Part shown: one piece after another, positions 1 through 64,000 of the stretch
How the letters are laid out: each line of letters starts with the position of its first letter
Numbering within the stretch: position 1 is the first letter of the stretch
Source of the DNA: a virus
Lineage: Duplodnaviria > Caudoviricetes
Length of the DNA stretch: 64,000 nucleotides
Virus record (IMG/VR): IMGVR_UViG_3300032285_003957
Span: 160,001-224,000 of that record
Reading direction: 5' to 3' (one strand)
The notes under the pieces: generated by a model
What the model saw: only the letters and a program-made list of their open reading frames with translations
The model's database searches: none
Told to the model about the DNA's origin: nothing
Program-made: the position numbers and the translations under genes

Positions 1-75
1 GCAAAGGTAAAAATAAGCTACAACGTAAATAACGGGACATTCACGTCGTCCGATTTTTTAATAATTAACATATAA
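1..75 (+). CDS. C-terminal end of an upstream gene, probably a gp25-like baseplate wedge protein (partial)
   Basis: Frame 1 reads AKVKISYNVNNGTFTSSDFLIINI-stop, and its TAA overlaps the next ATG (TAATG). Its position before a gp6/J-like gene suggests gp25. Confidence 0.4.
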   Translation, partial: AKVKISYNVNNGTFTSSDFLIINI

Positions 76-1907
76 TGGCAAAAAAAATATCATACGCAGT
101 AAGAGATTTTGCGGGTTTAAGACAAGAATTAGTAAACCTTACAAAAGATTATTATCCTGACTTAGTAAAGAATACTAACGACGCATCAATCTATTCAGTT
201 CTTTTAGATTTGAATGCAGCTATCGCAGATAACTTACATTTTCACATTGATAGAGTTTGGCAAGAAACTATGTTGGATTTTGCTCAACAAAGACAGTCAT
301 TATATCATATTGCAAAAACATACGGTATTAAAATACCCGGTAATAGACCATCGGTTTCATTAGTTGATTTTTCAATAAACGTTCCTGTTAGAGGTGATAA
401 AGAAGATGAAAGATATTTGGGTATCATAAAAACAGGATGTCAGGTTTCTGGCGGAGGTGCAATATTTGAAACAGTTGATGATATTGATTTTTCAAATCCA
501 TTTAATACCAAAGGTGAACCAAATAGATTAAAAATACCAAATTTTGATGCAAACAATACTTTGATTTCATATACAATAACAAAAAGAGAAGCGGTTGTTA
601 ATGGGGTTACTAAAGTATATAGAAGAGTTATTACAGAATTGGATCAGAAACCATTTTTAAAAATTTATCTACCTGAACAAAATGTTTTGGGTGTAACAGC
701 CGTTATTCATAAAGACGGAACTAATTTTGCAACAAACCCATCATCATCAGAATTTTTATCATCAAATACTAAATGGTATGAAGTTGATAGTTTGATGCAA
801 GATAAAGTATTCATACCAGACCCAACTGCAATATCCGATACATTAAATTTTAAAGCAGGTAATTTTTTAACTGTTACAAATAAATTTGTTACAGAAACAA
901 CGCCTGAAAATTATTATTCGTTAACATTTGGTTCAGGAACAGTTGACCCAATGAATAACTTAGACAATTACATGAGTGGCACAATGAAAGTAAATTTAGC
1001 CACATATCTTAATAATGTTTCTTTAGGCGCTGTTCCAAAAGCAAATACAACAGTTTTTGTAAAATATAGAATCGGTGGTGGTAAAGAATCAAATTTAGGT
1101 GTGGACGTCTTATCAAGTATAGATAGCGTTGAATTTGATGTTAATGGCCCTAATTCGTCTTATAATGACCAAGTAACACAATCTCTAAGATGCACAAACG
1201 TAACACCTGCAATTGGTGGTGCAGACCAACCAACAATAGAGGAATTAAGAAATATGATTGCATATAATTTTGCAGCACAAAAAAGAGCGGTAACATTGAA
1301 TGATTACAAATCAATGGTTGAAAACATGCCTGCAACATATGGTGCACCTGCAAAAGTTAATGTGATGGAGGAAAACAATAAAATAAAAGTTAAACTTGTT
1401 TCATATGATGAAAATGGTAATTTAACTGACATTGTTTCTAACACATTGAAAAGCAATATTTTAAATTATCTTTCAGGTTATAGAATGATTAATGACTACA
1501 TCGATATTACAAGTGGTGAGGTTGTCGATATGGGATTAGAAATTGATTTAATAATTGATAAAAATCAAATACCAACAGATATTATTAGAGAAAGTGTTGC
1601 AACAGCAACTGACTTCTTTGATATTAATAAAAGAAAAATGGGTGACCCATTGTTTGTTGGAGATTTAATTAGACAAATTGGACAAGTTAATGGTGTTGTT
1701 AACGTAGTTGATATCAGAGTTTACGGTAAAACAGGTGGTAGTTATTCTTCTTCAGAAGTGGCACAAACTTATAAAAACGCTGTAACAAAAGAAATCCAAC
1801 AGTTTGATATGTCAATCTTTATGAAGAGTAATCAAATATTCCAAATTAGATTCCCTGGTCAAGATATCAAAGTAAGAACCAAAACTTTAGGAACGACTAC
1901 ATACTAA
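75..1907 (+). CDS. Baseplate wedge protein (T4 gp6 / baseplate J-like)
   Basis: N-terminus RDFAGLRQEL...LLDLNAAIADNLHFHID...ETMLDFAQQRQSLYHIAKTYG and later GGAD...IEELR...FAAQKRAVTLNDY are characteristic of gp6/J proteins. Confidence 0.85.
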   Translation: MAKKISYAVRDFAGLRQELVNLTKDYYPDLVKNTNDASIYSVLLDLNAAIADNLHFHIDRVWQETMLDFAQQRQSLYHIAKTYGIKIPGNRPSVSLVDFSINVPVRGDKEDERYLGIIKTGCQVSGGGAIFETVDDIDFSNPFNTKGEPNRLKIPNFDANNTLISYTITKREAVVNGVTKVYRRVITELDQKPFLKIYLPEQNVLGVTAVIHKDGTNFATNPSSSEFLSSNTKWYEVDSLMQDKVFIPDPTAISDTLNFKAGNFLTVTNKFVTETTPENYYSLTFGSGTVDPMNNLDNYMSGTMKVNLATYLNNVSLGAVPKANTTVFVKYRIGGGKESNLGVDVLSSIDSVEFDVNGPNSSYNDQVTQSLRCTNVTPAIGGADQPTIEELRNMIAYNFAAQKRAVTLNDYKSMVENMPATYGAPAKVNVMEENNKIKVKLVSYDENGNLTDIVSNTLKSNILNYLSGYRMINDYIDITSGEVVDMGLEIDLIIDKNQIPTDIIRESVATATDFFDINKRKMGDPLFVGDLIRQIGQVNGVVNVVDIRVYGKTGGSYSSSEVAQTYKNAVTKEIQQFDMSIFMKSNQIFQIRFPGQDIKVRTKTLGTTTY

Positions 1908-1961
1908 AATGTTTTTTCCTTATAATAGTAGAAAATCGGTTAGTTTCTATTTATTATAGGT

Positions 1962-4900
1962 ATGGCGCAAAATTACAGAATTTCAACAAATATTGGTAAA
2001 GAACAGAAGGTAACCTTCCAAATGAACCAAGACTACGATTTTTTAGAAATCCTTTCTTTAAAATTCAGTCAAAAAGAGGTTTATACATCCTTATGTTCGG
2101 ATTATGGAGTTGTTTGTGGTAGAGTTACAGCAAACGATGGATTGGGTATTCCTAACGTAAAAGTTGCAATATTCATTCCCGTTTCGGAAATTGACAAATT
2201 AGACCCCGTTGTTTCAGCGGTGTATCCTTATGAAACGATTACATCTCAAGATGCTGATAACATTAGATTTAATGTATTACCTGCAAGAAAACAACATTCA
2301 GGACACACACCAACAGGAACATTTCCTGACCAATCAGACTTACTACAACAAGAAGAATTAATTTATGTTTTTGAAACATATTACAAATACACAGCAAAAA
2401 CAAATGATGCAGGTGATTTTATGATATGGGGAGTGCCAATTGGTCAGCACACAATTCACTTTGATGCCGATTTGTCAGATATTGGTTGTCAATCACTTGT
2501 TCCATACGATTTAATGTATGAAGGTGTTTCACAAGAAAAATTTGAAAACAAATACACATTTTTATCATCAACAAATTTAGATACACTTCCACAAATTATT
2601 TCAATTGATAAAACAATTAATGTTTATCCATTTTGGGGTAATCAAGATTTATGTGAAATAGGTATCACAAGAGTTGACTTTGATTTAAAAGAAAGAGGTG
2701 TTAGGATTGACCCATATGCATTAATTATGGGCGGAACAGTTAGTGATGGTGTTGATGATATGATGTCATACAATTGCGATGTTGGTGAAAGACAAGGTGA
2801 GAAATGTAGACTTATTACAAAGAAAGGTGATATTGAAGCAATTCGTTTTACAGGAAAATATGAAACGGATACAAACGGAACACCAAATCCAAGAAGACCA
2901 ATATTAGAAATGTTCAAAGTAGATAGCACTATTGATGAACACGGAACATTTTTCTTCAGAGTTCCTATGAACATGAAGTATATTAAAACTGATGAGTTTG
3001 GTGAAATTGTGGAATCTAAAGACCCAAATATTGGTATTGCAACAGCGGGAACATATCGTTTTAGATTAACACTTACAGACGAATCAGGTGGTGCTAACAA
3101 AGGAATTAATGGAACATACTTAGTTCCAAATATTAGAGAATATCATACAAACGACCCATCTTTCATTGGTGCTCCGTCAACAATTGACCCAAAGTCATAT
3201 GCGTTTAGTCCTAATTTAGATGATTACCCTACGGCAGCACTGGATGAAATAGTTGGATTAAGTCAGACCGCAATAGACGATAATAAAATTGGAATACCAC
3301 AAGATTACTTTTATCAATTTAGATACAGTAGAGTATACACGGTAGCACAATTTATTAATAGATACATGTCAGCCAACGCACATCAAAGTGGGAATTGGTT
3401 TTGGTCAAGAACAACAAGAGATAAAGAGTTCTTAGCATTCAAAGACATCTATCCCGATAAAGAAACAGATTGTTCTAATACACACGTTCATTTACCAGTG
3501 AACGATGCAACAAAGAAAAATAGAGTTAATTTATTTTTAATTACAACATTGAATTGGGTTAACTATGGTAACCTTACATATTCTTTAGCAGTAAGAGAAT
3601 TTAACGTAATGATTAACTGGTTATTTGGAGGTTTTTTTGGTGGTTCAAGTGCAGCGGCATCAAGAAGAAGAAACAAAGAATATCAGTTTAAAAATATAAT
3701 GAAACTTAAGTTAACGGTTTATCCTGATTGTTATGATTGTGAAGAAGACACGCAAACAAATGGTCTTGATTATGGAGTTTCAGCGATTAATATTGGTGAT
3801 TATACAGGAACAACTTCTTTAAATAATGCTACGTTTTACATGGGCGAAAAGTATTATGCTGCAAGAAGTGCTGGCACATGTTCACAATTTACTATTAATA
3901 ATACAAATAGTGACCCAAAGACAATTACTTACACAGACTGTAATAACAACCCACAAACATTAACATTAGCTGCTGCAGAAAATGGTAGAACAATTTGCGC
4001 AAAAAGTTTAGGTTCTTTACCTTCAGGAGTATCATCAACCGTTGATGATTCATCGTCAAATGCATGTTTAGCTTATGACCCTAATGGTGATTTATATTTT
4101 CACAATGATACCAATGGAGTATATGCACAATACAATCTAACTAATTTACCTGCATCAGCAACATCATCCCTATATGATGGTAAGTTATTAAAACAACAAT
4201 ATGTTATTGGTGTTAATGTTTTAGGTGCAGGTTTACAATATTATACTATTGGTATCGGACAACAATTTCCAATAGTTTATGATTCAGCAACATCATATTG
4301 GAAAATACAAGGTTTATATACCAATATTTCAACACAAATTGCTAACGCTTATAACCAACCACTTGATGGTGTTGTGAGTGGAACCGCGCATAATAAAACT
4401 AATTTAGTTGATATTGAAAAGATATGGTTGGTAACGTATAACTACACTGGTAGCACAACTGGTGTAGAACAAGAAACTGGTTGTCAAAAATACGATACGA
4501 TATACGATAACTATAATGAAGCACCTGGTTTATTTTCACAAGGTAATATGCGTTTAAGGTCAGTTAAATTTCCTATAACATTAAAAAATGGAACAACGTT
4601 AGCAACTTATGTTGATGCGTTGAATTATCTTGAAGAAAATCCACCTGATAATTATACGGGTAATGCTGCAAGTGGTTGGACAACAACTAATAATGTGTTA
4701 TTATGGAATGCATTAGATAATAACTATTACACAGAGATTTATGGATTGAATGAAGACGAATGTCAACCAAGACCACAATACAATTATGGTGCGGTTACAT
4801 CTGTTTATGCTAAATGGCCAGGAACTAATTCAGGTAATTTTAGAAACGATGATGTGAGATGTGTAAGATATGGAAAATATGCGGGAACATCTGGTAAAGG

Positions 4901-6443
4901 TAAAGGTAGCTCTAAAGAAATGGTTGACCCGTTAGCCACAACTGGTGGAACAATGTCAGGTTACTCAGAATTTAGAGATGGTGTTTATACAATTGTCCCA
5001 ATGGCGGGTCGAACTTTTGAAATGTTAGCTGATTTTAGAAGAAGAAAAACATTTGCAGCATTTATGTGCGGCGGTATTGTTAATTATACATTCTCTAACT
5101 CTTGGATAAATGGTATGTTATACTTCTTTAAATTTGCAAAAAACAATCAAGATTTTTGTAAAGATAATGTGTATAAGAAAATTGGTGAAACTGATAATAA
5201 AACATATTATTATTATCGTTCAACACCATATAATCCGGGTTATAGTGGTAAAACCGATTCAACATATACTCAAATTATAACACAAGCAACAACAAGTCAT
5301 CTTGAATTACAATATGATTATGACCCTGACACTGGTGTAAAATCATCAACACCAAATACTGGTTTAACAAAAACATATTTAAGTCAAACAAATGGTTTCC
5401 ATGGTCATCAAAGATTATTAGATTTTACTGAAGGTTATGGTGGTTTATGGTTTTTATTTAGTCCGCTAGCTACTTGGATTAAATTGACTTTATTAGTCTT
5501 TGAAGGTAACGATAATTCACTAAAAAGATATAAACGTGAAATAAATTTCCCAACAACAATTGTAGATTTAGGTCCAAGACAAACGTGGATTAGAGAAATA
5601 TGCACAGACCCTTCAATGGATGTCAACTGCGCTATTACAAGAAGTATTGGAAACACATCATTTAAGAACATAACAGATTTAATGGAATATGTTATTGGAT
5701 CTAAAGAACTTAAAGAAAGAGGTCGTTTAACAATTGATTCGTTATTTTCCAATAGAGGATTAAATCTAATTGACGGTGACGTTGCTCAACTATTAAATTT
5801 CAATACTCAAACAGGTATATATCCATTTGAATATTCGTCAGGCTCAATTTCACCTTATGGTCATTTATATGATAATTTATTTGATGGTAGAGGTGCGGTT
5901 AATCTTGATTTTGTATATAGTGTTGATGACCCTGATACAAAAACAATTGAAGCTAATGGTAGAGAAATTAGATTATGTATTAATCAACCTGGTAGATTAG
6001 GTGATAATTCACAAAGAGTTCCGTATTTCAAATGGGATACTGTAGGAAATGGTTATGGTGATTCAAAGTCAACATTATTTGGTATTACACCAACAGATAC
6101 AAAAACAAGCGAAATGCAAAACTATTTCACAGCTTATGTTTATAACCAAAGATTACAAGAATTTAAAGCAAATTTAAATGCAGATGTTAATAATAACATA
6201 TTAGATAATAATTTCATTGGTAATTCATCAACATCTGTAACTCCGTGGTTATTACCACCAATTAGAGATTGTATTGAAATTAATGGTGTTAAGAAAAAAG
6301 GTTATGACAACTATAAAGAATATACTGTAGGAGGTAAAGCTCGACATCTTATGGAAATAGGCGTTCCTTTCCATTATTGTTTTGGAATTAAAAAAGGCTC
6401 AACAGCATATGATAAGTTTTTAGAAAGTTATGGTCCATTATAA
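1962..6443 (+). CDS. Large virion structural protein (baseplate-associated) with an N-terminal prealbumin/carboxypeptidase-regulatory-like segment
   Basis: 1493-aa ORF following gp6, with VVCGRVTANDGLGIPNVKVAIFIP, a T/N/G/Y-rich middle and an upstream TATTTAT motif. Confidence 0.6.
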   Translation: MAQNYRISTNIGKEQKVTFQMNQDYDFLEILSLKFSQKEVYTSLCSDYGVVCGRVTANDGLGIPNVKVAIFIPVSEIDKLDPVVSAVYPYETITSQDADNIRFNVLPARKQHSGHTPTGTFPDQSDLLQQEELIYVFETYYKYTAKTNDAGDFMIWGVPIGQHTIHFDADLSDIGCQSLVPYDLMYEGVSQEKFENKYTFLSSTNLDTLPQIISIDKTINVYPFWGNQDLCEIGITRVDFDLKERGVRIDPYALIMGGTVSDGVDDMMSYNCDVGERQGEKCRLITKKGDIEAIRFTGKYETDTNGTPNPRRPILEMFKVDSTIDEHGTFFFRVPMNMKYIKTDEFGEIVESKDPNIGIATAGTYRFRLTLTDESGGANKGINGTYLVPNIREYHTNDPSFIGAPSTIDPKSYAFSPNLDDYPTAALDEIVGLSQTAIDDNKIGIPQDYFYQFRYSRVYTVAQFINRYMSANAHQSGNWFWSRTTRDKEFLAFKDIYPDKETDCSNTHVHLPVNDATKKNRVNLFLITTLNWVNYGNLTYSLAVREFNVMINWLFGGFFGGSSAAASRRRNKEYQFKNIMKLKLTVYPDCYDCEEDTQTNGLDYGVSAINIGDYTGTTSLNNATFYMGEKYYAARSAGTCSQFTINNTNSDPKTITYTDCNNNPQTLTLAAAENGRTICAKSLGSLPSGVSSTVDDSSSNACLAYDPNGDLYFHNDTNGVYAQYNLTNLPASATSSLYDGKLLKQQYVIGVNVLGAGLQYYTIGIGQQFPIVYDSATSYWKIQGLYTNISTQIANAYNQPLDGVVSGTAHNKTNLVDIEKIWLVTYNYTGSTTGVEQETGCQKYDTIYDNYNEAPGLFSQGNMRLRSVKFPITLKNGTTLATYVDALNYLEENPPDNYTGNAASGWTTTNNVLLWNALDNNYYTEIYGLNEDECQPRPQYNYGAVTSVYAKWPGTNSGNFRNDDVRCVRYGKYAGTSGKGKGSSKEMVDPLATTGGTMSGYSEFRDGVYTIVPMAGRTFEMLADFRRRKTFAAFMCGGIVNYTFSNSWINGMLYFFKFAKNNQDFCKDNVYKKIGETDNKTYYYYRSTPYNPGYSGKTDSTYTQIITQATTSHLELQYDYDPDTGVKSSTPNTGLTKTYLSQTNGFHGHQRLLDFTEGYGGLWFLFSPLATWIKLTLLVFEGNDNSLKRYKREINFPTTIVDLGPRQTWIREICTDPSMDVNCAITRSIGNTSFKNITDLMEYVIGSKELKERGRLTIDSLFSNRGLNLIDGDVAQLLNFNTQTGIYPFEYSSGSISPYGHLYDNLFDGRGAVNLDFVYSVDDPDTKTIEANGREIRLCINQPGRLGDNSQRVPYFKWDTVGNGYGDSKSTLFGITPTDTKTSEMQNYFTAYVYNQRLQEFKANLNADVNNNILDNNFIGNSSTSVTPWLLPPIRDCIEINGVKKKGYDNYKEYTVGGKARHLMEIGVPFHYCFGIKKGSTAYDKFLESYGPL

Positions 6444-6444
6444 T

Positions 6445-7137
6445 ATGAAGATATTTGATATTTTTAAAAAAAGAAAACCAAATCATTTAATAATTTACGT
6501 TGATTATAAAAGACGTGAATTATGGCTTTATAAGCTATTGTCTAAATTAACATATAGTGTTGGTCCTTTTACTGAAATGGATAAAGTTATTGATGGCGTT
6601 AAAAAATTTATTTACAAATATCCTGAACCATTAAAACAAATAAACATAACAAGTTTTGGTAGAGGTAGAAATTTAGTTGAAACGATTGAAGGTAGTGAAA
6701 AAATAAAAGAACTTGTTGACGCATTACGTCCAATCATTACACCTGAAACAAAATTAATGTTCACAACTTGCTTTAGTGGTATTTCATATAGAATGGCGGT
6801 AGAAATGTCAGAATATCTTGATGGTATTGAAATCTACGCTATGAAAAGAAGATACGGTATAAATGCGTTAATGACAAAATGTCAATGTAAAGAAAGTGGA
6901 TATAGCCAAAAAGTGATTGATTCAATACCATTAAGCAAAAGAGGGTTTTATGTTGATGAAAAAAATATGATTGACATTGTTAAGTGGCAACTTAATCAAG
7001 AAGTTAATTGGGTAACATCGGGAATGGCATATGAATATAACAAAAGAATGTTTGAAGATGGTATATGTGATACAAGTAAACAACCTAAAACAGTTTTGGA
7101 TGGAATAAAAAATTATTTATTTAATACTCAAGATTAA
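6445..7137 (+). CDS. Hypothetical protein, weakly DUF4347/caspase-fold-like
   Basis: The ATG at 6445 follows the upstream stop. INITSFGRG and LMFTTCFSG resemble the sHG and L.gC strands of DUF4347-type domains. Composition is Lys/Ile-rich, unlike the neighbours. Confidence 0.45.
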   Translation: MKIFDIFKKRKPNHLIIYVDYKRRELWLYKLLSKLTYSVGPFTEMDKVIDGVKKFIYKYPEPLKQINITSFGRGRNLVETIEGSEKIKELVDALRPIITPETKLMFTTCFSGISYRMAVEMSEYLDGIEIYAMKRRYGINALMTKCQCKESGYSQKVIDSIPLSKRGFYVDEKNMIDIVKWQLNQEVNWVTSGMAYEYNKRMFEDGICDTSKQPKTVLDGIKNYLFNTQD

Positions 7138-8987
7138 TGGACGAAAATAAACAAATATTACTTCCAAGTAAAAAATATCAAAAAGCTAACGACGAAGATG
7201 TTACTATTAGAATGGGGTTGGAAAACACCGAATCTTTAGTTAGAATTGGCGATAGAGAAATTGTATTAGACATTGCGGAACAATTTAATACCGAAAGACA
7301 AGCAAGCACCAAATATAAAATATACGGTAAAATGAGAATGGTGTTTCGTAATATGTATTCTGGTTCAACAACATATACAAATTTACAACGTAATTTATAT
7401 TTAAACGGTGACGGTAGTGAAGATATTGCACAATTTCCAAATAAATGGAAAGAAGGTTATATGTCTTATGAAGAGTTTGCATTGTTAAGAAACGATGTGT
7501 TAAGACAATCCTTTAATGTTCAAACAGGTGATACTTTATCATCATTCACCACATCAACAGATTTAATGGGTAATTCATATACGGGCCATACATTATTAAC
7601 ACCAATTACGGCCCCGTATCAAAATTGGAACATATATCTTTCTTATGTGTATGCACAAGATAGCTCATTTCCTATGGGTTATTCTTTTTCAGGAACAACC
7701 ACAGGATGTGGTGATGGAACAACGTTTTGTTTTACATCGGGTGATGGTATTCCATTTAGAATAACTGATGATGGAAAATATTATACATTAACAAGTCCTG
7801 TTGAACATGGATTTAGTGTTGGCCAATATATTTTATTATCAGGCGGAACATGTAATTTTAACGACTACGCTCATTCATTATTCCAAGTCAACACCGTTGG
7901 AAATCAAACATTCAATTCTGACAAATACAGCATTCAAATTAGTAAAGCTCAATTTAAATCTACAGCGTCAATAAACGGACAAATATTTGCTTTAGGTAAA
8001 AGAGTTACAGATATTAAAGATATAAGCGGTTCAACATCAAATTATTATGTTCACAAACATAAAACATTAACAGGTGTTAATGACTATATATTAGATTATG
8101 TTGGTTTTGAAAAACCAATATGGGAAGAAGAAAGAAAATTATTATTTGAAAATGTTGATGGCACATCAGATTATTTAGTTACTCAAAACAGAATGGAAGC
8201 TGTTTTATATGATTTTAAAGATACGTTAGATATATCTGGTTTAACAAATAACATGGGATTCACACCATTGGAAGTATATGTGACAACAATACTAAGAAAT
8301 GGTAATGGTTATTTTGATTATCCACCTAAAGTTGGATATAAATTTAATTTTCATGATTCATGGATAGACCAACACTTTAGTGGAACAACATCATACGAAA
8401 AAAGTATGACTGGTAACACATATACATTTAGTCCTAATTCTGCTGTAAGCGGATTTCCAACATTTACAGGTGGGACTGCATTACCTATTGGAACAATATT
8501 AACTGGTGCTTATGTTGAATATAACCCAAAGGAACACAAAGAAAGAATTATAAGTGAATCGTTTCATAAGTTTACAATTAAAAAAAGTGTTTTTAATCAT
8601 AGTCAAGACCAAGGCGTAATTGGATTTTTAGGTGCAACATCCGCAAATCCATTTGGGATGTATTACCAACCGCATCATCGTATTAAACTTAGACAATTAT
8701 CACCATATATTGAAATTGCAAATACTAATGACATTTACAATTTACCTGAAAATTGCACCTATGATGCTCACGATGGTGTGTGGAGATGGAGAGATTTATA
8801 TGACCACGGATATGTTGACCCCGATAATTACGGAACAAACTTTCCATTTGTAAATGGACAACATTATGTAATGAATGAAATTAATTTTTATTTAAGAAAT
8901 GAAAAATATTACACAAATAAAAAAGATGGTATTATTGATTTTAATGACATAATCAACAATAAGAATAAAAATGTAACAAATTGCTAA
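7137..8987 (+). CDS. Virion structural protein, unknown function
   Basis: 616-aa ORF coupled to its neighbours inside the baseplate operon, with many [ST]GxT motifs. Confidence 0.55.
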   Translation: MDENKQILLPSKKYQKANDEDVTIRMGLENTESLVRIGDREIVLDIAEQFNTERQASTKYKIYGKMRMVFRNMYSGSTTYTNLQRNLYLNGDGSEDIAQFPNKWKEGYMSYEEFALLRNDVLRQSFNVQTGDTLSSFTTSTDLMGNSYTGHTLLTPITAPYQNWNIYLSYVYAQDSSFPMGYSFSGTTTGCGDGTTFCFTSGDGIPFRITDDGKYYTLTSPVEHGFSVGQYILLSGGTCNFNDYAHSLFQVNTVGNQTFNSDKYSIQISKAQFKSTASINGQIFALGKRVTDIKDISGSTSNYYVHKHKTLTGVNDYILDYVGFEKPIWEEERKLLFENVDGTSDYLVTQNRMEAVLYDFKDTLDISGLTNNMGFTPLEVYVTTILRNGNGYFDYPPKVGYKFNFHDSWIDQHFSGTTSYEKSMTGNTYTFSPNSAVSGFPTFTGGTALPIGTILTGAYVEYNPKEHKERIISESFHKFTIKKSVFNHSQDQGVIGFLGATSANPFGMYYQPHHRIKLRQLSPYIEIANTNDIYNLPENCTYDAHDGVWRWRDLYDHGYVDPDNYGTNFPFVNGQHYVMNEINFYLRNEKYYTNKKDGIIDFNDIINNKNKNVTNC

Positions 8988-10364
8988 ATGAAAATTTTAA
9001 GAAATTATGTTGACCAAAATATAGTAATTAATACCGAAACCGATATTCAAACTAATGCGGGATGGGAAGAAAGTTTACAAGAATTTGAAACTGAAATCCT
9101 AAAAGAAATTGTCAACCCAATTGAAAATTATGAAACGGTAAGATATATTCATGCGCCATATACAACAACTAATGGTGGGTTAACATTCCAACAAGTTGAT
9201 TTATGGTTTGAATTTTATTTTTTAAGTGGCGGAACATATTCAACAGACTATACTTCGGCAGGTATAACACTTCACGAAAACACACAATTTCTAACTCAAT
9301 TTAGCAAATCATTTTTTAGAATTGAATTTTATAAAACACCTGGCGTAGTTGTTAATAATGTTTTAACTTGTCAACCACCAACAAGAACCAATAGAAAATT
9401 AGTTTTTGCTAAAAATTTACCAACAACGTTAAGTGAAAAATTTCATTTGAATTCAGTTGCAGACACAATACATATACCAATATTTCATGCATCTAACTAT
9501 AAAAACAGGGAGATGATTTACCAATTTTGGTTCCAAGATGAATCGGTTTTAGCTGAAACAAATTTAAGTGGAACAACAACAGGTAACACGTTTTTCATGA
9601 CTGCTAAATTTTACAATACAAAAGATGGTTCTATTGTGGATTTTACAAATGACGATTTTTGTCATACGTATGAAATAACTGAACAGTTTGACATGTATTA
9701 TCAAGTTGATTTTGATTACGTCAATCATAATTACATGATTTATAGATATAATGGAACTAAAGGTTCAAGAATTGGTGAAAGTGGTGACCCCATTTTATTT
9801 TATGAAAAGGGTGGTAAAATCAATTGTGCAACACCAACACCAACACCTACACCAACAAAAACACCAACAAATGGACCAGCGGTTACACCAACGTTAACAC
9901 CGACTCCAACAATTACACCTACAAGAACATCTTCAACACCATACAGTCAACCCGTTGATTTTACATTGGCTAATGATTGTGAAAATTTTGGCGTTAGGGT
10001 TGCAAACATGACTGGCGGCCATAATCAATTTCAAGGAACTGGTTTGTATTTTAGTGCGGCAGAAGCCACAGGTGCAACATTCTTTAATATCTCACAAATA
10101 AATAACACCACGGGTTATAATGCATCAAGGATATCAGGTAATTTATTTTATGCAAATGGAGTTACAATGTATGTTGCTGTTAGAGATTTACAAAATCCAT
10201 CAAACATAAGTGTTAAATCAATTGTTTTATCTAACTGCACACCACCATCTCCGTCACCACCAGTAAATCCAAGTGATTTATATACTAATACCATAACACT
10301 AAGTTACATTTCTTCTTTCCAAAGTAGTAAATGTGAAGCCTACACTAATTGCACGTGGGCATAA
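8988..10364 (+). CDS. Structural protein with a Pro/Thr linker and Cys-containing C-terminal domains
   Basis: Globular N-terminus followed by a TPTPTPTKTPT linker; starts right after the upstream stop. Confidence 0.55.
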   Translation: MKILRNYVDQNIVINTETDIQTNAGWEESLQEFETEILKEIVNPIENYETVRYIHAPYTTTNGGLTFQQVDLWFEFYFLSGGTYSTDYTSAGITLHENTQFLTQFSKSFFRIEFYKTPGVVVNNVLTCQPPTRTNRKLVFAKNLPTTLSEKFHLNSVADTIHIPIFHASNYKNREMIYQFWFQDESVLAETNLSGTTTGNTFFMTAKFYNTKDGSIVDFTNDDFCHTYEITEQFDMYYQVDFDYVNHNYMIYRYNGTKGSRIGESGDPILFYEKGGKINCATPTPTPTPTKTPTNGPAVTPTLTPTPTITPTRTSSTPYSQPVDFTLANDCENFGVRVANMTGGHNQFQGTGLYFSAAEATGATFFNISQINNTTGYNASRISGNLFYANGVTMYVAVRDLQNPSNISVKSIVLSNCTPPSPSPPVNPSDLYTNTITLSYISSFQSSKCEAYTNCTWA

Positions 10365-10388
10365 AATATTAAAAAAAATTTAAAAAAA

Positions 10389-10919
10389 ATGTCAAGACCC
10401 TGTGATAAAGGAACATATTTTTATGATAGTGTAGGATATTTGGCTGTAGGTCAAAAGTTTTATGCTACATCTAACGGTGGAGATGTAATGCAAGGCTATT
10501 ATTCAGGAAAATATAATGGAACTTTTTACATTTTTACTGTTGATGCTGGAGGATTTATAACGGCGATGGAAACAATTTCATCATTAGGATGTGCGGGAAC
10601 TACACCAGACCCAACACCATCACCAATACCACAAGGTAATTCATTATTATTAGCGTTTAGAACCACACAAGGGCTTTCTTGCACAATTGGGTCTGAAATC
10701 AGTCAAAGAACGGAAATGTGGTCAAACGCTAATGAATCAAGTTTACAAAATGTAGCAGATTCAATTACACCATCAGATAGTCTATTGGATTTAAATTATT
10801 ACATGTATGCTGACGTCAATATGACAACCACTAAAAATAACGGATATTATTCTGATGGAAACTATTGGTATCGTGTATACGGTAGTGCAGGTAAAATAAT
10901 AGATGCGGGTCGCTGTTAA
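10389..10919 (+). CDS. Paired-Cys tip-domain protein, in frame with the preceding ORF
   Basis: Two GYYS(D)G-type modules joined by a TTPDPTPSP linker. Same frame as 8988..10364, 24 nt after its TAA. Confidence 0.55.
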   Translation: MSRPCDKGTYFYDSVGYLAVGQKFYATSNGGDVMQGYYSGKYNGTFYIFTVDAGGFITAMETISSLGCAGTTPDPTPSPIPQGNSLLLAFRTTQGLSCTIGSEISQRTEMWSNANESSLQNVADSITPSDSLLDLNYYMYADVNMTTTKNNGYYSDGNYWYRVYGSAGKIIDAGRC

Positions 10920-10943
10920 TTCAGGATAAAATAAAAAATCGTT

Positions 10944-10951
10944 TATTTATA
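10944..10951 (+). promoter_or_regulatory. Putative late promoter TATTTATA
   Basis: Motif recurs before structural genes; here it ends 4 nt before the GTG. Confidence 0.6.
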
Positions 10952-10955
10952 GTAG

Positions 10956-13900
10956 GTGAAAAGGACAAAATATTCCATAAAAAGAGATAATATAGTATCA
11001 GGTTCGTTAATTGATTTAACAACCCACGCATGGCTTGATAGCAATGGTAATACTATTCCTTGGAGTGGAATGACAACAGGTAGCTTTCCTGTTAGTGGAA
11101 GTGTTATTTATAATACTAATACAGGCAGCCTATACGAAGGTTATTACCAATATGATGGCAATTTATGGCATCAAATAACTGGTTCACCATCAGTGGTCTC
11201 AAGCAAAATATACCCTGATTATCAAATCCCAATTTATTTGGATTCAAAAGCCGATGAAATGGGTCAGATGGTTGATTTTGATGGTAATGTTGGTCAAAAT
11301 ACAATCAGTGCAAATTTTGCTTATTCAGGTGTATGTTATGGTAGTGGTTATACAATTACCGTATGGAACACAACAAATTTTGGAAAACAAAAAAATAATT
11401 TAAAAGCTAATTTTACGGTTGCTTGGGATAAAGACAATTATCACGATGATTTACCTGCAAATTCTTCTAAATCTTTTACATATACACAAAACGGGACATA
11501 TAACTTAAAAATATTCATGCAGGCGCCATGGACTACGGAAGTTATTACTAAAGAAGTTGTGGTTGTATGTTTCGTTACACCAACACCAACAACTACACCA
11601 ACAAACACGGTGACACCTACAATTACACCTACGAGTAGTATTACACCAACTATTACGGTTACACCAACAATTACACCTACTAATACCTTAACCCCAACAA
11701 TTACACCAACAGTAACTCATACATCCACAGTAACACCAACGGTTACTCAAACACATACTCCAACAGTTACAGTAACTAAAACACCACTTTATTGTGAATT
11801 AGGCGGTAATGCAACTTATGTAATGCCGACACCTACACCAACCGTAACAATAACAGTTACACCAACAACCACACCTGCGATAACTCATACACCTACTGTA
11901 ACACCAACGATTACACATACGCCATTGTATTGTGAATTAGGTGGATCAGCAGAATACATTATTCCAACACCAACACCTACTCCGACAAATACGGTAACAC
12001 CTACTTTAACGCCAACAAATACTGTTACACCAACGTTAACACCTACAGTAACTAAAACACCACTTTATTGTGAAATGGGTGGTAGTGCAGAGTATATCGC
12101 ACCTACACCTACTCCAACTGTAACTTCTACAACAACACCAACAGTTACACCAACAATTACTATCACTCAAACTGTAACACCTACAAATACACCAACAAAC
12201 ACGGTAACACCTACGGTGACTAAAACGCCGCTTTATTGTGAGCTTGGCGGTAGTGCAGAATATATAGCCCCTACACCTACACCAACGGCTACACCAACTG
12301 AAACGCCAACATTAACACCTACCGCAACTATAACACAAACAGTAACACCTACTAGTAGCATTGCACCAACAGTTACACCAACAAACACTGGTACACCAAC
12401 GTTAACACCTACAGTAACTAAAACACCACTTTATTGTGAATTAGGCGGTAATGCTACGTATGTTGCACCTACACCTACCCCAACTGTAACTTCTACAACA
12501 ACACCGACATTAACACCAACAGTTACACCAACAAATACCATTACATTAACGGTTACACCTACAAATACAATTACGTCTACTGTAACACCAACAAATACAA
12601 TTACGTCTACTGTAACACCTACAGTAACTAAGACACCACTTTATTGTGAGTTGGGAGGTAATGCCACATATGTCGCACCAACACCTACACCAACAAATAC
12701 AGTTACAACAACACCAACTGTGACCCCAACTATTACTAATACGTCAACTGTAACTGTGACTCCAACTAATACTCCAACTGTAACCTTAACTCCTACTAAC
12801 ACACCTACAGTTACACCAACAAACACTGTTACACCAACGTTAACACCTACGGTGACTAAAACGCCATTGTATTGTGAACTTGGAGGTAACGCACAATATA
12901 TTGCACCTACACCAACCCCTACACCAACAAATACGGTTACACCGACTGTTACAGTAACACCAACATCAGCAGTTACTTCAACACCAACACCTACACCAAC
13001 CATTACACAAACTATAACACCAACAAGTTCAATTGCTGCAACTTCTACAGTTACACCGACAAAATCTGTTGCCGCAACACCAACGGTTACGCCAACAACA
13101 ACAGTAACACCATCATATACACCAACCAAAACAGTTACACCAACTGTTACACCGACTGTGACACCTACAAATACCGTAACACCGACGGTTACGCCAACGT
13201 TACCTGCATTAATTCTTTCTGTTTCAAGTTCAACAGTTCAATCATGTTATAATGTTAGTGATGCATCATTTACATTAAGTGCAAGTGGTGGTAATGGTGC
13301 TTCATATGAATATTCAAAAGATAATGTAAACTGGCAAACAGGCACAACATTTAGTAGTTTAGCGGGAACAACTTATACAGGTTATGTTAGAAATAGTAAT
13401 AGAACAGGAACGGTTACATCTGTTTCAGTTGGTAGTTTGGCAAGAAGTGCACCAAGTGCAACAATTACAACATCAAACTACAATGGTTATAGTATTGCAT
13501 GTAATGGTGGAACAGATTCGATTGTAGTTTCAGCATTAACAGGTGGCCAAGGTGCACCGTATCAAGTTAAATTAAATTCTGGTGGAACATATCAAACAAC
13601 AACAACATCAAGAACATATTCAAGTTTAGGTGCGGGTTCATATACAATATATGTTAAAGATTCTGCGGGTTGTGAAAATACAATTTCAGTTACATTAACT
13701 CAACCGTCTGCAGTTACATCAACAATATCAGCATCATCTTTACCAACATGTTATAATGGTGCTAATGGTTCAGTAACAGCTACAGCGGGAGGCGGAGTTG
13801 GCGGCTATACATATTCTTTAAATGGCGGAGCTTATCAATCAAGTGCTACATTTAGTAGTTTAGCTAATGGGACATATAGTATCACAGTTAAAGATGCGAA

Positions 13901-14753
13901 TGGTTGCACAGCAACATCGTCTTCAACTACATTGAATAGAACAGCACCAAATGCAACATTTACGGTATCCAACTTTAATGGTTATAGTATAAGTTGTAAC
14001 GGTGGTGCGGATGGTTCAATTGCTGTAAGTGGAGGCTCAGGTGGTTCTGGCGCAGGTTACAGTGGTTCAACAGATAATTTAACATATTATTCATTACCAA
14101 AAACATTTGGTTCATTAAATGCAGCAAATAGTCCATATACGATATTCATTAAAGATAGTAGTGGTTGCGTTCAATCATATGATTTCACAATTACACAACC
14201 ACCTGCACAAACAGCAACAGCTTCAGTTATAACTACCGACGATGGAACTGGTATTGGACGTATTGATGTGGCAGTTAATGGAGGCGCAGGATTGAAAACA
14301 ATTAGATTATATATTGACTCATCAACACCATATACAGATAATAGTAAAACAACATTGGTTGCAACAGCGACAAACGTAGCAAACAATACAACATATTCGT
14401 TTACCGGATTATTATGTTCAGTTGGCCGTCATTGGGCTGAGATTACGGATGCAAATGGTTGTGTTAAAAATAGTAACTCAGTTCAACTTTGTGGATACTA
14501 CTATATCGGTAAGTATACTTCAAGCAATACAATACAATGTACACCATCAGGTAGCTTAGTTAATACATATTTGTCTTATACCGATTACACAAATTATGTG
14601 GCAGGAGGTAATGTATTAGCACCAGGTATGATAGTCTATAAAGATGATATTGGAACAGTATTCACAACAACGAGAATTTATGACCCTGCAACAACAAATA
14701 TATGGGGTTTAAGTTCAGGCGTAATTAGTGCTAATCCATACCAAAGCTGTTAA
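10956..14753 (+). CDS. Mucin-like stalk protein with SprB-type repeats (virion fibre/decoration)
   Basis: GTG start just after TATTTATA, then a ~540-aa Pro/Thr/Val region, about five SprB-like repeats ([13 protein letters not shown]...YTI.VKD..GC) and a terminal paired-Cys domain. Confidence 0.7.
11575..13200 (+). repeat. Pro/Thr-rich coding repeat with 7 copies of T(K/H)TPLYCE(L/M)GG(N/S)A.Y
   Basis: Read directly from the translation; the DNA is ACA/CCA-rich. Confidence 0.95.
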
Positions 14754-14777
14754 ACCATGGTATGCAAATAATATAAT

Positions 14778-14805
14778 AAAACCCCTTTATTTAAAGGGGT
14801 TTTTT
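14778..14805 (+). terminator. Intrinsic terminator
   Basis: AAAACCCCTTT-attt-AAAGGGGTTTT hairpin with a T run after the 10956 gene. Confidence 0.85.
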
Positions 14806-14836
14806 GTTTAAATTATCTCTGAAGATATTTAATAAT

Positions 14837-15400
14837 ATGCCAGACTTGGGAACATTAACATTTACAATACCATCTTACTTATTGGAAGATGGGACAAGTG
14901 CACCCGCAACCACGGTTAATCAAAATTATTTAAACAATTTAGATTACGTTGCGAATACAGGTGTAACCGCAGGATATACGGGAATGACATATTATGCCAT
15001 AGGAGGAAGTCGTATTCAAGAAAAGAAACTTTACGGTGGTGGGTATAGTGGTGTAACAACTGGAATGACAGAAGACAATGTTATTTACAGCGCATATAGT
15101 TTCACCTACAGTGGTCAAACTATGGGTAATCAAACATTATATTATGCCGATTTTCCTGATGGTCATACAATGATTACGGGGCATACAACAGGTTTTACAG
15201 AACAAGCGGTTTTTAATTCTGTCCTAACTCGAAATGAACATTTCCTTGGATTTGTTGAACAACCAAGAATATATTCGGACATTTTTGTTGAAAGAGGAAA
15301 AATGGGAGTTTTAGAGAATAACCACAGATTGGGAGAAATTGGAACATTAGGTGACCTTGAGTATTATGGAAACAAATACTTTAACGTCAAAAAACTATAA
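14837..15400 (+). CDS. Small structural protein, unknown function
   Basis: ATG at 14837 is preferred because the listed TTG start lies in the terminator. Contains seven [ST]GxT motifs. Confidence 0.55.
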   Translation: MPDLGTLTFTIPSYLLEDGTSAPATTVNQNYLNNLDYVANTGVTAGYTGMTYYAIGGSRIQEKKLYGGGYSGVTTGMTEDNVIYSAYSFTYSGQTMGNQTLYYADFPDGHTMITGHTTGFTEQAVFNSVLTRNEHFLGFVEQPRIYSDIFVERGKMGVLENNHRLGEIGTLGDLEYYGNKYFNVKKL

Positions 15401-15425
15401 AATTTATATTTATTAATAAAAAGAT

Positions 15426-16346
15426 ATGGCAGTAGGAAGTTATGGAATGGTAAGGCCGGCAGATGTATCACCTGCAGATGTAGATATCTATTATCATTTT
15501 GTTGCTGATAGAACTACCACATCTCAGGTTACATTACAAAAGTTGTCACCATCAGCAAATTATCTAACTCCGGTTTATCAAAACTCAGGAACAACAGATA
15601 ACCAAAATGCGGTGAATAAAGAATTGTTAGGTGGTTTATATAATTTAAAGCTAACATCTGATAAATTCTCACAATTAGGTATATACACACTTCACATAAG
15701 ACCAAAACAAATTAGAGCGTCAATCATGGATTGTGGAGTCTTAAGCTCACTTCCTTCAGTTAGAGGTTTAGTTATTGATTTAAATAATATAGCGGCTGAA
15801 GATAGAGCAAAATTTACCCCACAAGGGATGGTCGGATATCGTGTAGAATATCTAAACGATGACTACACAAAGACACCTAATTTTTATAGAATTGTTACAT
15901 CAAGTTTCTATTGTCAACCAATAGTAGCCAATTTATCAAATACAACGGATAAAGCAATTAGATATAGATATGTTGACCAATCAAGCAACTTAGTTTTTTT
16001 AACGTTAACACCAACATCCTCACCATCAAGTAGACCGAACTTTGTTCCGTTTATTGGTAAACCTGGTCAAAATATTATATTATCAAATACATATTTCAAT
16101 CCAACAACAATTGAAGTTGAAATGGTTGAACATGATGCATCTACATTGGCTAATGCTCTTTACGGTAATCAAACTAAAGCAGTTGCTCCAGGTATTTACA
16201 CAATTTACGATAAGGATAATCAAATCTATAAACAATACAACTTATACGAAATCAAAGACGAATTCAACGATACTCTATATGAAGTTAGAGAAGAAAGGAA
16301 TAATATCGATGAGACGCTTGGTTTCAACAACATAACTAACGTTTAA
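15426..16346 (+). CDS. Conserved-looking structural protein, unknown function
   Basis: 306-aa ORF with upstream TATTTAT, coupled to the next gene. Confidence 0.5.
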   Translation: MAVGSYGMVRPADVSPADVDIYYHFVADRTTTSQVTLQKLSPSANYLTPVYQNSGTTDNQNAVNKELLGGLYNLKLTSDKFSQLGIYTLHIRPKQIRASIMDCGVLSSLPSVRGLVIDLNNIAAEDRAKFTPQGMVGYRVEYLNDDYTKTPNFYRIVTSSFYCQPIVANLSNTTDKAIRYRYVDQSSNLVFLTLTPTSSPSSRPNFVPFIGKPGQNIILSNTYFNPTTIEVEMVEHDASTLANALYGNQTKAVAPGIYTIYDKDNQIYKQYNLYEIKDEFNDTLYEVREERNNIDETLGFNNITNV

Positions 16347-19300
16347 TGGCAACATCAAGAACGGTAAGATTAAAAATACCAAATCAGGCTGCGAGCGGAG
16401 CGGATACATTTAGTGACAATCTTGTTGGTAATCAAATTACCGATGGAACTGGTCAATTGACCAATAGCAACTTTGCGTTAGATAAAGTAATAGTTGAAAA
16501 GGATAGTAAAGAATTTAAAACAGCAAAATTTTCTGAATTCTTAACTTTAGATAGTTTAAAAAAAGAAACATCCGCACCAACAACACAAGACACAACTGAT
16601 GGTTCTGTTAGTCAAACCAAAGATGAAAAAATTAAATTCAGAAGTTCAAAAAATGATGCAAGTAGGTCTTTGTTTGGTTCTTTAAAAGACAGAACATTTA
16701 TTTCGTTAAAAAAAATAATTACAAAGTTTCCTGCCGCCCTTTATGCTGACCCCGATTCTGTAGTCGGTATTTCTGAATTTACAGCAAAAAATATTACATA
16801 TAGTAAAGTATCTAATATAACTTCATTTGATATTGAGTATGGTAAAATATACAATCCATTAAGTATTAATTTAGTTGCACCAAATAGTGCAGATTCATTA
16901 ACTACGGATAATGATATTAAAAACATATATTCAGCTTATAAAAAATATGTTTTAGTTTATAATGGTAATCAATATGATGTTGTGGGATATGTTCAACCAA
17001 CATCATTAAATTATAACACAACAACATTTAGAGTTAAAGGTTTACCATTTGGTGATAATACTGGTGTTAGTGACTCTTTCTTAATAAGACCAAATGATGG
17101 AATAACTGAAGAGTTTTTCTTAAATTTAGATGATTTAGAATCTTTATTATTGAATAGAGATACAAGTCCAATTTATCAAGTAAATTTCAAAGTTCCAAGA
17201 GATTCGGCAGACTTAACGGGAACCGAAATGACAACATTAAGTTATAACTGGCCACTATCAAAAGACGGTTATAACATACAAATCGTAGGTTTAGATTACG
17301 AGGAATATGTTGACGCTTTAAGTAGCACAGCTCAAGAGATTGATGACTATAAATCAAATTTAGTTGTTAGATTTTTAACGGCGCCCCAATTATTTGAATT
17401 TGATACCGATGACCAAAGAGCACAAGCAATTTTTCAATTATATGGTCAATCATTCGATAGAGTAAAAAAATATATAGATAATATTGCTTACATGAGAAAT
17501 GTAAGTTATGACGGTATCAATAATGTTCCTGATGTATTATTAAAGAATTTATCAGAAACATTAGGGTTCAATACTGTTAATTTATTTGACGAAAAAACAT
17601 TAGACGAATCATTATATAGAAAACACGATACACAATATACTGCACTTGATTCAGGTAAAAGCTTAGTTGAGGCTGAAAACGAATTTTATAAAAGATTAAT
17701 AATTAATCTTGTTCATTTATATAAATCAAAAGGGACTAAAAACGCATTAACATTTTTTTTAAAGTTTTTAGGTGCACCCGAACCATTAATTAAAATTGAC
17801 GAGTATGTTTATGATGTTGATTCATCATCATTACCTACGTCAACACAAGATGATATATATAACACAATTAATGGTAATTTTGTTGAAACTATCATTACAG
17901 GTTTTTCACAAACAACTTATGCATACTCAACGGGAACAACAATACACACAACAGCATTAACTCGAGATGAATATCCAATTGACACATATAATGTCCCAAA
18001 AAGTGTTTCAAATGTTAGTGATGACATTTTCTTTCAAAAAGGAGCTGGTTGGTATGATTTAACAATAGACCATAGGTCACCAAATATTACTGATACAGCA
18101 AATTCAGTATTAACTGGTAGAATTAAAAGTGTTGTAACTAAATCAGCACCATTTACATATGGAGAAGATTATTTTCAAAATTTTAGAAAATTCCCTGGTT
18201 TAGATTATGGGTTTCAACTTACAGCAAGAGTAGTTGATAACAAAGGTGATGTTGATAATGTATTATCTGATTTTACACTTAATAGAAAAAATATTGGAAT
18301 ATATTTGTCATCAGCACGAGCTGTGGATTATGATATTTGGAGACAATCAAGAAACTTAGAACTTACTTTTGGTTCGTTGGGACCACAAACAGGATACACA
18401 TTTGCGGAGTATTTAGATTCAGCATTAAATGAAGTTATTAAAAATTCACATGTTGCTAAATTTAAACCTCACTATCCTGATTTAGTTACTGTTTACAATT
18501 CATATATTAGTAGCACACAAATTACACCATATGATTTTATTGCAATAAATGATTTCATTTATAAAATGAGTCCAATGTGGACTCAACTAATTGAACAATT
18601 TGTTCCTGCTACAACATTGTGGACTGGCGGTAATTTAATTGAAAACAATAGATTCCAAAGGTCAAAATATACATATAAAAAACCTTGTCAAGTATTTGAA
18701 TTAATTGACGACACGTATCCTGAACCAACAGGAACAACCACTTCATATTTTGTAGATGAGATAAATTATCTATGGAATCAATTAGGATTTGTGCATGACG
18801 GATCTAATGATTATCCTCAATTAAGAGATTGGCTCGAAGATGGCTACATGCAATTCTTTCCTATTTTTAAAATAGATGGTGTAACATATTCAGGTTCAAC
18901 AGACCATGTATTGATTCCACCACCACCAATCCATGCGGGATATGTTGATGCGGAAAACTATGAAGCTAAAGCAGCTTACACAGGTTATACTGGTTGCACG
19001 TATGCACTATTATCAGGCGCAACAACAAATATTAGTCCCGTAAACGGTCAATATGAAAATGCGAGATTATATAAAGATAAAAGTTCAGGAGATGACGAAC
19101 AAAATATAGATTTTGTAGGATTAAAAGCAATGTGGAAACAAGCAATTGTTAACACAGTAAGATACATTAACACATATAGTGGTTATACTGGAACAAATAA
19201 TCAATTAACATTTACACCTAATGCAGTTGGTAAAGATACTGCTTATGGAAATTCTATCAATAATCCAAGTATTACAGGAACAACAATATTACCAATATTA

Positions 19301-20932
19301 TCATATGAATTTTTTGTTAATAAAGATGGTGTTGAAAAAGTAAGATTTAAATCATACAAATATGGTCCACATAATTGCACAGTAATGAATTCATTTGATT
19401 TCTTATTTGCATATGGTTATGCGTCACCAGACCCAACACCGACTGTTACACCAACAATGACGGTAACACCAACACACACACCAACTGTTACACCAACACC
19501 GACTGTTACACCAACTATGACCGTCACACCAACAATGACGGTAACACCAACACAATCAATACCATGTGTAATTAATGCTAGCGCTGAATATAGAAGTAGC
19601 GCATGTCCGGTAACACCAACACCAACACCTACACCAACATCTGCAGCAATTGCTGTTACGCCTTCAGTTACCGTAACACCATCAACACCTTTACCAGGTT
19701 GTGGTAGCACAGTTTCAGGTAGTTGGGCATCAGGAACTAATGTTGTTCAAACAAGATATCTTGATTTAACGGCGGCAACAAATGGTGGTTTAATTACATT
19801 ACATTATACAGCAAATGAAAGACCTGACAGATTTAACATATATGATAGTTCAGATAATTTAGTTGTTACTAGTGGATGGGTTGGTTCGGATTATAACTAT
19901 ACAGGTCCGTGGACAGGCGGTGGTGGCATTGCTGATACTGATGGCGATGGATATATGTCATTTACATATGATAGTTCTAAAACATATCGTTTAACTGTTG
20001 ATGTCGGACCATGGAATCCTGCTAATCAACTTTCAGATAGTTGGTCGGTTACAATTACATGTGCAGGCGTCATAGCACCAACACCAACAGTTACAACATC
20101 ACCATCTATGACACCAACACCAACACCAAGACAAAGATACCAAGTGCAATTATGTGCAGGTAGTGGTGGTAATGGAACACAAATTTATAACATAGAAATT
20201 GCATTATCGGTTACAGTTGGTAAAACATATACATTATTAGGTTATCCTGGTGCACCTGCATTAATGAATGGTGCAAATTGTTGGAATATTAATAATGCTA
20301 ATTTTGATAACACATATGATGGAACTGCAACTTATAATGAAGAATATCCAGATTGTGCACATTGTTCAGCGGCCCCATTAACCGCATATACGGGTAGCAC
20401 ATTATTAAATGCGTGTAATGGAGTTAATGGTCAAACAACATTATGGTATAGAGGTAATTTAGGCGTTGGAACTGTATTATATAGTGATAGAAGTTTATTA
20501 GCGGATTACTTAGTGCCAACACCGGGTTATTATTACGATGTTGATAATGATAGAGTTTTACACGTTGGTGTGTTTAGTCAATATCCAAATATTCCATCAC
20601 CAGAAGATGGGTATGTTACCGACATTCAATATTGTCCTGCACCAACACCAACACCAACACCTTCACCAATTGGAGTAGCGTTAGGTGGATATATGGCATT
20701 ATCTTATGGTAGCACAGGACCTGGTGCATGTTCAGGAAGTAGTGGAACAATTAATGTTTATTATGCTTCTACTGATCCACATGGAGGTGATTTATGGTCA
20801 GGAACAACATATTATAATTTTAATGGTTTCCCATTTGATGGTAGTTCATATGGTTATTTTTCCGATGGAGTTAGTTATTATGGAACAATAAGTGAAAATG
20901 GTTATTACCAACAAGAAGGAACTTGTGAATAA
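16346..20932 (+). CDS. Baseplate wedge/tail protein I-like protein with a PT stalk and C-terminal adhesin-like domains
   Basis: LLKNLSETLGF...YKRLIINLVHLYKSKGTKNALTFFLKFLG resembles the P2 gpI / gp7-type motif. PT linkers at about 19430-19690, then beta-sandwich-like and paired-Cys domains. Confidence 0.6.
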   Translation: MATSRTVRLKIPNQAASGADTFSDNLVGNQITDGTGQLTNSNFALDKVIVEKDSKEFKTAKFSEFLTLDSLKKETSAPTTQDTTDGSVSQTKDEKIKFRSSKNDASRSLFGSLKDRTFISLKKIITKFPAALYADPDSVVGISEFTAKNITYSKVSNITSFDIEYGKIYNPLSINLVAPNSADSLTTDNDIKNIYSAYKKYVLVYNGNQYDVVGYVQPTSLNYNTTTFRVKGLPFGDNTGVSDSFLIRPNDGITEEFFLNLDDLESLLLNRDTSPIYQVNFKVPRDSADLTGTEMTTLSYNWPLSKDGYNIQIVGLDYEEYVDALSSTAQEIDDYKSNLVVRFLTAPQLFEFDTDDQRAQAIFQLYGQSFDRVKKYIDNIAYMRNVSYDGINNVPDVLLKNLSETLGFNTVNLFDEKTLDESLYRKHDTQYTALDSGKSLVEAENEFYKRLIINLVHLYKSKGTKNALTFFLKFLGAPEPLIKIDEYVYDVDSSSLPTSTQDDIYNTINGNFVETIITGFSQTTYAYSTGTTIHTTALTRDEYPIDTYNVPKSVSNVSDDIFFQKGAGWYDLTIDHRSPNITDTANSVLTGRIKSVVTKSAPFTYGEDYFQNFRKFPGLDYGFQLTARVVDNKGDVDNVLSDFTLNRKNIGIYLSSARAVDYDIWRQSRNLELTFGSLGPQTGYTFAEYLDSALNEVIKNSHVAKFKPHYPDLVTVYNSYISSTQITPYDFIAINDFIYKMSPMWTQLIEQFVPATTLWTGGNLIENNRFQRSKYTYKKPCQVFELIDDTYPEPTGTTTSYFVDEINYLWNQLGFVHDGSNDYPQLRDWLEDGYMQFFPIFKIDGVTYSGSTDHVLIPPPPIHAGYVDAENYEAKAAYTGYTGCTYALLSGATTNISPVNGQYENARLYKDKSSGDDEQNIDFVGLKAMWKQAIVNTVRYINTYSGYTGTNNQLTFTPNAVGKDTAYGNSINNPSITGTTILPILSYEFFVNKDGVEKVRFKSYKYGPHNCTVMNSFDFLFAYGYASPDPTPTVTPTMTVTPTHTPTVTPTPTVTPTMTVTPTMTVTPTQSIPCVINASAEYRSSACPVTPTPTPTPTSAAIAVTPSVTVTPSTPLPGCGSTVSGSWASGTNVVQTRYLDLTAATNGGLITLHYTANERPDRFNIYDSSDNLVVTSGWVGSDYNYTGPWTGGGGIADTDGDGYMSFTYDSSKTYRLTVDVGPWNPANQLSDSWSVTITCAGVIAPTPTVTTSPSMTPTPTPRQRYQVQLCAGSGGNGTQIYNIEIALSVTVGKTYTLLGYPGAPALMNGANCWNINNANFDNTYDGTATYNEEYPDCAHCSAAPLTAYTGSTLLNACNGVNGQTTLWYRGNLGVGTVLYSDRSLLADYLVPTPGYYYDVDNDRVLHVGVFSQYPNIPSPEDGYVTDIQYCPAPTPTPTPSPIGVALGGYMALSYGSTGPGACSGSSGTINVYYASTDPHGGDLWSGTTYYNFNGFPFDGSSYGYFSDGVSYYGTISENGYYQQEGTCE

Positions 20933-20947
20933 AAATAAAAAAGAATT

Positions 20948-22522
20948 ATGGCAATATCGGGAATCATAACAATAGCGGATACAACAACAGCAAGTATAAC
21001 ATCTTTTGATTTATATTCATGCACGTCATCAAGTAATAGTTCTTGTAGTGGAACAGCTTTTGCTACGAACGTATCGAGAGCAAGCTTGTTGGATGGTTAT
21101 TGTAGTGATTTAATTCCAGATGGAACAACATATATAAAAGTTAATGCAAATAGCGGTGCTTGTCAAAACATTAACCCTGCTATAGTTGAATTATCGGGTG
21201 TTCCAATAATACCAACGTCAACACCTACACCAACACCGGCAGCACCAACACCAACACCAACACCAAGTAAAGCACCGGGTAGCGGATTGACAGCACATTA
21301 TTTATCAACGGGTTCAACATATGCTGAAGCGTGTGCAAATTTCAGCATACACACGGACCCATATTATGTTTACAATGACGCCACATTACAAGCAGGTAAC
21401 GTATTATGTCAAAACAATAACTGTTCAACCAAAGCACTTAATGGATATTATTCTGATGGGACAAATTATTGGCTTGTGGGAGATGGCGTTGGAGGAATTA
21501 GTGCAGGACCAACATCATGCTCAATTGTTGATATAACAACAATTGATTTAGGTGGTGTTAATTGTAGATTAGTTGGTTCTTGTAATGACAACGGCACATG
21601 TTCGGTGAGATATAATATTAACTTTGCAAATGGTAGACCATCTGCAACTCAAGTATTTGTTCAACCTATAGGTAGTAATACAGCATCTGTTGCTGTTTAT
21701 AACGATTTAGGTAATAACACAGATGTTTATTTAGATTATAGCGAAAGTAATGGGTCACAATCAATTAATTTTAGATTAATATTAAAATCATTCCCAAGTG
21801 GAAATGAAATATGTAGGTCAGGAGATTTAACTTTAAATCACAATCATGGTGGTGCACCATGGAATATGATTAGTGCATGTAGTAGTGGTACTAGTGGAAC
21901 TTCAGGTTCGTCAGGTGGTGGTGGAACATCATATTACTCATTCACTGTAGGAACTGGTTATACGGCGCATGATGCTTGTGCAGATGCGGTAAATAATACA
22001 TTAACATTATATACAACCGATAGTGCAAATAGAAATTTGGTTGACCAAACGTCATATTATAGTAATAATAGTGGAGCATTATTTACAAGCTCAGGATTCA
22101 TACGCTTCTCTGACGGAACAAATTACGGTATAATAGATCAATATGGTGTTTATTATCAAACAGATGCATGCACCAATTTACCGGTATTAGGAACAATTAC
22201 CGGATTCACATATGATACTCAAGGAACATATGATTACGGTAGCGACACAACATCATATGTGACAACCGTAACTGGACATACTAATGGTGTAGGTCCAATT
22301 ATAGCGGGTGTTTCTAATTTAGCATTAAGTGTTAAAGTATATTCCGCAAATAGAGATGAATATGCTTACGTGATGTTAGGTGGAACTGTCGGTAGTGGAA
22401 CGGAGGTAGTCGGTGAATATTCTTGGAATGGTGGATATGACCCGTATATACTTACATTATGTTTCGACCAATGGTATGCGCAAGCACAAGGTAATGTTGA
22501 CCCAACATTAAACTGTCATTAA
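20948..22522 (+). CDS. Modular virion surface protein (N-terminal anchor, PT linker, paired-Cys domains)
   Basis: Shares an N-terminal module with the next gene; GYYSDG modules and a short SGTSGTSGSSG stretch. Confidence 0.55.
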   Translation: MAISGIITIADTTTASITSFDLYSCTSSSNSSCSGTAFATNVSRASLLDGYCSDLIPDGTTYIKVNANSGACQNINPAIVELSGVPIIPTSTPTPTPAAPTPTPTPSKAPGSGLTAHYLSTGSTYAEACANFSIHTDPYYVYNDATLQAGNVLCQNNNCSTKALNGYYSDGTNYWLVGDGVGGISAGPTSCSIVDITTIDLGGVNCRLVGSCNDNGTCSVRYNINFANGRPSATQVFVQPIGSNTASVAVYNDLGNNTDVYLDYSESNGSQSINFRLILKSFPSGNEICRSGDLTLNHNHGGAPWNMISACSSGTSGTSGSSGGGGTSYYSFTVGTGYTAHDACADAVNNTLTLYTTDSANRNLVDQTSYYSNNSGALFTSSGFIRFSDGTNYGIIDQYGVYYQTDACTNLPVLGTITGFTYDTQGTYDYGSDTTSYVTTVTGHTNGVGPIIAGVSNLALSVKVYSANRDEYAYVMLGGTVGSGTEVVGEYSWNGGYDPYILTLCFDQWYAQAQGNVDPTLNCH

Positions 22523-22535
22523 AACTAAAAACTAA

Positions 22536-22543
22536 TATTTATA
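22536..22543 (+). promoter_or_regulatory. Putative late promoter TATTTATA
   Basis: Intergenic, before the 22574 gene. Confidence 0.6.
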
Positions 22544-22573
22544 TAATAACAAAAAAATAGTAAATTAAACTAT

Positions 22574-23443
22574 ATGTCATTCTTAACTAAAATAACCCTA
22601 ACAACTGCAGGATCATCAACTGGACCTTTTGATATATACCAAAATTCGGATAACTATGCTACGGCGGTAGCTACAGGTGTAACTAAATCCGATTTAGTTG
22701 CGGGGTATACAATTTCAGTAAATGATACTACAACAAGTGTATTGGTCCAATCTTTAGGTCTATGTAACACAAGTAATATTACATTACCAATAAGTGGATT
22801 CCCAACATCAACTCCAACACCTACACCAACATTAACACCAACAGCATCCCCTGTGGGCGCTGGTGTTAGTCATATATCACTTTCAAGTGGTCATACGGTA
22901 GCAAGCGCTTGTACTGGTGCAACTCAAACTTATTACTATTCAGGTTCATTTATTAATGGTGCACAATTATGGGTAGACGCTCAATTTACAGATAATGCAC
23001 CTGGTACAAATGGTAGTCCAGTTTATTATTATTCATACGATTTCAATTCAATATATTATATTAATGATAGTGAAGGTCACAAATATGCTTCATCCGAAGT
23101 TTGTCCTACAGCGACACCGGTTGTAAACGCTAATTCATATTGGGTGAGCACAGTAGATGGGCCAACAGCAGCTACTTGTGGTGGTGATGACGTATTTGGT
23201 GTTCCTCACACGCAATTAACAGGTTTTACAGTTTATGGTAGTGCAATTTCAGGTATTTGTGATGCAACAATGATTGTTGATATGCCTGCAATTGTTAAAT
23301 CTGAAGTTCCGTTTAATGGCACATTCTGGGTTGGTAAAAAAGTTGGTGGTAATTTCTACTATAGAAAATATGTCAGAGATTCGTCAGGAACATCAGCAAC
23401 ACCAGATGGAGCATGCGTAGTTTATAATACTCCTTGTAATTAA
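22574..23443 (+). CDS. Modular virion surface protein (N-terminal anchor, PT linker, two paired-Cys domains)
   Basis: ITLTTAGSSTGPFDIY N-terminus, PTPTPT linker, upstream TATTTATA. Confidence 0.55.
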   Translation: MSFLTKITLTTAGSSTGPFDIYQNSDNYATAVATGVTKSDLVAGYTISVNDTTTSVLVQSLGLCNTSNITLPISGFPTSTPTPTPTLTPTASPVGAGVSHISLSSGHTVASACTGATQTYYYSGSFINGAQLWVDAQFTDNAPGTNGSPVYYYSYDFNSIYYINDSEGHKYASSEVCPTATPVVNANSYWVSTVDGPTAATCGGDDVFGVPHTQLTGFTVYGSAISGICDATMIVDMPAIVKSEVPFNGTFWVGKKVGGNFYYRKYVRDSSGTSATPDGACVVYNTPCN

Positions 23444-23460
23444 AAAATATAAATTAAAAA

Positions 23461-25491
23461 ATGAGCTTTTTAGATAAGAATAACCAAGAATATATAACAG
23501 CAAGATTAACGCAAGAAGGTCGTAATGCAATCGCTAAAGGCGATTTTAAAATCGATTACTTTGCTGTTGGTGATTCTGAATATAACTATAATTTTACAAC
23601 AGGTTCACAAATGGTGTTAGCACCAATGGATAAAGATACTCAAGTAAAATATCCGTTATTATATCAAAGCGGCTCAGCAACAATATACGGAGTTCCAATT
23701 ACCGGTTCAACAACTGAAACGATTAAAAATGTGATGGGTGAAGCAGGATTTATTTCTGGTAACACATTTTCAGATGGTGCATTAGTTACATCAGGTAGTT
23801 TCACAAATATAAGCGGCGCAACTACATTAACATTAACAGTTCCAAGTGGTAAAACATATTTCGATTCAGGATATATTACATTATTCACAAATGGAGTATC
23901 AAATAAAACATTGACATCTTTTTCCAATAGTTACACCTATAAACTATTAAGTGTTTCAGGATTAACGTCAACAAGCGAAATGTTGACATTAGATAGAGCA
24001 ACACCAAATTTGTCAGGATTAACTGGTAATTTTTATATTGTTGGTAATAATTGTGAAAATGAATTCACAGTGGCAAGTGACATCAATAACACTTGTTTAC
24101 CTCCATTACCTGACCCATCTGCACAACACAATCCTTGGAAGTTGAATACTGTGTGGTCACAAAATCCAATCGGGTTTAGAACAACAGACGACAAAACAAC
24201 CGGCTTTGTCAGTGCAAAATATCATTCTGCAAAAGAATTATTAGGTTATTATTCAAATAGCGGTCAAACATTTACAGATATAACTGGTGGCACAATATCG
24301 GGAATTACATATGTTAATTCATTTGGTGAGGAAATAATGTTAAACCCTAATCAAGCAAATACAATAGCAATTGTTCATTATTCTGAAATTGGAGATTTTA
24401 TTAACGACCCTGATAGATATTACAAATATGATGATTACATAGCACATACAGGACAAACAGATAATACAAATTTTAAAATACACATTCCTTTCATAAATTA
24501 TCATAGAAACACTGGAACCACAATTGGTGCATATTTTTATATGGGAACGAGTAACAAATACATTTCATCCACACCAAATTCTTTACATAAAATAAAATAT
24601 AGAGATTTGATTGATGAACAAAATATTAAAGTTGGTAAAGTATTTGTTAATAATAAATTAATTGTTTTTGATGACCAAGAAATTGCAGCAGTTTTAGACC
24701 ATAAATCAAATAGAAATTTCACATTACCTGCACCAAAATTAGAATTAACACACTCAACAGACGGAACATATCTATTAGGTGGCACAACAGGTGAAACGCT
24801 TTATATTTCATATCTATTCTCAGGTGCAACAGGTTTAAATTCATATCCATGTAATGCAATAACAAACGTAAAATTAGAATACGAAACAGTAAAAGACGAA
24901 TGTTCTGTTACTGCGATATTACCCCCATCAGATGTTGTGGTTAAATTTACAGGTAGCACACAATTTGATTTTTTACAAACGGATAACGCTAATTTAAAGA
25001 GCGGAGTAACTATGACTAAGTTCTACATCCTTGCACAAAAAACGCAAAACAACACGTTACCAACATCAAATGGATGGAGATTAATTGATACTAATACATC
25101 ATTAACAAATGGTTATATTGCTGAGTCATCAGTTTATAATTCAATAACTAAAATTACAAAATATCAATACGATAATGCATCGATATTTTCATTGTCAGAC
25201 CATACCGGTCAATCATATTCAAATGCGACCACACAATTTGGTGACGAACAACCATTTGCAGGTTCAGTTAAATTAACAAGAGCATCCGACATTGAAGAAA
25301 TGAAATTCTTGGTAAACTTACCATCAGGTAAATTTGCAACATCACAAAATCCAACACACACAACGGGTAATCCTATGATTACTGAAATTGCGTTATTGGA
25401 TGAAAGTAAGAATGTTTTGGTTATGGGAAAAACACCTTCACCTATTTCAAGAAATTCTTCACAAGTATTTGCTGTTAAATTAGACTTCTAA
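23461..25491 (+). CDS. Tail-collar/tail-fibre attachment-like baseplate protein with a large central insertion
   Basis: N-terminal ARLTQEGRNAIAKG...YFAVGDSE and C-terminal ITEIALLDESKNVLVMGK...KLDF resemble the two halves of the P2 gpH N-terminal (tail-collar) domain. Confidence 0.55.
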   Translation: MSFLDKNNQEYITARLTQEGRNAIAKGDFKIDYFAVGDSEYNYNFTTGSQMVLAPMDKDTQVKYPLLYQSGSATIYGVPITGSTTETIKNVMGEAGFISGNTFSDGALVTSGSFTNISGATTLTLTVPSGKTYFDSGYITLFTNGVSNKTLTSFSNSYTYKLLSVSGLTSTSEMLTLDRATPNLSGLTGNFYIVGNNCENEFTVASDINNTCLPPLPDPSAQHNPWKLNTVWSQNPIGFRTTDDKTTGFVSAKYHSAKELLGYYSNSGQTFTDITGGTISGITYVNSFGEEIMLNPNQANTIAIVHYSEIGDFINDPDRYYKYDDYIAHTGQTDNTNFKIHIPFINYHRNTGTTIGAYFYMGTSNKYISSTPNSLHKIKYRDLIDEQNIKVGKVFVNNKLIVFDDQEIAAVLDHKSNRNFTLPAPKLELTHSTDGTYLLGGTTGETLYISYLFSGATGLNSYPCNAITNVKLEYETVKDECSVTAILPPSDVVVKFTGSTQFDFLQTDNANLKSGVTMTKFYILAQKTQNNTLPTSNGWRLIDTNTSLTNGYIAESSVYNSITKITKYQYDNASIFSLSDHTGQSYSNATTQFGDEQPFAGSVKLTRASDIEEMKFLVNLPSGKFATSQNPTHTTGNPMITEIALLDESKNVLVMGKTPSPISRNSSQVFAVKLDF

Positions 25492-25494
25492 CAC

Positions 25495-25525
25495 TTTACA
25501 TTTCAATTAATTTGTTTTAATTTTT
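25495..25525 (+). promoter_or_regulatory. Sigma-70-type promoter of the replication module
   Basis: TTTACA-17 nt-TAATTT in the gap before the RuvC-like gene. Confidence 0.45.
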
Positions 25526-25530
25526 ATACT

Positions 25531-26148
25531 ATGAGTATAGATGTAAAATTTAAAAACAAGCCAAAAATTTTAGGATTGGATATTTCCACTAAAACTATTG
25601 GGTGGGCTTTGTTTGATATGACAGGGTCCAAACTATTGGAGCTAACTCACTTTTCTCCAAAAATTAAACCTCAACCTGAAGATAAGATTGAAGAGTTAAT
25701 AAAAAAAGCAGATGCTTTCAAAAAACATTTGGAAGGATATAAGGACATGGGTATTGTTCAAGTCGTTATTGAAGAACCATTATTAAGTTCAAATAATGTT
25801 TACACAATCCAAACGTTACTACGTTACAACACAATGATTTTGAAATGCTGTTATGATACATTAGGTGTAGTTCCAAATTTCATTTCAACATACAACGCAA
25901 GAAAATTTGCGTTTCCAAGTTTAGTTGGACCAAACGATAAAGGACGTAATGTATTGTTTGGTGGTTATCCAAAAGATATAGATAAAAAACAAGTTGTTTG
26001 GGAACACGTTAATGCGGTATGTCCTGATATCGAATGGTTATACGGTAAGACTGGTAATTTGAAAAAAGAAAATTTCGATATGAGTGATGCTGCTACTGCT
26101 GTGATTGGATATGTGAATATGATTAAGTCAGAAAAATCCGGCAACTAA
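25531..26148 (+). CDS. ruvC: RuvC-like Holliday junction resolvase
   Basis: ILGLDISTKTIGWA (RNase H fold, first Asp), VVIEEP, and DMSDAA acidic residues. Confidence 0.8.
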   Translation: MSIDVKFKNKPKILGLDISTKTIGWALFDMTGSKLLELTHFSPKIKPQPEDKIEELIKKADAFKKHLEGYKDMGIVQVVIEEPLLSSNNVYTIQTLLRYNTMILKCCYDTLGVVPNFISTYNARKFAFPSLVGPNDKGRNVLFGGYPKDIDKKQVVWEHVNAVCPDIEWLYGKTGNLKKENFDMSDAATAVIGYVNMIKSEKSGN

Positions 26149-26185
26149 AATTTGTATTTACGCTGAAGTTGATTTATATTTATTA

Positions 26186-26260
26186 AAGGACGGGACGAGG
26201 GTTAAAATCCTCGTTTGGTTGGTAGGGAGTCGAGGTGGTGTTCGACTCCCATTTTTTTTT
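26186..26260 (+). ncRNA. Candidate small structured RNA: two GC-rich hairpins ending in an intrinsic terminator
   Basis: TATTTAT at 26177; hairpin GACGAGGG/TCCTCGTT (26194-26215); perfect hairpin GGGAGTCGA/TCGACTCCC (26225-26250); T9. Confidence 0.5.
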
Positions 26261-26289
26261 ATCATATTTTTTATGTATATTCTATCATT

Positions 26290-27228
26290 ATGGTAGAACA
26301 AGAAACCGATTATTCAGCTGTCGTTGAAATTTTAGAAGACATTTTGGGTGATTATAGAAATCACAACGACTATCGCGGTCAAATATCTTTTGATTGTCCT
26401 ACATGTTCCTATGATATAAAAGGATTGGATGAATTGGATGGTAAAGGTAATCTTGAGGTAAATTATAAGCACAATGTTTACAAATGTTGGGTGTGCGCTG
26501 AAACTCATGATACACATGGTTCTGTTTACAAATTAATAAAAAAATTTGGTAATCCTCGTCAGTTAAAGAAATATTTGTTACTAAGACCTGATGAAGATGA
26601 ATCGGTGCAAAGAGTTTATAAGACTGTTAAATTACCAAAAGAATTTATACCATTCTCATCTGCAAGTGCGGGTTTAAAGATGACACCACAATATAGACAA
26701 GCATACAACTATATTAAAAGTAGAAACATAACTGAATTGATGTGTCAAAAATTCAACATTGGTTTTTGTTACACTGGTTTATATGAAAATAGAATTATAA
26801 TACCATCTTACGATGAAAATGGATTCGTAAATTATTTTGTTGCTCGTTCTTATTTGCAAAAGACGAAAAGAAAATATATGAATCCCGAAGCCCAAAAGGA
26901 AATATTAATATTCAATGAAAAATTAATTAATTGGGAAGAACCAATCTATTTGGTTGAAGGTGCATTTGATAGTATTTTTTTAAATAACGCAATTCCAATG
27001 CTTGGCAAGTATATGAGTGAACACTTATATAATACGCTTTATAATAAGGCGGTTAAAATTATAATAGTATTAGACCCCGACGCATGGGGTGATGCTGAAA
27101 GATTATATCACAAACTTAATTGTGGTAAACTTATGAACAAAATTTGGATTATTAAATTAGAAGGAAACCAAGACATAGCTGATTTACAAGGAAAAATTAA
27201 TGAAAACGATATAAAACAATTAGATTAA
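26290..27228 (+). CDS. DNA primase (Zn finger + TOPRIM)
   Basis: CPTC...CWVC zinc finger; LVEGAFD and LDPD TOPRIM motifs. ATG 26290 is preferred because the listed start runs through the hairpins. Confidence 0.85.
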   Translation: MVEQETDYSAVVEILEDILGDYRNHNDYRGQISFDCPTCSYDIKGLDELDGKGNLEVNYKHNVYKCWVCAETHDTHGSVYKLIKKFGNPRQLKKYLLLRPDEDESVQRVYKTVKLPKEFIPFSSASAGLKMTPQYRQAYNYIKSRNITELMCQKFNIGFCYTGLYENRIIIPSYDENGFVNYFVARSYLQKTKRKYMNPEAQKEILIFNEKLINWEEPIYLVEGAFDSIFLNNAIPMLGKYMSEHLYNTLYNKAVKIIIVLDPDAWGDAERLYHKLNCGKLMNKIWIIKLEGNQDIADLQGKINENDIKQLD

Positions 27229-28097
27229 TGACAATTAAAAATTTAGAAGAAGTTTCTTTAGAGATTAAGGACCTACTTGAAAAAAGAAGACAAAATTTAG
27301 AATTAACTTTCGTAGAAGAAAAACACATTTACTTTATGAAAGATAATGATGGTAAATTAAAATCAAATTTCCCATCTGTTTCTAAGTTAGTTAAGAAATT
27401 CCACAAACCATTTGATGCGGAAGGTATGGCCCTTAGAATGAGTAAAGGTGACCCTGAAGCTGCTAAGTTGTTACAAGAACAATGGAGAAAAGCCGGTGAC
27501 TTATCTACCAACATGGGTAGTCGTGTCCACTTTGAATTGGAATCTGATTTAATTGGAAGATATGGTGATTATAAAGAAGTAAGACAACCAATCTTTGAAA
27601 TTGACGATGAACAAAAACGCAAGAGTGATAATATGATTCAAGCAGGTAAAAGCTTCTTGGATATTATGCATGATAGAGGTGCAACATTATTGGATACCGA
27701 AATTGTGTTGGGTGACCCTAACTTGCAATACACTGGCCAACCTGATAAAGTATGGTTGATGATGAACAAAGATAAAAATGATTTTGGTTTTGTTATTACG
27801 GATTGGAAATCAAACCAACCTAAGAATTTTGAAGTGCAACACTACACAGGTAAAATGTATTCACCATTCGCTAACGTTCACGATAACGCTTTAGGTCATT
27901 ACTATTTACAATTACCATTTTATGGTAGATTATTATTAAAAATGTTGGAAGGAACAAAATTCAATGATAAAAAATTGTTAGGTTCAGTTATTGTCTTATT
28001 GAAAGATGATGCAACATATAATGAATACAAAGTTCCACCTGAAGTTCAAAGGAATGTATTCAACTTGGATTTAAACAAATATATTAACAGATGGTAA
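27228..28097 (+). CDS. PD-(D/E)XK family exonuclease
   Basis: PSVS...GSRVH...DTEIVL...GQPD...ITDWKS...YYLQL..Y pattern. Confidence 0.8.
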   Translation: MTIKNLEEVSLEIKDLLEKRRQNLELTFVEEKHIYFMKDNDGKLKSNFPSVSKLVKKFHKPFDAEGMALRMSKGDPEAAKLLQEQWRKAGDLSTNMGSRVHFELESDLIGRYGDYKEVRQPIFEIDDEQKRKSDNMIQAGKSFLDIMHDRGATLLDTEIVLGDPNLQYTGQPDKVWLMMNKDKNDFGFVITDWKSNQPKNFEVQHYTGKMYSPFANVHDNALGHYYLQLPFYGRLLLKMLEGTKFNDKKLLGSVIVLLKDDATYNEYKVPPEVQRNVFNLDLNKYINRW

Positions 28098-28900
28098 AGA
28101 AAATTATACATATTGCTGATTTACATATCAGAACCATTCAATTGCATGATTTGTATAAAACACAATTTGAAAAGTTATTAATTGATTTAACCGTTCAATT
28201 GAGTGATGTTAATTATGATGAAACCAGAATAGTAATTGCAGGAGATATTGCACACCAAAAAATTAACATTTCTAACGAACAATTAATGTTAACAAGTTGG
28301 TTTATTAAATCATTATGCGAACTTGGTCAGGTGGTTATTATACCAGGTAATCACGATTTCTTAGAGAATAACACACAACGATTAGATAGTATTAGTCCTG
28401 TTGTTGATTTATTGAGTAATTCAAACATTACGTATCTAAAAGATAGTGGAGACTATGTTGATACCGATGGAGGTATCCAATGGGTTGTTTATTCATTATA
28501 TCAACACAATGTTAGACCTGAATTTACAAAACAAGAAGGGTTATTAACTGTGGGATTATTTCACGGACCAATTCAAGGTCTATCAACCGATTTGGGATAT
28601 GAGTTTGAAGATGCGTATGACCAATTAAATTTTGTTGGGTTAGATTTATTATTATGTGGCGATATACATAAACGCCAACAATTTGTTTTACCTAATGGCG
28701 GTAAAGCTGTTATGATTGGAAGTTTAATACAACAAAATTTTGGGGAGACAGTAAAACATCATGGTTACGGTATATATGATGTAGAGAATGATGAATATGA
28801 ATTTTTTGATTTACCAAATGAACAACCATTCCTTCATTTCTCAATAAACGATATTAAAGACATTGAAAATGGCGCAGAAGAGCACCTTAACCTTGGATAA
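28091..28900 (+). CDS. Mre11/SbcD/gp47-like metallophosphoesterase (nuclease domain only)
   Basis: HIADLH, IAGDIAH, PGNHD, LFHG and GDIH motifs. Confidence 0.9.
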   Translation: MVKKIIHIADLHIRTIQLHDLYKTQFEKLLIDLTVQLSDVNYDETRIVIAGDIAHQKINISNEQLMLTSWFIKSLCELGQVVIIPGNHDFLENNTQRLDSISPVVDLLSNSNITYLKDSGDYVDTDGGIQWVVYSLYQHNVRPEFTKQEGLLTVGLFHGPIQGLSTDLGYEFEDAYDQLNFVGLDLLLCGDIHKRQQFVLPNGGKAVMIGSLIQQNFGETVKHHGYGIYDVENDEYEFFDLPNEQPFLHFSINDIKDIENGAEEHLNLG

Positions 28901-29396
28901 GGAATTTATAAGTTACTGTGAATTAAATGATATTGCCGATATTAATAGTTTAGCAAAAAAAACTTTTGATAGAGGCTTTACCATTTTAAAATATGGTGAA
29001 ACACCAAAAGGTAATTTTGAAGAAGTAGTTGTTGAAAAAGAAATCATAAAAGAAGTCATCAAGGAAGTGGTGGTTGAAAAAATTGTTGAGGTTCCTGTTG
29101 AAGTAATCAAAGAGGTTATTAAAGAAGTAAAAGTTGAAGTTCCTGTTGAAGTTATAAAAGAAGTTAAGGTTAAAGGTAAAAGCAACACAATAACTAAAGA
29201 AATTATTAAAGAAGTTCCTGTTGAAATTATTGTAGAAAAAATAGTGGAAGTGATAAATGACAAAGAGATTGAAATTTTGAAACAAGAGAATGAAAGACTT
29301 AAAAATGAATTAGACAATATAACTTCATCGCTTAGTAGATTTACCAAAGCTAAATTTATGAAAAACAGCGACATGTCTGACTTATATGGTGAATAA
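28863..29396 (+). CDS. Protein with (V/I)KEVPVE / EKIVEVP repeats and a coiled coil
   Basis: About 90-aa Val/Glu/Lys/Ile repeat; the ORF overlaps the end of the Mre11 gene. Confidence 0.65.
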   Translation: MKMAQKSTLTLDKEFISYCELNDIADINSLAKKTFDRGFTILKYGETPKGNFEEVVVEKEIIKEVIKEVVVEKIVEVPVEVIKEVIKEVKVEVPVEVIKEVKVKGKSNTITKEIIKEVPVEIIVEKIVEVINDKEIEILKQENERLKNELDNITSSLSRFTKAKFMKNSDMSDLYGE

Positions 29397-29463
29397 ATTT
29401 TCGGCAATATAATTTTTTATTACCCATAATTTTTAGTATATTTTATATAATAAATGCAATGTT

Positions 29464-29772
29464 ATGATACTATTATTATGGATTTTATCGGCCTACGGAA
29501 TGACCAGTATTCTTGTTTGGGGCTCAATATTTGAAGGTTTAAGAACGTGGTTAAAAAAACATTCTAACTTTTTTGGAACATTAATTGGATGCACATTGTG
29601 CACATCGACATGGGTAGGATTTTTCATGTCATTTGTATTCGGTGGTTTAACGAATCATTATTTAAACTGTCCTTGGTTTGTATGCTTTTTCTTTGATGGA
29701 ATGGCCACTGCAGGTGGGGTATGGGCTCTTAACGCCATAATCGAATTCTTCGAAGAGAGTCGTATTAAGTAA
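29464..29772 (+). CDS. Small membrane protein, DUF1360-like
   Basis: Hydrophobic helices with a LIGCTLCTSTWVG (CxxC...W) motif. Confidence 0.55.
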   Translation: MILLLWILSAYGMTSILVWGSIFEGLRTWLKKHSNFFGTLIGCTLCTSTWVGFFMSFVFGGLTNHYLNCPWFVCFFFDGMATAGGVWALNAIIEFFEESRIK

Positions 29773-30242
29773 TGAGAAAATTAGACACATACACAGTTGA
29801 TTGGTTTAAAATTGCAGAAGGATTTAGATTACCCATTGACCAAACAATACAATGCTTTTATGATGGTAGAATGATGGGTAGGATTGGGGAATTCATGCAC
29901 AAAGTAGAAACAGGTGGAGAAAGGGAAGGTGAAAATTCAAGTTTTGATATTACTGAATCAGACGGTATTAGAAGTGAAGTTAGGTCGATAACCAATAAGG
30001 TTAGTTTTGCACCATCTAAACAAACTGGTTTTGGTAGAAAAGTAACTGAAGAAGGGTTCCAAGAAAAATTAAGAAATCTTGATAGATTTGTTTTATTGGA
30101 TTTGAGAGAATTAGAAGATGGTATTATTCATAGTATTGAAGTAACAAAAGAAGATATATTTAATTTACCTTTAGGAAAAAACAAAGCAATCAATTCCAAA
30201 AAGTTTTACGAAATTTATGATAGAGCTCAACAAAATTTATAA
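29772..30242 (+). CDS. Putative restriction-endonuclease-like nuclease
   Basis: GRIGEF...SSFDI...SEVRS resembles the E...PD...EXK arrangement, and the gene is coupled to a methyltransferase. Confidence 0.45.
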   Translation: MRKLDTYTVDWFKIAEGFRLPIDQTIQCFYDGRMMGRIGEFMHKVETGGEREGENSSFDITESDGIRSEVRSITNKVSFAPSKQTGFGRKVTEEGFQEKLRNLDRFVLLDLRELEDGIIHSIEVTKEDIFNLPLGKNKAINSKKFYEIYDRAQQNL

Positions 30243-31068
30243 TGAAAATTGTTTAGATACTTTAGCTAAGATAAAGGACAACACAATTGATTTAACAATA
30301 ACATCACCACCATATGATGATTTAAGAACATATAATGACCATATTAAAGGTAACAAAACCGAATTCAATGGTTATTCATTTGATTTTGAAAACATCGCAA
30401 GAGAATTATATCGAACCACCAAGAAAGGTGGTGTTGTTGTTTGGGTGGTAGGTGATGGCACTGAAAATGGTAGTGAAACGGGAACTTCTTTTAGACAAGC
30501 TTTGTTTTTTAAAGAAATTGGGTTTAAATTGCACGACACCATGATTTATATGAAGAACAACTTCTCAAATCCGTCGTCAACAAGATATCATCAAATTTTT
30601 GAATATATGTTTGTGTTTTCAAAAGGAAAACCAAATACATTTAATTCAATTAAGGATAGAAAGAACATTTATGCGGGCGTAGTTCCATGGGGTAAAAATA
30701 CTGTTACTCAAAAGGATGGAACAAAAATCGAAAGACCAAAAAAAGCATACAGCGATTATGGCCAGAGATATAACATATGGAAGTATAAAACATCTAAGAA
30801 CGGACAGGAAGATGAAATTGCTTATCAACATCCTGCTATATTTCCTTTACAATTAGTTAAAGATCATGTAATTTCTTGGAGCAATGAAAACGATTTAGTC
30901 TATGACCCATTTATGGGTAGCGGGACCACAGCTAGAGGTTGTAAACAACTTAATCGTAATTTTATCGGTAGTGAATTGAACCCTGATTACGTTAAAATAG
31001 CTGAAGAAAGGTTGACATTAAAAGATAAAGAAATTAAAAACTCATACATTAGTGACGAATCTGAATAA
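30217..31068 (+). CDS. Beta-class amino DNA methyltransferase (N4-C or N6-A)
   Basis: TSPPY catalytic motif precedes HPAIFP and DPFMGSGTT (SAM-binding motif). Confidence 0.9.
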   Translation: MIELNKIYNENCLDTLAKIKDNTIDLTITSPPYDDLRTYNDHIKGNKTEFNGYSFDFENIARELYRTTKKGGVVVWVVGDGTENGSETGTSFRQALFFKEIGFKLHDTMIYMKNNFSNPSSTRYHQIFEYMFVFSKGKPNTFNSIKDRKNIYAGVVPWGKNTVTQKDGTKIERPKKAYSDYGQRYNIWKYKTSKNGQEDEIAYQHPAIFPLQLVKDHVISWSNENDLVYDPFMGSGTTARGCKQLNRNFIGSELNPDYVKIAEERLTLKDKEIKNSYISDESE

Positions 31069-33397
31069 TCCATTTATAAAGGTAACGTGGTCAGACACAG
31101 CCGAAAACTTTACTCCTGAAAAAATCAGGAGAGTTAAATCGTATTTTCAAAACAAATACAATACTAAGCACGTTCAGGTTATCACAAAGAATTTAACGCA
31201 CATTGAAAACACTCGTTTACATTCTTTGGAAGTTACTGATAGCATATTAGACCCACAATATCAAAAAACCTTAATGAAGGATTTCATTAAAGAAAACAAT
31301 ATTGATATCAAATGGGAATTGGTTAATCGTTTGGATGATAAGGTTAACAAACAAATAGATAAGGTTAATGAGAATAAAATTAGATACAATAAATGGTATA
31401 TTAAAAAAGTTGAATTCTCCAACTTTCTTTCATTTGGTGATAATAATGTTATTGATTTTACAAATCTTGACGGCATTACTGTAATTGAATCAACACCTAA
31501 GAACTTCGGTGGTAAGTCAACATCATCTGTTGATTTGTTGTTATTTTTATTTTTCAACACAACAACGAAGACAAAAACAAATGCTGAAATTTTTAATAAA
31601 TTTACGGACAAGAATGAAGTTAGCGTTCGCGGTGAAATATCAATTGATGGTAACGATTATGTAATTGAAAGAAAAACATTAAGAAAGCAAAGTAAATCAG
31701 GTGATTATACTGTTACCAACAAGCTTGAGTTCTATCAAATGAATGATGATGGAACTGTTGTGAATTTATCTGGTGAACAAAGAAGAGAAACTGAAGCATT
31801 CATTGCATCTGCAATTGGAACCGAAGAAGATTTCTTATCAACAATCATGACCACTGGTAATAACTTAGAACAATTGGTTGATTCTAAACCAACTGCTCGC
31901 GGACAAACTCTTACCAAGTTCTTGGGGTTAGAAAATCTTAAATCAAAAGAAGAAGTTGCTAAAGGAATATTTGACGAATGGAAAGTTAAGTTGGTTTCAA
32001 ATAGTTTTGACAAAGCACAATTGGAAAATGACATTGAAACTTTTGAAGCAAGTATTGAAAATTCAAATAACGAAATCGAAAGATTATCAATTGAATTAAA
32101 TAAGTTCAAAGATAAATTAGGTTCATTAAATGAAGAAAGGGACGAAGCGTTAAAGTCAAGAAACAACGATATTGACAGAGAATTAATTAATACCAATCCA
32201 ACAACACTTCAAAATGAAATTAAAACATTAACGACGCAAAGAAATTTAAGTCAAACAAATGCTAATGGTGTTAATGTTGTTGAACCATCACAATATTATC
32301 ACGAGGACCAACACAAAGAATTAAGAGGCCAAATGGCTGAATTACAAGGAATTGATGTTGCGGGAAAATATGAGAAAGGTGAAAAAGAAAAGTTAATCAA
32401 AAAATTTGAAGAAGGAACCGTTTGCCCTACTTGTAATCGTGCATTAGATGATGTCGACCATACGGATGAAATTGAGAAGATTAAAAAGGAAATTGAAGAC
32501 ATCACAAAAATCTTAGAACAAAATCAAATTGCGTTTGATTCATTAAAAGAACAATCGGAGGCATTTGATAAATTAAAAGCCGAGTTTGAAACTTACGAAA
32601 GAAATAAACTTCGTAAAGAAAGATATGAGTTGGAAGTTGAGCAGAAACAATTGGAGATTGATGGTAAGCAAACTCGTCTTGATAGATATGAAGAGAACAA
32701 GAAAAAATTAGAAGACAACCAAAAAATCGATGCTTTGGTTATTGCTTTAAAAACTCAAATCGAAACAACTGAAGGTGATATTAGATTAACAAATACGCTT
32801 ACTGAAAGACACACTAACAACATTCAAACCATGAATGAAAAAATTGGTGTTAATAAAGATTTGATTGTTAAGATAACACAAGAAGAAGAATTAATGGCAG
32901 TCTTTAAAACATATCTAACCATTTATGGTAAGAACGGTATTTCAAAAGTAATCATGAAAAACATGATACCACTTTTAAATCACGAACTTTATCGTTTGTT
33001 GGTGGATAGTTGTCATTTTATTTTGGAGCTTAATGTCAATGATAAGAACGAAGTTGAATTTGTGATGATTGATACCGAAACAAGAATTGCTAAACCATTA
33101 AATGCGGGTTCAGGTTATGAACGAACAATTTCGTCGTTGGCTTTAAGAAGTGTGTTAACTAAAATTTCATCATTACCTAAACCAAATATTGTGGTAATGG
33201 ACGAAGTATTTGGAAAGATTGCTGATGAGAACCTTGAAATGGTCGGTGAATTCTTTAAAAAGATTAAAGATTACTTTGAACACATACTTGTCATATCACA
33301 TAATCCTTTAATACGTAACTGGTCGGATAACATCATTATGATTAAAAAAGAAGACAACGTCTCCTCAATAGATTTTATTACAACAAAAATTTCTTAA
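31052..33397 (+). CDS. Rad50/SbcC/gp46-like SMC ATPase with a ~115-aa N-terminal extension
   Basis: VEFSNFLSFG, NFGGKST (Walker A), coiled coil with CPTC hook, GSGYE signature, VMDEVFG (Walker B), ISH. Confidence 0.9.
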   Translation: MTNLNNPFIKVTWSDTAENFTPEKIRRVKSYFQNKYNTKHVQVITKNLTHIENTRLHSLEVTDSILDPQYQKTLMKDFIKENNIDIKWELVNRLDDKVNKQIDKVNENKIRYNKWYIKKVEFSNFLSFGDNNVIDFTNLDGITVIESTPKNFGGKSTSSVDLLLFLFFNTTTKTKTNAEIFNKFTDKNEVSVRGEISIDGNDYVIERKTLRKQSKSGDYTVTNKLEFYQMNDDGTVVNLSGEQRRETEAFIASAIGTEEDFLSTIMTTGNNLEQLVDSKPTARGQTLTKFLGLENLKSKEEVAKGIFDEWKVKLVSNSFDKAQLENDIETFEASIENSNNEIERLSIELNKFKDKLGSLNEERDEALKSRNNDIDRELINTNPTTLQNEIKTLTTQRNLSQTNANGVNVVEPSQYYHEDQHKELRGQMAELQGIDVAGKYEKGEKEKLIKKFEEGTVCPTCNRALDDVDHTDEIEKIKKEIEDITKILEQNQIAFDSLKEQSEAFDKLKAEFETYERNKLRKERYELEVEQKQLEIDGKQTRLDRYEENKKKLEDNQKIDALVIALKTQIETTEGDIRLTNTLTERHTNNIQTMNEKIGVNKDLIVKITQEEELMAVFKTYLTIYGKNGISKVIMKNMIPLLNHELYRLLVDSCHFILELNVNDKNEVEFVMIDTETRIAKPLNAGSGYERTISSLALRSVLTKISSLPKPNIVVMDEVFGKIADENLEMVGEFFKKIKDYFEHILVISHNPLIRNWSDNIIMIKKEDNVSSIDFITTKIS

Positions 33398-33413
33398 TTA
33401 TTAAAAGTTTCAC

Positions 33414-33421
33414 TATATTTG
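33414..33421 (+). promoter_or_regulatory. Bacteroidota-type -7 promoter element (TAnnTTTG) upstream of clpP
   Basis: TATATTTG, an exact match to the TAnnTTTG consensus, in the short gap before clpP. Confidence 0.5.
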
Positions 33422-33438
33422 TTCAATAAACATAAAAT

Positions 33439-34152
33439 ATGACACAAAATCAATTTAAACACGACTTTGAGCTATACGCTCGCAGCAGCGGTATCGGCTC
33501 ATTAAATTTGCACAATTACGAAAAGCAAATCGAATCCCAAAGAAGTGGTGCTAAAAACAGTTTAACACCTTATATTCTTGAAGAGAGAAGCTTAAATGTG
33601 ACAGTGATGGATGTATTCTCACGCTTGATGATGGAACGCATCTTGTGGGTTGCAGGTGAAGTAAACGACAACATGTCAACAATTGTCCAAGCACAATTGA
33701 AATTTTTAGAGAGTGTTGACCACAACACTATTACTATGCATATCGATAGTCCTGGTGGCAGTGTTAAATCGGGTTTATCTATGGTAAACGTAATGAAATG
33801 CATCGTTCCTAAAATCAGAACAATTAACACAGGTATGGCCGCTTCAATGGGTTCAGTTTTATTGGGTGCAGGTTCTAAAGGATTAAGAGGTTCATTAGAA
33901 GATTCTGAAACAATGTTACACCAATCATCGGGCGGTGCGGTTGGTAATATTCAAGACGCCGAAATTAGTATGAAACAATGGAGAAGAATAAATGACCGTT
34001 TATTTTTCCTTTTGGGTAAATTTAGCGGAAAAACTGGTGAACAAGTAATGAAGGATGCCACAAGAGATTTATGGCTTACAGCAGAAGAAGCCAAAGATTA
34101 TGGAATAATCGACGAAATTATATATATGGATTTGTCAGAATACGATAAATAA
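33439..34152 (+). CDS. clpP: ATP-dependent Clp protease proteolytic subunit, Bacteroidota-like
   Basis: PYILEER...MDVFSRLMMERI, IDSPGGSV, GMAASMG (Ser), MLHQ (His), RDLWL (Asp). Confidence 0.95.
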   Translation: MTQNQFKHDFELYARSSGIGSLNLHNYEKQIESQRSGAKNSLTPYILEERSLNVTVMDVFSRLMMERILWVAGEVNDNMSTIVQAQLKFLESVDHNTITMHIDSPGGSVKSGLSMVNVMKCIVPKIRTINTGMAASMGSVLLGAGSKGLRGSLEDSETMLHQSSGGAVGNIQDAEISMKQWRRINDRLFFLLGKFSGKTGEQVMKDATRDLWLTAEEAKDYGIIDEIIYMDLSEYDK

Positions 34153-34154
34153 TA

Positions 34155-34180
34155 AAAGGGGCCAAAAGCCCCTTTCTTTA
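34155..34180 (+). terminator. Intrinsic terminator after clpP
   Basis: AAAGGGGC-caaaa-GCCCCTTT hairpin with a T-rich tail. Confidence 0.8.
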
Positions 34181-34188
34181 TATTTATA
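34181..34188 (+). promoter_or_regulatory. Putative late promoter TATTTATA
   Basis: Directly after the clpP terminator and before the membrane cassette. Confidence 0.65.
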
Positions 34189-34202
34189 TAAAAACGTATA
34201 AT

Positions 34203-34583
34203 ATGAAGATTTTAAAATATATAGCATTTATCGTTCTTGCGTGTTTAGTTGGGTATAACTTGTTTACCAATAATGGCATTAAAACGGACGTTGACGCTTA
34301 TAATCGAAAAATTGATTCCATTCAAAAGGAAATTGATTCTGTTGAAACCGAAAACTTAAAATTAAACCAACATATTGCTCAAGTTGATAATGAAATTACA
34401 AAAATTGAGGGTAATGTTACTAATGTTTATAAAAATATAACCGAAATTAAAAATCAAACACATGAAAAAGTTAGCGCTGTTAACGATTATACTATTCACG
34501 ACCTTATCAAGTTTTTCTCAGACCGTTACGAAAACGGACTCGATAGTGCCACTCAAGGTGCCGACAGCAAAGTTAATCATTAA
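34203..34583 (+). CDS. N-terminally anchored coiled-coil membrane protein (i-spanin-like architecture)
   Basis: N-terminal TM helix followed by a heptad coiled coil. Confidence 0.55.
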   Translation: MKILKYIAFIVLACLVGYNLFTNNGIKTDVDAYNRKIDSIQKEIDSVETENLKLNQHIAQVDNEITKIEGNVTNVYKNITEIKNQTHEKVSAVNDYTIHDLIKFFSDRYENGLDSATQGADSKVNH

Positions 34584-34872
34584 AGATTTATTAACTGGCG
34601 ACGGAGCTAAAGCGGAATTGGGTGAAGCCTATAAAGTTATAACTTTAAAGGACCAACAAATTGGTTTATTAAACCAAAAGGATAGCCTTAAGGAAGCCAA
34701 AATCAATAACTTAGAAGTTATAATCGATAAGAAAGATCAACAATTTGCGTTAGAACGTGAAAAGTCTAATAGTTTATTGAAAGAATTAAAAGTTCAAAAA
34801 CTCAAGACGACAATATATAAAGCGGGTTCTGGTATAGGTTTATTAATGACCGTATTATTTTTACTTAAATAA
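34462..34872 (+). CDS. Exported coiled-coil protein with a signal peptide and C-terminal TM helix; overlaps the previous gene by 122 nt
   Basis: MKKLALLTIILFTTLSSFSQ signal peptide, and C-terminal GIGLLMTVLFLLK. Confidence 0.6.
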   Translation: MKKLALLTIILFTTLSSFSQTVTKTDSIVPLKVPTAKLIIKDLLTGDGAKAELGEAYKVITLKDQQIGLLNQKDSLKEAKINNLEVIIDKKDQQFALEREKSNSLLKELKVQKLKTTIYKAGSGIGLLMTVLFLLK

Positions 34873-35507
34873 TGAAAAAAATATTTGACATAAGACACAT
34901 TATAATTGCATTACTTGTTGTGATTGCAATTGTTGAATTTATAAACCCAAAGGGTGTAATGCCACATAGAACAATATTGAGAGTTGATACGATTCCCTAT
35001 GCTGTTCACGATACAATACCCGTTGATTCCTTGGTGGAAGTAGAGGTTGAAGTCCCCGTTCCATACGAAGTTGAAAAACGAGTTGAGGTTCCTGTTCAGG
35101 TTCCTGTGGATACAAATCAAATATTATCAATATTCTTTAAAAAGAATGTGTTTAACAATACGTTAAAATTGTTAAACAATAGTGGAACAGTTTCAATAAC
35201 TGACACAATAAGTGAAAACAAAATAGTGGGAAGAAGTTTCAAAGCAAATATTAAACCAAAAACCATTATCGATACTGTATTAAAAGTGGTTCCACCTAAG
35301 AGTCAATGGTTTGCAGGATTTGAAGTTAAGGTTGATAAACCAAGTGTGGTTAGAAATCTTGATGTTGGTTTAATGTATAAATCAAAAGATGACAAAATAT
35401 TTAAAGTAGGTGTAGGTGTTGAGAATGTTATGACAAGTTCTACCTCAGGTAAGTTTGAACCATATATTGGCGGAGGTGCGTATTTCCCCGTTAAATTAAG
35501 AAGATAA
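34872..35507 (+). CDS. Membrane-anchored protein with VEVPV repeats and C-terminal amphipathic beta strands
   Basis: N-terminal TM helix, VEVEVEVPVPYEVEKRVEVPV, then alternating beta strands ending YIGGGAYF. Confidence 0.55.
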   Translation: MKKIFDIRHIIIALLVVIAIVEFINPKGVMPHRTILRVDTIPYAVHDTIPVDSLVEVEVEVPVPYEVEKRVEVPVQVPVDTNQILSIFFKKNVFNNTLKLLNNSGTVSITDTISENKIVGRSFKANIKPKTIIDTVLKVVPPKSQWFAGFEVKVDKPSVVRNLDVGLMYKSKDDKIFKVGVGVENVMTSSTSGKFEPYIGGGAYFPVKLRR

Positions 35508-35514
35508 CATATAT

Positions 35515-35952
35515 ATGAAAACTTTTATATTATTCATTTTCGGTCTATTTGACGATATGGAAGACATTGAATATTTCTGTAGCGACATTCTATCTGAATG
35601 TAAAACAATATCTTCAGTTCGTTATGTAATTGAAAACGGCCAAAACATTATAGTGATTTTTGACGCAGATGCTGAATATAAAGAATTGGCGCAAGATTTA
35701 TATGCTAATATCGCAAATGAAAACATTAAACTTTATTTTATATTTGAAAGAGATACCTTGGTTACAGCGCATTTACCTCAAAATGTTAAAGACTTTATTT
35801 TTAGACCTTCAAGCCCTGATGATTTCCAAGTTAGGTTGGATTATACCCATACTGACATCACTTTAGATGATGTGTTGGATAAGATAGAAGAGAACGGAAT
35901 CGAGAGTCTTACTCCTGAAGAAAAAAACTTCTTAGATAATTTTGAAAATTGA
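35515..35952 (+). CDS. Hypothetical protein with a C-terminal LDDVLDKI...GIESLT.EE motif (DUF6576-like)
   Basis: Terminal motif recognised by eye. Confidence 0.5.
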   Translation: MKTFILFIFGLFDDMEDIEYFCSDILSECKTISSVRYVIENGQNIIVIFDADAEYKELAQDLYANIANENIKLYFIFERDTLVTAHLPQNVKDFIFRPSSPDDFQVRLDYTHTDITLDDVLDKIEENGIESLTPEEKNFLDNFEN

Positions 35953-35971
35953 CATATTTTTCTTAATTTAG
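35941..35971 (+). promoter_or_regulatory. Bacteroidota-type promoter for the sigma gene
   Basis: TTTG (35941-44), 19 nt, then TAATTTAG (35964-71): one mismatch to TTTG-N19-21-TAnnTTTG. Confidence 0.45.
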
Positions 35972-36002
35972 TCCTTACAGTTCAACACTTAAAATTACCA
36001 AC

Positions 36003-36824
36003 ATGAAGAAAGCTACCATCTCAAACACTGATGAGATTAAACAGTATGTGAAAGACATTCGTAAAATTCCAATTATTTCCTACGAAAGACAAGAAGAAAT
36101 TTTTGCTGAATTGAATGACAAGCAAACAACAAAACAAAGAAAGAAAGAATTGTATGATGAATTGGTAAGAGGTAACTTACGTTTTGTCATTTCAGTTTCA
36201 AAAATGTTTCAAGGTCAAGGGATGGATTTGCTTGATGTTATCTCTGAGGGTAACATAGGATTAATTAAAGCTGCCGAAAGATTTGACCCAACAAGCGGAT
36301 TAAAGTTTATCTCATACGCTGTATGGTGGATTAGACAATCAATCATGCAATCATTAAATGAGAATGCAAGAACAATTCGTATACCATCAAACTTAGTTCA
36401 AGACGCACAAAAAAGTAAACGTAATGAAGTAAGTGCTGAAGATAATTTTCATATCAAGAGCGAAGAGAATGATAAAGAACAACCAATAGGTGTTAACTTA
36501 CCATATTGCGTTGGTTTATATAGAGAGATTAATGAAGAGGGCGACCAATTAATTGATATGATACCAAATCATAATTCACCAAGCCCTGAAGAATCTCTTA
36601 ATTCACCTGAAGAAATTAAGAAAAAAGTTTCTTTGATGTTGGGTATTTTGGACGAAAGAGAAAAAACAATCATCGAAAGATATTACGGTTTAACAGGTGT
36701 TGAATCAAATCTTGAAGATTTGGGTGAGGAATTTGGTTGCACAAAAGAACGTATTAGACAATTACGTGATAAGGCTATTAAGAAGCTTAGAAACGAGAGT
36801 TTTGGGCTCTTAAACTATTTATAA
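36003..36824 (+). CDS. RNA polymerase sigma-70 factor (short, Bacteroidota RpoD-like, no region 1.1)
   Basis: NLRFVISV...DVISEGNIGLIKAAERFD...KFISYAVWWIRQ (region 2) and LEDLGEEFGCTKERIRQ (region 4). Confidence 0.93.
   Translation: MKKATISNTDEIKQYVKDIRKIPIISYERQEEIFAELNDKQTTKQRKKELYDELVRGNLRFVISVSKMFQGQGMDLLDVISEGNIGLIKAAERFDPTSGLKFISYAVWWIRQSIMQSLNENARTIRIPSNLVQDAQKSKRNEVSAEDNFHIKSEENDKEQPIGVNLPYCVGLYREINEEGDQLIDMIPNHNSPSPEESLNSPEEIKKKVSLMLGILDEREKTIIERYYGLTGVESNLEDLGEEFGCTKERIRQLRDKAIKKLRNESFGLLNYL
36816..36823 (+). promoter_or_regulatory. Putative late promoter TATTTATA
   Basis: Overlaps the sigma gene stop and ends 4 nt before the next ATG. Confidence 0.5.
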
Positions 36825-36827
36825 TAG

Positions 36828-38327
36828 ATGATAAATAAAAATTGGTTAAAAATATTGGTAGCAATATCTGCAATTATGATTGCGGGTAGCGCAGCTTATT
36901 TTTCTGTAACAGGATTAGGAGTTTTATTTAGCGGCGCAGCTGTAGCTGTCATGGTAATGGCGGGTTCATTAGAATTCGCTAAATTGGTAACTGCAACTTA
37001 TTTAAAACAAGAATGGGATAATGTTAGTGGCGTTAATAAATGGTATCTAACAAGTGCTGTGGTTATTCTTATGGCTATCACATCGGCAGGTATCTTTGGT
37101 TATTTATCAAATGCTTTCCAACAACAGAATTTAAAATTAGAGCAGGTTCAACGCGAAATCGATGTATGGAATAATAAAATAACTTACACCAATCAACAAA
37201 TCGCCACATTACAAGGACAACAAAAAGATTTATCAACCACACAAAATACCTTATTAAGTAAGGGTAATGTTAATAGTAAGTTAATTAAATCAGCTGACAA
37301 TAGAGATAAACAATCCACAAAGTTATCTAATAAAATTAATTCACTTCAAGACTCAATCGTTGTCTATAACGGTAAAATTAACGACGTTAAAAATGCAAAC
37401 ATCGGTATTGAAAGAGAAGTTGGTGGTTTCCGTTTTGTGGCTGAAGCATTTGGTGTTGAATTAAAATCCGTAGTTAAATTCTTTATTATTTTAATCGTTG
37501 TTGTATTCGACCCATTAGCTGTAGCATTAGTAATTTCATTTAATCAACTTATGCTTGTTACTGGTAAAAAGAAAGAAGAGAAAGAAGAATTAGAACCAAC
37601 AACAAACCCTGAAGATTTAAAAAACTTTGTTGACGAAACGGTTAGATTACGATTAAGCGAAGACGATTTAAAGAAGTTAGAAGAAACTTTATTAAATCCA
37701 CCACCACCAAATGATGCACTTAAAGAAGCAGCCGAAAAATGGAATGGTGTTTCTCAAGAGGTTTGGGATAGAATGGAAAAGATTAGAGAATATAATGAAT
37801 CAATTCACGGACCAATTCTTCCTGAAGATGAACCGGTAGGTGCTTTAGCTAATAGCGAATATAGAGAACGTGGTGAGATTCTTGCTGAGATGATGGCTAA
37901 CGATGAGGAGTTAGGTCTTTATGATGAACCATTTGACAATCCAATGATTAAGAACGACGAAGACCAATCATATGACGTTGAAAATGGAACAGAACAACTT
38001 AATGAATGGGATGTTACTTTAATGGATGGGTTAGATGATGAAGAAAATAATTTCCATGAAGAGCCAACAGTGGAGGAAGAAAATGAAAATTTTTCCACTA
38101 TCGAACCAATATCTGAAAATATTTTCCAAGAAGAGGAATACGCAATACCTGTTGACGAAGCTGTAGATAACGAACCCGAATTAACTTTTGAAGAAGGACA
38201 ATTACCTGACGATATGTTAAAAGTTTTAAATGATGTTCAAACAGAAACGTTTAGTCAGGAACCAACAACGTTATTAGAACAAGATGCAACTACCTCTAAA
38301 GAAGAAGAGGAAGAAAAAAAAAACTAA
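36828..38327 (+). CDS. Multi-TM membrane protein with a periplasmic coiled coil and an acidic cytoplasmic tail; probably extended by a -1 frameshift to 38542
   Basis: Three N-terminal TM helices, a coiled coil, a FDPLAV TM helix and a D/E-rich tail ending in an A10 run. Confidence 0.7.
   Translation: MINKNWLKILVAISAIMIAGSAAYFSVTGLGVLFSGAAVAVMVMAGSLEFAKLVTATYLKQEWDNVSGVNKWYLTSAVVILMAITSAGIFGYLSNAFQQQNLKLEQVQREIDVWNNKITYTNQQIATLQGQQKDLSTTQNTLLSKGNVNSKLIKSADNRDKQSTKLSNKINSLQDSIVVYNGKINDVKNANIGIEREVGGFRFVAEAFGVELKSVVKFFIILIVVVFDPLAVALVISFNQLMLVTGKKKEEKEELEPTTNPEDLKNFVDETVRLRLSEDDLKKLEETLLNPPPPNDALKEAAEKWNGVSQEVWDRMEKIREYNESIHGPILPEDEPVGALANSEYRERGEILAEMMANDEELGLYDEPFDNPMIKNDEDQSYDVENGTEQLNEWDVTLMDGLDDEENNFHEEPTVEEENENFSTIEPISENIFQEEEYAIPVDEAVDNEPELTFEEGQLPDDMLKVLNDVQTETFSQEPTTLLEQDATTSKEEEEEKKN
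38314..38324 (+). other. Slippery site (A10 run containing A_AAA_AAC) immediately before the stop codon
   Basis: GAA AAA AAA AAC TAA; the -1 frame stays open for 72 codons (38324-38542). Confidence 0.6.
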
Positions 38328-38507
38328 TAACGAATTCACAAGAAGAAATCAATACAGAGGAAGACCACCCCTTAAGCACGGAAGATATTCAATCGTCACC
38401 TTTGGAGGAAACGGATACCCAAGACTTGACTAACCCAATAGAAGACTTATATTGGGAAGGAGGGACAAATTTACCTGCCCCACCAAAATCGATATTAATC
38501 ACAAGAA

Positions 38508-39122
38508 ATGTTAGCAATTCACAATATAGAAACAATAGATAGTTCTAAACTGAACATACATAAACGTAAGACCAAGAAGACTCAGATATTATTATATGAT
38601 ACTGAAAGAAGAGTCGATGATTTTATTGCTAAAATAAAATACAGACAAAACGAGAAATATGAAGACATACCTCATTTTGTTGTTTCTAAATTAGGGTTCG
38701 TTTATCAAATATTCGATACTAACTACAGTTCCACCACATTTAGGAATTCTACCATAGATAAACGCATTATTAAAGTTGCGATAGAGAACTTAGGGTGGTT
38801 AAATAAAAATACAATAACTGGTGTTTTAAATAATTGGATTGGTGACCCATACAGAGCTGAACCGTATGTTAGAACATGGCGTGGTCATTTCTTTTGGGAC
38901 AAGTATCCTGAAAGCCAAATGGAGGCCGTATCACAATTATGTGATTACCTATGTGAAAATAATAACATACCCAAACAAGTGGTGCCATCCAATGGGTATT
39001 TGGAAAAAGCAGCTAATTTTAAAGGAGTGGTCTGTAAATCAAACTTTGCGGATATTTATACAGATATAAACCCTTCGTTTAATTTTAGAATATTTTTTAA
39101 TGATGCAAAAGAAATTAGTTAA
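38508..39122 (+). CDS. N-acetylmuramoyl-L-alanine amidase (Amidase_2)-like protein with degenerate Zn ligands
   Basis: QILLYDT, PHFVV..LGFVYQ, AIEN, YPESQMEAV..L...L and DINP map onto the Amidase_2 pattern, but the first and last His positions are substituted. Confidence 0.65.
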   Translation: MLAIHNIETIDSSKLNIHKRKTKKTQILLYDTERRVDDFIAKIKYRQNEKYEDIPHFVVSKLGFVYQIFDTNYSSTTFRNSTIDKRIIKVAIENLGWLNKNTITGVLNNWIGDPYRAEPYVRTWRGHFFWDKYPESQMEAVSQLCDYLCENNNIPKQVVPSNGYLEKAANFKGVVCKSNFADIYTDINPSFNFRIFFNDAKEIS

Positions 39123-39684
39123 CCAATATGACCAAGACAAGAAGTTGTTAAACAAGTTAAGACAACTTAATGAATCATTTTATGCAAAGAAAAGGTCATT
39201 GACCGAGCAAGTGGGTGATACAGGCCCTTCTCAAGAGCAAAGAAATACAAACGACACATCTACATTTGTTGATAATAGCGACCCAAGCGACAAAGCTCAA
39301 GAGGAGCTTAACAATAACATCATGGTTATTAATGATGTTGATGTAAAGATAAATTCAACTGATAAAGCGGATATGAAATTAGACGATAGTCAAAAAACAG
39401 CTATTTCTAATATGATTGATAATTTCAAATCACAAGTTGCTCAAATCGTTGACATGAATCCTGGTATGTCGATTAGTGAAACACAAATCAGATTAGACGG
39501 TGTTTTAACTGATAATGACATTAAATTCGTATTCATTGCGGGACAAGACGGGGGTGTTTATATTAACGCTGAAATGTTAAAAATCGATAATACCGTAACA
39601 CCAATCTTAGATAAGTTAATAAAATTTGAAGATACCTTCAAATCAACATTAGAACCATTTATTGGTCAAAGACAAACTAACTAA
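39100..39684 (+). CDS. Probable internal head/core protein
   Basis: LNES and LTEQ motifs near the N-terminus, upstream TATTTATA at 39053. Confidence 0.45.
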   Translation: MMQKKLVNQYDQDKKLLNKLRQLNESFYAKKRSLTEQVGDTGPSQEQRNTNDTSTFVDNSDPSDKAQEELNNNIMVINDVDVKINSTDKADMKLDDSQKTAISNMIDNFKSQVAQIVDMNPGMSISETQIRLDGVLTDNDIKFVFIAGQDGGVYINAEMLKIDNTVTPILDKLIKFEDTFKSTLEPFIGQRQTN

Positions 39685-39686
39685 AA

Positions 39687-39926
39687 ATGGCGTTAAGCAC
39701 ACAAGATAAAAAAGAAATAGAGAAAATAGCCCAAAAAGAAATTAAAGATTTCTTAAGTTCGACTAATGCTCATGAGCAAGTTATTAAGATAATTCAAAAA
39801 GAAATGGGAACAAGGGACATCAATGAAAAAATCGTTGATTTAGCCACTAAGGTGGTTGTTGAGCTATTTAAAAACCTTTGGCAAAGAAAGTCTTTTTGGG
39901 AGAGTGGCCTTAAAAATGTAAGATAA
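39687..39926 (+). CDS. Small helical hypothetical protein
   Basis: 79-aa ORF coupled to its neighbours. Confidence 0.55.
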   Translation: MALSTQDKKEIEKIAQKEIKDFLSSTNAHEQVIKIIQKEMGTRDINEKIVDLATKVVVELFKNLWQRKSFWESGLKNVR

Positions 39927-41011
39927 TGGAGAAAAAGGTTAGACCCAACATTCAAGATGAAATGGATGAGTTCGAAAGAATGTCACAGGATTTGATGCGA
40001 GACGAAGATGTTGATGTTTCGGTCCAAACCCTTGTTGATGCGTTTAAAAACGCAAAAGAACATACGCTTTCACAAGATATTTGGTCTAAATTAGAAAATA
40101 CAGAATCAAACGAAATTGTTAAAGATGATTGGAAAGCGGTATTTGGTATAGCAAGAAGATATGGTAAAACAGATCCATTAATTCTAAAAAAAGCAATTCG
40201 AACTGGTGAATATAAAAGACCATTAATTGTTAAAATGGGTGATAGATACATTTTAATGGCAGGTAACACCAGACTTTGCACCGCAGCGGCTATGGGCGTT
40301 GCTCCTAAAGTTTTTATTGGTGATATCACAAATAATATAAATGAGACGGCTGAACAATTTAGTCCACCACCTCATGAAAGCGAAACATATGACAAAATTA
40401 TGGGGACAAAACACAAAAAACACAATCCTTATGATGATGAGGACGATAAAGACGATGTTTTCCCAACAGGTTCAGGTGATTGGAGAAAAAAGAAAGATGT
40501 AAAAGAACAAGGTGCAGATGCTGCAGGTGCTTTCGAAGCTCCTCTTGGTGCTTCTGGTGGCGATTTCACTGTTCTTAAAAGAGATTTACATAAATTTAAA
40601 GGATTACCAAATGTTAAAGGTTACGAGGTTACTGAGAAAGAAAAATTAGAAGAACAAATGACAGCAGATGTATCTGCAGGTGCATCATATGATGTCCCTC
40701 TTTTTGGTAAAACACCGAGAGGCGGACGTAAAGACCCTTTAGCTATTGAAGGACCTAAAAGCATCGCTAAAAGTAGAGCAGTAACAGATCCTAAATTTCC
40801 TAAATGGGGAGGACCTGGTGGTGTGTTCATTAAGATAAAGGAAAAATGTAAAAAATTCCCTTATTGTAATCAAGGAGACATCAACGCAATTGAACCATTA
40901 AGAGAAGCAATTACAAAAGCGGCAGAAAAATACGGAATTCCACGTCACGATGTGGAAAAAATTGTTATAAATGAGATAAACAAGATATTTATAAACTATG
41001 AAGGTGAGTGA
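39926..41011 (+). CDS. Probable internal head protein with an N-terminal ParB/Srx-like domain
   Basis: RPLIVKMGDRYILMAGNTRLCTAAAMG (GxxR); INET, VKEQ and LEEQ motifs; C-terminal KCKKFPYCNQGD. Confidence 0.5.
   Translation: MEKKVRPNIQDEMDEFERMSQDLMRDEDVDVSVQTLVDAFKNAKEHTLSQDIWSKLENTESNEIVKDDWKAVFGIARRYGKTDPLILKKAIRTGEYKRPLIVKMGDRYILMAGNTRLCTAAAMGVAPKVFIGDITNNINETAEQFSPPPHESETYDKIMGTKHKKHNPYDDEDDKDDVFPTGSGDWRKKKDVKEQGADAAGAFEAPLGASGGDFTVLKRDLHKFKGLPNVKGYEVTEKEKLEEQMTADVSAGASYDVPLFGKTPRGGRKDPLAIEGPKSIAKSRAVTDPKFPKWGGPGGVFIKIKEKCKKFPYCNQGDINAIEPLREAITKAAEKYGIPRHDVEKIVINEINKIFINYEGE
40986..40993 (+). promoter_or_regulatory. Putative late promoter TATTTATA
   Basis: Ends 4 nt before ATG 40998. Confidence 0.55.
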
Positions 41012-42473
41012 ACTCGATAATTTATTCGAAAGTGTGATTTCTAAAGAAATCAAAACTGCTATAATGGAACATTTAGATGGTTCAAAGCATGAGGTTTACC
41101 ACGTTAAATGTGAAGGTGAGCCTGTTGAAACATGTCATACTGAAGAGGAAGCTCAAGAAATAGTAAATAAATTAGAAAAAGAACATCCGGGTAAACAATT
41201 TATCATTGAAAAGGGCTCATATGAATCATATGGTCATATGATTGATAAATTGGATGAAATGGGTGAACAATTAGAAGAAAAAGAAAATCAAAATATGGAA
41301 ACATCTGCTCCAAAAATTAAAACATTTGCACATGCTATTATGCACGCTAAAGATAAAGGTTTGAAAAAAGTTAAAATAAACGGCGAAGTTCATGACGTTG
41401 ATGAATGTTGGAAACGTTTAGAAGAAGAGGAAGGTAGTGGTGATTGCACTGAGTGTAACGGACCAATGAATGAACAACAATATAACGAAGATGGTTATGA
41501 AGTAAAAAATGACCAAGACGAAAGTGTTGACTTTGAAAAATTATTGAGAGGTTCTAAACATGGTGACGAATCACAAATGGATGAAATCATTGATTTAAAC
41601 AAATTAGGTGATCAAGACATGGAAGAAGGTGATGGTTATCATTTAACTTCTGAAGGTATGAGAACTTGTAACGAATGTGGAACTGGTTATGTTATGGAAG
41701 ATAATATATGTAACGAGTGTGGTGCATATCATCAACCATTAGAAGAAAACGTTTGTCCAAAATGTGGTAAAGAAGTTTGTGAGTGTGGTAATGGCGGTAT
41801 GTATGAATCAAAGAAAAAAGTTTTACGTTTAAAAGAAGATGAGTTAATTGATTTAATCAAAAGTATGGTTAGCGAATCTATTCCTGGTTTAGACGCATAC
41901 AACAAAGCACATAAAGAAAGCGGTAAGCAAAATAACAAAGAAGTGGCTGATATGATGGCTGATATAACTAAAAATCATATTAACATCCCTGGTTTAGAAA
42001 AAGCCGATTTCCCTAATGCAAACACTAAAGGTGATAAAGTTGCAAGAGAAAATACTAAAGACGATGAGGAAACAATCGATGACAACAGAGGTCGTAACCC
42101 ATTTGATTTAACTTATGATATCGAGCCATCACAACAATTTAAAGATAGATTAAAGAAAGCTATTGAAGGTCATGCCACTATGGGTAATGCACCAACAACT
42201 GAACCTGCGAAAATTAAACCATCTAATGGTGCAGACAAAGGCGAAGAAGCGGAAACTAAAGAAGGTAATCAAATGAAAACTGATACCGGTAAAAAAATTG
42301 AGAAGGAAGCTAAGAGAAGAATAGAAATTAAAAAGAAAGCACCATTATACGCAAAAGAACCAACACCTGTTAAACATGTGAATGAGTCTAAAACATTTGC
42401 GATGGCTGATATCTTGAATGAAGAGATTAAAAAAATGAAGACTTTAACTTCATACAACAAAAAAACTCAGTAA
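40998..42473 (+). CDS. Acidic probable internal head protein with CxxC repeats
   Basis: Glu-rich; CTECNG, CNECGT, CNECGA and CPKCGKEVCECG; many hydrophobic-x-E motifs; upstream TATTTATA. Confidence 0.5.
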   Translation: MKVSELDNLFESVISKEIKTAIMEHLDGSKHEVYHVKCEGEPVETCHTEEEAQEIVNKLEKEHPGKQFIIEKGSYESYGHMIDKLDEMGEQLEEKENQNMETSAPKIKTFAHAIMHAKDKGLKKVKINGEVHDVDECWKRLEEEEGSGDCTECNGPMNEQQYNEDGYEVKNDQDESVDFEKLLRGSKHGDESQMDEIIDLNKLGDQDMEEGDGYHLTSEGMRTCNECGTGYVMEDNICNECGAYHQPLEENVCPKCGKEVCECGNGGMYESKKKVLRLKEDELIDLIKSMVSESIPGLDAYNKAHKESGKQNNKEVADMMADITKNHINIPGLEKADFPNANTKGDKVARENTKDDEETIDDNRGRNPFDLTYDIEPSQQFKDRLKKAIEGHATMGNAPTTEPAKIKPSNGADKGEEAETKEGNQMKTDTGKKIEKEAKRRIEIKKKAPLYAKEPTPVKHVNESKTFAMADILNEEIKKMKTLTSYNKKTQ

Positions 42474-42518
42474 TTCTTTTTTTTATTTTCTTTTATCCTT
42501 ATATTGTATTATAAGATT

Positions 42519-42974
42519 ATGGAAAATAAAGAGACATATTTGGAGTTCTTACATTCGGATAGTTACAAATTTCAATTAGACATTTGGTATAAAGCATACA
42601 ATATAAGTCGTCAGAAAACCGAGCTTTTCTACGACTTTCTTGTTTCATTATATAACCTCATTGAAGATACCTATTTAGGTGAAGACCTTTTAGAAACTGA
42701 AGATATTCAAAAAAACCACTTCAACTGGTGTTGGAAAAAAATATTAGAAAATTTTGGTAAAGAAAAAATATTCTTTAAAGAAAGTGGTAGTCATTATGAA
42801 TATCTTTGGAATTTCTTTCTTGAAGCCTATTACTACGCTAAATTAGAAGAGAAGCCTATCAGAATATCTGAATATCTATACAAATTGTTCGATTTCAAAC
42901 ACAGAAAGTCAAGGTCAGAATTGGACATGTTGACGGAAATATATAAAATGTTTGAACAAAACTTTAAAATGTAG
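42519..42974 (+). CDS. Hypothetical protein
   Basis: ATG 42519 is preferred, following a TATATT element at 42500. Confidence 0.55.
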   Translation: MENKETYLEFLHSDSYKFQLDIWYKAYNISRQKTELFYDFLVSLYNLIEDTYLGEDLLETEDIQKNHFNWCWKKILENFGKEKIFFKESGSHYEYLWNFFLEAYYYAKLEEKPIRISEYLYKLFDFKHRKSRSELDMLTEIYKMFEQNFKM

Positions 42975-43012
42975 AGTTTTTTCCGTATATTAGTATCAAA
43001 AACCAAATAATT

Positions 43013-43207
43013 ATGGAAACCTTAAACATGATAAAGGTTCTTGTAGAAAAGATGTCTGTCGATACTCAGAAAGTTTTTGAGAAAGGAAATCGAAGCGCAT
43101 CTATCCGCGCGAGAAAATATGCACAAGAAGTTAAACAACTTATTGCTGTATATCGTAAGGAAATTTTAGAAGAAATTAAAAAGCACGACGATGAATCATC
43201 AGATTAG
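43013..43207 (+). CDS. Small basic helical protein, histone H1-like (Hc1 family)
   Basis: EKGNRSASIRARKYAQEVK resembles the GNKAAG.RARK motif of Bacteroidota/Chlamydia Hc1-like proteins. Confidence 0.6.
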   Translation: METLNMIKVLVEKMSVDTQKVFEKGNRSASIRARKYAQEVKQLIAVYRKEILEEIKKHDDESSD

Positions 43208-43370
43208 TTTATTCTTGTTGGTAACAAGTATAATTTACCTTTTAAAATTTATAATTGAATTTATCATTCGATTATTTCAAGAGAATCCGGAACCCATGAC
43301 GTCGTCAAAAATTGAACAAATAGCTCAACTATTAGCTACGTCATACATAATAACATATTTTTTAAATTAA
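43191..43370 (+). CDS. 59-aa membrane protein absent from the ORF track
   Basis: MNHQISLFLLVTSIIYLLKFIIEFIIRLFQENPEPMTSSKIEQIAQLLATSYIITYFLN; it fills the gap between two genes. Confidence 0.55.
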   Translation: MNHQISLFLLVTSIIYLLKFIIEFIIRLFQENPEPMTSSKIEQIAQLLATSYIITYFLN

Positions 43371-43374
43371 CAAC

Positions 43375-43830
43375 GTGTTTGAAAGTATAAAATCATTAAG
43401 ACCTTATTTCCATTCTTTAAGAGAGGTTAATAATAATGTCAGCTTAGATATTAAGTTACCTTTAACTTGGAGATATGAAGATGTGGCTAAACCATATCGT
43501 TCAGTGCAACTTAAAACACAAGATAAAAACGATAAGTTTAATTTAATTTCATTGGTGTCACAGGCAACAAAGGAAGGTTATGATGTTGTCTTAGCATGTG
43601 CAATCGAAATTATCGGTATTAACAAAGAGGAGGAAGAAAAAAATAGATTATTCCAAGAAAAGGTTAAGGAATTACAAGAACTCTTTAAGAAGGAATCTTT
43701 AGATAAATTGAAAGACATTAATTTATTAAATAGCTATGGACAAGAGACTACAACAGGGGATGGAGTGGCTGAACAAGGAGATGGAGAAGGACAAGAAGGA
43801 ATTGGAGATTCAGAAGAAAGTGATGATTAA
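43375..43830 (+). CDS. Hypothetical protein with a coiled coil
   Basis: GTG start 4 nt after the previous stop. Confidence 0.55.
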   Translation: MFESIKSLRPYFHSLREVNNNVSLDIKLPLTWRYEDVAKPYRSVQLKTQDKNDKFNLISLVSQATKEGYDVVLACAIEIIGINKEEEEKNRLFQEKVKELQELFKKESLDKLKDINLLNSYGQETTTGDGVAEQGDGEGQEGIGDSEESDD

Positions 43831-43939
43831 GGAAATGCAAAATTGGGATAAATCCGAAATGTTTAAACCAAAAACAAAAAATAAAGTATCTATAAAAGAT
43901 AAGATATTAAAGATTTTAGGTTATGGAAAAAAAGGGTGA
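43736..43939 (+). CDS. Small basic hypothetical protein overlapping the previous gene by 95 nt
   Basis: Helical K/E-rich ORF coupled to the next gene. Confidence 0.5.
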   Translation: MDKRLQQGMEWLNKEMEKDKKELEIQKKVMIKEMQNWDKSEMFKPKTKNKVSIKDKILKILGYGKKG

Positions 43940-44156
43940 TTTATTAAATCAATTAGCAATCATATCTGATTTGCTTGATAACATGGTGTTATCCACCGAA
44001 TCAAAAACAATTGTGCTTGAATTAAAAGACGAACAATTTAATGCGGCTTTCGAAATTATAAAAAAGAAATATAATAAAAAGGCTGACAAACCTAAAGATA
44101 CATTTTCAATATCAATTGGTGATTTAGATATTATTTTTAATAAGAGTAATGCCTAA
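43923..44156 (+). CDS. Small hypothetical protein
   Basis: 77-aa ORF converging on the minus-strand gene. Confidence 0.55.
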   Translation: MEKKGDLLNQLAIISDLLDNMVLSTESKTIVLELKDEQFNAAFEIIKKKYNKKADKPKDTFSISIGDLDIIFNKSNA

Positions 44157-44775
44157 TCAATTCGTTTCTACTAAAGCCTTTCGCTTCTAACAAATCATAT
44201 AGTAATTTTCTTTGGTGAGTTGTGATATCTTTCACAAACATAAAATTACCTCTCTTTTTGAATATCAATTCTTCCTTCACAATTTCAAATAATCGTTGAG
44301 CATCAGCAATGTTTTTATTACCAAACATCTTAACGTCATTATCGATTTGAACAAATAACTTATTGTTTAATGTGAAGACTTGGGTTATTTCTTTAATGAA
44401 TAGAATTTGGTCCATCATTTCGTGATACCTAATTCGTTTTTTTCTTTGGAAGTCATAAATAAGCTCCTCCTTCCAATACGGGATAATTTCTTTGATTCTA
44501 AACTTATCACCTTCGATAAGAGCCTCCTGATTGCGACCTAAACTATCTTTAACATAAGTTTTAGTGGCCCACCTATTATTTGGGAAAATTAGTGCTAATT
44601 CGTAGTGAAGTTCGTTTTTTCTTTTACCGCCTTGCTGCTTAACAAACGTAGGTTTCTTTTGGGTCCTAAACTCCCTCCAATATTCATATACGGTAGTTCT
44701 TTGCATACAACGATACAATACCCTAACCCTTTTCTTGTTACAGAAAAGAACTATGAAATATTTCCCATTTTTCAT
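44137..44775 (-). CDS. Basic hypothetical protein (minus strand)
   Basis: 212-aa ORF with no competing long + strand ORF. Confidence 0.7.
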   Translation of the reverse strand: MKNGKYFIVLFCNKKRVRVLYRCMQRTTVYEYWREFRTQKKPTFVKQQGGKRKNELHYELALIFPNNRWATKTYVKDSLGRNQEALIEGDKFRIKEIIPYWKEELIYDFQRKKRIRYHEMMDQILFIKEITQVFTLNNKLFVQIDNDVKMFGNKNIADAQRLFEIVKEELIFKKRGNFMFVKDITTHQRKLLYDLLEAKGFSRNELIRHYSY

Positions 44776-44921
44776 AAAAATTTAGATACCAAAGAAACAA
44801 CACCGTAAATGGCTAAAGCTACGATGGCTAATAGGAAAACTAATGAGTATTTTTCCATGCGACCAACTTCTTCCATTATCCTTTGTTTGTCTTCTTTGCT
44901 TTTACATTTTGAACATGCCAT
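44772..44921 (-). CDS. 49-aa protein with an N-terminal CxxC and a C-terminal TM helix, absent from the ORF track
   Basis: MACSKCKSKEDKQRIMEEVGRMEKYSLVFLLAIVALAIYGVVSLVSKFL; ATGA overlap with the 212-aa gene. Confidence 0.6.
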   Translation of the reverse strand: MACSKCKSKEDKQRIMEEVGRMEKYSLVFLLAIVALAIYGVVSLVSKFL

Positions 44922-44993
44922 ATTAAAATATATACTTTTAATTTCTCTTTTTCAAATTTTTTGCTTATCTTTTTTATATATTTATCAAATTAT

Positions 44994-45518
44994 ATGGAAA
45001 CAAACTGGTATGTAGTTAAGGTGATGCCTGGTAAAGAAAGGACTCTTAACGAAGAATTTAATAAGAAAATCTCAATGGGTAAGTTGGATAACATAACAAG
45101 ATTTGTTTGTCCAACCGAAAAGGAGTTTGTGGTTGTAAAAAAGAAAAAGGTATTAAGAGAAAAGGTTCTATATGGTGGATACCTTTATTTTGAAGCACCA
45201 AAATTACTAAGTGATAGCGAATTAAAGGTGATTGCAGCAACCCAAAACATTATGGGTATTATGGGTAATAAAACACCAATGTTATTGAGCAAATCCGACG
45301 TTAGAAAGATTATGGTTGATGATAGATTGGATGAACATATCGAATCTAAAAAACTTTATATGTCTATTGGTGAAAGAGTTACTATTAACGAAGGTGCTTT
45401 TAATTCTTTTGAAGGTATTATTTCTGATATCAAAGGAGAAAAAGTTGATGTGGAAGTTAAGATATTTGGTAGAAATACCGTAGTTTCGTTGACCATGAAC
45501 CAAATCGAAAAATTGTGA
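44994..45518 (+). CDS. nusG: Transcription termination/antitermination factor NusG
   Basis: NWYVVKVMPGKE, LYGGYLY (NGN domain), GERVTINEGAFNSFEGII...VEVKIFGR (KOW domain). ATG 44994 is preferred. Confidence 0.9.
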   Translation: METNWYVVKVMPGKERTLNEEFNKKISMGKLDNITRFVCPTEKEFVVVKKKKVLREKVLYGGYLYFEAPKLLSDSELKVIAATQNIMGIMGNKTPMLLSKSDVRKIMVDDRLDEHIESKKLYMSIGERVTINEGAFNSFEGIISDIKGEKVDVEVKIFGRNTVVSLTMNQIEKL

Positions 45519-45829
45519 TAAACCATACAATGTCCCCTGAAGTTCTAATTTATTTACAGCAAGTAAAAAACTATCTTAATAATAGTAGTGATGCAAAAGA
45601 ATATTTCATTGGTGATGCCGATGAAGAATTATTCTTCAAACATCTTTGTGACATTGCTGAAGGTAATTTAAAAGATAACGGAGAACCTTTATTGAATAAA
45701 GAACAATTTGAATTACTAAGGACAACCATCAAAGCAATACACATCTCAACCAAAACATATACAAAAGAAGAGATATTACATGACAAGATTTTTTTAGACA
45801 CCAGTTTTGGTAAAATTTGTCTAAACTAA
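45515..45829 (+). CDS. Hypothetical protein
   Basis: 104-aa ORF overlapping the nusG stop. Confidence 0.5.
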   Translation: MINHTMSPEVLIYLQQVKNYLNNSSDAKEYFIGDADEELFFKHLCDIAEGNLKDNGEPLLNKEQFELLRTTIKAIHISTKTYTKEEILHDKIFLDTSFGKICLN

Positions 45830-45864
45830 CTTTATTATTAAAAAATTATATTTTACATTTATTT

Positions 45865-46938
45865 ATGAATAATATTTCAGAAATATCATTCCCGCTATAC
45901 GATACGGGATATAATGGTGAGGTTGCAGTCGAACAATTTTATATTTTAAGATTTAACGCCTTACCATCAAAATTTTCAAACAACCTATTTTATGACGCTA
46001 AGATTATTGACTATCTAACATCTAATGGTTATGTAGAGCAAAATAGAATTAATCAAATCAATAGAAGATATGATTATATGTATTCATCTATTTTTGTTAA
46101 TGAAACTAACAACACCATTGTTAAAGTAACTAAAAACGAAGCTGAAAAGAAAAAATTAAATCTACACCAAATCGATTTATATTATGACATCACCAAAGGT
46201 TCTATGGAAGAGCTTTTTGATGTTGATACAATTAAAACTTTTGAAAAGAAGAAAAAGAAAGCAAATATTAATTTGGTGAAAAGTGACATGGGTCATTTAG
46301 ATATTGAGGATTATGATTTGTATGTTCCACCCATGAATTTGGAATTAAATTACGGAGAAGGATTTAAGAAAATTCATGATGTTATAATTAAAAAATTAAA
46401 TGAAAATAATGGTAAGGGTATAATTCTATTGCATGGCGACCCTGGTACTGGTAAAACATCTTACATAAAGTATTTGACATCTTTAGTTAAAGAAAAGGAA
46501 ATACTATTCATTCCACCATCCATGGCTGAAATGTTATCTGAACCATCTATCATTCCATTTTTAATGGAACATAAAAATAGTATCTTAATTATTGAAGACG
46601 CTGAACGTGTAATTTCTGACAGAGAAGGAAACGGTTCACCTGCGGGAGTATCAAATATTCTTAACTTAACAGATGGTATTTTGGGAGATTGTTTATCAAT
46701 ACAAATCGTGGCAACCTTCAACATGAAACGCGAAAGAATTGACCAAGCTCTTTTAAGAAAAGGTAGATTAATCGCTGAACACAAATTTGAAAAATTACCG
46801 GTTGACGAAACCAATAAATTATTAAAATATTTAAAGAAAGACCACATATCCGATGATAGTATGGCGTTAGCCGATATCTACAATATCGATGTCGAAGTCT
46901 TCAAATCAACTAATAAAGAAAAGAAAATATCATTTTAA
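45865..46938 (+). CDS. AAA+ ATPase (BCS1-like)
   Basis: ILLHGDPGTGKT (Walker A), LIIEDAE (Walker B), ATFN (sensor 1), ALLRKGR (Arg finger). Confidence 0.85.
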   Translation: MNNISEISFPLYDTGYNGEVAVEQFYILRFNALPSKFSNNLFYDAKIIDYLTSNGYVEQNRINQINRRYDYMYSSIFVNETNNTIVKVTKNEAEKKKLNLHQIDLYYDITKGSMEELFDVDTIKTFEKKKKKANINLVKSDMGHLDIEDYDLYVPPMNLELNYGEGFKKIHDVIIKKLNENNGKGIILLHGDPGTGKTSYIKYLTSLVKEKEILFIPPSMAEMLSEPSIIPFLMEHKNSILIIEDAERVISDREGNGSPAGVSNILNLTDGILGDCLSIQIVATFNMKRERIDQALLRKGRLIAEHKFEKLPVDETNKLLKYLKKDHISDDSMALADIYNIDVEVFKSTNKEKKISF

Positions 46939-47243
46939 TGGAAATAGTATCAGCAAGTAAAGTAAAGGAATTACAATCAGAAGGTAAAAAATTATTGGTT
47001 CAATATACAGCATCATGGTGTGGACCATGTAGAGCATTATCACCAAGGTTAGAAATTTTATCAAAAAATTATCCTGACGTAACCTTTGTTAAGGTTGACG
47101 TAGACCAAGACAGTGAGTCGGCAATGGAATTAAGTGTTCGCTCAGTTCCAACAATCTTTATCTACAAAGGTGATGAATTAATAAACCGTTCCACTGGAGC
47201 TAATATAGACAGTGTCTATACTAAAATTTTAGATACATTATAA
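46938..47243 (+). CDS. trxA: Thioredoxin
   Basis: ASWCGPC active site, VDVD and cis-Pro VRSVPT. Confidence 0.92.
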   Translation: MEIVSASKVKELQSEGKKLLVQYTASWCGPCRALSPRLEILSKNYPDVTFVKVDVDQDSESAMELSVRSVPTIFIYKGDELINRSTGANIDSVYTKILDTL

Positions 47244-47246
47244 CCT

Positions 47247-47519
47247 ATGGCTAATAAGATAATTATATTTACACTAAGCGGATGTGGTCATTGTAAGCAA
47301 CTAAAAGAAAAAATGATTAGCAACTCAATCCCATTCACAGAAATACCGATTGAGGAAAATAAAAAAATTTGGGACCAAGTTGTCAATCAAACAGGTGACA
47401 ATTCCTTACCAACAGTGTTCGTCTCGATGGATGATACAGAAGAAGGACCCGTTTTTGTTGCAGGTCGAGATTTTACAGACAAAGACATTTTCATAGAAAC
47501 GCTAAAAACTTACGTTTAA
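47247..47519 (+). CDS. Glutaredoxin (NrdH-like)
   Basis: IFTLSGCGHC and SLPTVFV motifs. Confidence 0.8.
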   Translation: MANKIIIFTLSGCGHCKQLKEKMISNSIPFTEIPIEENKKIWDQVVNQTGDNSLPTVFVSMDDTEEGPVFVAGRDFTDKDIFIETLKTYV

Positions 47520-47523
47520 ACAT

Positions 47524-47553
47524 AAAAGAGAGAAAAAAATTCTCTCTTTTTTT
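47524..47553 (+). terminator. Intrinsic terminator
   Basis: AAAAGAGAGA/TCTCTCTTTT hairpin with a T run. Confidence 0.75.
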
Positions 47554-47602
47554 ATGCGGACAATGGAAATAAAAGTATTTATGTAAAAGACTTTACTTTT
47601 AC

Positions 47603-48406
47603 ATGGCATTACAGAAAATTAACTGGCTCCAAATTGACAGTCCCACAGTCCCTTCAGGTTCTATTATTGACATTGGAAAGATTGATGGACCTTTACATGC
47701 CGGTTATTTTGAAAATTTATATATCTCAGGTGTTACTATTGGGGATATTATCGCAACTTCAGGAACAGACGCTTTAAATCATTTCACAGCATCGGTCTTA
47801 AATGCTATTGAACTTACTGGTAGTAATTTAACAGTAAAAGGTAATTTCACGGTTTTAGGTCAAACAACAATAGTTGATTCCACACATATTTCTTTAGGTG
47901 ATAATGTAATTGAACTTAACGGAACACAAGATTCTTTTGGTGGTTTATTAGTTAGAGATAGCGTTTTACCAAATCTTATTTCAGGTTCGTTACTTTGGGA
48001 TAGCACAAACGATACATGGATTGCGGGGCCCTTAGGTTCTGAATTACCAATGGTATTACAATCCGGTTCAGGGACAATAAACTATCTACAAAAATCAAAC
48101 GGTCAAAATGGGATATTGGATTCAAGAATCTCAGATAACGGACAAATAGTTTTAATAGATGTTACCGATGTAAATGACGGAGCACTTAATGTGAGCGGTT
48201 CTGTGGTAATTAAGGGTGATTTAAGAGTAGAAGGAACAACAACACTTATAAAAGATGACCCAACATTGAACTCGTTAATTGTATCGGGAGCAATGTCGGT
48301 GGTTAAAAATCAATTTAGATCAGCTTCGCTATCAATTCAAAATTTAGGAACATGGGGAGATAGGTCAAAAAACTATGTAATTGACTGTGGTGATAGCTTT
48401 TTCTAA
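47603..48406 (+). CDS. Fibre-related structural protein
   Basis: GNFTVLG...DNVIELN...GGL...SGSLLWDS module shared with two other fibre genes in the window. Confidence 0.6.
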   Translation: MALQKINWLQIDSPTVPSGSIIDIGKIDGPLHAGYFENLYISGVTIGDIIATSGTDALNHFTASVLNAIELTGSNLTVKGNFTVLGQTTIVDSTHISLGDNVIELNGTQDSFGGLLVRDSVLPNLISGSLLWDSTNDTWIAGPLGSELPMVLQSGSGTINYLQKSNGQNGILDSRISDNGQIVLIDVTDVNDGALNVSGSVVIKGDLRVEGTTTLIKDDPTLNSLIVSGAMSVVKNQFRSASLSIQNLGTWGDRSKNYVIDCGDSFF

Positions 48407-48418
48407 TTAAAATTAAAG

Positions 48419-48426
48419 TATTTATA
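48419..48426 (+). promoter_or_regulatory. Putative late promoter TATTTATA
   Basis: Intergenic, before the 48451 fibre gene. Confidence 0.65.
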
Positions 48427-48450
48427 TAAAACAAACACAAAAGACAAGAT

Positions 48451-51400
48451 ATGGCACAAATAATTAAACACAGAAGAGGTTCGATTGGAGCACTTAAAGA
48501 CGTTACGGCTAATGTCGGCGAATTGGTAATGGCAACAGGATCAATCGGAGATTTAAACGCGCCGGTCCTATTCATAGGTGAATCAGCAATAGCGGGTGGA
48601 TACAAGCCTGTTTCTAAGATATACCAAGGAGCAAACGTTCCTACATTAGGTGCATCTTACGGTTCAACAATGGATGGAACACCTTTCTACTCCAATAATG
48701 ATAAAACATTATACATCTTAGATAGAAATGGTAATATTGCCATGGACTTCACAGGTAATATTGAAGGTAATACTATTTCAGGTGTAACAATTAATGCTTT
48801 AACAGCATCATTTGTATCAGGTTCAAATACAGTATCAGCACCAACAGGTTCATTTGGTCAAATTAATGTATCAAATATCGCATTTACAGGATTAACAGAA
48901 GGTAGAGTAACTTTAGTAGGCCCAAGTGGTTCACTTGTTGATAGTGGAAGTTTAAATTATGATGGTAGTCAATTAGGTATCACAGGTTCTATTAAGTTAA
49001 ACGATACTGCGTATATCTACAATGACGGTCAATTATATATTGAAGATACTACAAATGGTTTATATCTTAATGCGGGTAATTCATATTTAAACTTCAATAA
49101 TGGCGGTTACACTAACTTACGTTCAGATCAAAATGGTATTGATATTGAAGCAAGCGGTGGTGGACAACTTTGGTTATGGGCTGATAGTGCTGATGTATGG
49201 ATTGGTTCTTATGACAATAGCACATTACACTTAAACAACGATAGTGGTGAAGGTAATGTTAATGTATTAAATGGTGACGGTAACGTCCTTAATGTATATG
49301 GCGACATGGTTCAAACAGGTTCAATATACACAACAAAAATTTTAGGAACTGGTTCTCTTTATTTACAACCTGATCAAAACGACGGAAGACTTTTTGAAAT
49401 CTATAACACTACAGGTGTTACTGGAAATGATATACACATTAAAGGAAATGCAGATTATAACTACTTTGGTGGTGATATTAACTACTTAAAATTAGATGAT
49501 GCTTCAGGATATGTAACTCTTATAGGTGACAATGGTGTTACTATCAGTTCAAATGTTGGTAATGTTGCTATTAGTTCTTATGATGGTAGCACATTATTCT
49601 TAAATACAGATGGTGGCGAAGGTGATATCAATATAGGTAACTACGGTAATTCAATATATGGTTACACAAATACAACTGATTTTTTAGCAACTAATTACGC
49701 TCAATTACGAAGTAGTGGTTCTTATTTGTGGGTTGAAAGTATAGGTTCTCACGTTCATAATGATAATAATGGTGTAGCAGGATTTACAGCTAGACCAAAT
49801 AGTATTATTGAAGCTACGGGTTCATTACATATTTACGGAGACACACAAATCTCAGGTAATACATCGGTAACTGGTTCTTTGGTTGTATCAGCAGGTGCTG
49901 CATTTATTGACCAAGGAGTTGTTTCTCAAAATAGCAACGTTTTATTAACTAGTGGTTCAAACTTAATCATCCAAGATGGTGGTAATGCAAACATTGCTGG
50001 TGATGTTTATATTACAGGTTCTGAAGCGGTTGATTATATCTACGGATATACACAACAATGGAACTATTTAGCTTTAAATGGTAGTGTTAGCGGCACACCA
50101 AATGTTGAATTAGGCTCAACAAGTAACATCTCATTATGGGCTGAAGGTGGAACTATTAATGTAACTGGGTCAATTAAAGTTACAAATGATTTGATAGTTG
50201 AACAAAATATGTTCGTTTCTGGTAACATCTATCAAACAGGTTCATTCTATACACAAGGTGATATAGTTTTATCTGGTAGTATCAATATCGGTGATAACAT
50301 CGGTGTGGATACAATTAACTTCCAAGGTGAAGTTAGTTCTTCAATATTACCAAAAGTAAATAACGCATTTGACTTAGGAGGACCAAGTAACTACTGGCAT
50401 GACTTATATGTAAGCGGAACTGCACATATTGGTGTATTAGAAGCAAGTTCAATTTCACTTAGCGGTATTACAGTATTTAACGATTTACAAGTATCGGGTA
50501 GCATATATAACTTCACATTAACACCAACAGATGTTGTGTTTGTTGATGCGGACCAAAGATTAACAGGTAGTGCGGCATTTACATATGCATACGATGGTGA
50601 TTATGGCGATAATGTTTTAACGGCGCCAATCATACGTGCTTCAAATGACGGAAATGGTACTAACTTCTTAATCGGTAACGATATGTGGTTAGGTGATGTT
50701 AATGAAGGTAATGCCACAAGATTCATGGGTAATGAAAATAATGAGATAGCTAAAATTTATTTAGGTTCAAATAGCACAGACAATTATCTTTATGCAAACT
50801 ATGGTGACGTATCGTTAAGTGCAAATAACAGTTTATATTTACAATCACAGAATAATAATGTTAACATTAGTTCTTATGATGGTAACATACTATACTTAAA
50901 TAACGATGGAGGTGAGGGTGATGTATATGTGTTAAATGGCGGCGGTAATCAATTACATATTTATGGTGATGTTTATCAAACATCTGGACATACAATAAAC
51001 ACAGATAGACTAGTAGGTGTTACAAACGCGTCTAACATTATTGATTTAAATGATATTGTTCTTGGTAATTTAGGGTTGTTTTCAAACAATGATGTTAATG
51101 TTTCAGGTAGTAACATTTACATAAGTGGTAGTAGTAGTTCAAAAATTGGACAATTAGATAATACCGGTTTTTTCTACACATCTGAGAATTATGCTGAAAT
51201 GTATGGTCAAGGTGGTTTAGATGTTTATAGTGATGGTGGTAACTTATGGGTATATAATAATAACGGCGACGTTGATATCAGTTCATATGGTGGGACTTTA
51301 CAATTGAATACAGATGGTGACGAAGGTGATGTTTATGTGTTAAATGGTTCAAATAATTTACATGTGAATGGTCCTTCAGCTTTCACTGGTTCAGTATCAA

Positions 51401-52611
51401 TAGATGGAGATACCAATATCATCAATAACCATACATTAACTGTAGATGGTGAAGGTAATTTCCACACAAATGTTTATATTACAGGCAATACTTACTCTGA
51501 TAATTTTGTGGGGTTATCATACAACACAAACTCATTACATTTAAATGGTGGAACGTTTGGTGCACCTGATGTTGAATTAACATCATTAGGTAACATTTCA
51601 TTATTCTCTGAAGGTGGTCGTGGTGCAGCTGCAGCAATTAACATGACAGGTTCTGTTCACATAACAAATGATTTAGATGTTAGCGGTTCAATATATGCGG
51701 GTGTAATTAGTAACTATAATGGTGATATTAATGGTGGAGGAATATACATAGATTCAGTAAGTTATTCTGAAATTTCATACAATAATGAAGAAAACTACTT
51801 ATATGTTGCTAATGATGGTTTATACGCTGAAACAAATATAGGAACAAATCAATTTATATCTAATGCTGGCGATACAACAATCACAGCAAACAATGGTTAC
51901 CATGTTAATATTAATGGTGGCGGTATCAATTTAAATGGTGCAACATCTGTTACAGGAGCATTCACAGTAAGCTCAGGTTCAATGACAAGTTTAGGTGGTG
52001 ATTTATATGTGTCAGGTAACTTACAAGTATTAGGTTCTCAAACAAATGTAAATCTTGAATCTCATACGGTTAACATAGGTGATAACATTATCTTAGTTAA
52101 TGCTTACTCACCATTCCAAAGGTATGCAGGTTTAGCTGCATTTGACTCAGGTTCATCAGGAGTTTCAGGTTCATTATTATGGGACTCATTAAATGACTAT
52201 TGGATGTTTGTTTCTTCAAGCAACCAAACAAGTAAATTAGTTGGAACAACAGCAGGAACTTATGGTTCAGAAGCAAGTTTAACAAGTGGAACATTCCCAA
52301 TTGCTGATGGTGCTAATAATATCGGTGACAGTTTATTAACATACACTGGAACAACATTAGCACTTAATATCAATAAATTTACTGTTGACTCTGAAACAGG
52401 AAATACACATATTAGCGGTAATGTTACAGTTGATATGGGTGGTGATGACAACGGTGAAGGTTCATCTTGGGTTACATTCAGAAATAGTGATAACGTATTA
52501 GGATTTGTAGATTCGACAGATACGTTTGCGGAAACAACACAACTATTGGGTTATGATGCGGGTGACGGAACATTGAAGTTCTCTTCAGTAATTGACGGAG
52601 GACAATATTAA
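48451..52611 (+). CDS. Long tail-fibre/spike-like beta-rich protein
   Basis: MAQIIKHRRG N-terminus, G/N/S/T-rich beta repeats, four SYD/G..L.LN.D..EG repeats. Confidence 0.7.
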   Translation: MAQIIKHRRGSIGALKDVTANVGELVMATGSIGDLNAPVLFIGESAIAGGYKPVSKIYQGANVPTLGASYGSTMDGTPFYSNNDKTLYILDRNGNIAMDFTGNIEGNTISGVTINALTASFVSGSNTVSAPTGSFGQINVSNIAFTGLTEGRVTLVGPSGSLVDSGSLNYDGSQLGITGSIKLNDTAYIYNDGQLYIEDTTNGLYLNAGNSYLNFNNGGYTNLRSDQNGIDIEASGGGQLWLWADSADVWIGSYDNSTLHLNNDSGEGNVNVLNGDGNVLNVYGDMVQTGSIYTTKILGTGSLYLQPDQNDGRLFEIYNTTGVTGNDIHIKGNADYNYFGGDINYLKLDDASGYVTLIGDNGVTISSNVGNVAISSYDGSTLFLNTDGGEGDINIGNYGNSIYGYTNTTDFLATNYAQLRSSGSYLWVESIGSHVHNDNNGVAGFTARPNSIIEATGSLHIYGDTQISGNTSVTGSLVVSAGAAFIDQGVVSQNSNVLLTSGSNLIIQDGGNANIAGDVYITGSEAVDYIYGYTQQWNYLALNGSVSGTPNVELGSTSNISLWAEGGTINVTGSIKVTNDLIVEQNMFVSGNIYQTGSFYTQGDIVLSGSINIGDNIGVDTINFQGEVSSSILPKVNNAFDLGGPSNYWHDLYVSGTAHIGVLEASSISLSGITVFNDLQVSGSIYNFTLTPTDVVFVDADQRLTGSAAFTYAYDGDYGDNVLTAPIIRASNDGNGTNFLIGNDMWLGDVNEGNATRFMGNENNEIAKIYLGSNSTDNYLYANYGDVSLSANNSLYLQSQNNNVNISSYDGNILYLNNDGGEGDVYVLNGGGNQLHIYGDVYQTSGHTINTDRLVGVTNASNIIDLNDIVLGNLGLFSNNDVNVSGSNIYISGSSSSKIGQLDNTGFFYTSENYAEMYGQGGLDVYSDGGNLWVYNNNGDVDISSYGGTLQLNTDGDEGDVYVLNGSNNLHVNGPSAFTGSVSIDGDTNIINNHTLTVDGEGNFHTNVYITGNTYSDNFVGLSYNTNSLHLNGGTFGAPDVELTSLGNISLFSEGGRGAAAAINMTGSVHITNDLDVSGSIYAGVISNYNGDINGGGIYIDSVSYSEISYNNEENYLYVANDGLYAETNIGTNQFISNAGDTTITANNGYHVNINGGGINLNGATSVTGAFTVSSGSMTSLGGDLYVSGNLQVLGSQTNVNLESHTVNIGDNIILVNAYSPFQRYAGLAAFDSGSSGVSGSLLWDSLNDYWMFVSSSNQTSKLVGTTAGTYGSEASLTSGTFPIADGANNIGDSLLTYTGTTLALNINKFTVDSETGNTHISGNVTVDMGGDDNGEGSSWVTFRNSDNVLGFVDSTDTFAETTQLLGYDAGDGTLKFSSVIDGGQY

Positions 52612-52618
52612 AAAATAA

Positions 52619-52645
52619 ATAAAGGGAGGTATATCCTCCCTTTTT
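52619..52645 (+). terminator. Intrinsic terminator
   Basis: AAAGGGAGG-tatat-CCTCCCTTT hairpin with a T run. Confidence 0.85.
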
Positions 52646-52657
52646 AAAATATAAGAA

Positions 52658-53812
52658 ATGGGAGTAATTTTTCAAAACGGATTCGGAGTAGGGACAGTTC
52701 CAAATAATAATGTAACAGGTAACATTTGGGACCCACAATATACAAGTAATGGTTTATCAACATATCCCTATGTGTTTACTGATCTTAATTATCCTTCGTA
52801 TAGCGGTGTGACTGTTTATAATAGCACAATATGTGATGCGTATGCACCAGGTATATATGCTGCTTTAGCTAAAACAGCAATAACCGCCGGTCAAAAACGT
52901 ATGATAACGTTTGGGTTAGATTTCGATGATGAGACCTCTAATCCTAATTACACATTAGGTTTTGGAACAACGGGAACTAATTTAGAAAATTTCTTAGGTG
53001 TTGATACAAATAGTATTGGTATTACAAATGAAGGAAATGTTTTATATAATAATGACTTGATCAATATACCAATATTCAGTGGATTACCAACTTTTGGAAA
53101 TGTTGGTGATATAATAGATATTGCAATTAACGGTAATACCTATATGTGGTATAGAGTTAATGGTGGTGACTGGAATGGAGACAATACAGCAGACCCTGCA
53201 ACAAATAGTGGAGGATTATTAATGGATTCATTTAGTGGCTCAACATTACATCCTGCAATTGCTTTAGGAGGATTCAGTGGTCCGAGTGTATTTAGTGTTT
53301 ATCAAACATCAGTTTATGGATTACCAAGTGGATTTTCACAAATTTCTGGTGATAGACCAAGTTCAACAACATTTACAATAACATCTAATATGTTTGACCA
53401 AACGGGAGGTTATGGTCCCGCTTGTAATACTCCACAAGGTGAATTTATTAATTTCACAGGTTTAACAATTAATCAAACTTCCGATTTAGGTTGTGGTGCG
53501 TATGCTCAATTATTAAATTATTCAGGAGTTGAAAGTGCATTTTCAGCTGCAGGTGCAACCACAGATTATAACGGATATATTTGTGATGTTGTGTGGGGAC
53601 CTAATAGTACTATAACAAATGGTATAGCTAAAGTTGCATATGATACTAGATATGGTAGACATCAAATTGAAATTGTTACTATTGACCCTACTGATACTCG
53701 TTATTTGAATAACGATAGTAATCCAGATGGTACAAGTTTAGCAGGAACATTTAATTTCCCTGCAACATTTACAATTAGAATGCCATTAGACAATAAAGGT
53801 GGATGGTGTTAA
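52658..53812 (+). CDS. SPRY/B30.2 (concanavalin-like) domain protein
   Basis: YTLGFGT...LGVDTNSIG...GDIIDIAI...MWYRVNGG.W...LHPA pattern. Confidence 0.6.
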   Translation: MGVIFQNGFGVGTVPNNNVTGNIWDPQYTSNGLSTYPYVFTDLNYPSYSGVTVYNSTICDAYAPGIYAALAKTAITAGQKRMITFGLDFDDETSNPNYTLGFGTTGTNLENFLGVDTNSIGITNEGNVLYNNDLINIPIFSGLPTFGNVGDIIDIAINGNTYMWYRVNGGDWNGDNTADPATNSGGLLMDSFSGSTLHPAIALGGFSGPSVFSVYQTSVYGLPSGFSQISGDRPSSTTFTITSNMFDQTGGYGPACNTPQGEFINFTGLTINQTSDLGCGAYAQLLNYSGVESAFSAAGATTDYNGYICDVVWGPNSTITNGIAKVAYDTRYGRHQIEIVTIDPTDTRYLNNDSNPDGTSLAGTFNFPATFTIRMPLDNKGGWC

Positions 53813-53821
53813 TATAATTTT

Positions 53822-54493
53822 ATGATTTTTCATAGACAAGCACATACAAGAGGTAATCCAACAGCAGATTGGATTACCTCTTTTCGCACATTTTATTTCC
53901 CACCATATATTGACAAGACTTACACTAACTTTAGTGATTTAGAAACTATCAATGATGATAGGACTCAACCTGGTGGTCATGTCCCAAAACACGTTCATAA
54001 GAACATGGAAATATTTGGTTACGTTGTTGAAGGATTATGTCGACATACGGATAATCAAGGTAAAAGTATTGATATTCCCGCAGGTGCTGTCCAAAGAATG
54101 AGCGCAGGTGGTGGAATCATACATACAGAAGGAAACGCATCCGACAAACCAAATCGTTATTTACAACTTTGGATTAGACCGAATGAATTTAATACAGAAC
54201 CTTATCATGATTGGTATCAATTTACAAGAGAAGATAAGTTAAATAAATTCTGTGACATTACAGAGAAATTACCCATCAAACAAGATGCAAGATTGCTTGC
54301 AGGAATATTCACAGAAGATTATACATTTGATTTAAACCCAAATAGAAATTACTATCTATATGTGGTATCAGGAACCTCAACAACCAATGATATTTCTTTA
54401 ATTGAGGGTGACGGGTTAAGCTTTACACAAGAAGAAAAAATTAGTATTATTACTAATGAAGAGACGGAAATTATTCTGTTTGATTTAAAATAA
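53822..54493 (+). CDS. Pirin family bicupin (YhhW/quercetinase-like)
   Basis: HVHKNMEI...EG..H.D..G...VQRMSAGGGIIHTE...LQLWI; the His-His-His-Glu metal ligands are intact. Confidence 0.92.
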   Translation: MIFHRQAHTRGNPTADWITSFRTFYFPPYIDKTYTNFSDLETINDDRTQPGGHVPKHVHKNMEIFGYVVEGLCRHTDNQGKSIDIPAGAVQRMSAGGGIIHTEGNASDKPNRYLQLWIRPNEFNTEPYHDWYQFTREDKLNKFCDITEKLPIKQDARLLAGIFTEDYTFDLNPNRNYYLYVVSGTSTTNDISLIEGDGLSFTQEEKISIITNEETEIILFDLK

Positions 54494-54509
54494 ATAAGAT
54501 TTTTTTAAG

Positions 54510-54517
54510 TATTTATA
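54510..54517 (+). promoter_or_regulatory. Putative late promoter TATTTATA
   Basis: Intergenic, before the 54582 gene. Confidence 0.65.
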
Positions 54518-54520
54518 GAA

Positions 54521-54585
54521 TAACCTATATAGGTTAATTAACCGTGATACATATCACAAACATTCCGAGGGACCCATATATATGG
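54521..54585 (+). promoter_or_regulatory. Palindrome-rich leader of the 54582 fibre gene
   Basis: TAACCTATATAGGTTA, GGTTAATTAACC, GTGATA-ca-TATCAC and CCATATATATGG (which contains the ATG). Confidence 0.55.
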
Positions 54586-57278
54586 CACAAATAGTAAAAC
54601 TGCGTAGGAGTAGTGTGATTGGTAAAAAGCCAACCAACGCTCAACTTGAATTAGGTGAATTATCAATCAATACATCAGACGGTAAAGTCTATTTCGCCAA
54701 ATCAGGTTCGTTAGGTCCCACAATTGAAGAATTAGTATCAACAAACACGGTTAACACAGGTTCATTACATCTTACAGATAATGTAACTGCATCATTTTTT
54801 ACAGGTTCATTTATTGGTGATGGAAGTGGGTTATATAATATACCTGCAAGTGGCGTAACTGATTTAAATTTATCACAAATCACAAGTGGTAGTGTTACCG
54901 CATCCATTTCACCAAACAAAGGTTTTAGAGTTAACACAAAATCTGAAATTAGTGGTTCATTGATTGTTGGTTCAGGTGTTTTAGATTCAATAGCTCCTGA
55001 AATTTTACATGTTCAAAACAGTGGAAGTTATAATATAGCACACTTTGATGCATTTAATGATAACTATGCACAAGTTAACATACAAAATCATAGCACCAGT
55101 TCAGCAGCAAGTTCAGATTTAGTTTTAACTGCAGATAATGGAAATGAAAATATTCATTTTGTTGATTTAGGTATTAACTCATCCACATACGATAACGGTT
55201 TTGTTGGGTATGAAAATGATGCATATCTTATTAATGCGGGTAGAGATTTATATGTTGGAACTATTGGTGGTCCATTACATCCAAATGCAAAATTAAAATT
55301 ATTTGCACAAAATTTATGGGACCAACCGCAAGTTGTCATTAGTGGTTCAAAACAAATTGGTTTTAATACGGAAATAATCACAAGTGGTTATGCTTATGAA
55401 TTTAGTGGCAGCATAAAAGCTAATCACAATTTAAAAGTTGATGGTGCAATTTCAAGTTCATTTATTACAGGTGCATTCTTTGGAGATGCTACAGGATTGT
55501 ATAATATTGCTTATCGTATCAGTGGTTCGGACATTTATGGTAACACCACCGATAAAACATATACAAAATTACAATTTGACGATAGCACTGGTTTAAATGT
55601 TGAAGAAACAGAACCAGGCACAGCATTTATTTCTATTGGTTCACACTTTAAAGATATCTATGTTCAAGGTCAAACAATATTAAGTGCAACAGGTTCTGAT
55701 GCATTTGAAATTATTCCTGATGGTGGTATTGAAATTACAACATCAATCACCGATACAAATGCCAATGGATATGTAAAAGAATTAAAAATTAGTGCAAATA
55801 GTTTATCGCAATCTTTAAGTGATAGAATTGATGCAATCACTGGTTCAATAACAGGTTCAGGTGGTAATGTGTATGTTTTAGATGAGGGTTATTCATTAGG
55901 ACAAGCAACACAATTTAATTTTATTGGTAATGGCGTAAGTGCAACTGTTACAGACGGAACAGCATCAATTAATATTCCTGGTGGTGGCAGTGGTGGTAAT
56001 GGCGCTCTTAGTGACGGAAGTTATGTAATATTAAATCAAACATCAGCATCAACCACTTGGACATTTAATCATGCTTTAGGTCAAAAATATCCAATCATAC
56101 AAGTTTTTGATATTGATGGTAAAGTAGTGATACCATCTGAAATTTTAATGGTTGATAGTTCAACTGCTATTATTTCATTCCCAACCGCACAAGCGGGTAG
56201 AGCAGTAGCTTCACTTGGAACAGGACCAGGTGGTTTAACACAATTCTTTACGGCTGCAACAACATGGACGTTAGAACATAACATGGGAACACGTTATCCT
56301 ATGGTAACTGTTTATGATACAAATTACAATATCATTTTCCCAAATAGAATTCATTCGATTGATGAAAATACAATTCAAGTCCAATTTTCATCACCAGTTG
56401 CGGGAACATTAAATGTTGCGAAAGGTGGCCATATTATAAGTGGTTCAGTTAACTTCTCAAACATTGATACTGCGGGTAGCGGTATTGTTAGTAGTAGTGT
56501 TCAGGTTGCACATTATGGATACGCAACAACTGGTTCAAATACTTTTACACGTGCTCAAAATATTAGAAACGCACAAATCGATGCTACATGTGTAACATTA
56601 ATTCCAAATAGTGATACCACAATTTTTGATTTAGGTGCTTTCGATGGTGCCAATATTGATTATGTAATCAAGAGCGGTAGTAACATGAGAGCAGGTCAAT
56701 TAATGGCCGTATGGAATGGAAGTGCAGCAAGTTATAATGAGACATCAACACTTGATTTAGGTGATACAACAAATATATCATTAAAGGTAGATGCTTTTGG
56801 AATTGTTAGCGCAGATATTATTGCAGGAACATGGACAGTTGAAGCGTTATATCGTGCTTTAGGTTGTTCAGGTGGAGGTGGCGGTAATGAACCATCTCCA
56901 AGCCCGACACCAAGTAACACACCAACACCTACACCATCATCAACTGAAACATTTGGCTCACCAACTCCTACTCCAACACCAACTCCTTCGATGACCCCAA
57001 GTGCTATGTCAACATACACATTATTAGGCACCGCAGATAAAGTAGGTGCAACAAGTTGTGGGGTTGTGGGAACAACACCATCAATTTACTTGGATTCCAT
57101 AGATTATACAATTTATTTAGCAAACGGTGGTTGTTTATCTGACGGTGCAACAATTAGAAACTATGATGGCACAGCAATTTCAGGAACATTTTATTTTACA
57201 TGGTATGGTAGTAGTTGCTCAACAACAACATTTAAATCAACAAACGGTATTTTAACAGTTAACCCAACACAATGTTAA
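54582..57278 (+). CDS. Tail-fibre-like protein with an Mtd-N-like N-terminus, PT linker and terminal paired-Cys domain
   Basis: MAQIVKLRRS...KPT..L.LGEL.INT.DGKVYF and two TW...H.(L/M)G..YP...V(F/Y)D modules. Confidence 0.7.
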   Translation: MAQIVKLRRSSVIGKKPTNAQLELGELSINTSDGKVYFAKSGSLGPTIEELVSTNTVNTGSLHLTDNVTASFFTGSFIGDGSGLYNIPASGVTDLNLSQITSGSVTASISPNKGFRVNTKSEISGSLIVGSGVLDSIAPEILHVQNSGSYNIAHFDAFNDNYAQVNIQNHSTSSAASSDLVLTADNGNENIHFVDLGINSSTYDNGFVGYENDAYLINAGRDLYVGTIGGPLHPNAKLKLFAQNLWDQPQVVISGSKQIGFNTEIITSGYAYEFSGSIKANHNLKVDGAISSSFITGAFFGDATGLYNIAYRISGSDIYGNTTDKTYTKLQFDDSTGLNVEETEPGTAFISIGSHFKDIYVQGQTILSATGSDAFEIIPDGGIEITTSITDTNANGYVKELKISANSLSQSLSDRIDAITGSITGSGGNVYVLDEGYSLGQATQFNFIGNGVSATVTDGTASINIPGGGSGGNGALSDGSYVILNQTSASTTWTFNHALGQKYPIIQVFDIDGKVVIPSEILMVDSSTAIISFPTAQAGRAVASLGTGPGGLTQFFTAATTWTLEHNMGTRYPMVTVYDTNYNIIFPNRIHSIDENTIQVQFSSPVAGTLNVAKGGHIISGSVNFSNIDTAGSGIVSSSVQVAHYGYATTGSNTFTRAQNIRNAQIDATCVTLIPNSDTTIFDLGAFDGANIDYVIKSGSNMRAGQLMAVWNGSAASYNETSTLDLGDTTNISLKVDAFGIVSADIIAGTWTVEALYRALGCSGGGGGNEPSPSPTPSNTPTPTPSSTETFGSPTPTPTPTPSMTPSAMSTYTLLGTADKVGATSCGVVGTTPSIYLDSIDYTIYLANGGCLSDGATIRNYDGTAISGTFYFTWYGSSCSTTTFKSTNGILTVNPTQC

Positions 57279-57307
57279 AATAATTTATTTTAATTGATAC
57301 AAATTGG

Positions 57308-57315
57308 TATTTATA
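57308..57315 (+). promoter_or_regulatory. Putative late promoter TATTTATA
   Basis: Intergenic, before the collagen-like gene. Confidence 0.65.
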
Positions 57316-57350
57316 TGTAACACATTAGTGGATAGTGAAACTAATATAAT

Positions 57351-60300
57351 ATGCCAAACAACAATCAATTCAAAGTCAAAAACGGACTTGTCGTATCCGG
57401 CAGTTCGCAAATCTCAGGTTCTCTTGCAGTCACAGGTGGTGCAATTAGCGGCGACGGTTCTCAATTATATAATATTCCCGCAGCAGGTGTAGTAGGTTTA
57501 CAACTTAATCAAATATTAAGTAGTAATGTCAGTGCATCTATATCATCAGTAAGAGGCTTTCAAATTAATACAAATACTGCTGTAACAGGTTCATTAAATG
57601 TTACAGGTAGTTTAAATATAAACGGAACATCATATACCGCCGCCACATCAGGAACATCTGGTACTAGTGGAACATCAGGCACAGCAGGAACTTCAGGTAG
57701 TGATGGATCTTCAGGAACTTCTGGTACAAGTGGTAGTTCAGGTTCATCGGGAACTAGTGGAACATCTGGAACAAGTGGTTCATCAGGTAGTTCTGGTACT
57801 GGTGGAACGTCAGGTAGTTCGGGAACGTCAGGAACATCAGGTAGTGACGGGTCTTCAGGAACTTCTGGTACAAGTGGAACATCAGGTAGTTCTGGTTCAA
57901 GTGGCTCATCAGGAACTTCTGGTACTAGTGGAACATCAGGTAGCTCTGGTTCAAGTGGTTCTTCAGGAACATCGGGTTCTTCAGGTAGTTCAGGTTCTAG
58001 TGGAACGTCAGGAACTAGTGGTAGTTCAGGGACTGCGGGAACAAGTGGTTCATCAGGAACATCCGGTACGAGTGGCACAGCGGGAACTAGCGGTAGTTCA
58101 GGAACAAGTGGAACAGCAGGAACATCTGGAACAAGCGGATCTTCAGGTACAAGTGGAACATCAGGAACATCAGGTTCAAGCGGTAGTTCAGGGACGTCTG
58201 GTACATCAGGAACCTCAGGTAGCTCAGGAACATCTGGCACATCGGGAAGTAGTGGTTCTTCGGGAACTGTTACGATGTCAGGAACTCTTGATAACGGATT
58301 ACTAACATTAAATGGCTCATCACCAAATGTAACAGTTGAAAATAATTTATCTTTTGATGGTAACAACTTATCATTAACAGGTAGTCAAACAATTACAGGT
58401 GATTTAACTGTTCAAGGTAATTTTACTGCTAAACAAATTATTATTAGTTCTTCTGTTTTATTTGCTACCGAGTCATATGCTTCAGGTTCACATTCATTTG
58501 GTAATAGCTTTGATGATTATCATAATTTTACAGGGTCTGTTTACATAACAGGTGCTTTACAAATACCAAAAGCATCATCAAACCCTATTGGAACAGTTGA
58601 GGGGCAATTATATTACAATACAAACGATACAAACATTTATAGATATAATGGTTCGACTTGGTTAGCGGCCGCAGGAACATCTGGTACAAGCGGAACAGCA
58701 GGAACAAGTGGAACTTCGGGTAGTTCGGGTTCATCAGGAACTAGTGGAACATCTGGTAGTTCAGGTAGTTCTGGTACATCAGGAACTTCAGGAACTTCCG
58801 GCACAAGCGGTAGTTCAGGAACGTCGGGGACTGCGGGAACATCAGGAACATCTGGTAGCTCAGGAACAAGTGGAACATCTGGTACTAGTGGTAGTTCAGG
58901 TTCCAGTGGAACGAGCGGAACATCAGGAACATCAGGTTCAAGCGGATCTTCGGGAACAAGTGGTAGTTCAGGTTCTAGTGGAACATCAGGAAGCTCTGGC
59001 ACAAGTGGAACATCAGGAAGTAGTGGTTCAAGTGGAAGCTCAGGTTCTTCCGGTACAAGTGGAACATCAGGTTCTTCCGGTACGAGTGGAACTTCAGGAA
59101 CAAGTGGTAGTTCAGGTTCTAGTGGAACATCAGGAAGCTCTGGCACAAGTGGAACATCAGGAAGTAGTGGTTCAAGCGGAAGTTCAGGTTCTTCAGGAAG
59201 TTCCGGTACGAGTGGAACAGCAGGAACATCTGGTTCAAGCGGTAGTTCAGGTTCTTCCGGTACAAGTGGAACATCAGGCACAAGTGGCTCATCAGGTTCT
59301 TCAGGAAGTTCAGGTTCTAGTGGAACATCAGGAAGCTCTGGCACAAGCGGTAGTTCAGGTTCTTCTGGAACAAGTGGTAGTTCGGGTTCTTCAGGAAGTT
59401 CCGGTACTAGTGGAACGAGTGGTTCTTCCGGTTCGTCAGGAACATCGGGCACAAGTGGCTCATCAGGTTCTTCGGGTAGCTCCGGTTCATCAGGAAGCTC
59501 TGGTACAAGTGGTTCAAGCGGAAGTTCAGGCTCATCAGGAACTAGCGGAACATCTGGCAGCTCAGGCTCATCAGGAACATCTGGTTCAAGCGGTAGTTCA
59601 GGTTCTTCAGGTTCTAGTGGTAGCTCGGGAACATCAGGAACAAGCGGAACCTCTGTTTCAATATCGGGAACACAAAATACGGTAGTTAAATTTGCATCAG
59701 CAACAGGAATTACTAATTCAAATATAACAGATAATGGTTCTTTAGTTAATATTGCATCAAACACAAATATTACAGGTTCTTTACTTATCACACAAAACTT
59801 AACAGTATTAGGTTCGTCATCAATATTCTATGCAACAGCATCTCAATTAAATGTATCGAATAATATTATAACTGTTAATAACTCAACACCAAGTGTTAGA
59901 TTTGGGGGTTTAGCCGCAATTGATAGTGGTTCAAATCCCACAGTATCAGGTTCATTACTATTTGATTCAGTTGATAATGAGTGGATATTTGTTCATCAAA
60001 TAACATCAGGCGCTGCGATAACATCATCAACAATGATAACCGCACCTGAAACATATAATAACGTTGGTAATGAAACACATTTAACTAATAATCGTTTAAC
60101 AAAGGCATCAAATGGTTTTCATATAAATGATTCGAATATTACTGACGACGGAACAAAAGTTTCAATAAATTCAAATACAGAAGTTACAGGTTCATTAAGA
60201 ATAACAAACAGTGCTTATGTAACAGGAAGTTTATATATCAATGGAACTTCATATACTGCAGCAACATCAGGAACTAGTGGAACATCGGGAAGTTCTGGTA

Positions 60301-63300
60301 CAAGTGGAACAAGCGGTAGCTCAGGAACGTCTGGTACAAGTGGTTCATCGGGTAGTTCTGGAACAGCAGGAACGTCAGGTTCTAGTGGTAGTTCTGGTAC
60401 AAGTGGAACAAGCGGTAGCTCAGGAACTTCTGGCACAAGTGGTTCATCAGGAAGCTCTGGTACATCAGGAACGTCAGGTTCTAGTGGTAGTTCTGGAACA
60501 GCAGGAACGTCAGGTTCTAGCGGTAGTTCAGGAACAAGTGGTAGTTCGGGTTCATCAGGAAGTTCTGGCACAAGTGGTTCATCGGGTAGTAGCGGTTCAT
60601 CAGGCACATCTGGAACAAGTGGTTCGTCAGGTAGTTCGGGAACAAGTGGGACATCTGGTTCAAGCGGTAGCTCGGGTTCATCAGGTAGTTCAGGCACAAG
60701 TGGCACAGCGGGAACAAGTGGTAGCTCTGGTTCAAGCGGTAGTAGTGGAACATCAGGAAGTTCTGGGTCTAGTGGAACCGCAGGAACGTCAGGTTCAAGT
60801 GGTAGTTCAGGTTCATCGGGAACTAGTGGTAGTTCAGGTTCTTCAGGAACGGCAGGTTCTTCTGGAACAAGTGGTAGTTCAGGAACATCTATTACAACAT
60901 CAGGAACAGCAAATACGTTAGTTAAATTTGCAACCACATCGACAGTTGGAAATTCAAATATATCAGATAATGGAACAACAGTAACAATCAATTCAAATAC
61001 CGATGTTACAGGTTCATTATCAATTTATGGTTCTTTAGATTTAAGAAATACATCTATATTCAATAGAAACACAAACTATCTACACACACAAAGTGTTGCG
61101 AATACAACATGGTCTGTGAACCATAATTTAGGATATCTTTATCCAAATGTTGTTGTTTATGACGGCACAAACAACGTAATGATTCCTGATACAATCGTAT
61201 CTGTTGATGGTAATAACACAACAATTACATTTGTATCTGCTGAAAGTGGTTATTCATTAATCTCGGTAGGTGGTCAAACAGTTGGAACATCAGGAACATC
61301 AGGTTCGTCAGGTATTGGTTCATCAGGGACTGCAGGAACAAGTGGTAGTTCGGGTTCATCAGGAACGAGTGGAACCTCGGGTAGTTCAGGTACTAGCGGA
61401 ACTTCAGGTAGTAGTGGTTCAAGTGGCTCATCAGGGACTTCTGGTACAAGTGGTTCATCGGGTAGTTCAGGTTCAACAGGAACTTCAGGAACTTCAGGTT
61501 CAAGCGGTAGTAGTGGAACTTCAGGTAGCTCTGGTTCTAGTGGAACATCAGGCACAAGTGGAACTCTAACATTAAGTGGAAATTTTGACAATGGTATAAT
61601 AACATTAAATTACTTAGCACCTCAAGCGACAGTTGAATCCAATATGTCATTTGATGGTAGCACAATGAATATCACAGGTAGTGGTGTTGTAAGTGGTGAC
61701 TTTAAAGTTGGTGGTAATTTAACCGCTAAACAATTTATAGTTTCTTCTTCAGTATTATATGTTACAGAATCATTTGCATCAGGTTCACATAACTTTGGTG
61801 ACACTTTTGATGATTTCCATAACTTTACGGGTTCTGTTTATATAACAGGCACACTTGTTCTTCCAAAATATTCATCAAATCCGCCATTTGCAACAGGACC
61901 AATTGGTGCTGTAATTTATAATACAAGTGATGGTAACATATACAGACACATAGGTGCAGGTTTATGGTCATCGGCAGCAGGTTCTTCAGGAACATCTGGT
62001 ACAAGTGGAACATCGGGAACAAGTGGAACTAGTGGTAGTTCAGGTTCATCGGGAAGTTCTGGTACAAGTGGTAGTTCAGGTTCAAACGGTTCTTCTGGTA
62101 CAAGTGGAACCTCTGGTTCTAGCGGGTCATCAGGTTCATCGGGAACCTCAGGTTCATCAGGAAGTTCTGGTTCTTCAGGAACTAGTGGTAGTTCAGGTAG
62201 TTCAGGAACGGCAGGTTCATCAGGCTCAAGCGGTTCTTCCGGAACAAGTGGTTCATCAGGAAGTTCGGGTTCATCTGGAAGTTCGGGAACTAGTGGAACA
62301 TCAGGTTCAAGTGGTAGTAGTGGTTCATCAGGAACAAGTGGTTCATCAGGTAATTCTGGAACATCAGGAACAAGTGGTTCATCAGGTAATTCTGGAACAT
62401 CAGGAACATCAGGTTCAAGCGGTGTTAATGGTAGCTCAGGAACAAGCGGTAGCTCGGGTGTTAACGGTTCTTCAGGAACATCGGGTTCATCAGGTGTATC
62501 AGGAACAAGCGGTTCTTCAGGAACATCATTTGCTAACACATATGGAATTAACCAAAACTTAGGAACGAGTAACTCACCAACATTCGCGGGAGCAACGTTC
62601 AATGGTAATTTAACTTTAAATACACCAACAAGTGTTACTTCCGTAACTTCATTATTACCATCAACTGCTTTGATGAGTTCACCATCAATCAATGTTGGAA
62701 GTTCGGCGGCATTTGTTCCATATACACATCAAAGAGCACAGTATAGTGGGGGTTATGTCACTCACGTTTCAACAGGGATTATAAAGGATGCAAGTGGATG
62801 GAGTGCAGGTTGGTACATGGCAATAGGTGGTAGTGATAGTTACCCTACTGAATATTTTAGATTAAATTACGGTGGTGGAATAACACACAGCAACGGCTCA
62901 ACTTTTTTAAGTTCGGCTAACTATAATTCATGGGCGATGTCAGGTGCAGGATATTCTGCAAACCAAAACCTAAACACATCAAATAACGTATCTTTTGCTA
63001 GAGCAACATTAACAGATGGGACTAATAGTATCAGTATCGGTCAATGGGATGGTTCAACAAATAGGATTGAAAGTGCGGGTAGAGCTCTTTTCTTAACATC
63101 ATATACGTCAGGAGTTTATTTTGGTATGAGTGGTAGTGTGAATTACATTATGAATGGATCAGCATTATACCCTAACACGAATAATGCGTATTCATTAGGA
63201 ACAGCAACATACGCTTGGTCTAACATTTACACGAATGACTTACATTTAAGTAATATGACTAAAGAAGGTGGTAATGATGTTGATGGAACAAATGGTAATT

Positions 63301-63389
63301 GGACAATACAAGAAGGAGAAGAAAACTTATATATTATCAATAATAGAAACGGTAAGAAATTTAAAATTGATTTAACAGAAATAAAGTAA
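57351..63389 (+). CDS. 2012-aa collagen-like (Gly-Ser/Thr) fibre protein
   Basis: Five G-X-Y arrays separated by beta modules. The C-terminal NDLHLSN...NDVDGTNGNWTIQEGEENLY..N..NGKKFK resembles termini of T4-like cyanophage/pelagiphage fibres. Confidence 0.8.
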   Translation: MPNNNQFKVKNGLVVSGSSQISGSLAVTGGAISGDGSQLYNIPAAGVVGLQLNQILSSNVSASISSVRGFQINTNTAVTGSLNVTGSLNINGTSYTAATSGTSGTSGTSGTAGTSGSDGSSGTSGTSGSSGSSGTSGTSGTSGSSGSSGTGGTSGSSGTSGTSGSDGSSGTSGTSGTSGSSGSSGSSGTSGTSGTSGSSGSSGSSGTSGSSGSSGSSGTSGTSGSSGTAGTSGSSGTSGTSGTAGTSGSSGTSGTAGTSGTSGSSGTSGTSGTSGSSGSSGTSGTSGTSGSSGTSGTSGSSGSSGTVTMSGTLDNGLLTLNGSSPNVTVENNLSFDGNNLSLTGSQTITGDLTVQGNFTAKQIIISSSVLFATESYASGSHSFGNSFDDYHNFTGSVYITGALQIPKASSNPIGTVEGQLYYNTNDTNIYRYNGSTWLAAAGTSGTSGTAGTSGTSGSSGSSGTSGTSGSSGSSGTSGTSGTSGTSGSSGTSGTAGTSGTSGSSGTSGTSGTSGSSGSSGTSGTSGTSGSSGSSGTSGSSGSSGTSGSSGTSGTSGSSGSSGSSGSSGTSGTSGSSGTSGTSGTSGSSGSSGTSGSSGTSGTSGSSGSSGSSGSSGSSGTSGTAGTSGSSGSSGSSGTSGTSGTSGSSGSSGSSGSSGTSGSSGTSGSSGSSGTSGSSGSSGSSGTSGTSGSSGSSGTSGTSGSSGSSGSSGSSGSSGTSGSSGSSGSSGTSGTSGSSGSSGTSGSSGSSGSSGSSGSSGTSGTSGTSVSISGTQNTVVKFASATGITNSNITDNGSLVNIASNTNITGSLLITQNLTVLGSSSIFYATASQLNVSNNIITVNNSTPSVRFGGLAAIDSGSNPTVSGSLLFDSVDNEWIFVHQITSGAAITSSTMITAPETYNNVGNETHLTNNRLTKASNGFHINDSNITDDGTKVSINSNTEVTGSLRITNSAYVTGSLYINGTSYTAATSGTSGTSGSSGTSGTSGSSGTSGTSGSSGSSGTAGTSGSSGSSGTSGTSGSSGTSGTSGSSGSSGTSGTSGSSGSSGTAGTSGSSGSSGTSGSSGSSGSSGTSGSSGSSGSSGTSGTSGSSGSSGTSGTSGSSGSSGSSGSSGTSGTAGTSGSSGSSGSSGTSGSSGSSGTAGTSGSSGSSGSSGTSGSSGSSGTAGSSGTSGSSGTSITTSGTANTLVKFATTSTVGNSNISDNGTTVTINSNTDVTGSLSIYGSLDLRNTSIFNRNTNYLHTQSVANTTWSVNHNLGYLYPNVVVYDGTNNVMIPDTIVSVDGNNTTITFVSAESGYSLISVGGQTVGTSGTSGSSGIGSSGTAGTSGSSGSSGTSGTSGSSGTSGTSGSSGSSGSSGTSGTSGSSGSSGSTGTSGTSGSSGSSGTSGSSGSSGTSGTSGTLTLSGNFDNGIITLNYLAPQATVESNMSFDGSTMNITGSGVVSGDFKVGGNLTAKQFIVSSSVLYVTESFASGSHNFGDTFDDFHNFTGSVYITGTLVLPKYSSNPPFATGPIGAVIYNTSDGNIYRHIGAGLWSSAAGSSGTSGTSGTSGTSGTSGSSGSSGSSGTSGSSGSNGSSGTSGTSGSSGSSGSSGTSGSSGSSGSSGTSGSSGSSGTAGSSGSSGSSGTSGSSGSSGSSGSSGTSGTSGSSGSSGSSGTSGSSGNSGTSGTSGSSGNSGTSGTSGSSGVNGSSGTSGSSGVNGSSGTSGSSGVSGTSGSSGTSFANTYGINQNLGTSNSPTFAGATFNGNLTLNTPTSVTSVTSLLPSTALMSSPSINVGSSAAFVPYTHQRAQYSGGYVTHVSTGIIKDASGWSAGWYMAIGGSDSYPTEYFRLNYGGGITHSNGSTFLSSANYNSWAMSGAGYSANQNLNTSNNVSFARATLTDGTNSISIGQWDGSTNRIESAGRALFLTSYTSGVYFGMSGSVNYIMNGSALYPNTNNAYSLGTATYAWSNIYTNDLHLSNMTKEGGNDVDGTNGNWTIQEGEENLYIINNRNGKKFKIDLTEIK
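57648..62528 (+). repeat. Five Gly-X-Y (GTS/GSS) coding arrays: ~57648-58268, 58674-59654, 60267-60890, 61284-61566, 61980-62528
   Basis: Gly at every third residue; includes an exact 80-nt duplication (58953-59032 = 59097-59176). Confidence 0.95.
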
Positions 63390-63428
63390 ACTACATTATT
63401 AAATAAAAAAATATTATTTTAAATAGGA

Positions 63429-64000
63429 ATGCCATTATATATTAAGAACAATAAAATTATAAGCTCAAATGATATTACGAGTGGCGGTGTTTTTAGAACA
63501 AGAATACCTAAAGACCGTTTAAAATTACATTTAGATGCTGGCGACATTGATTCATATTCAGGTAGTGGTTCGGTGTGGTATGATTTGAGCGGTAATGGTT
63601 ATAATTTTACAATTAATTCATCCGCATATAATTCATCAGGTCCAAAATATATGGATTTTAATGGTTCATATGGTTGTGCAAAAATTGGAACCGACGTTCC
63701 AATTTCAGGTGATGTGACATGTGTTTGTTGGACAAGAATTAAAAATAGCACGGCAGAATGGCGAACATTATTAAGAGGACTATCTTCAGGTGCAGACCAT
63801 CAAGTTATTGTTCAATCAGGTGGGTGGGCAATTGGTATGTATGATAACACTAATGGAACTGGTTTTAATAATTCAGGACTTAGCCAACAAAGCTTACCTG
63901 GTTATGGAACAAGCACATGGGTTTTTATGGTATGGACTTGGCATGATAGTGAAAAACCATATTATGTTTTATCATATAATAATCTTATCGGTTCAACAAA
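63429..64000 (+). CDS. LamG/concanavalin A-like lectin domain protein (partial, runs off the window; absent from the ORF track)
   Basis: MPLYIKNNK...LKLHLDAGDIDSYSGSGSVWYDLSGNG...MDFNGS is a typical phage LamG-domain start. Confidence 0.8.
   Translation, partial: MPLYIKNNKIISSNDITSGGVFRTRIPKDRLKLHLDAGDIDSYSGSGSVWYDLSGNGYNFTINSSAYNSSGPKYMDFNGSYGCAKIGTDVPISGDVTCVCWTRIKNSTAEWRTLLRGLSSGADHQVIVQSGGWAIGMYDNTNGTGFNNSGLSQQSLPGYGTSTWVFMVWTWHDSEKPYYVLSYNNLIGST

Follow-up and report, generated by a model that had tools for sequence, protein, structure and literature searches.

A recurrent [ST]GxT tetrapeptide in tail and baseplate proteins of a freshwater jumbo phage lineage: a candidate site for virion modification

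The question raised by this locus is why a single tetrapeptide, Ser or Thr followed by Gly, any residue and Thr ([ST]GxT), should recur in a series of unrelated tail and baseplate proteins. The source is an uncultured jumbo phage of 234 kb, belonging to a freshwater lineage that probably infects Bacteroidota; its relatives come from aquatic metagenomes, and one Bacteroidota-labelled bin is among them. The window is the whole stretch of 64,000 nt that was analysed, and its relevant features are collected in Table 1. The distal tail module opens with a baseplate wedge protein in which none of the seven [ST]G dipeptides is read as [ST]GxT. The eight motif-rich proteins that lie between 1962 and 25491 gave no significant match to Pfam or PHROG, tail-fibre repeat families included. 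A first-pass annotation had proposed that the tetrapeptide may be a selected sequon, used either for modification of the virion or for docking of a decoration protein.

Table 1. Features of the tail region, in window coordinates, with the number of [ST]G dipeptides that read [ST]GxT and the number expected.
Feature	Coordinates	Strand	Length (aa)	Matches or motif count
Baseplate wedge (gp6/J-like)	75..1907	+	610	PHROG 219, PHROG 6, E 1e-20
Orphan large tail/baseplate protein	1962..6443	+	1493	7/22, 1.7 expected
Orphan tail/baseplate protein	7137..8987	+	616	10/15, 0.8 expected
Orphan protein	8988..10364	+	458	4/9, 0.7 expected
Virion structural protein	10956..14753	+	1265	
Orphan protein	14804..15400	+	198	7/7
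Orphan large tail protein	16346..20932	+	1528	11/30, 2.5 expected
Orphan protein	20948..22522	+	524	5/18, 1.6 expected
Orphan protein	22574..23443	+	289	4/9, 1.0 expected
Tail/baseplate-type protein	23461..25491	+	676	15/25, 1.4 expected
Large Gly/Ser-rich fibre-like protein	48451..52611	+	1386	mild enrichment, 9 vs 3.0 shuffle-expected

On recount, every one of the first-pass motif counts proved exact; Thr content, put there at roughly 10–15%, is 9–14% in the motif-rich proteins. Together, the eight proteins carry 63 copies of [ST]GxT against 10.2 expected from whole-protein shuffles, so the excess survives the control that had been named in advance; in tail and baseplate proteins of this phage and hundreds of metagenomic relatives the motif stands at about five times the chance level. 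When a further protein outside the window (genome position 53674) is included, there are 75 copies against 14–17.5 expected, with z values of 15–17, even if residues are shuffled only within blocks of 10, 20 or 40, which preserves local composition. Across the whole genome, 85 of 239 [ST]G dipeptides in the tail module are followed by xT (23.2 expected), compared with 31 of 354 in the rest (23.3 expected). The near-absence from replication enzymes that had been claimed also holds, since 27 ORFs at 25531–47519, mostly for replication and repair, are at background (3 vs 2.2). Sheath and capsid proteins have the motif as well, more weakly and in their variable parts. The virion structural protein at 10956..14753, with 25% Thr and Pro/Thr-rich linkers, is not enriched (5 vs 8 expected).

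The excess is genuine, and what is selected is the protein sequence. Motif codons follow background usage and draw on both Ser codon families; at the DNA level the pattern occurs almost entirely in frame 0 and hardly at all on the reverse strand, which places selection on the protein and rules out a DNA-level motif. The proteins are not paralogs, as had been stated: they show no BLASTP matches to each other, at least nine families carry the motif without mutual BLASTP matches, and three family profiles show no hhalign similarity, which leaves no sign of hidden paralogy or a common domain. The copies are mostly dispersed rather than tandem, with some doublets at spacings of 3–4, such as SGTT-TGNT in the protein at 8988..10364; recurrent spacings are all short (3, 4 and 7), and no long-range periodicity of the kind seen in beta-solenoids was found. 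An artefact of composition, low complexity, kinship or DNA-level signal, for which it can be said that the motif-rich proteins exceed the enzymes in Ser, Thr and Gly and that an 11-residue tandem repeat supplies nine copies in the protein at genome position 53674 by a single event, is essentially rejected, because block shuffles leave z at about 15, the excess is limited to offset +3, low-complexity Ser/Gly fibres have far fewer copies than expected (3 vs 28.7), and neither kinship nor codon use accounts for it.

The anatomy of the motif is specific. After [ST]G, Thr occupies position +3 in 49% of cases and only 14–18% at neighbouring offsets; at this position it far exceeds Ser, Val and Ile, while position 0 is Ser as often as Thr. 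The range of tetrapeptides is illustrated by the protein at 14804..15400 (TGVT, TGMT, SGVT, TGMT, SGQT, TGHT, TGFT). Neither NGxT nor DGxT is enriched, and from these features together it follows that the coupling requires a hydroxyl at both ends. Asn-Gly and Asp-Gly occur at normal frequency, so the motif is not a replacement for turns prone to deamidation. The preference extends beyond four residues: positions -1 and +4 tend to be hydrophobic, and x tends not to be Pro or a charged residue. Among 2462 distinct motif contexts Asp at -1 is at 0.1 times background, and Asp and Glu alike are under-represented at -1, x and +4. After [ST]G, Gly at +3 is at 0.54 times. A wider sub-motif, [ST]GxT..QL..G, had only 11 loose matches and does not form a class.

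Enrichment is a trait of one phage lineage. All 80 of the related IMG/VR loci are enriched; the family of the protein at 14804..15400 has more than 395 homologs with a mean of 8.6 sites (1.6 expected), and that of the protein at 23461..25491 more than 1271, with representatives enriched down to about 170 bits. Homologous baseplate modules elsewhere do not share the trait, there being no comparable excess in Flavobacterium phage immuto (22 vs 15.5) and no enrichment in Microcystis phage Mel-JY01 (5 vs 7.6) or LR756508 (3 vs 2.8). The genomes of XacN1 (90 vs 85.9 expected), G018 (61 vs 66.1) and G020 (59 vs 51.3) are likewise not enriched. In a syntenic relative without the motif, a full-length homolog of 26% identity has none of its four [ST]G dipeptides as [ST]GxT and holds Tyr, Glu, Ala, Ser or Asp at the Gly positions; the fold therefore does not need the motif. 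A literature search (SGxT/TGxT; phage glycoproteins) found no description of it.

Within the lineage, sites are gained and lost while the motif is kept. At 50–55% identity, homologs of the 7137..8987 protein retain most sites; x varies freely there, and Ser and Thr exchange at position 0. Among 120 homologs of the protein at 23461, which has about 15 sites per protein, at least one homolog carries the motif at each of 108 alignment columns, and only two columns have it in more than 75%. Losses of Gly only (115) exceed those of position 0 only (52); Ser, Thr, Ala, Val or Tyr can stand in place of Gly, and Asn or Asp most often in place of the position 0 residue. There was no under-dispersion that would point to selection on how many sites a protein has (variance 12.6 vs 8.2 for independent sites), and any preference of sites for variable or indel-rich regions was not significant.

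This population-genetic signature (lineage-specific, virion-restricted and turning over) is sequon-like, and would also be produced if the tetrapeptide were a weak contact, used repeatedly, for some other component of the virion, such as a decoration protein, an assembly chaperone or the N-terminal anchor common to the Ser/Gly-rich fibres. The phage does encode at least five long fibre-like proteins with a common N-terminal module (50–72% identity). However, four residues with a free x make a very small contact for protein docking, and sites scattered over many proteins present no symmetric interface. We consider docking improbable and rank it third.

A structural explanation is considerably stronger. 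Here, a hydrophobic residue, [ST]-G-x-T and a second hydrophobic residue would form a favoured junction between loop and strand in beta-rich tail proteins, with an ST-turn cap, a flexible Gly and a beta-branched Thr starting the next strand, and with no trans-acting reader. The AlphaFold model of the protein at 23461..25491 (pLDDT 80.5), in which residues 95–200 form a beta-barrel like those of phage baseplate and tail-tip proteins, places Gly outside strands at 14 of 15 sites, and positions -1 and 0 within a strand at only two, so that the sites are loops rather than hairpin turns. Surface loops had been expected at the outset, and in this model the sites do fall in loops, ahead of beta-strands: at 8 of 15 sites T(+3) falls at -1 to +3 residues relative to a strand start, against a background of 24% (p = 0.015). 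The protein at 14804..15400 gave a poor model (pLDDT 57) that was not used, no relatives of solved structure were found for the three family profiles, and Foldseek against the PDB returned weak whole-chain matches only.

Besides this proximity of strand starts, the conservation of numerous sites at aligned positions favours a structural role, and the hydrophobic -1 and +4 positions, the avoidance of Pro and of charge at x and the position before a strand also fit it, as do the Asn/Asp swaps at position 0, since these two residues classically stand in for Ser/Thr in capping turns. A clean hairpin of two residues is formed at one site, S99-G-N-T102. Against it, the preference is missing from other beta-rich proteins of tails and baseplates (observed/expected 0.7–1.4 in six control genomes or modules), the full-length homolog manages with zero copies, and Gly does not lead the four positions in conservation, homologs having Ser, Thr, Val, Tyr, Ala or Glu in its place. 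A beta-hairpin turn in particular is made unlikely by the rarity of strands on both sides (2 of 15 sites) and by the greater loss of Gly than of position 0. Nor is there an apparent reason why a universal structural rule should be limited to one lineage. The structural explanation is, taken overall, somewhat unlikely, and we place it second.

The reading that we rank first, tentatively and as something short of an even chance, is that [ST]GxT is a site read in trans, probably an O-glycosylation sequon. The tetrapeptide, with its preference for hydrophobic flanks, is on this view a short linear motif under positive selection in loops of the distal tail and baseplate, most likely read by a lineage-specific factor; it would then be the acceptor for a phage-encoded protein-modifying enzyme, our best guess being a glycosyltransferase that adds sugar to the hydroxyl of the Ser/Thr or of the final Thr. 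The fuller picture, in which the lineage marks exposed loops in this way and its enzyme, by what is likely O-glycosylation, builds a glycan coat on the adsorption apparatus, is possible and somewhat more doubtful. The original proposal is supported in part: selection at the protein level, the location in virion tail and baseplate proteins, restriction to one lineage, sequon-like turnover and loop position all agree with it, and many glycosyltransferases accompany them; nothing ties the motif to a modification or a docking partner.

The glycosyltransferases emerged from a genome-wide search that had been suggested as a check. One gene cluster, at genome positions 42461–49579, specifies a homolog of GT60-family polypeptide GlcNAc-transferases (PF11397, E 6e-70), GT10-like and GT25-like enzymes, two sugar-type methyltransferases and a TylF+HtrL+GT fusion, and elsewhere there are GT2_5 (E 2e-31), GT2 (E 2e-11) and GT-B (PHROG 7162, E 4e-41) enzymes. 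As the reader of the motif GT60 is unsupported: XacN1, G018 and G020 have homologs of 47–67% identity (47% for XacN1) and a motif observed/expected of 0.9–1.15, and because these three GT60-bearing phages lack enrichment, no enzyme can be linked to [ST]GxT. XacN1 itself is reported to have virion glycoproteins (PMC5852040). The GT-B (genome positions 112581–113852) and GT2_5 (57437–58165) genes are found at 46–73% identity in all three near-complete motif-positive genomes and are absent from both complete motif-negative ones, G018 and G020, a pattern that is confounded by common ancestry. GT-B had no match in the 198-kb relative G001, the record of which is only 60% complete. The GT10-like gene is not conserved and so is not a core gene of the lineage. 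In this phage record neither TET/JBP nor a thymidylate-synthase-like hydroxymethylase was found, and DNA is therefore not an obvious sugar target; thymidylate-synthase-like genes occur in two of three near-complete lineage genomes, so DNA glycosylation is possible for some of the enzymes. Two further points count against a sequon: none of the O-glycosylation sequons compared resembles [ST]GxT, and the Pro/Thr-rich linkers of the same genome are more conventional GT60-type acceptors.

If [ST]GxT is an acceptor site, it would be the first defined sequon for virion modification in phage biology, and the system the first sequon-directed one described in a bacteriophage. Sites and candidate enzymes would then already be listed, and decorated surfaces could be predicted directly from metagenomes; glycan coats on the adsorption apparatus could bear on host range and stability and on how host defences recognise the phage. 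If it is structural, it would show with unusual clarity how one lineage has converged on the same loop solution across many proteins that are not related, a matter of interest to protein designers. Either way, the signal is strong and recurs in hundreds of environmental phage sequences.

Among known systems, two-residue beta-hairpin turns in which Gly takes the first place in the loop share with the motif a Gly in coil, flanking hydroxyl residues and hydrophobic -1 and +4 positions, but they describe only one or two of the 15 modelled sites and the beta-rich proteins of other phages are not generally enriched. The analogy that had been drawn with the Ser-Gly glycosaminoglycan site of animals (Ser-Gly-x-Gly with acidic flanks) does not hold, as Thr and not Gly is found at +3 and acidic neighbours are depleted. 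The general O-glycosylation of Bacteroidota, the phylum of the likely host, likewise has a short sequon, D-[ST]-[ALIVMT], in which a hydrophobic residue lies near the hydroxyl acceptor; however, it requires the Asp at -1 that is so strongly depleted here, and it is periplasmic, whereas virions assemble in the cytoplasm. GT60 enzymes act on hydroxyproline or mucin-like Thr/Pro tracts and are not known to use [ST]GxT, and although a strong homolog is present within a multi-enzyme glycan cluster, the occurrence of the motif does not follow that of GT60. The glycan shields of eukaryotic viruses and the O-glycosylated, collagen-like G-x-T repeats of Bacillus BclA also have short acceptor motifs that are rapidly gained and lost on the exposed surfaces of virions or spores, and G-x-T is glycosylated in BclA; they differ in using host or chromosomal enzymes and other motifs, and BclA forms a collagen helix while the present motif is solitary in globular proteins. 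The likeness to Moraphages (PMC12619734) is circumstantial, consisting of aquatic relatives, the Bacteroidota-labelled bin and several conserved glycosyltransferases. Also close in kind is the virion O-glycosylation of mycobacteriophages, in which phage-encoded glycosyltransferases, which this genome also possesses, have been proposed or demonstrated to modify virion proteins of cytoplasmic origin, and in which the glycans are attached to the C-terminal ends of capsid and tail-tube subunits (Freeman et al. 2023, as cited in PMC12619734). No defined sequon is known for mycobacteriophages, whereas the present lineage offers a dispersed tetrapeptide as a candidate one on its distal tail proteins.

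The motif [ST]GxT (Ser or Thr at position 0, Gly, any residue at +2 and Thr at +3) is concentrated in eight proteins of the window, with 63 copies observed against 10.2 expected from whole-protein shuffles. The manual counts in the first-pass annotation were all exact on recount, and two further proteins, starting at 20948 and 22574, were also found to be enriched. When local composition was controlled by shuffling residues within blocks of 10, 20 or 40 residues, in these eight proteins and a ninth from outside the window, 14–17.5 copies were expected and 75 observed (z 15–17). Thr follows [ST]G at +3 in 49% of cases, and at +2 and +4 to +7 in 14–18%. When all a-b-x-c patterns were scanned without bias, SGxT and TGxT came near the top, and the 10956 protein, with its Pro/Thr linkers, accounted for most of the patterns that outranked them. 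The motif was said to be essentially absent from replication enzymes, and this held for the 27 ORFs at 25531–47519, mostly of replication and repair (3 observed, 2.2 expected). Across the source record (IMG/VR; 234,116 bp, linear, 33.5% GC, about 70% complete), of which the window covers positions 160001–224000, ORFs from a simple longest-ORF caller gave 85 of 239 [ST]G dipeptides followed by xT in the tail module (23.2 expected) and 31 of 354 outside it (23.3 expected). In an orphan 696-aa protein encoded outside the window, nine motifs come from a tandem repeat whose 11-residue unit joins two motif units and ATT; the gene of this protein lies about 4 kb downstream of a glycosyltransferase cluster.

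Features of the window and the source record, with [ST]GxT as a share of all [ST]G dipeptides
Feature	Position	Strand	Match or motif share
gp6/J-like baseplate wedge protein	window 75-1907	+	PHROG 219 and 6
Large orphan proteins	window, after wedge gene, up to 25491	+	no significant Pfam or PHROG matches
1962 protein	window 1962-6443	+	7/22
7137 protein	window 7137-8987	+	10/15
8988 protein	window 8988-10364	+	4/9
1265-aa virion protein	window 10956-14753	+	25% Thr, Pro/Thr-rich linkers
198-aa protein	window 14804-15400	+	7/7
16346 protein	window 16346-20932	+	11/30
20948 protein	window 20948-22522	+	5/18
22574 protein	window 22574-23443	+	4/9
23461 protein	window 23461-25491	+	15/25
RuvC-like resolvase, primase, exonuclease, SbcD	window, downstream of 25491	+	
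Very long fibre-like proteins	window 48451-52611, 54582-57278, 57351-63389	+	
Very long fibre-like proteins	genome 117688-123290, 227266-231594		
GT2, adjoining metallophosphoesterase	genome 2095-2814		
Glycan-assembly cluster, ~7 kb, outside window	genome 42461-49579 (L019:5461-12579)		PF11397 (GT60-family) enzyme, E 6e-70; GT10-like and GT25-like proteins; FkbM-type methyltransferase; TylF + HtrL + glycosyltransferase (TAGT-like) fusion
Orphan 696-aa protein, outside window	genome 53674-55764 (L006:3674-5764)		12/17
GT2_5	genome 57437-58165		
Large terminase	genome 90194-91975		
Portal	genome 92030-93868		
Major head protein	genome 97431-99191		
GT-B	genome 112581-113852		PHROG 7162, E 4e-41; GT1/GT4-like by Atlas structure
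Tail sheath	genome 131827-134685		
UDP-galactopyranose mutase-like gene, motif-free relative	L122:2435-3520		PF03275

The signal acts at the protein level. At the three fixed positions, codon choice matches the background of the same genes, TCN and AGY codons both serve for motif Ser, and the degenerate DNA pattern occurs almost only in frame 0 and is nearly absent from the reverse strand. The proteins had been described as unrelated, and indeed no BLASTP matches were found between them, nor any hhalign similarity between the profiles of three of the families. Ser and Thr are equally frequent at position 0; at +3, Thr is enriched 4.5-fold, with no enrichment of Ser (1.06-fold), Val or Ile. Positions -1 and +4 tend to be hydrophobic, and x is never Pro and seldom charged. 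Neither NGxT nor DGxT is enriched and the dipeptides NG and DG occur at normal frequency, so the coupling requires a hydroxyl at both ends of the motif.

PTxT occurs 120 times in the 10956 protein (11 expected), and its Pro/Thr linkers would be a more conventional, mucin-like acceptor tract. The fibre-like proteins share an N-terminal module (50–72% identity), can be as long as 2012 aa (31% Ser, 22% Gly), and are depleted in [ST]GxT (3 observed, 28.7 expected).

Enrichment is a property of the lineage. Relatives of the 7137 protein (50–55% identity) retain it, mostly at aligned positions, and the families of the 14804 protein (>395 homologs) and the 23461 protein (>1271 homologs) average 8.6 sites against 1.6 expected and 14.9 against 2.9, respectively. 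The 23461 profile retrieved 80 IMG/VR loci and every one is enriched, low ratios at a few being due to Ser/Gly-repeat proteins that inflate the dipeptide count. Individual sites turn over: across 120 aligned members of the 23461 family the motif is spread over 108 distinct columns, occurring in more than 75% of sequences at only two and in 25–75% at 18, and insertions also hold new sites. No excess was found in the homologous baseplate modules of three other phages, namely Flavobacterium phage immuto (22 observed, 15.5 expected), Microcystis phage Mel-JY01 (5 and 7.6) and LR756508 (3 and 2.8).

We tentatively read the motif as a possible modification sequon. A lineage-specific, putative reader, that is, a trans-acting factor recognising the motif, would account for its restriction to virion proteins, its lineage specificity, the turnover of sites and the double hydroxyl requirement.

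That the motif is instead a structural element is only slightly less likely; the hydrophobic flanks, Asn/Asp substitutions at position 0 and the predicted placement of sites ahead of strands speak for it. The model of the 198-aa protein was poor (pLDDT 57) and that of the 23461 protein good (pLDDT 80.5, pTM 0.81). Residues 95–200 of the latter form a beta-barrel resembling JBD30 baseplate, Chi tail tip and T5 Dit domains (Z 6–8), and the chain ends are similar to an HFTV1 tail protein (Z 8.2), matches that would fit a baseplate or tail-tip role. In this model the motif Gly lies outside strands at 14 of 15 sites, Thr(+3) falls within -1 to +3 residues of a strand start at 8 of 15 (24% background, p = 0.015), and a strand precedes the motif at only two, so the motif occupies loops that immediately precede strands and is not a hairpin turn. 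The major head protein has three sites (residues 196–250), none of them within the stretch matching head-protein profiles, and the five in the sheath all fall outside its conserved C-terminal core. Against a general structural rule, however, the beta-rich tail proteins of other phages lack the coupling of [ST]G to Thr(+3), Gly is freely substituted in homologs, and one homolog keeps its fold with no copies at all. The latter, from a relative with the same gene order (tail gene, resolvase, primase, exonuclease), is full-length and 26% identical to its window counterpart; none of its four [ST]G dipeptides forms the motif and Tyr, Glu, Ala, Ser or Asp replaces Gly at the window protein's sites, so the fold does not need the motif. 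The tail module of this relative also includes a UDP-galactopyranose mutase-like gene, with a GT25 gene nearby. A docking site, the other function first proposed, is improbable, and the remaining probability falls to explanations other than these three. Enrichment persisted in both the whole-protein and the local-block shuffles, the control that the first-pass annotation had called for, and an artefact is essentially excluded.

If the motif is a sequon, candidate readers may be sought among the several glycosyltransferases that the suggested search of the rest of the genome brought to light. PF11397 is encoded by each of the three lineage genomes of 90% completeness or more and by none of the three motif-free control phages, but its link to the motif fails on wider sampling. 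Other phages with GT60 homologs (45–49% identity) include XacN1, Xoo-sp13, and CM1 and RAS14 of Stenotrophomonas, and enrichment is lacking in Xanthomonas phage XacN1 (47% identity; 90 motifs, 85.9 expected) and in two complete genomes, G018 (67%; 61 and 66.1) and G020 (60%; 59 and 51.3), the last a distant relative sharing capsid, portal, sheath and wedge at 28–40% identity. GT-B and GT2_5 are found at 46–73% identity in three near-complete motif-positive genomes and are absent from G018 and G020; their distribution tracks the motif, making both candidate readers, although shared ancestry could explain it equally well. Their matches in the relatives G002, G003 and G006 cross one to three stop codons at the edges (read-through counts), probably where the alignment runs past ORF ends. 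The source record was searched for TET/JBP and thymidylate-synthase-like genes and neither was found; the latter is present in two of three near-complete relatives (G003 and G006) and absent from the complete G002. These ORFs are 430–442 aa, longer than ThyA, and may encode base hydroxymethylases.

One homolog carries a Bacteroidota bin label, and the source phage may belong to the moraphages, freshwater jumbo phages with predicted hosts among the Flavobacteriia and four core glycosyltransferase families (PMC12619734, 2025). Glycoproteins have been reported in the virions of XacN1 (PMC5852040), which provides some precedent for glycosylated jumbo-phage virions.

Follow-up and report, generated by a model that had tools for sequence, protein, structure and literature searches.

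A predicted clade-specific small RNA with a late-type promoter and its own terminator precedes the primase gene of giant bS21-encoding phages

Few small RNAs are known in phages. Among the closest described systems, the OOP RNA of phage lambda (77 nt) is a short, self-contained unit that is transcribed from its own promoter, pO, beside the replication genes and ends in a strong hairpin followed by a U-tract; it is antisense to cII, acts through this overlap, and was once considered a possible replication primer. The put RNAs of phage HK022 are phage-encoded elements of ~65–70 nt that lie immediately downstream of a promoter and fold into two stem-loops joined by a very short linker, with structure conserved more than sequence; they lack a terminator of their own and act on downstream terminators. 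The leaders of the LoaP (Bacillus), UpxY (Bacteroides), and RfaH/ops systems have a conserved element shortly before an intrinsic terminator, and their genomes also encode a dedicated paralogue of NusG. In addition, the UGGN bulge of T-box RNAs and the GGU of P15 in RNase P pair with the 3′ NCCA end of tRNAs. We know of no small RNA described for phages of Bacteroidota, whose hosts, to our knowledge, lack Hfq, ProQ, and Shine-Dalgarno-based initiation.

The locus described here lies in a 64,000-nt window (the whole stretch of DNA that was analyzed), which corresponds to bases 160001–224000 of a 234-kb IMG/VR virus record that is ~70% complete. The phage genome encodes ribosomal protein bS21 and complete relatives reach ~335 kb, so the phage belongs with the freshwater bS21 phages whose predicted hosts are Bacteroidetes/Flavobacteriia (PMC9723584). 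The closest primase from a cultured phage is that of Flavobacterium phage immuto (35% identity), and a DNA similarity search against GenBank phages returned no match. The predicted small RNA (26187–26260, + strand) consists of a body of ~65 nt and a U-tail. It is situated, as the original prediction had placed it, between a gene for a RuvC-like resolvase (25531–26148, +; phrog_159), its usual yet separable upstream neighbor, and a gene for a DnaG/T4-type DNA primase (26290–27228, +; PF08275, phrog_47), its constant downstream neighbor. The GC-rich island that had been noticed in AT-rich DNA is real (~50% GC within a genome of 32–33% GC), and TATTTAT (26177), both hairpins, and the T9 tract all occupy the positions first assigned to them.

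In ~8 related contigs, a gene of ~830 nt that resembles UDP-glucose/GDP-mannose dehydrogenases (274 aa; e.g., L057:4128–4952, +) is inserted between ruvC and the RNA. Where this gene intervenes, the sequence GGCAACTAA-ATTTTAC from the end of ruvC is retained beside the RNA. Since a gene can separate ruvC from the unit in this way, the unit travels with primase and is not the terminator of ruvC. An open reading frame with a TTG start (26215–27228, +) crosses hairpin 2 in frame with primase. We regard it as an artifact of ORF listing, as it is not conserved as a coding sequence; the element, measured up to the end of the T-run, spans 68–77 nt in relatives, and these lengths vary by non-multiples of three.

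The conserved sequence opens with AGGAC at 26187. Hairpin 1 (26189–26220, +) is predicted by RNAfold to form a 13-bp interrupted helix, the core of which comprises 8 bp (26194–26215) capped by a TTAAAA loop. At its conserved base, GAC-G-GGAC pairs with GUUU-G/A-GUU, and three invariant G-U pairs flank a 1 × 1 purine–purine mismatch (G-G or G-A); the distal stem differs among relatives, as does the loop (GNRA or UUAAAAU). A hinge, GGTA (GGUA in the RNA; 26221–26224, +), forms the end of a segment conserved as GGUUGG(U)(A) in alignments A1 and A3 and leads directly into hairpin 2 (26225–26250, +), the intrinsic terminator stem, which carries the loop GGTGGTGT and is built from nine Watson–Crick pairs and a closing G-U. 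Within it, the loop segment GGUGGUGU (26234–26241, +) contains an invariant UGGUG core that we propose as the effector site. A single base, A26251, separates hairpin 2 from the T9 tract of the terminator (26252–26260, +; identity 0.99). The minimum free energy (MFE) is −35.2 kcal/mol, compared with −20.0 ± 3.3 kcal/mol for 200 dinucleotide shuffles (z = −4.64), none of which was as stable (0/200).

In related ~335-kb phages that carry bS21, ~150 loci have the unit immediately before primase. When loci were chosen by primase protein similarity alone, the RNA was present in all 21 (21/21; 72–78% identity), and in a larger sample picked by the primase protein only it was present in 79 of 80 (64–81% identity), its position being ~100 nt ahead of the start codon of primase. 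Scanning IMG/VR with the motif retrieved 70 further true loci, every one directly upstream of primase, and the RNA starts 97–120 nt before the primase ATG in each of these pattern-found loci (70/70). It is single-copy per genome, and covariance model R1 scores 89.9 bits at the RNA locus against 13.5 bits at the second-best site in the genome. The element is missing in more distant relatives (primase ≤ 52% identical). Scanning 185,579 reference genomes of bacteria and archaea for the exact motif gave seven matches, none of them genuine; all are chance occurrences in high-GC coding DNA that lack the hairpins and the T-run. In a sister clade without the RNA, another conserved stretch precedes primase, made up of ATAAATATA and then AAAACTTGTGAAGGTTGATT; it forms no hairpin (L196–L213, ~60–110 nt before the primase start; locus position ~2390–2440). 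Only a single clade of giant Bacteroidota phages with bS21 has this predicted RNA family.

Covariation in the ruvC–primase spacer of related phages, the analysis for which the original prediction had called, is seen in both stems, including hairpin 1, on which that prediction had staked itself. In the protein-sampled alignment A3 (48 distinct rows), 98.1% of cells are able to pair, and 14 of the 19 pairs show compensatory, double-sided changes (220 cells). The covariation score of A3 is 0.712, whereas shuffling gives 0.192 (0/500 as high) and partners slid out of register reach at most 0.211; RNAalifold detects compensatory changes in 11 of 19 pairs. Hairpin 1 is paired in 98.9% of cells and has changes on both sides in 5 of its 10 pairs. 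Hairpin 2 is paired in 98.2% of cells with compensatory changes in 8/8 pairs, its sequence drifting as the pairing is retained. By segment, identity is highest outside the T-run in the hairpin 2 loop (0.93) and lowest in the two arms that hold it (0.54 and 0.55), with intermediate values for the 5′ segment AGGACGGGAC (0.88), the 3′ base and hinge GUUUGGUUGG(U) (0.87), and the distal part of hairpin 1 (0.72). None of the ~60 distinct variants lacks UGGUG, and the core that stays fixed across them comprises the 5′ sequence (A/U)(G/A)GAC-GGG, the mismatch with its three invariant G-U pairs, GGUUGG, and the UGGUG of the loop. In one locus (L183), hairpin 1 has been lost and hairpin 2 has been kept with the loop UGGUGGUG, in which UGGUG survives. 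The mean MFE is −29.7 on the + strand vs −17.9 on the − strand; together with the invariant G-U pairs, this difference indicates a functional molecule on the + strand and argues for RNA over DNA hairpins. A clade-specific structured RNA is strongly supported by these patterns of conservation.

The promoter box TATATTTAT (26175–26183, +; identity 0.84 across relatives) contains TATTTAT (26177–26183), a genome-wide late motif. TATTTAT has 129 copies in the 234-kb record, shows a 17-fold enrichment over the 60 nt that lead up to ORFs, and precedes ~60 ORFs, late genes among them. The genes behind it include those for terminase, portal, head protease, and many large virion proteins, so the label “late-type” is fair, and the promoter motif claimed at the outset is borne out. 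The motif lies 0–9 nt before an ATG in 30 cases and typically ends 4–7 nt before it (terminase, portal, and ~30 other genes), so near that many late mRNAs should be leaderless or nearly so; L414:5183–5196 and L414:7019–7032 are examples of TATTTAT(A) this close to an ATG. At the RNA, most variants have 3–6 nt between the end of TATTTAT, or of a near variant of it (TATACTTAT, TATATTTAA), and the first conserved base, and because this distance is fixed, the predicted start coincides with the onset of sequence conservation. An upstream TTTG/TTTT element (26151–26154, +) is located 20 nt before the promoter box, with TTT columns at least 98% conserved over 56 distinct spacers, and is possibly a −33-like element of a Bacteroidota-type promoter. 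At the opposite end, the stem of hairpin 2 measures 9–10 bp with a mean energy of −16.5 kcal/mol, and the T-run is T9 in 41 of 51 distinct variants and never falls below T5, in keeping with the earlier claim of a terminator belonging to the unit itself. The accompanying argument that a plain terminator would not suffice also holds, as hairpin 1, which a plain terminator does not need, covaries.

Comparison with known RNA families left the RNA without an assignment. Rfam 15 gave no match at gathering thresholds over the whole window, and in E-value mode the region 26100–26320 returned noise only, such as RUF6-5 at 18 bits (threshold 70) and the tRNA-Sec model at 14.8 bits (threshold 47, E = 2). 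The Rfam/Infernal check that had been proposed thus yields no known family, and ARAGORN detected no tRNA or tmRNA gene in the window. A tRNA-like reading was rejected, as the loop of hairpin 1 is often a GNRA tetraloop rather than a 7-nt anticodon or T loop, and the D-loop-like AGUUGGUAG and T-loop-like GGGUUAAAAUCC are unconserved among variants. Neither a CRISPR-repeat mimic, a K-turn, a YUNR loop, CsrA GGA sites, nor a G-quadruplex appears to fit the conserved positions, and a YUNR-type loop motif is absent from the RNA altogether. The element may already be listed, unnamed, in a 2023 IMG/VR catalog (PMC10690425) of ~8,500 candidate structured RNAs.

The reading that we favor, at a probability of about one half, is that the locus encodes a small RNA of the late class that stands alone and would display an effector loop on its terminator hairpin. 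A stand-alone RNA was one of several roles raised by the original prediction, and it is the one that fits best, given a promoter at a fixed distance, a conserved 5′ start, a strong terminator, and a covarying hairpin 1. On sequence, the unit has its own promoter, its own terminator, covariation, and no coding potential. That the RNA is transcribed discretely and independently, with the 5′ and 3′ ends given here, and that it acts in trans on a target, we infer from this architecture. RNA polymerase would start at or beside the A/G of AGGAC, a few bases past the late-type TATTTAT box, and would stop at the 9–10-bp GC-rich hairpin and U9, yielding a compact RNA of ~65–70 nt. Both ends of this product would be locked in helices, and resistance to nucleases would be expected. 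Hairpin 1 would serve as a scaffold, and its fixed, G-U-rich base with the purine–purine mismatch would be a likely protein or tertiary contact. Hairpin 2 would be at once terminator and pedestal, presenting the invariant loop UGGUG(U) as the effector. The RNA would most likely act in trans, late in infection, with the loop pairing to a CACCA-containing RNA or binding a protein; we know of no RNA chaperone in this system. The strict linkage to primase in ~150 loci fits a role in cis as well.

Any role in cis must be weighed against the start signals of primase itself. A promoter-like box, TTTTTT-ATG-TATATT (26267–26281, +; identity 0.79–0.81), precedes the primase ATG by 8 nt, and relatives have TTTTTT..(G)TATATT or TTTTTT..TTATAyT 7–8 nt before the ATG, including relatives that lack the RNA (G032; L189 and others). 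Elsewhere, the class TTTTTT-N2-3-GTATATT-N7-9-ATG also stands before some non-late genes (G000:38346–38390, G000:58872–58916), and TATATT within 22 nt of starts was observed 11 times vs 4.3 expected. The class may be a non-late type of promoter, and the primase box would be expected to act as one. Because primase keeps a conserved box of its own, also where the RNA is absent, it appears independent of read-through, which favors an RNA in its own right or, at most, a supplementary device in cis. This bears directly on the classical leader attenuator or riboswitch, in which the 1:2, 2:3, and 3:4 pairings would exclude one another, the form in which control of primase had been suggested. The reading is tempting, since in this window CCUCG of the hairpin 1 3′ arm can pair with CGAGG in hairpin 2, yet this 2:3 antiterminator pairing is a chance occurrence: across 48 distinct variants, the most favorable 2:3 structure has a mean energy of −4.1 kcal/mol vs −4.5 for shuffles, and it is lacking from most variants, such as those whose 3′ arm reads UACAAGU. 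C, which could pair with the G-rich arms, is nearly absent from the conserved segments, and there is neither a leader peptide nor a riboswitch match in Rfam. We therefore depart from the original prediction here and judge a classical attenuator extremely unlikely. Unlikely, too, is a cis leader for factor-dependent processive antitermination, in which a NusG-like or other factor would read the hairpin 1 base and hinge; late transcripts would normally stop at hairpin 2, and the factor would permit read-through into primase–exonuclease–Mre11–Rad50. Precedents are the LoaP, UpxY, and RfaH systems and lambda N, which acts at nutR-tR1 before O and P. The phage encodes a NusG-like protein (44994–45518, +; PF02357 1e-10, phrog_6386 3e-23; own TATTTAT box), with an NGN domain and a weak KOW match. 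Its family was found only in the phage clade of the RNA (63 loci, at least 51% identical), with the gene in 11/11 RNA-bearing records vs 0/8 records of the sister clade and together with the RNA in 12 of 16 further records. However, this co-occurrence amounts to one phylogenetic split, and one lineage (G032) has the NusG-like gene and primase with no RNA before primase. Likewise, a conserved hairpin right before an intrinsic terminator, ahead of a replication/recombination operon and constantly linked to primase, is what antitermination would lead one to expect, but primase keeps its own box, a stem of −16.5 kcal/mol and T9 make a very strong stop, and the reading leaves unexplained both why the terminator loop is the most conserved part and why L183 has hairpin 2 only.

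An insulator acting in cis by promoter occlusion, which we rate as quite unlikely, would assign no role to the RNA product. The terminator would halt late transcription arriving from the virion block and ruvC, and polymerases loaded at the late promoter shortly upstream would stall and terminate 6–30 nt before the primase box, shutting an early/middle primase promoter late in infection. The geometry suits this proposal, as the end of T9 is only 6 nt away from the TTTTTT of the box and 15 nt away from its TATATT, the genes upstream of the RNA are late virion genes on the same strand, and no terminator separates ruvC from primase in the sister clade. A plain terminator would be enough for the purpose, though, and the selection on hairpin 1 (compensatory changes in 5/10 pairs, invariant G-U-rich base), the invariant 5′ end, and the invariant loop would all go unexplained. 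The proposal of an origin-associated primer, whereby a G-rich transcript would form an R-loop or pass to the replisome at the AT-rich stretch beside primase, has parallels in T4 oriF/oriG, the T7 primary origin, and ColE1 RNA II. It can draw on the promoter, on the G-rich transcript (G > C throughout) followed by T9 and an AT-rich spacer beside replication genes, and on the presence of one copy per genome. Against it, the promoter is of the late class, and origin firing in T4-type phages is early; selection acts on intramolecular hairpins with G-U pairs and not on RNA–DNA pairing; the terminator releases the RNA; and the window has no skew switch at the site. Although a replication primer or origin RNA was among the roles originally suggested, the late-class promoter, the selection on an RNA-level fold, and the single copy taken together leave it unsupported and very improbable.

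For the stand-alone small RNA, the invariant loop offers a way to look for a partner. UGGUG is complementary to CACCA, and a survey of CACCA near the starts of 172 orthologue pairs from two genomes brought out one conserved intergenic site, the CACCAUAA box. The box belongs to the leader of a 141-aa gene of unassigned function (G000:94904–95329, outside the window), which is divergent from the phage bS21 gene and is its neighbor in both clades; this gene is probably “bS21_CN,” which is said to co-evolve with bS21. The box occupies the 5′ end of the leader, ~8–12 nt after a late-type promoter and ~20 nt before a 3–4-codon mini-ORF that overlaps the main start. Within the leader (L223:1717–1790, equivalent to G000:94856–94929), the mini-ORF stop overlaps the start codon (UAAUG); the sister clade keeps the mini-ORF arrangement but not the box. 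The box is present in 10/10 large RNA-bearing records. Of 65 distinct leaders (orthologue identity 53–81%), 64 have it, amid drifting AT-rich sequence, and it is found in 0/5 orthologues of the sister clade, which lack the RNA too. Some lineages carry variant loops (UGGUGC, UGGUGG) or variant boxes (G-CACCA, C-CACCA, AACCA).

Loop and box can form a duplex of up to 8 bp (−10.7 kcal/mol), which ranks 55th of 272 leaders by energy, and ranking the leaders by duplex energy produced no conserved top target. Prediction of targets for the loop, as originally recommended, gave one conserved CACCA box and no conserved candidate at the top by energy. Sites matching ACACCAC(C) genome-wide are almost all antisense in coding regions, where they correspond to Gly-Gly-Val codons. 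Loop and box are both invariant, so their pairing is inaccessible to covariation, and the co-occurrence of RNA and box represents a single phylogenetic split. By a rough estimate, the chance that CACCA would fall in some conserved intergenic island is ~15%. We treat the box as a weak lead to the target of the RNA. UGGUG also matches the CACCA-3′ end of tRNAs, and tRNA genes of the phage itself encode ...CACCA. In addition, the loop matches the CACCUCC stretch of the 16S tail with one U-U mismatch; for Flavobacterium johnsoniae, the 16S tail is confirmed for the ...ACCUCCUUUCU-3′ part only, and the bases before it are presumed. In Bacteroidia ribosomes, bS21 hides the 3′ tail of 16S rRNA. A more specific and quite unlikely proposal is that the RNA is half of a riboregulatory pair that arose together in this clade, with UGGUG(U) pairing to the CACCAUAA box at the mRNA 5′ end of the gene divergent from bS21 and with the loop nearly complementary to CACCUCC of the 16S tail. 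If true, the RNA would tie the timing of late genes to the take-over by the phage of the anti-Shine-Dalgarno pocket of the ribosome. The pairing of the UGGUG loop with the CACCAUAA box beside phage bS21 is a testable hypothesis.

The predicted RNA is among the better-supported candidates that can be obtained from sequence alone: it combines dozens of compensatory changes, independent of one another, with a defined class of promoter, a defined terminator, and a sharply defined loop. If it proves to be only a local device in cis, its interest would be modest. The analysis nevertheless corrects the attenuator reading, and a covariance model is ready for annotating hundreds of lake-phage contigs. 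Metatranscriptomes from Lake Rotsee exist for related phages (PMC9723584).

Set beside the known systems, the RNA shares single features with each. Like the T-box UGGN bulge and RNase P P15, it carries a motif suited to tRNA ends: tRNAs with C72 and A73 end in CACCA-3′, the exact complement of UGGUG, and the geometry of this pairing matches that of T-box UGGN. This is a resemblance only, as the RNA has no specifier loop, antiterminator, or T-box architecture and its motif sits in a terminator loop. With the LoaP, UpxY, and RfaH/ops leaders, it has in common that a conserved element closely precedes an intrinsic terminator and that the genome also encodes a NusG paralogue. Here, however, the downstream gene is preceded by a promoter-like box, the paralogue occurs without the RNA in one lineage, the terminator loop rather than the upstream hairpin is most conserved, and contact between the NusG-like protein and the RNA is putative. 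The HK022 put RNAs are alike in size, in their two stem-loops with a very short linker, in following a promoter immediately, and in conserving structure over sequence; they differ in acting on terminators downstream, whereas hairpin 2 is itself a terminator with T9, and comparison with put detected no similarity. Ordinary intrinsic terminators of the same genome resemble hairpin 2 in having a GC-rich stem and then a T-run, but the other 25 strong terminators have short, non-conserved loops of 3–5 nt and lack both a conserved partner hairpin upstream and a dedicated promoter of their own. The lambda OOP RNA, to which it has no sequence or structural similarity, is alike as a short, self-contained phage unit with its own promoter beside replication genes and a strong hairpin and U-tract at its end. 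OOP acts by overlapping the gene to which it is antisense, whereas the RNA described here is co-oriented with its neighbors, overlaps no gene, and appears to have its effector in a hairpin loop.

Follow-up and report, generated by a model that had tools for sequence, protein, structure and literature searches.

The window, a stretch of 64,000 nucleotides, comes from the 234-kb record of an uncultured giant lake phage (IMG/VR record IMGVR_UViG_3300032285_003957). It carries a gene for an inner-membrane protein, polytopic and with a coiled coil, that is flanked by a sigma-70-like gene and an Amidase_2-like gene (Table 1). The locus is thus distinct from the tail-assembly-chaperone site, as the sequence-only reading had maintained. 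The gene order DUF6576, sigma factor, membrane protein and amidase is kept in relatives, although this synteny provides context only. The 499-residue product has N-terminal membrane helices, a long coiled-coil hairpin, a further membrane helix and a disordered acidic tail that ends in EEEKKN. A low-confidence AF2 model of a natural fused relative places helices at residues 2-26, 29-59, 67-142, 148-188 and 210-244, followed by a disordered tail.

A DNA search of deposited phage genomes gave no match to this locus. At the protein level, the search returned only "hypothetical" N-terminal domains of approximately 30% identity, in XacN1, RsoM2USA, Mosig, Mel-JY01 and others. Pfam and PHROGs assign the membrane protein to no functional family; residues 266-303 show a weak TacA1-like stretch, and the other matches are weak and of the coiled-coil type. 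The same two collections return nothing for the extension described below, and a PDB profile search with the amidase-like family as query found no match.

Table 1. Features at the junction of the membrane-protein gene and its neighbours (window coordinates)
Feature	Position	Strand	Remarks
Upstream sigma-70-like gene	36003..36824	+	regions 2 and 4; 3 nt 5' of the membrane-protein gene
0-frame membrane-protein gene (short isoform)	36828..38327	+	499 aa; >7000 homologs, every one unannotated
RNA hairpin directly 5' of the run	38290..38313	+	CCUCU (38293-38297) pairs with AGAGG (38306-38310)
TAA closing the -1 frame upstream	38297..38299	+	17 nt before the run
A10 run, putative slip site	38314..38323	+	codons GAA AAA AAA AAC
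Tandem 0-frame stops TAA TAA	38325..38330	+	begin 1 nt past the run
-1-frame extension	38324..38542	+	72 codons + TAG (38540-38542); ATG-less, acidic, predicted disordered; LYWE motif at 38447-38458
Downstream Amidase_2-like gene	38508..39122	+	204 aa; start ATG at 38508

Direct reading of the sequence bears out what had been described for the end of the gene. The 499-codon frame closes with GAA GAA AAA AAA AAC TAA TAA, and the run within it is exactly ten A residues long. The -1 frame is stop-free from the base after the run and encodes the peptide given earlier; its first GTG or TTG codon is a TTG at 38402. The extension spans the 180 nt gap between the 0-frame stop and the start of the amidase-like gene, and overlaps that gene by 35 nt (38508-38542; first 11 codons). 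It finishes 32 nt into the amidase-like gene here, and 12 nt short of its start in some lineages. Because of the upstream TAA, the extension frame can be entered only between 38300 and 38324. The base composition of the record gives a stop rate of about 7.7% for random codons, so that 72 open codons would be expected by chance at a calculated frequency of roughly 0.3% for one locus. Among the runs of at least eight A residues in the 234-kb record, only this A10 run joins a long open reading frame to an open alternative frame.

The layout recurs within the family. Relatives from independent metagenomes provide 37 distinct junctions; 33 of them have an A10 run and four an A11 run, and the 0-frame stop lies 1-4 nt past the run in 35. 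The -1 frame of relatives is closed upstream by a stop 2-17 nt before the first A. Past the run it is open for 58-117 codons vis-à-vis 2-38 codons for the +1 frame. An AAG or GAG codon interrupts the run in none of the 37 junctions, although AAG makes up 17.5% of the lysine codons of these genes and GAG 20% of the glutamate codons. The A11 lineages (GAA AAA AAA AAA TAT TGA) require the same -1 shift, and a uniform undercall of one base therefore cannot explain the pattern. In a tree of the N-terminal domain, the shifted state is spread over deep branches. Deep divergence of the family has thus left in place the A run, the stop close behind it and a -1 frame that is open and protein-like. This is what the sequence-only reading had proposed to look for in homologs, and the probable -1 recoding site (frameshift or slippage) that it named is supported by this conservation. 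Judged from these junctions, the layout is neither a product of chance nor an assembly slip, and the A10 run appears to be a conserved slip site that most likely gives a short protein and one longer by 72 residues.

The extension evolves as a protein. Differences between close pairs fall on the three codon positions of the -1 frame in the ratio 81:85:215, and a motif, LYWEKDDxNPNQVIYDLENNxxIIP, is conserved while its codons vary synonymously. This pattern of substitution indicates that the extension is under protein-level purifying selection in the family. Its homology is clear only once DNA loci are compared; BLASTP of this phage's extension against 120 homologs gives a best value of only E = 0.08, to fused forms. 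A low-confidence AF2 model of a relative's extension shows a disordered tail with a short beta-hairpin motif, and this motif of the relatives' tails is probably a docking motif. In an alignment, the extension of this phage retains LYWE, and most of the conserved beta-hairpin motif is missing. With the motif mostly lost, the long form of this phage may function less than those of its relatives.

Two other sequence features in the extension were considered and rejected. A basic C-terminal tail (RNVSxxRRRNxR-like) is of no use as evidence of coding, as the overlapping amidase-like gene imposes it through its own N-terminus, which is conserved even in loci without overlap. The sequence TATATT within the LYWE codons, a candidate promoter element, is accounted for by coding, given the synonymous variation in the adjacent codons.

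At the RNA level, a hairpin lies immediately against the run on its 5' side. In addition to the five pairs listed in Table 1, C38290 pairs with G38313 and U38291 with A38312; the minimum free energy is -6.3 kcal/mol, with z = -2.5 relative to shuffled sequences. Of 36 unique relatives, 27 have a hairpin that terminates at the G before the run. Perfect stems of at least 5 bp that end at the 5' edge of the run are present in 58% of loci, compared with 1.3% of control positions. The stems of relatives are AU-rich, 5-8 bp long and within coding sequence; they show compensatory changes, and the covariation score of 0.27, compared with 0.13, is reached by none of 500 shuffles. The evidence comes from folds of single sequences, from the positional control and from counts of pairs, whereas RNAalifold detected no consensus hairpin in either of two alignments. 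Pairing amounts to 73% at the true register and still to 52-55% when the partners are slid by three columns in either direction (+/-3); the latter figure is raised by the codon repeats of which the arms consist (TCA TC / GAT GA). Some of the hairpin signal could stem from the conserved TSxExDDE peptide, and about a quarter of loci have no clean adjacent stem.

No comparable element is found on the other side of the run. The 70 nt past it give a minimum free energy of -3.4 in this phage (z = +0.72), and z averages -0.79 over 35 loci, where the positions of such 3' hairpins as are present are not conserved. Some upstream sequences contain unconserved GAGG-like (Shine-Dalgarno-like) words, of a kind that coding sequence rich in Glu and Asp would contain anyway. 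Rfam gives no match between 38000 and 38800. The gap has no terminator on the + strand, and promoter-like sites occur at chance level.

These properties suggest that the A10 run is a programmed recoding site at which slippage of RNA polymerase probably yields both a short and a long protein. Standard decoding would produce the 499-aa inner-membrane protein, with its stop right past the run. RNA polymerase would slip on the run once its RNA:DNA hybrid consists of rA:dT pairs throughout and the hairpin has folded in the nascent RNA just upstream, and some transcripts would probably gain one A. Ordinary translation of the slipped transcripts would then read through ...EEKKK-LITNSQ..., adding 72 residues for a product of about 571 aa. 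We infer that the slip takes place during transcription from the conjunction of four features, namely a run held at 10-11 residues, a hairpin adjacent on the 5' side, the absence of a 3' stimulator and a next base that is mostly not G. The run length of 10-11 is about that of the RNA polymerase hybrid, and efficient slippage is known at nine A/T (PMC5009743). In-frame fused lineages retain the run, and an immediate stop lies in the frame reached by loss of one A. These natural fusions show that the long form is viable, and no more than that.

The comparative evidence leans to slippage stimulated by a nascent-RNA hairpin over classic ribosomal -1 frameshifting, a mechanism that nonetheless deserves consideration. 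The ribosome would change frame by a tandem -1 slip on A_AAA_AAC or on the earlier A_AAA_AAA, or by stimulator-independent sliding on the lysine-coding poly-A, aided by the adjacent stop codon. The A_AAA_AAC heptamer is indeed present in the 0 frame, as had been pointed out, and a valid X_XXY_YYZ heptamer occurs in every locus, but any run of at least seven A residues trivially provides one; a heptamer would be enough for the ribosome, yet canonical loci never have fewer than ten A residues. Escherichia coli ribosomes slide on A11, but only weakly on A9 and A10 (PMC4363877). The nearness of the 0-frame stop in nearly all junctions, together with the phage's own tRNA-Lys(UUU) and tRNA-Asn(GUU), would suit a ribosomal event. 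On the other hand, A_AAA_AAG is an efficient site of programmed frameshifting in E. coli (PMC5009743), and G directly follows the run in only 7 of the 37 loci. A conserved 3' stem-loop or pseudoknot was not found, and the structure that is conserved lies 5', a location from which promotion of a -1 shift is not to be expected. A ribosomal origin of the shift is accordingly possible but unlikely.

The length of the tract is itself variable, in DNA or in assemblies, as is evident from contigs that are fused (four) or off-frame (three), which together represent 7 of about 44 lineages. This raises the question of whether the locus is a phase-variable contingency locus, in which replication slippage switches between A10 (short form) and A11 (long form) and the population holds both. 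Over 4.4 kb, a single A is all that separates contigs L083 and L084 (A11, fused) from L085 (A10), and L022, L088 and L138, each a variant by one base, are nested amid canonical sisters; such length differences between near-identical contigs are indistinguishable from assembly error. In-frame fusions occur in 5 of 66 representative clusters. However, assemblies from many studies show the shifted arrangement as the consensus of 37 of the approximately 44 lineages, and the variants form scattered tips and not clades. Some of them are in a junk frame, as errors or neutral slips would give, and the 5' hairpin would have no obvious role in a DNA switch. A DNA-level switch as the main explanation thus seems improbable.

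Gene callers output the -1 frame as a stand-alone open reading frame of 30-124 aa in about 58 of the 66 representative clusters, and it might constitute a small gene in its own right, whose translation begins at a non-canonical start codon or follows from reinitiation past the 0-frame stop. The called starts are scattered, though, and relatives share no consistent alternative start: ATG is absent from nearly all loci, and the first GTG or TTG falls anywhere from +2 to +204 nt. The frame is open from the run onward, and its upstream stop borders the run; fusions in frame occur naturally, and in a sister lineage, clade B, the -1 frame is the family's own C-terminal domain. A separate gene is thus very improbable. 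The same can be said of a one-base homopolymer miscall or a recent inactivating frameshift, which would leave an ordinary single frame or a decaying tail: homopolymer variants exist among contigs and this phage has lost most of the conserved motif, but the shifted layout recurs in dozens of independent assemblies, A11 lineages included, purifying selection acts on the extension within the family, and 72 open codons would rarely arise by chance in such AT-rich DNA.

Clade B offers a wider perspective. There, a conserved C-terminal domain (Ca-loop/WINDQNAVNYW) is reached only via a -1 shift at an A9 run, and in other relatives this domain is in frame. Perhaps hairpin, poly-A run and stop form a cassette that serves as a reusable module joint. 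By means of a -1 shift at A9-A11, one N-terminal membrane module would then be connected to no fewer than two, possibly three, C-terminal modules of unrelated kind, namely the LYWE tail, the domain just named and a coiled coil of 298 aa. Since the extension invariably runs up to the beginning of the next gene or slightly into it, slipped transcripts could in addition gate translation of the amidase-like gene, in the manner of spa13 and spa32 (see below). Were all this true, the same tract would set the isoform ratio in RNA and drift heritably in DNA. This extended reading, with its downstream gating and its dual role at the RNA and DNA levels, is speculative, and we regard it as doubtful.

The recoding trick itself is already known, but no published description of a slip site in this membrane-protein family was found. 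Gene callers miss the long isoform and report its extension as a spurious small open reading frame with an arbitrary start; a large and very common family of proteins of giant phages from lakes and the sea is therefore misannotated. The arrangement suggests that phages tune the ratio of two forms of an inner-membrane protein encoded beside a sigma factor and a peptidoglycan-amidase-like protein, and the slip site provides a handle on a membrane protein of unassigned role. The family also comprises dozens of natural variants of a 5' hairpin with an A10-11 run, compensatory stem changes included. To our knowledge, very few such ready-made natural series are available for testing how nascent-RNA structure drives slippage of RNA polymerase.

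Among known systems, the tail-assembly-chaperone frameshift of lambda G/GT is ribosomal and heptamer-based. It resembles the present case in that overlapping frames of one phage gene are decoded into two products, one short and one with a C-terminal extension, but the gene here encodes a polytopic membrane protein between sigma-factor and amidase-like genes. In Thermus thermophilus dnaX, slippage on a 9-nt run produces tau and gamma (PMC5009743). A homopolymer of at least 9 nt is likewise used productively for two protein lengths from one gene; however, slippage truncates the product there and would extend it here, and the genes are unrelated. In Shigella spa13, as related in PMC5009743, slippage appends a C-terminal extension that overlaps with the beginning of spa32 and influences spa32 expression. 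The coding end of an appended extension runs into the start of the next gene in both cases, although gene family and biology are unrelated and an effect on the downstream gene would be only a possibility in the phage.

The systems nearest in form to the proposed one are transcriptional. In tssM1 of Citrobacter rodentium and tssM of Yersinia pseudotuberculosis (T6SS-3), frameshifting occurs at transcription: RNA polymerase adds A residues, and short and full-length variants result (Gueguen et al., 2014; PMC4256274). Mass spectrometry of cDNA showed the mechanism there and both forms are needed, whereas the phage case is comparative only. tssM1 is a bacterial secretion gene for which no 5' hairpin is described, and its appended part is a known folded domain, in contrast to the disordered tail with a short motif in the phage. 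Nevertheless, both are inner-membrane genes with a stop just past a poly-A run (A11 in tssM1). A Shine-Dalgarno-like or 3' structure is absent from tssM1, and in the phage family no 3' structure is conserved. The 5' hairpin has its counterpart in an IS630-family transposase of Roseiflexus, where a stem-loop in the nascent RNA stimulates slippage (Penno et al., 2015, as summarized in PMC5009743). According to that summary the slip motif is U5C5 and only one-base deletion takes place, while the A10-11 run of the phage must gain one A (or lose two); in both, the stem-loop lies immediately 5' of the slip motif, in a geometry like that of an intrinsic terminator.

The membrane-protein gene ends in a poly-A run beyond which the -1 frame is open (see the table). 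Direct reading of the sequence bears out what the sequence-only reading had described, namely a 499-aa ORF with the A10 run at its end, a stop-free -1 frame of 72 codons that reaches a TAG and holds no ATG, and the filling by that frame of the gap to the next gene. As the amidase-like gene begins at 38508, the gap past the 0-frame stop is 180 nt and the extension runs 35 nt into that gene. The -1 frame is shut by a TAA ahead of the run, and therefore entry is possible only within ∼25 nt around the run. The parent IMG/VR virus record (234 kb, with the window at bases 160001-224000; CheckV completeness estimate 70%, G+C 33.5%) has two runs of at least ten A residues, against ∼9 expected under a first-order model. 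One is an A-rich leader ahead of an ATG; the other, studied here, is the sole run of at least eight A residues in the record at which a long ORF meets an alternative frame that is open. The phage tRNA set (G000:C1:62220-67629 of the phage's own record, outside the window) includes Lys(UUU), Asn(GUU), Glu(UUC) and Leu(UAG), which read the slip-site and just-downstream codons GAA, AAA, AAC and CUA.

Features at and around the slip site, in window coordinates
Feature	Position	Strand	Remarks
sigma-70-like gene (regions 2 and 4)	36003-36824		ends 3 nt ahead of membrane-protein gene
membrane-protein ORF, 499 aa	36828..38327	+	3′ end reads GAA GAA AAA AAA AAC TAA TAA
hairpin	38290-38313	+	CCUCU/AGAGG stem and two outer pairs; z = -2.5
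upstream stop of -1 frame, TAA	38297-38299	+	closes frame before run
A10 run	38314-38323	+	read off sequence
-1-frame extension	38324 to TAG 38540-38542	+	72 open codons, zero ATG
amidase-like gene (Amidase_2-like), 204 aa	38508-39122	+	start of next gene

Recoding at the run is very likely real and conserved. The sequence-only reading had proposed looking among homologs for the A run, the stop and the open -1 frame, and all three are kept in 37 distinct junctions drawn from 167 related loci. The acidic tails of close homologs are hypervariable; nearly all terminate in (D/E)EKK(N/K) plus 0–2 residues. The run is A10 in 33 junctions and A11 in four, and the 0-frame stop follows after 1 nt in 23, 3–4 nt in 12, 10 nt in one and 25 nt in one. 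The -1 frame of the relatives is shut 2–17 nt ahead of the first A, in many cases by a TGA within GAT GAA, and past the run it is open for 58–117 codons, as opposed to only 2–38 in the +1 frame. AAG or GAG never interrupts the run, although G is the third base of 17.5% of Lys and 20% of Glu codons in these genes. The A10/A11 state requiring a -1 shift occupies 35 distinct rows over deep branches of an N-terminal-domain tree and is found on either side of its midpoint root.

The extension is coding, as judged from codon-position differences of 81:85:215 in its -1 frame between close pairs. An alignment of the extensions (A2) displays the common motif LYWEKDDxNPNQVIYDLENNxxIIPxSE(D/E)E, with synonymous variation in Leu, Asp, Asn, Tyr, Lys and Val codons. 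Nearly all loci have no ATG in the extension, and the first GTG or TTG lies at varying points between +2 and +204 nt. AlphaFold2 (AF2) predicts a short beta-hairpin at VIYDLENNxxIIP (pLDDT 79–86) and disorder elsewhere; from this model the beta-hairpin may be a short docking motif. The window's extension still has LYWE (38447-38458) and the acidic lead-in but has lost the hairpin part of the motif, a loss shared by several other lineages. In some relatives (L005:3931-4281 and L008:4000-4338), ∼50 residues of Pro/Thr repeats (TPTxTPT...), resembling a mucin-like stalk, replace the lead-in. A basic C-terminal tail, RNVSxxRRRNxR, was rejected as independent coding evidence because it is dictated by the amidase-like N-terminus: it is the other-frame reading of codons 1–11 of that gene (ML.I.D.E.LD), which are conserved even in loci without frame overlap. 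Searched against 1.84 billion representative proteins, the extension profile yielded 66 clusters, of which ∼58 consist of short ORFs called as genes of their own from arbitrary starts and five are in-frame fusions; no other protein context was found among them.

Other junctions occur in the family. Five contigs of a sister lineage (L031, L037, L043, L078 and L109; e.g. L078:3424-3759) have an A9 run, TTA AAA AAA AAG, with a stop after three further codons. In the -1 frame they encode DFSxRGIDxDGDG...WINDQNAVNYW (ending ...SKTY in L109), and in these five that domain is reachable only via the -1 frame. The same DxDGDG-loop/WINDQNAVNYW domain is the C-terminal domain, in frame, in ∼77 relatives. 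By homology, these in-frame copies are proof that A-run shifts in the family are decoded, and this A9 junction is an independent second recoding site. Another A9 run, from one lineage in two samples (L033:3343-4239, also L112 and L113), is followed after 4 nt by a stop, and the -1 frame there holds a coiled-coil ORF of 298 codons; in L033, a TGA closes that frame just ahead of the run and the first 69 codons have no start codon. Two further relatives (L035 and L128) carry an uninterrupted A10 in the linker (ATA AAA AAA AAA GAA), ∼75 nt past the NPPAP codons, and the ORF stays in frame. Thus, the linker repeatedly carries slippage-prone runs, also in relatives that need no shift.

Minimum free energy folding of the 40 nt upstream of the run gives a hairpin that ends, on its 3′ side, with the G preceding the run in 27 of 36 unique loci (mean z -1.9). 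Perfect Watson–Crick stems of at least 5 bp ending exactly there are present in 58% of loci versus 1.3% of control positions, and stems of at least 7 bp in 36% versus 0.1%, the controls being 21,600 positions within the same genes. The arms co-vary (CAUCAUC/GAUGAUG, CAUCACC/GGUGAUG, CAUCUUC/GAAGAUG, CGUCUUC/GAAGACG), and the encoded residues change along with them. Pairing is 75% versus 63.8% in shuffles and the covariation score 0.27 versus 0.13 (0/500 shuffles reach either value); as the arms consist of codon repeats, partner slides of ±3 columns still pair at 52–55%. The pair counts are borne out by a second alignment, anchored on the right; RNAalifold called no consensus hairpin from two alignments. 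No positionally conserved structure was found 3′ of the run (window z = +0.72), no Rfam match around the slip site and, within the gap, no terminator on the + strand.

Transcription is probably the step at which the frame changes. The site matches known transcriptional slippage sites in that a hairpin abuts a homopolymer of hybrid length, this length is held, there is no 3′ stimulator and the base after the run is mostly T or C. The RNA polymerase hybrid is 9–10 bp long (PMC5009743), and the homopolymer is about equally long. Slippage would add one A, giving ...EEKKK-LITNSQ... and a long isoform of ∼571 aa. Alternatively, ribosomes may change frame by -1 slipping or sliding on poly-A. In the study of sliding by E. 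coli ribosomes, it was robust at A11 but weak at A9–A10 (PMC4363877). The run is held at 10–11 although a ribosome would need only seven. Were ribosomes to make a tandem shift, the product would instead read ...EEKKN-LITNSQ..., and therefore the junction peptide tells the two mechanisms apart.

An A10 miscalled for A11 cannot be the general explanation, since the A11 lineages (GAA AAA AAA AAA TAT TGA) still require the same -1 shift. Variants do exist. L083 and L084 are A11 and fused, with extension and 0 frame in one uninterrupted ORF, and differ from L085 (A10) by a single A over 4.4 kb. L150, P0130 and P0135 are fused by an extra T past the run, and L108 and P0136 in another register (ELKKKLL); L088 (A9), L022 and L138 are off by one base and land in a junk frame. 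On the N-terminal-domain tree these variants sit at dispersed tips, and tract length therefore varies, in DNA or in assemblies. Every fused type retains the run, and loss of one A would bring the reading frame straight to a stop; thus, polymerase slippage could still yield both isoforms from fused genotypes.

The 499-aa membrane protein has more than 7000 homologs, nearly all without annotation. Its N-terminal domains are ∼30% identical in the cultured jumbo/T4-like phages XacN1, RsoM2USA, Mosig, Mel-JY01 and Flavobacterium phage immuto, where every one is labelled hypothetical. AF2 modelling of a naturally fused relative gave a low-confidence structure (pLDDT 52) with membrane helices at the N-terminus, a long hairpin of helices (67–188), one more membrane helix (210–244), some short helices and an acidic tail that is disordered. 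By the positive-inside rule, the acidic tail of the membrane protein would be cytoplasmic. A weak but repeated TacA1/DUF1778-like match (window 37620-37740, residues 266–303) lies just past the last membrane helix, with E = 1.6e-4 in the window and 8.5e-9 in the relative P0071. Gene order is conserved among relatives: DUF6576, sigma-70-like, membrane protein, Amidase_2-like. With a membrane-protein gene behind it, the sigma-70-like gene recalls the arrangement of sigma/anti-sigma pairs, but no anti-sigma domain was found. The amidase-like protein covers only part of the Pfam Amidase_2 model (E = 9.5e-8), contains the strings YDT and VCKS in the window, and had zero matches in a PDB sequence search.

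A literature search found no paper describing this membrane-protein family or slip site; recoding of this type is already known, and it is the family and the site for which no published description was found. Across all loci the extension ends between 12 nt before and ∼35 nt after the amidase-like start. This ending at or inside the start of the next gene recalls spa13/spa32 (PMC5009743), and by analogy the arrangement may possibly affect downstream translation. The long A run has parallels in slippage in vivo on 9 A/T and in Thermus dnaX (PMC5009743). The tssM1 gene has an A11 run without a Shine–Dalgarno sequence or 3′ structure (PMC4256274), and the A10–A11 runs described here are likewise without conserved 3′ structure. 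In Roseiflexus IS630, according to PMC5009743, a stem-loop stimulates slippage; here a predicted hairpin abuts the run.
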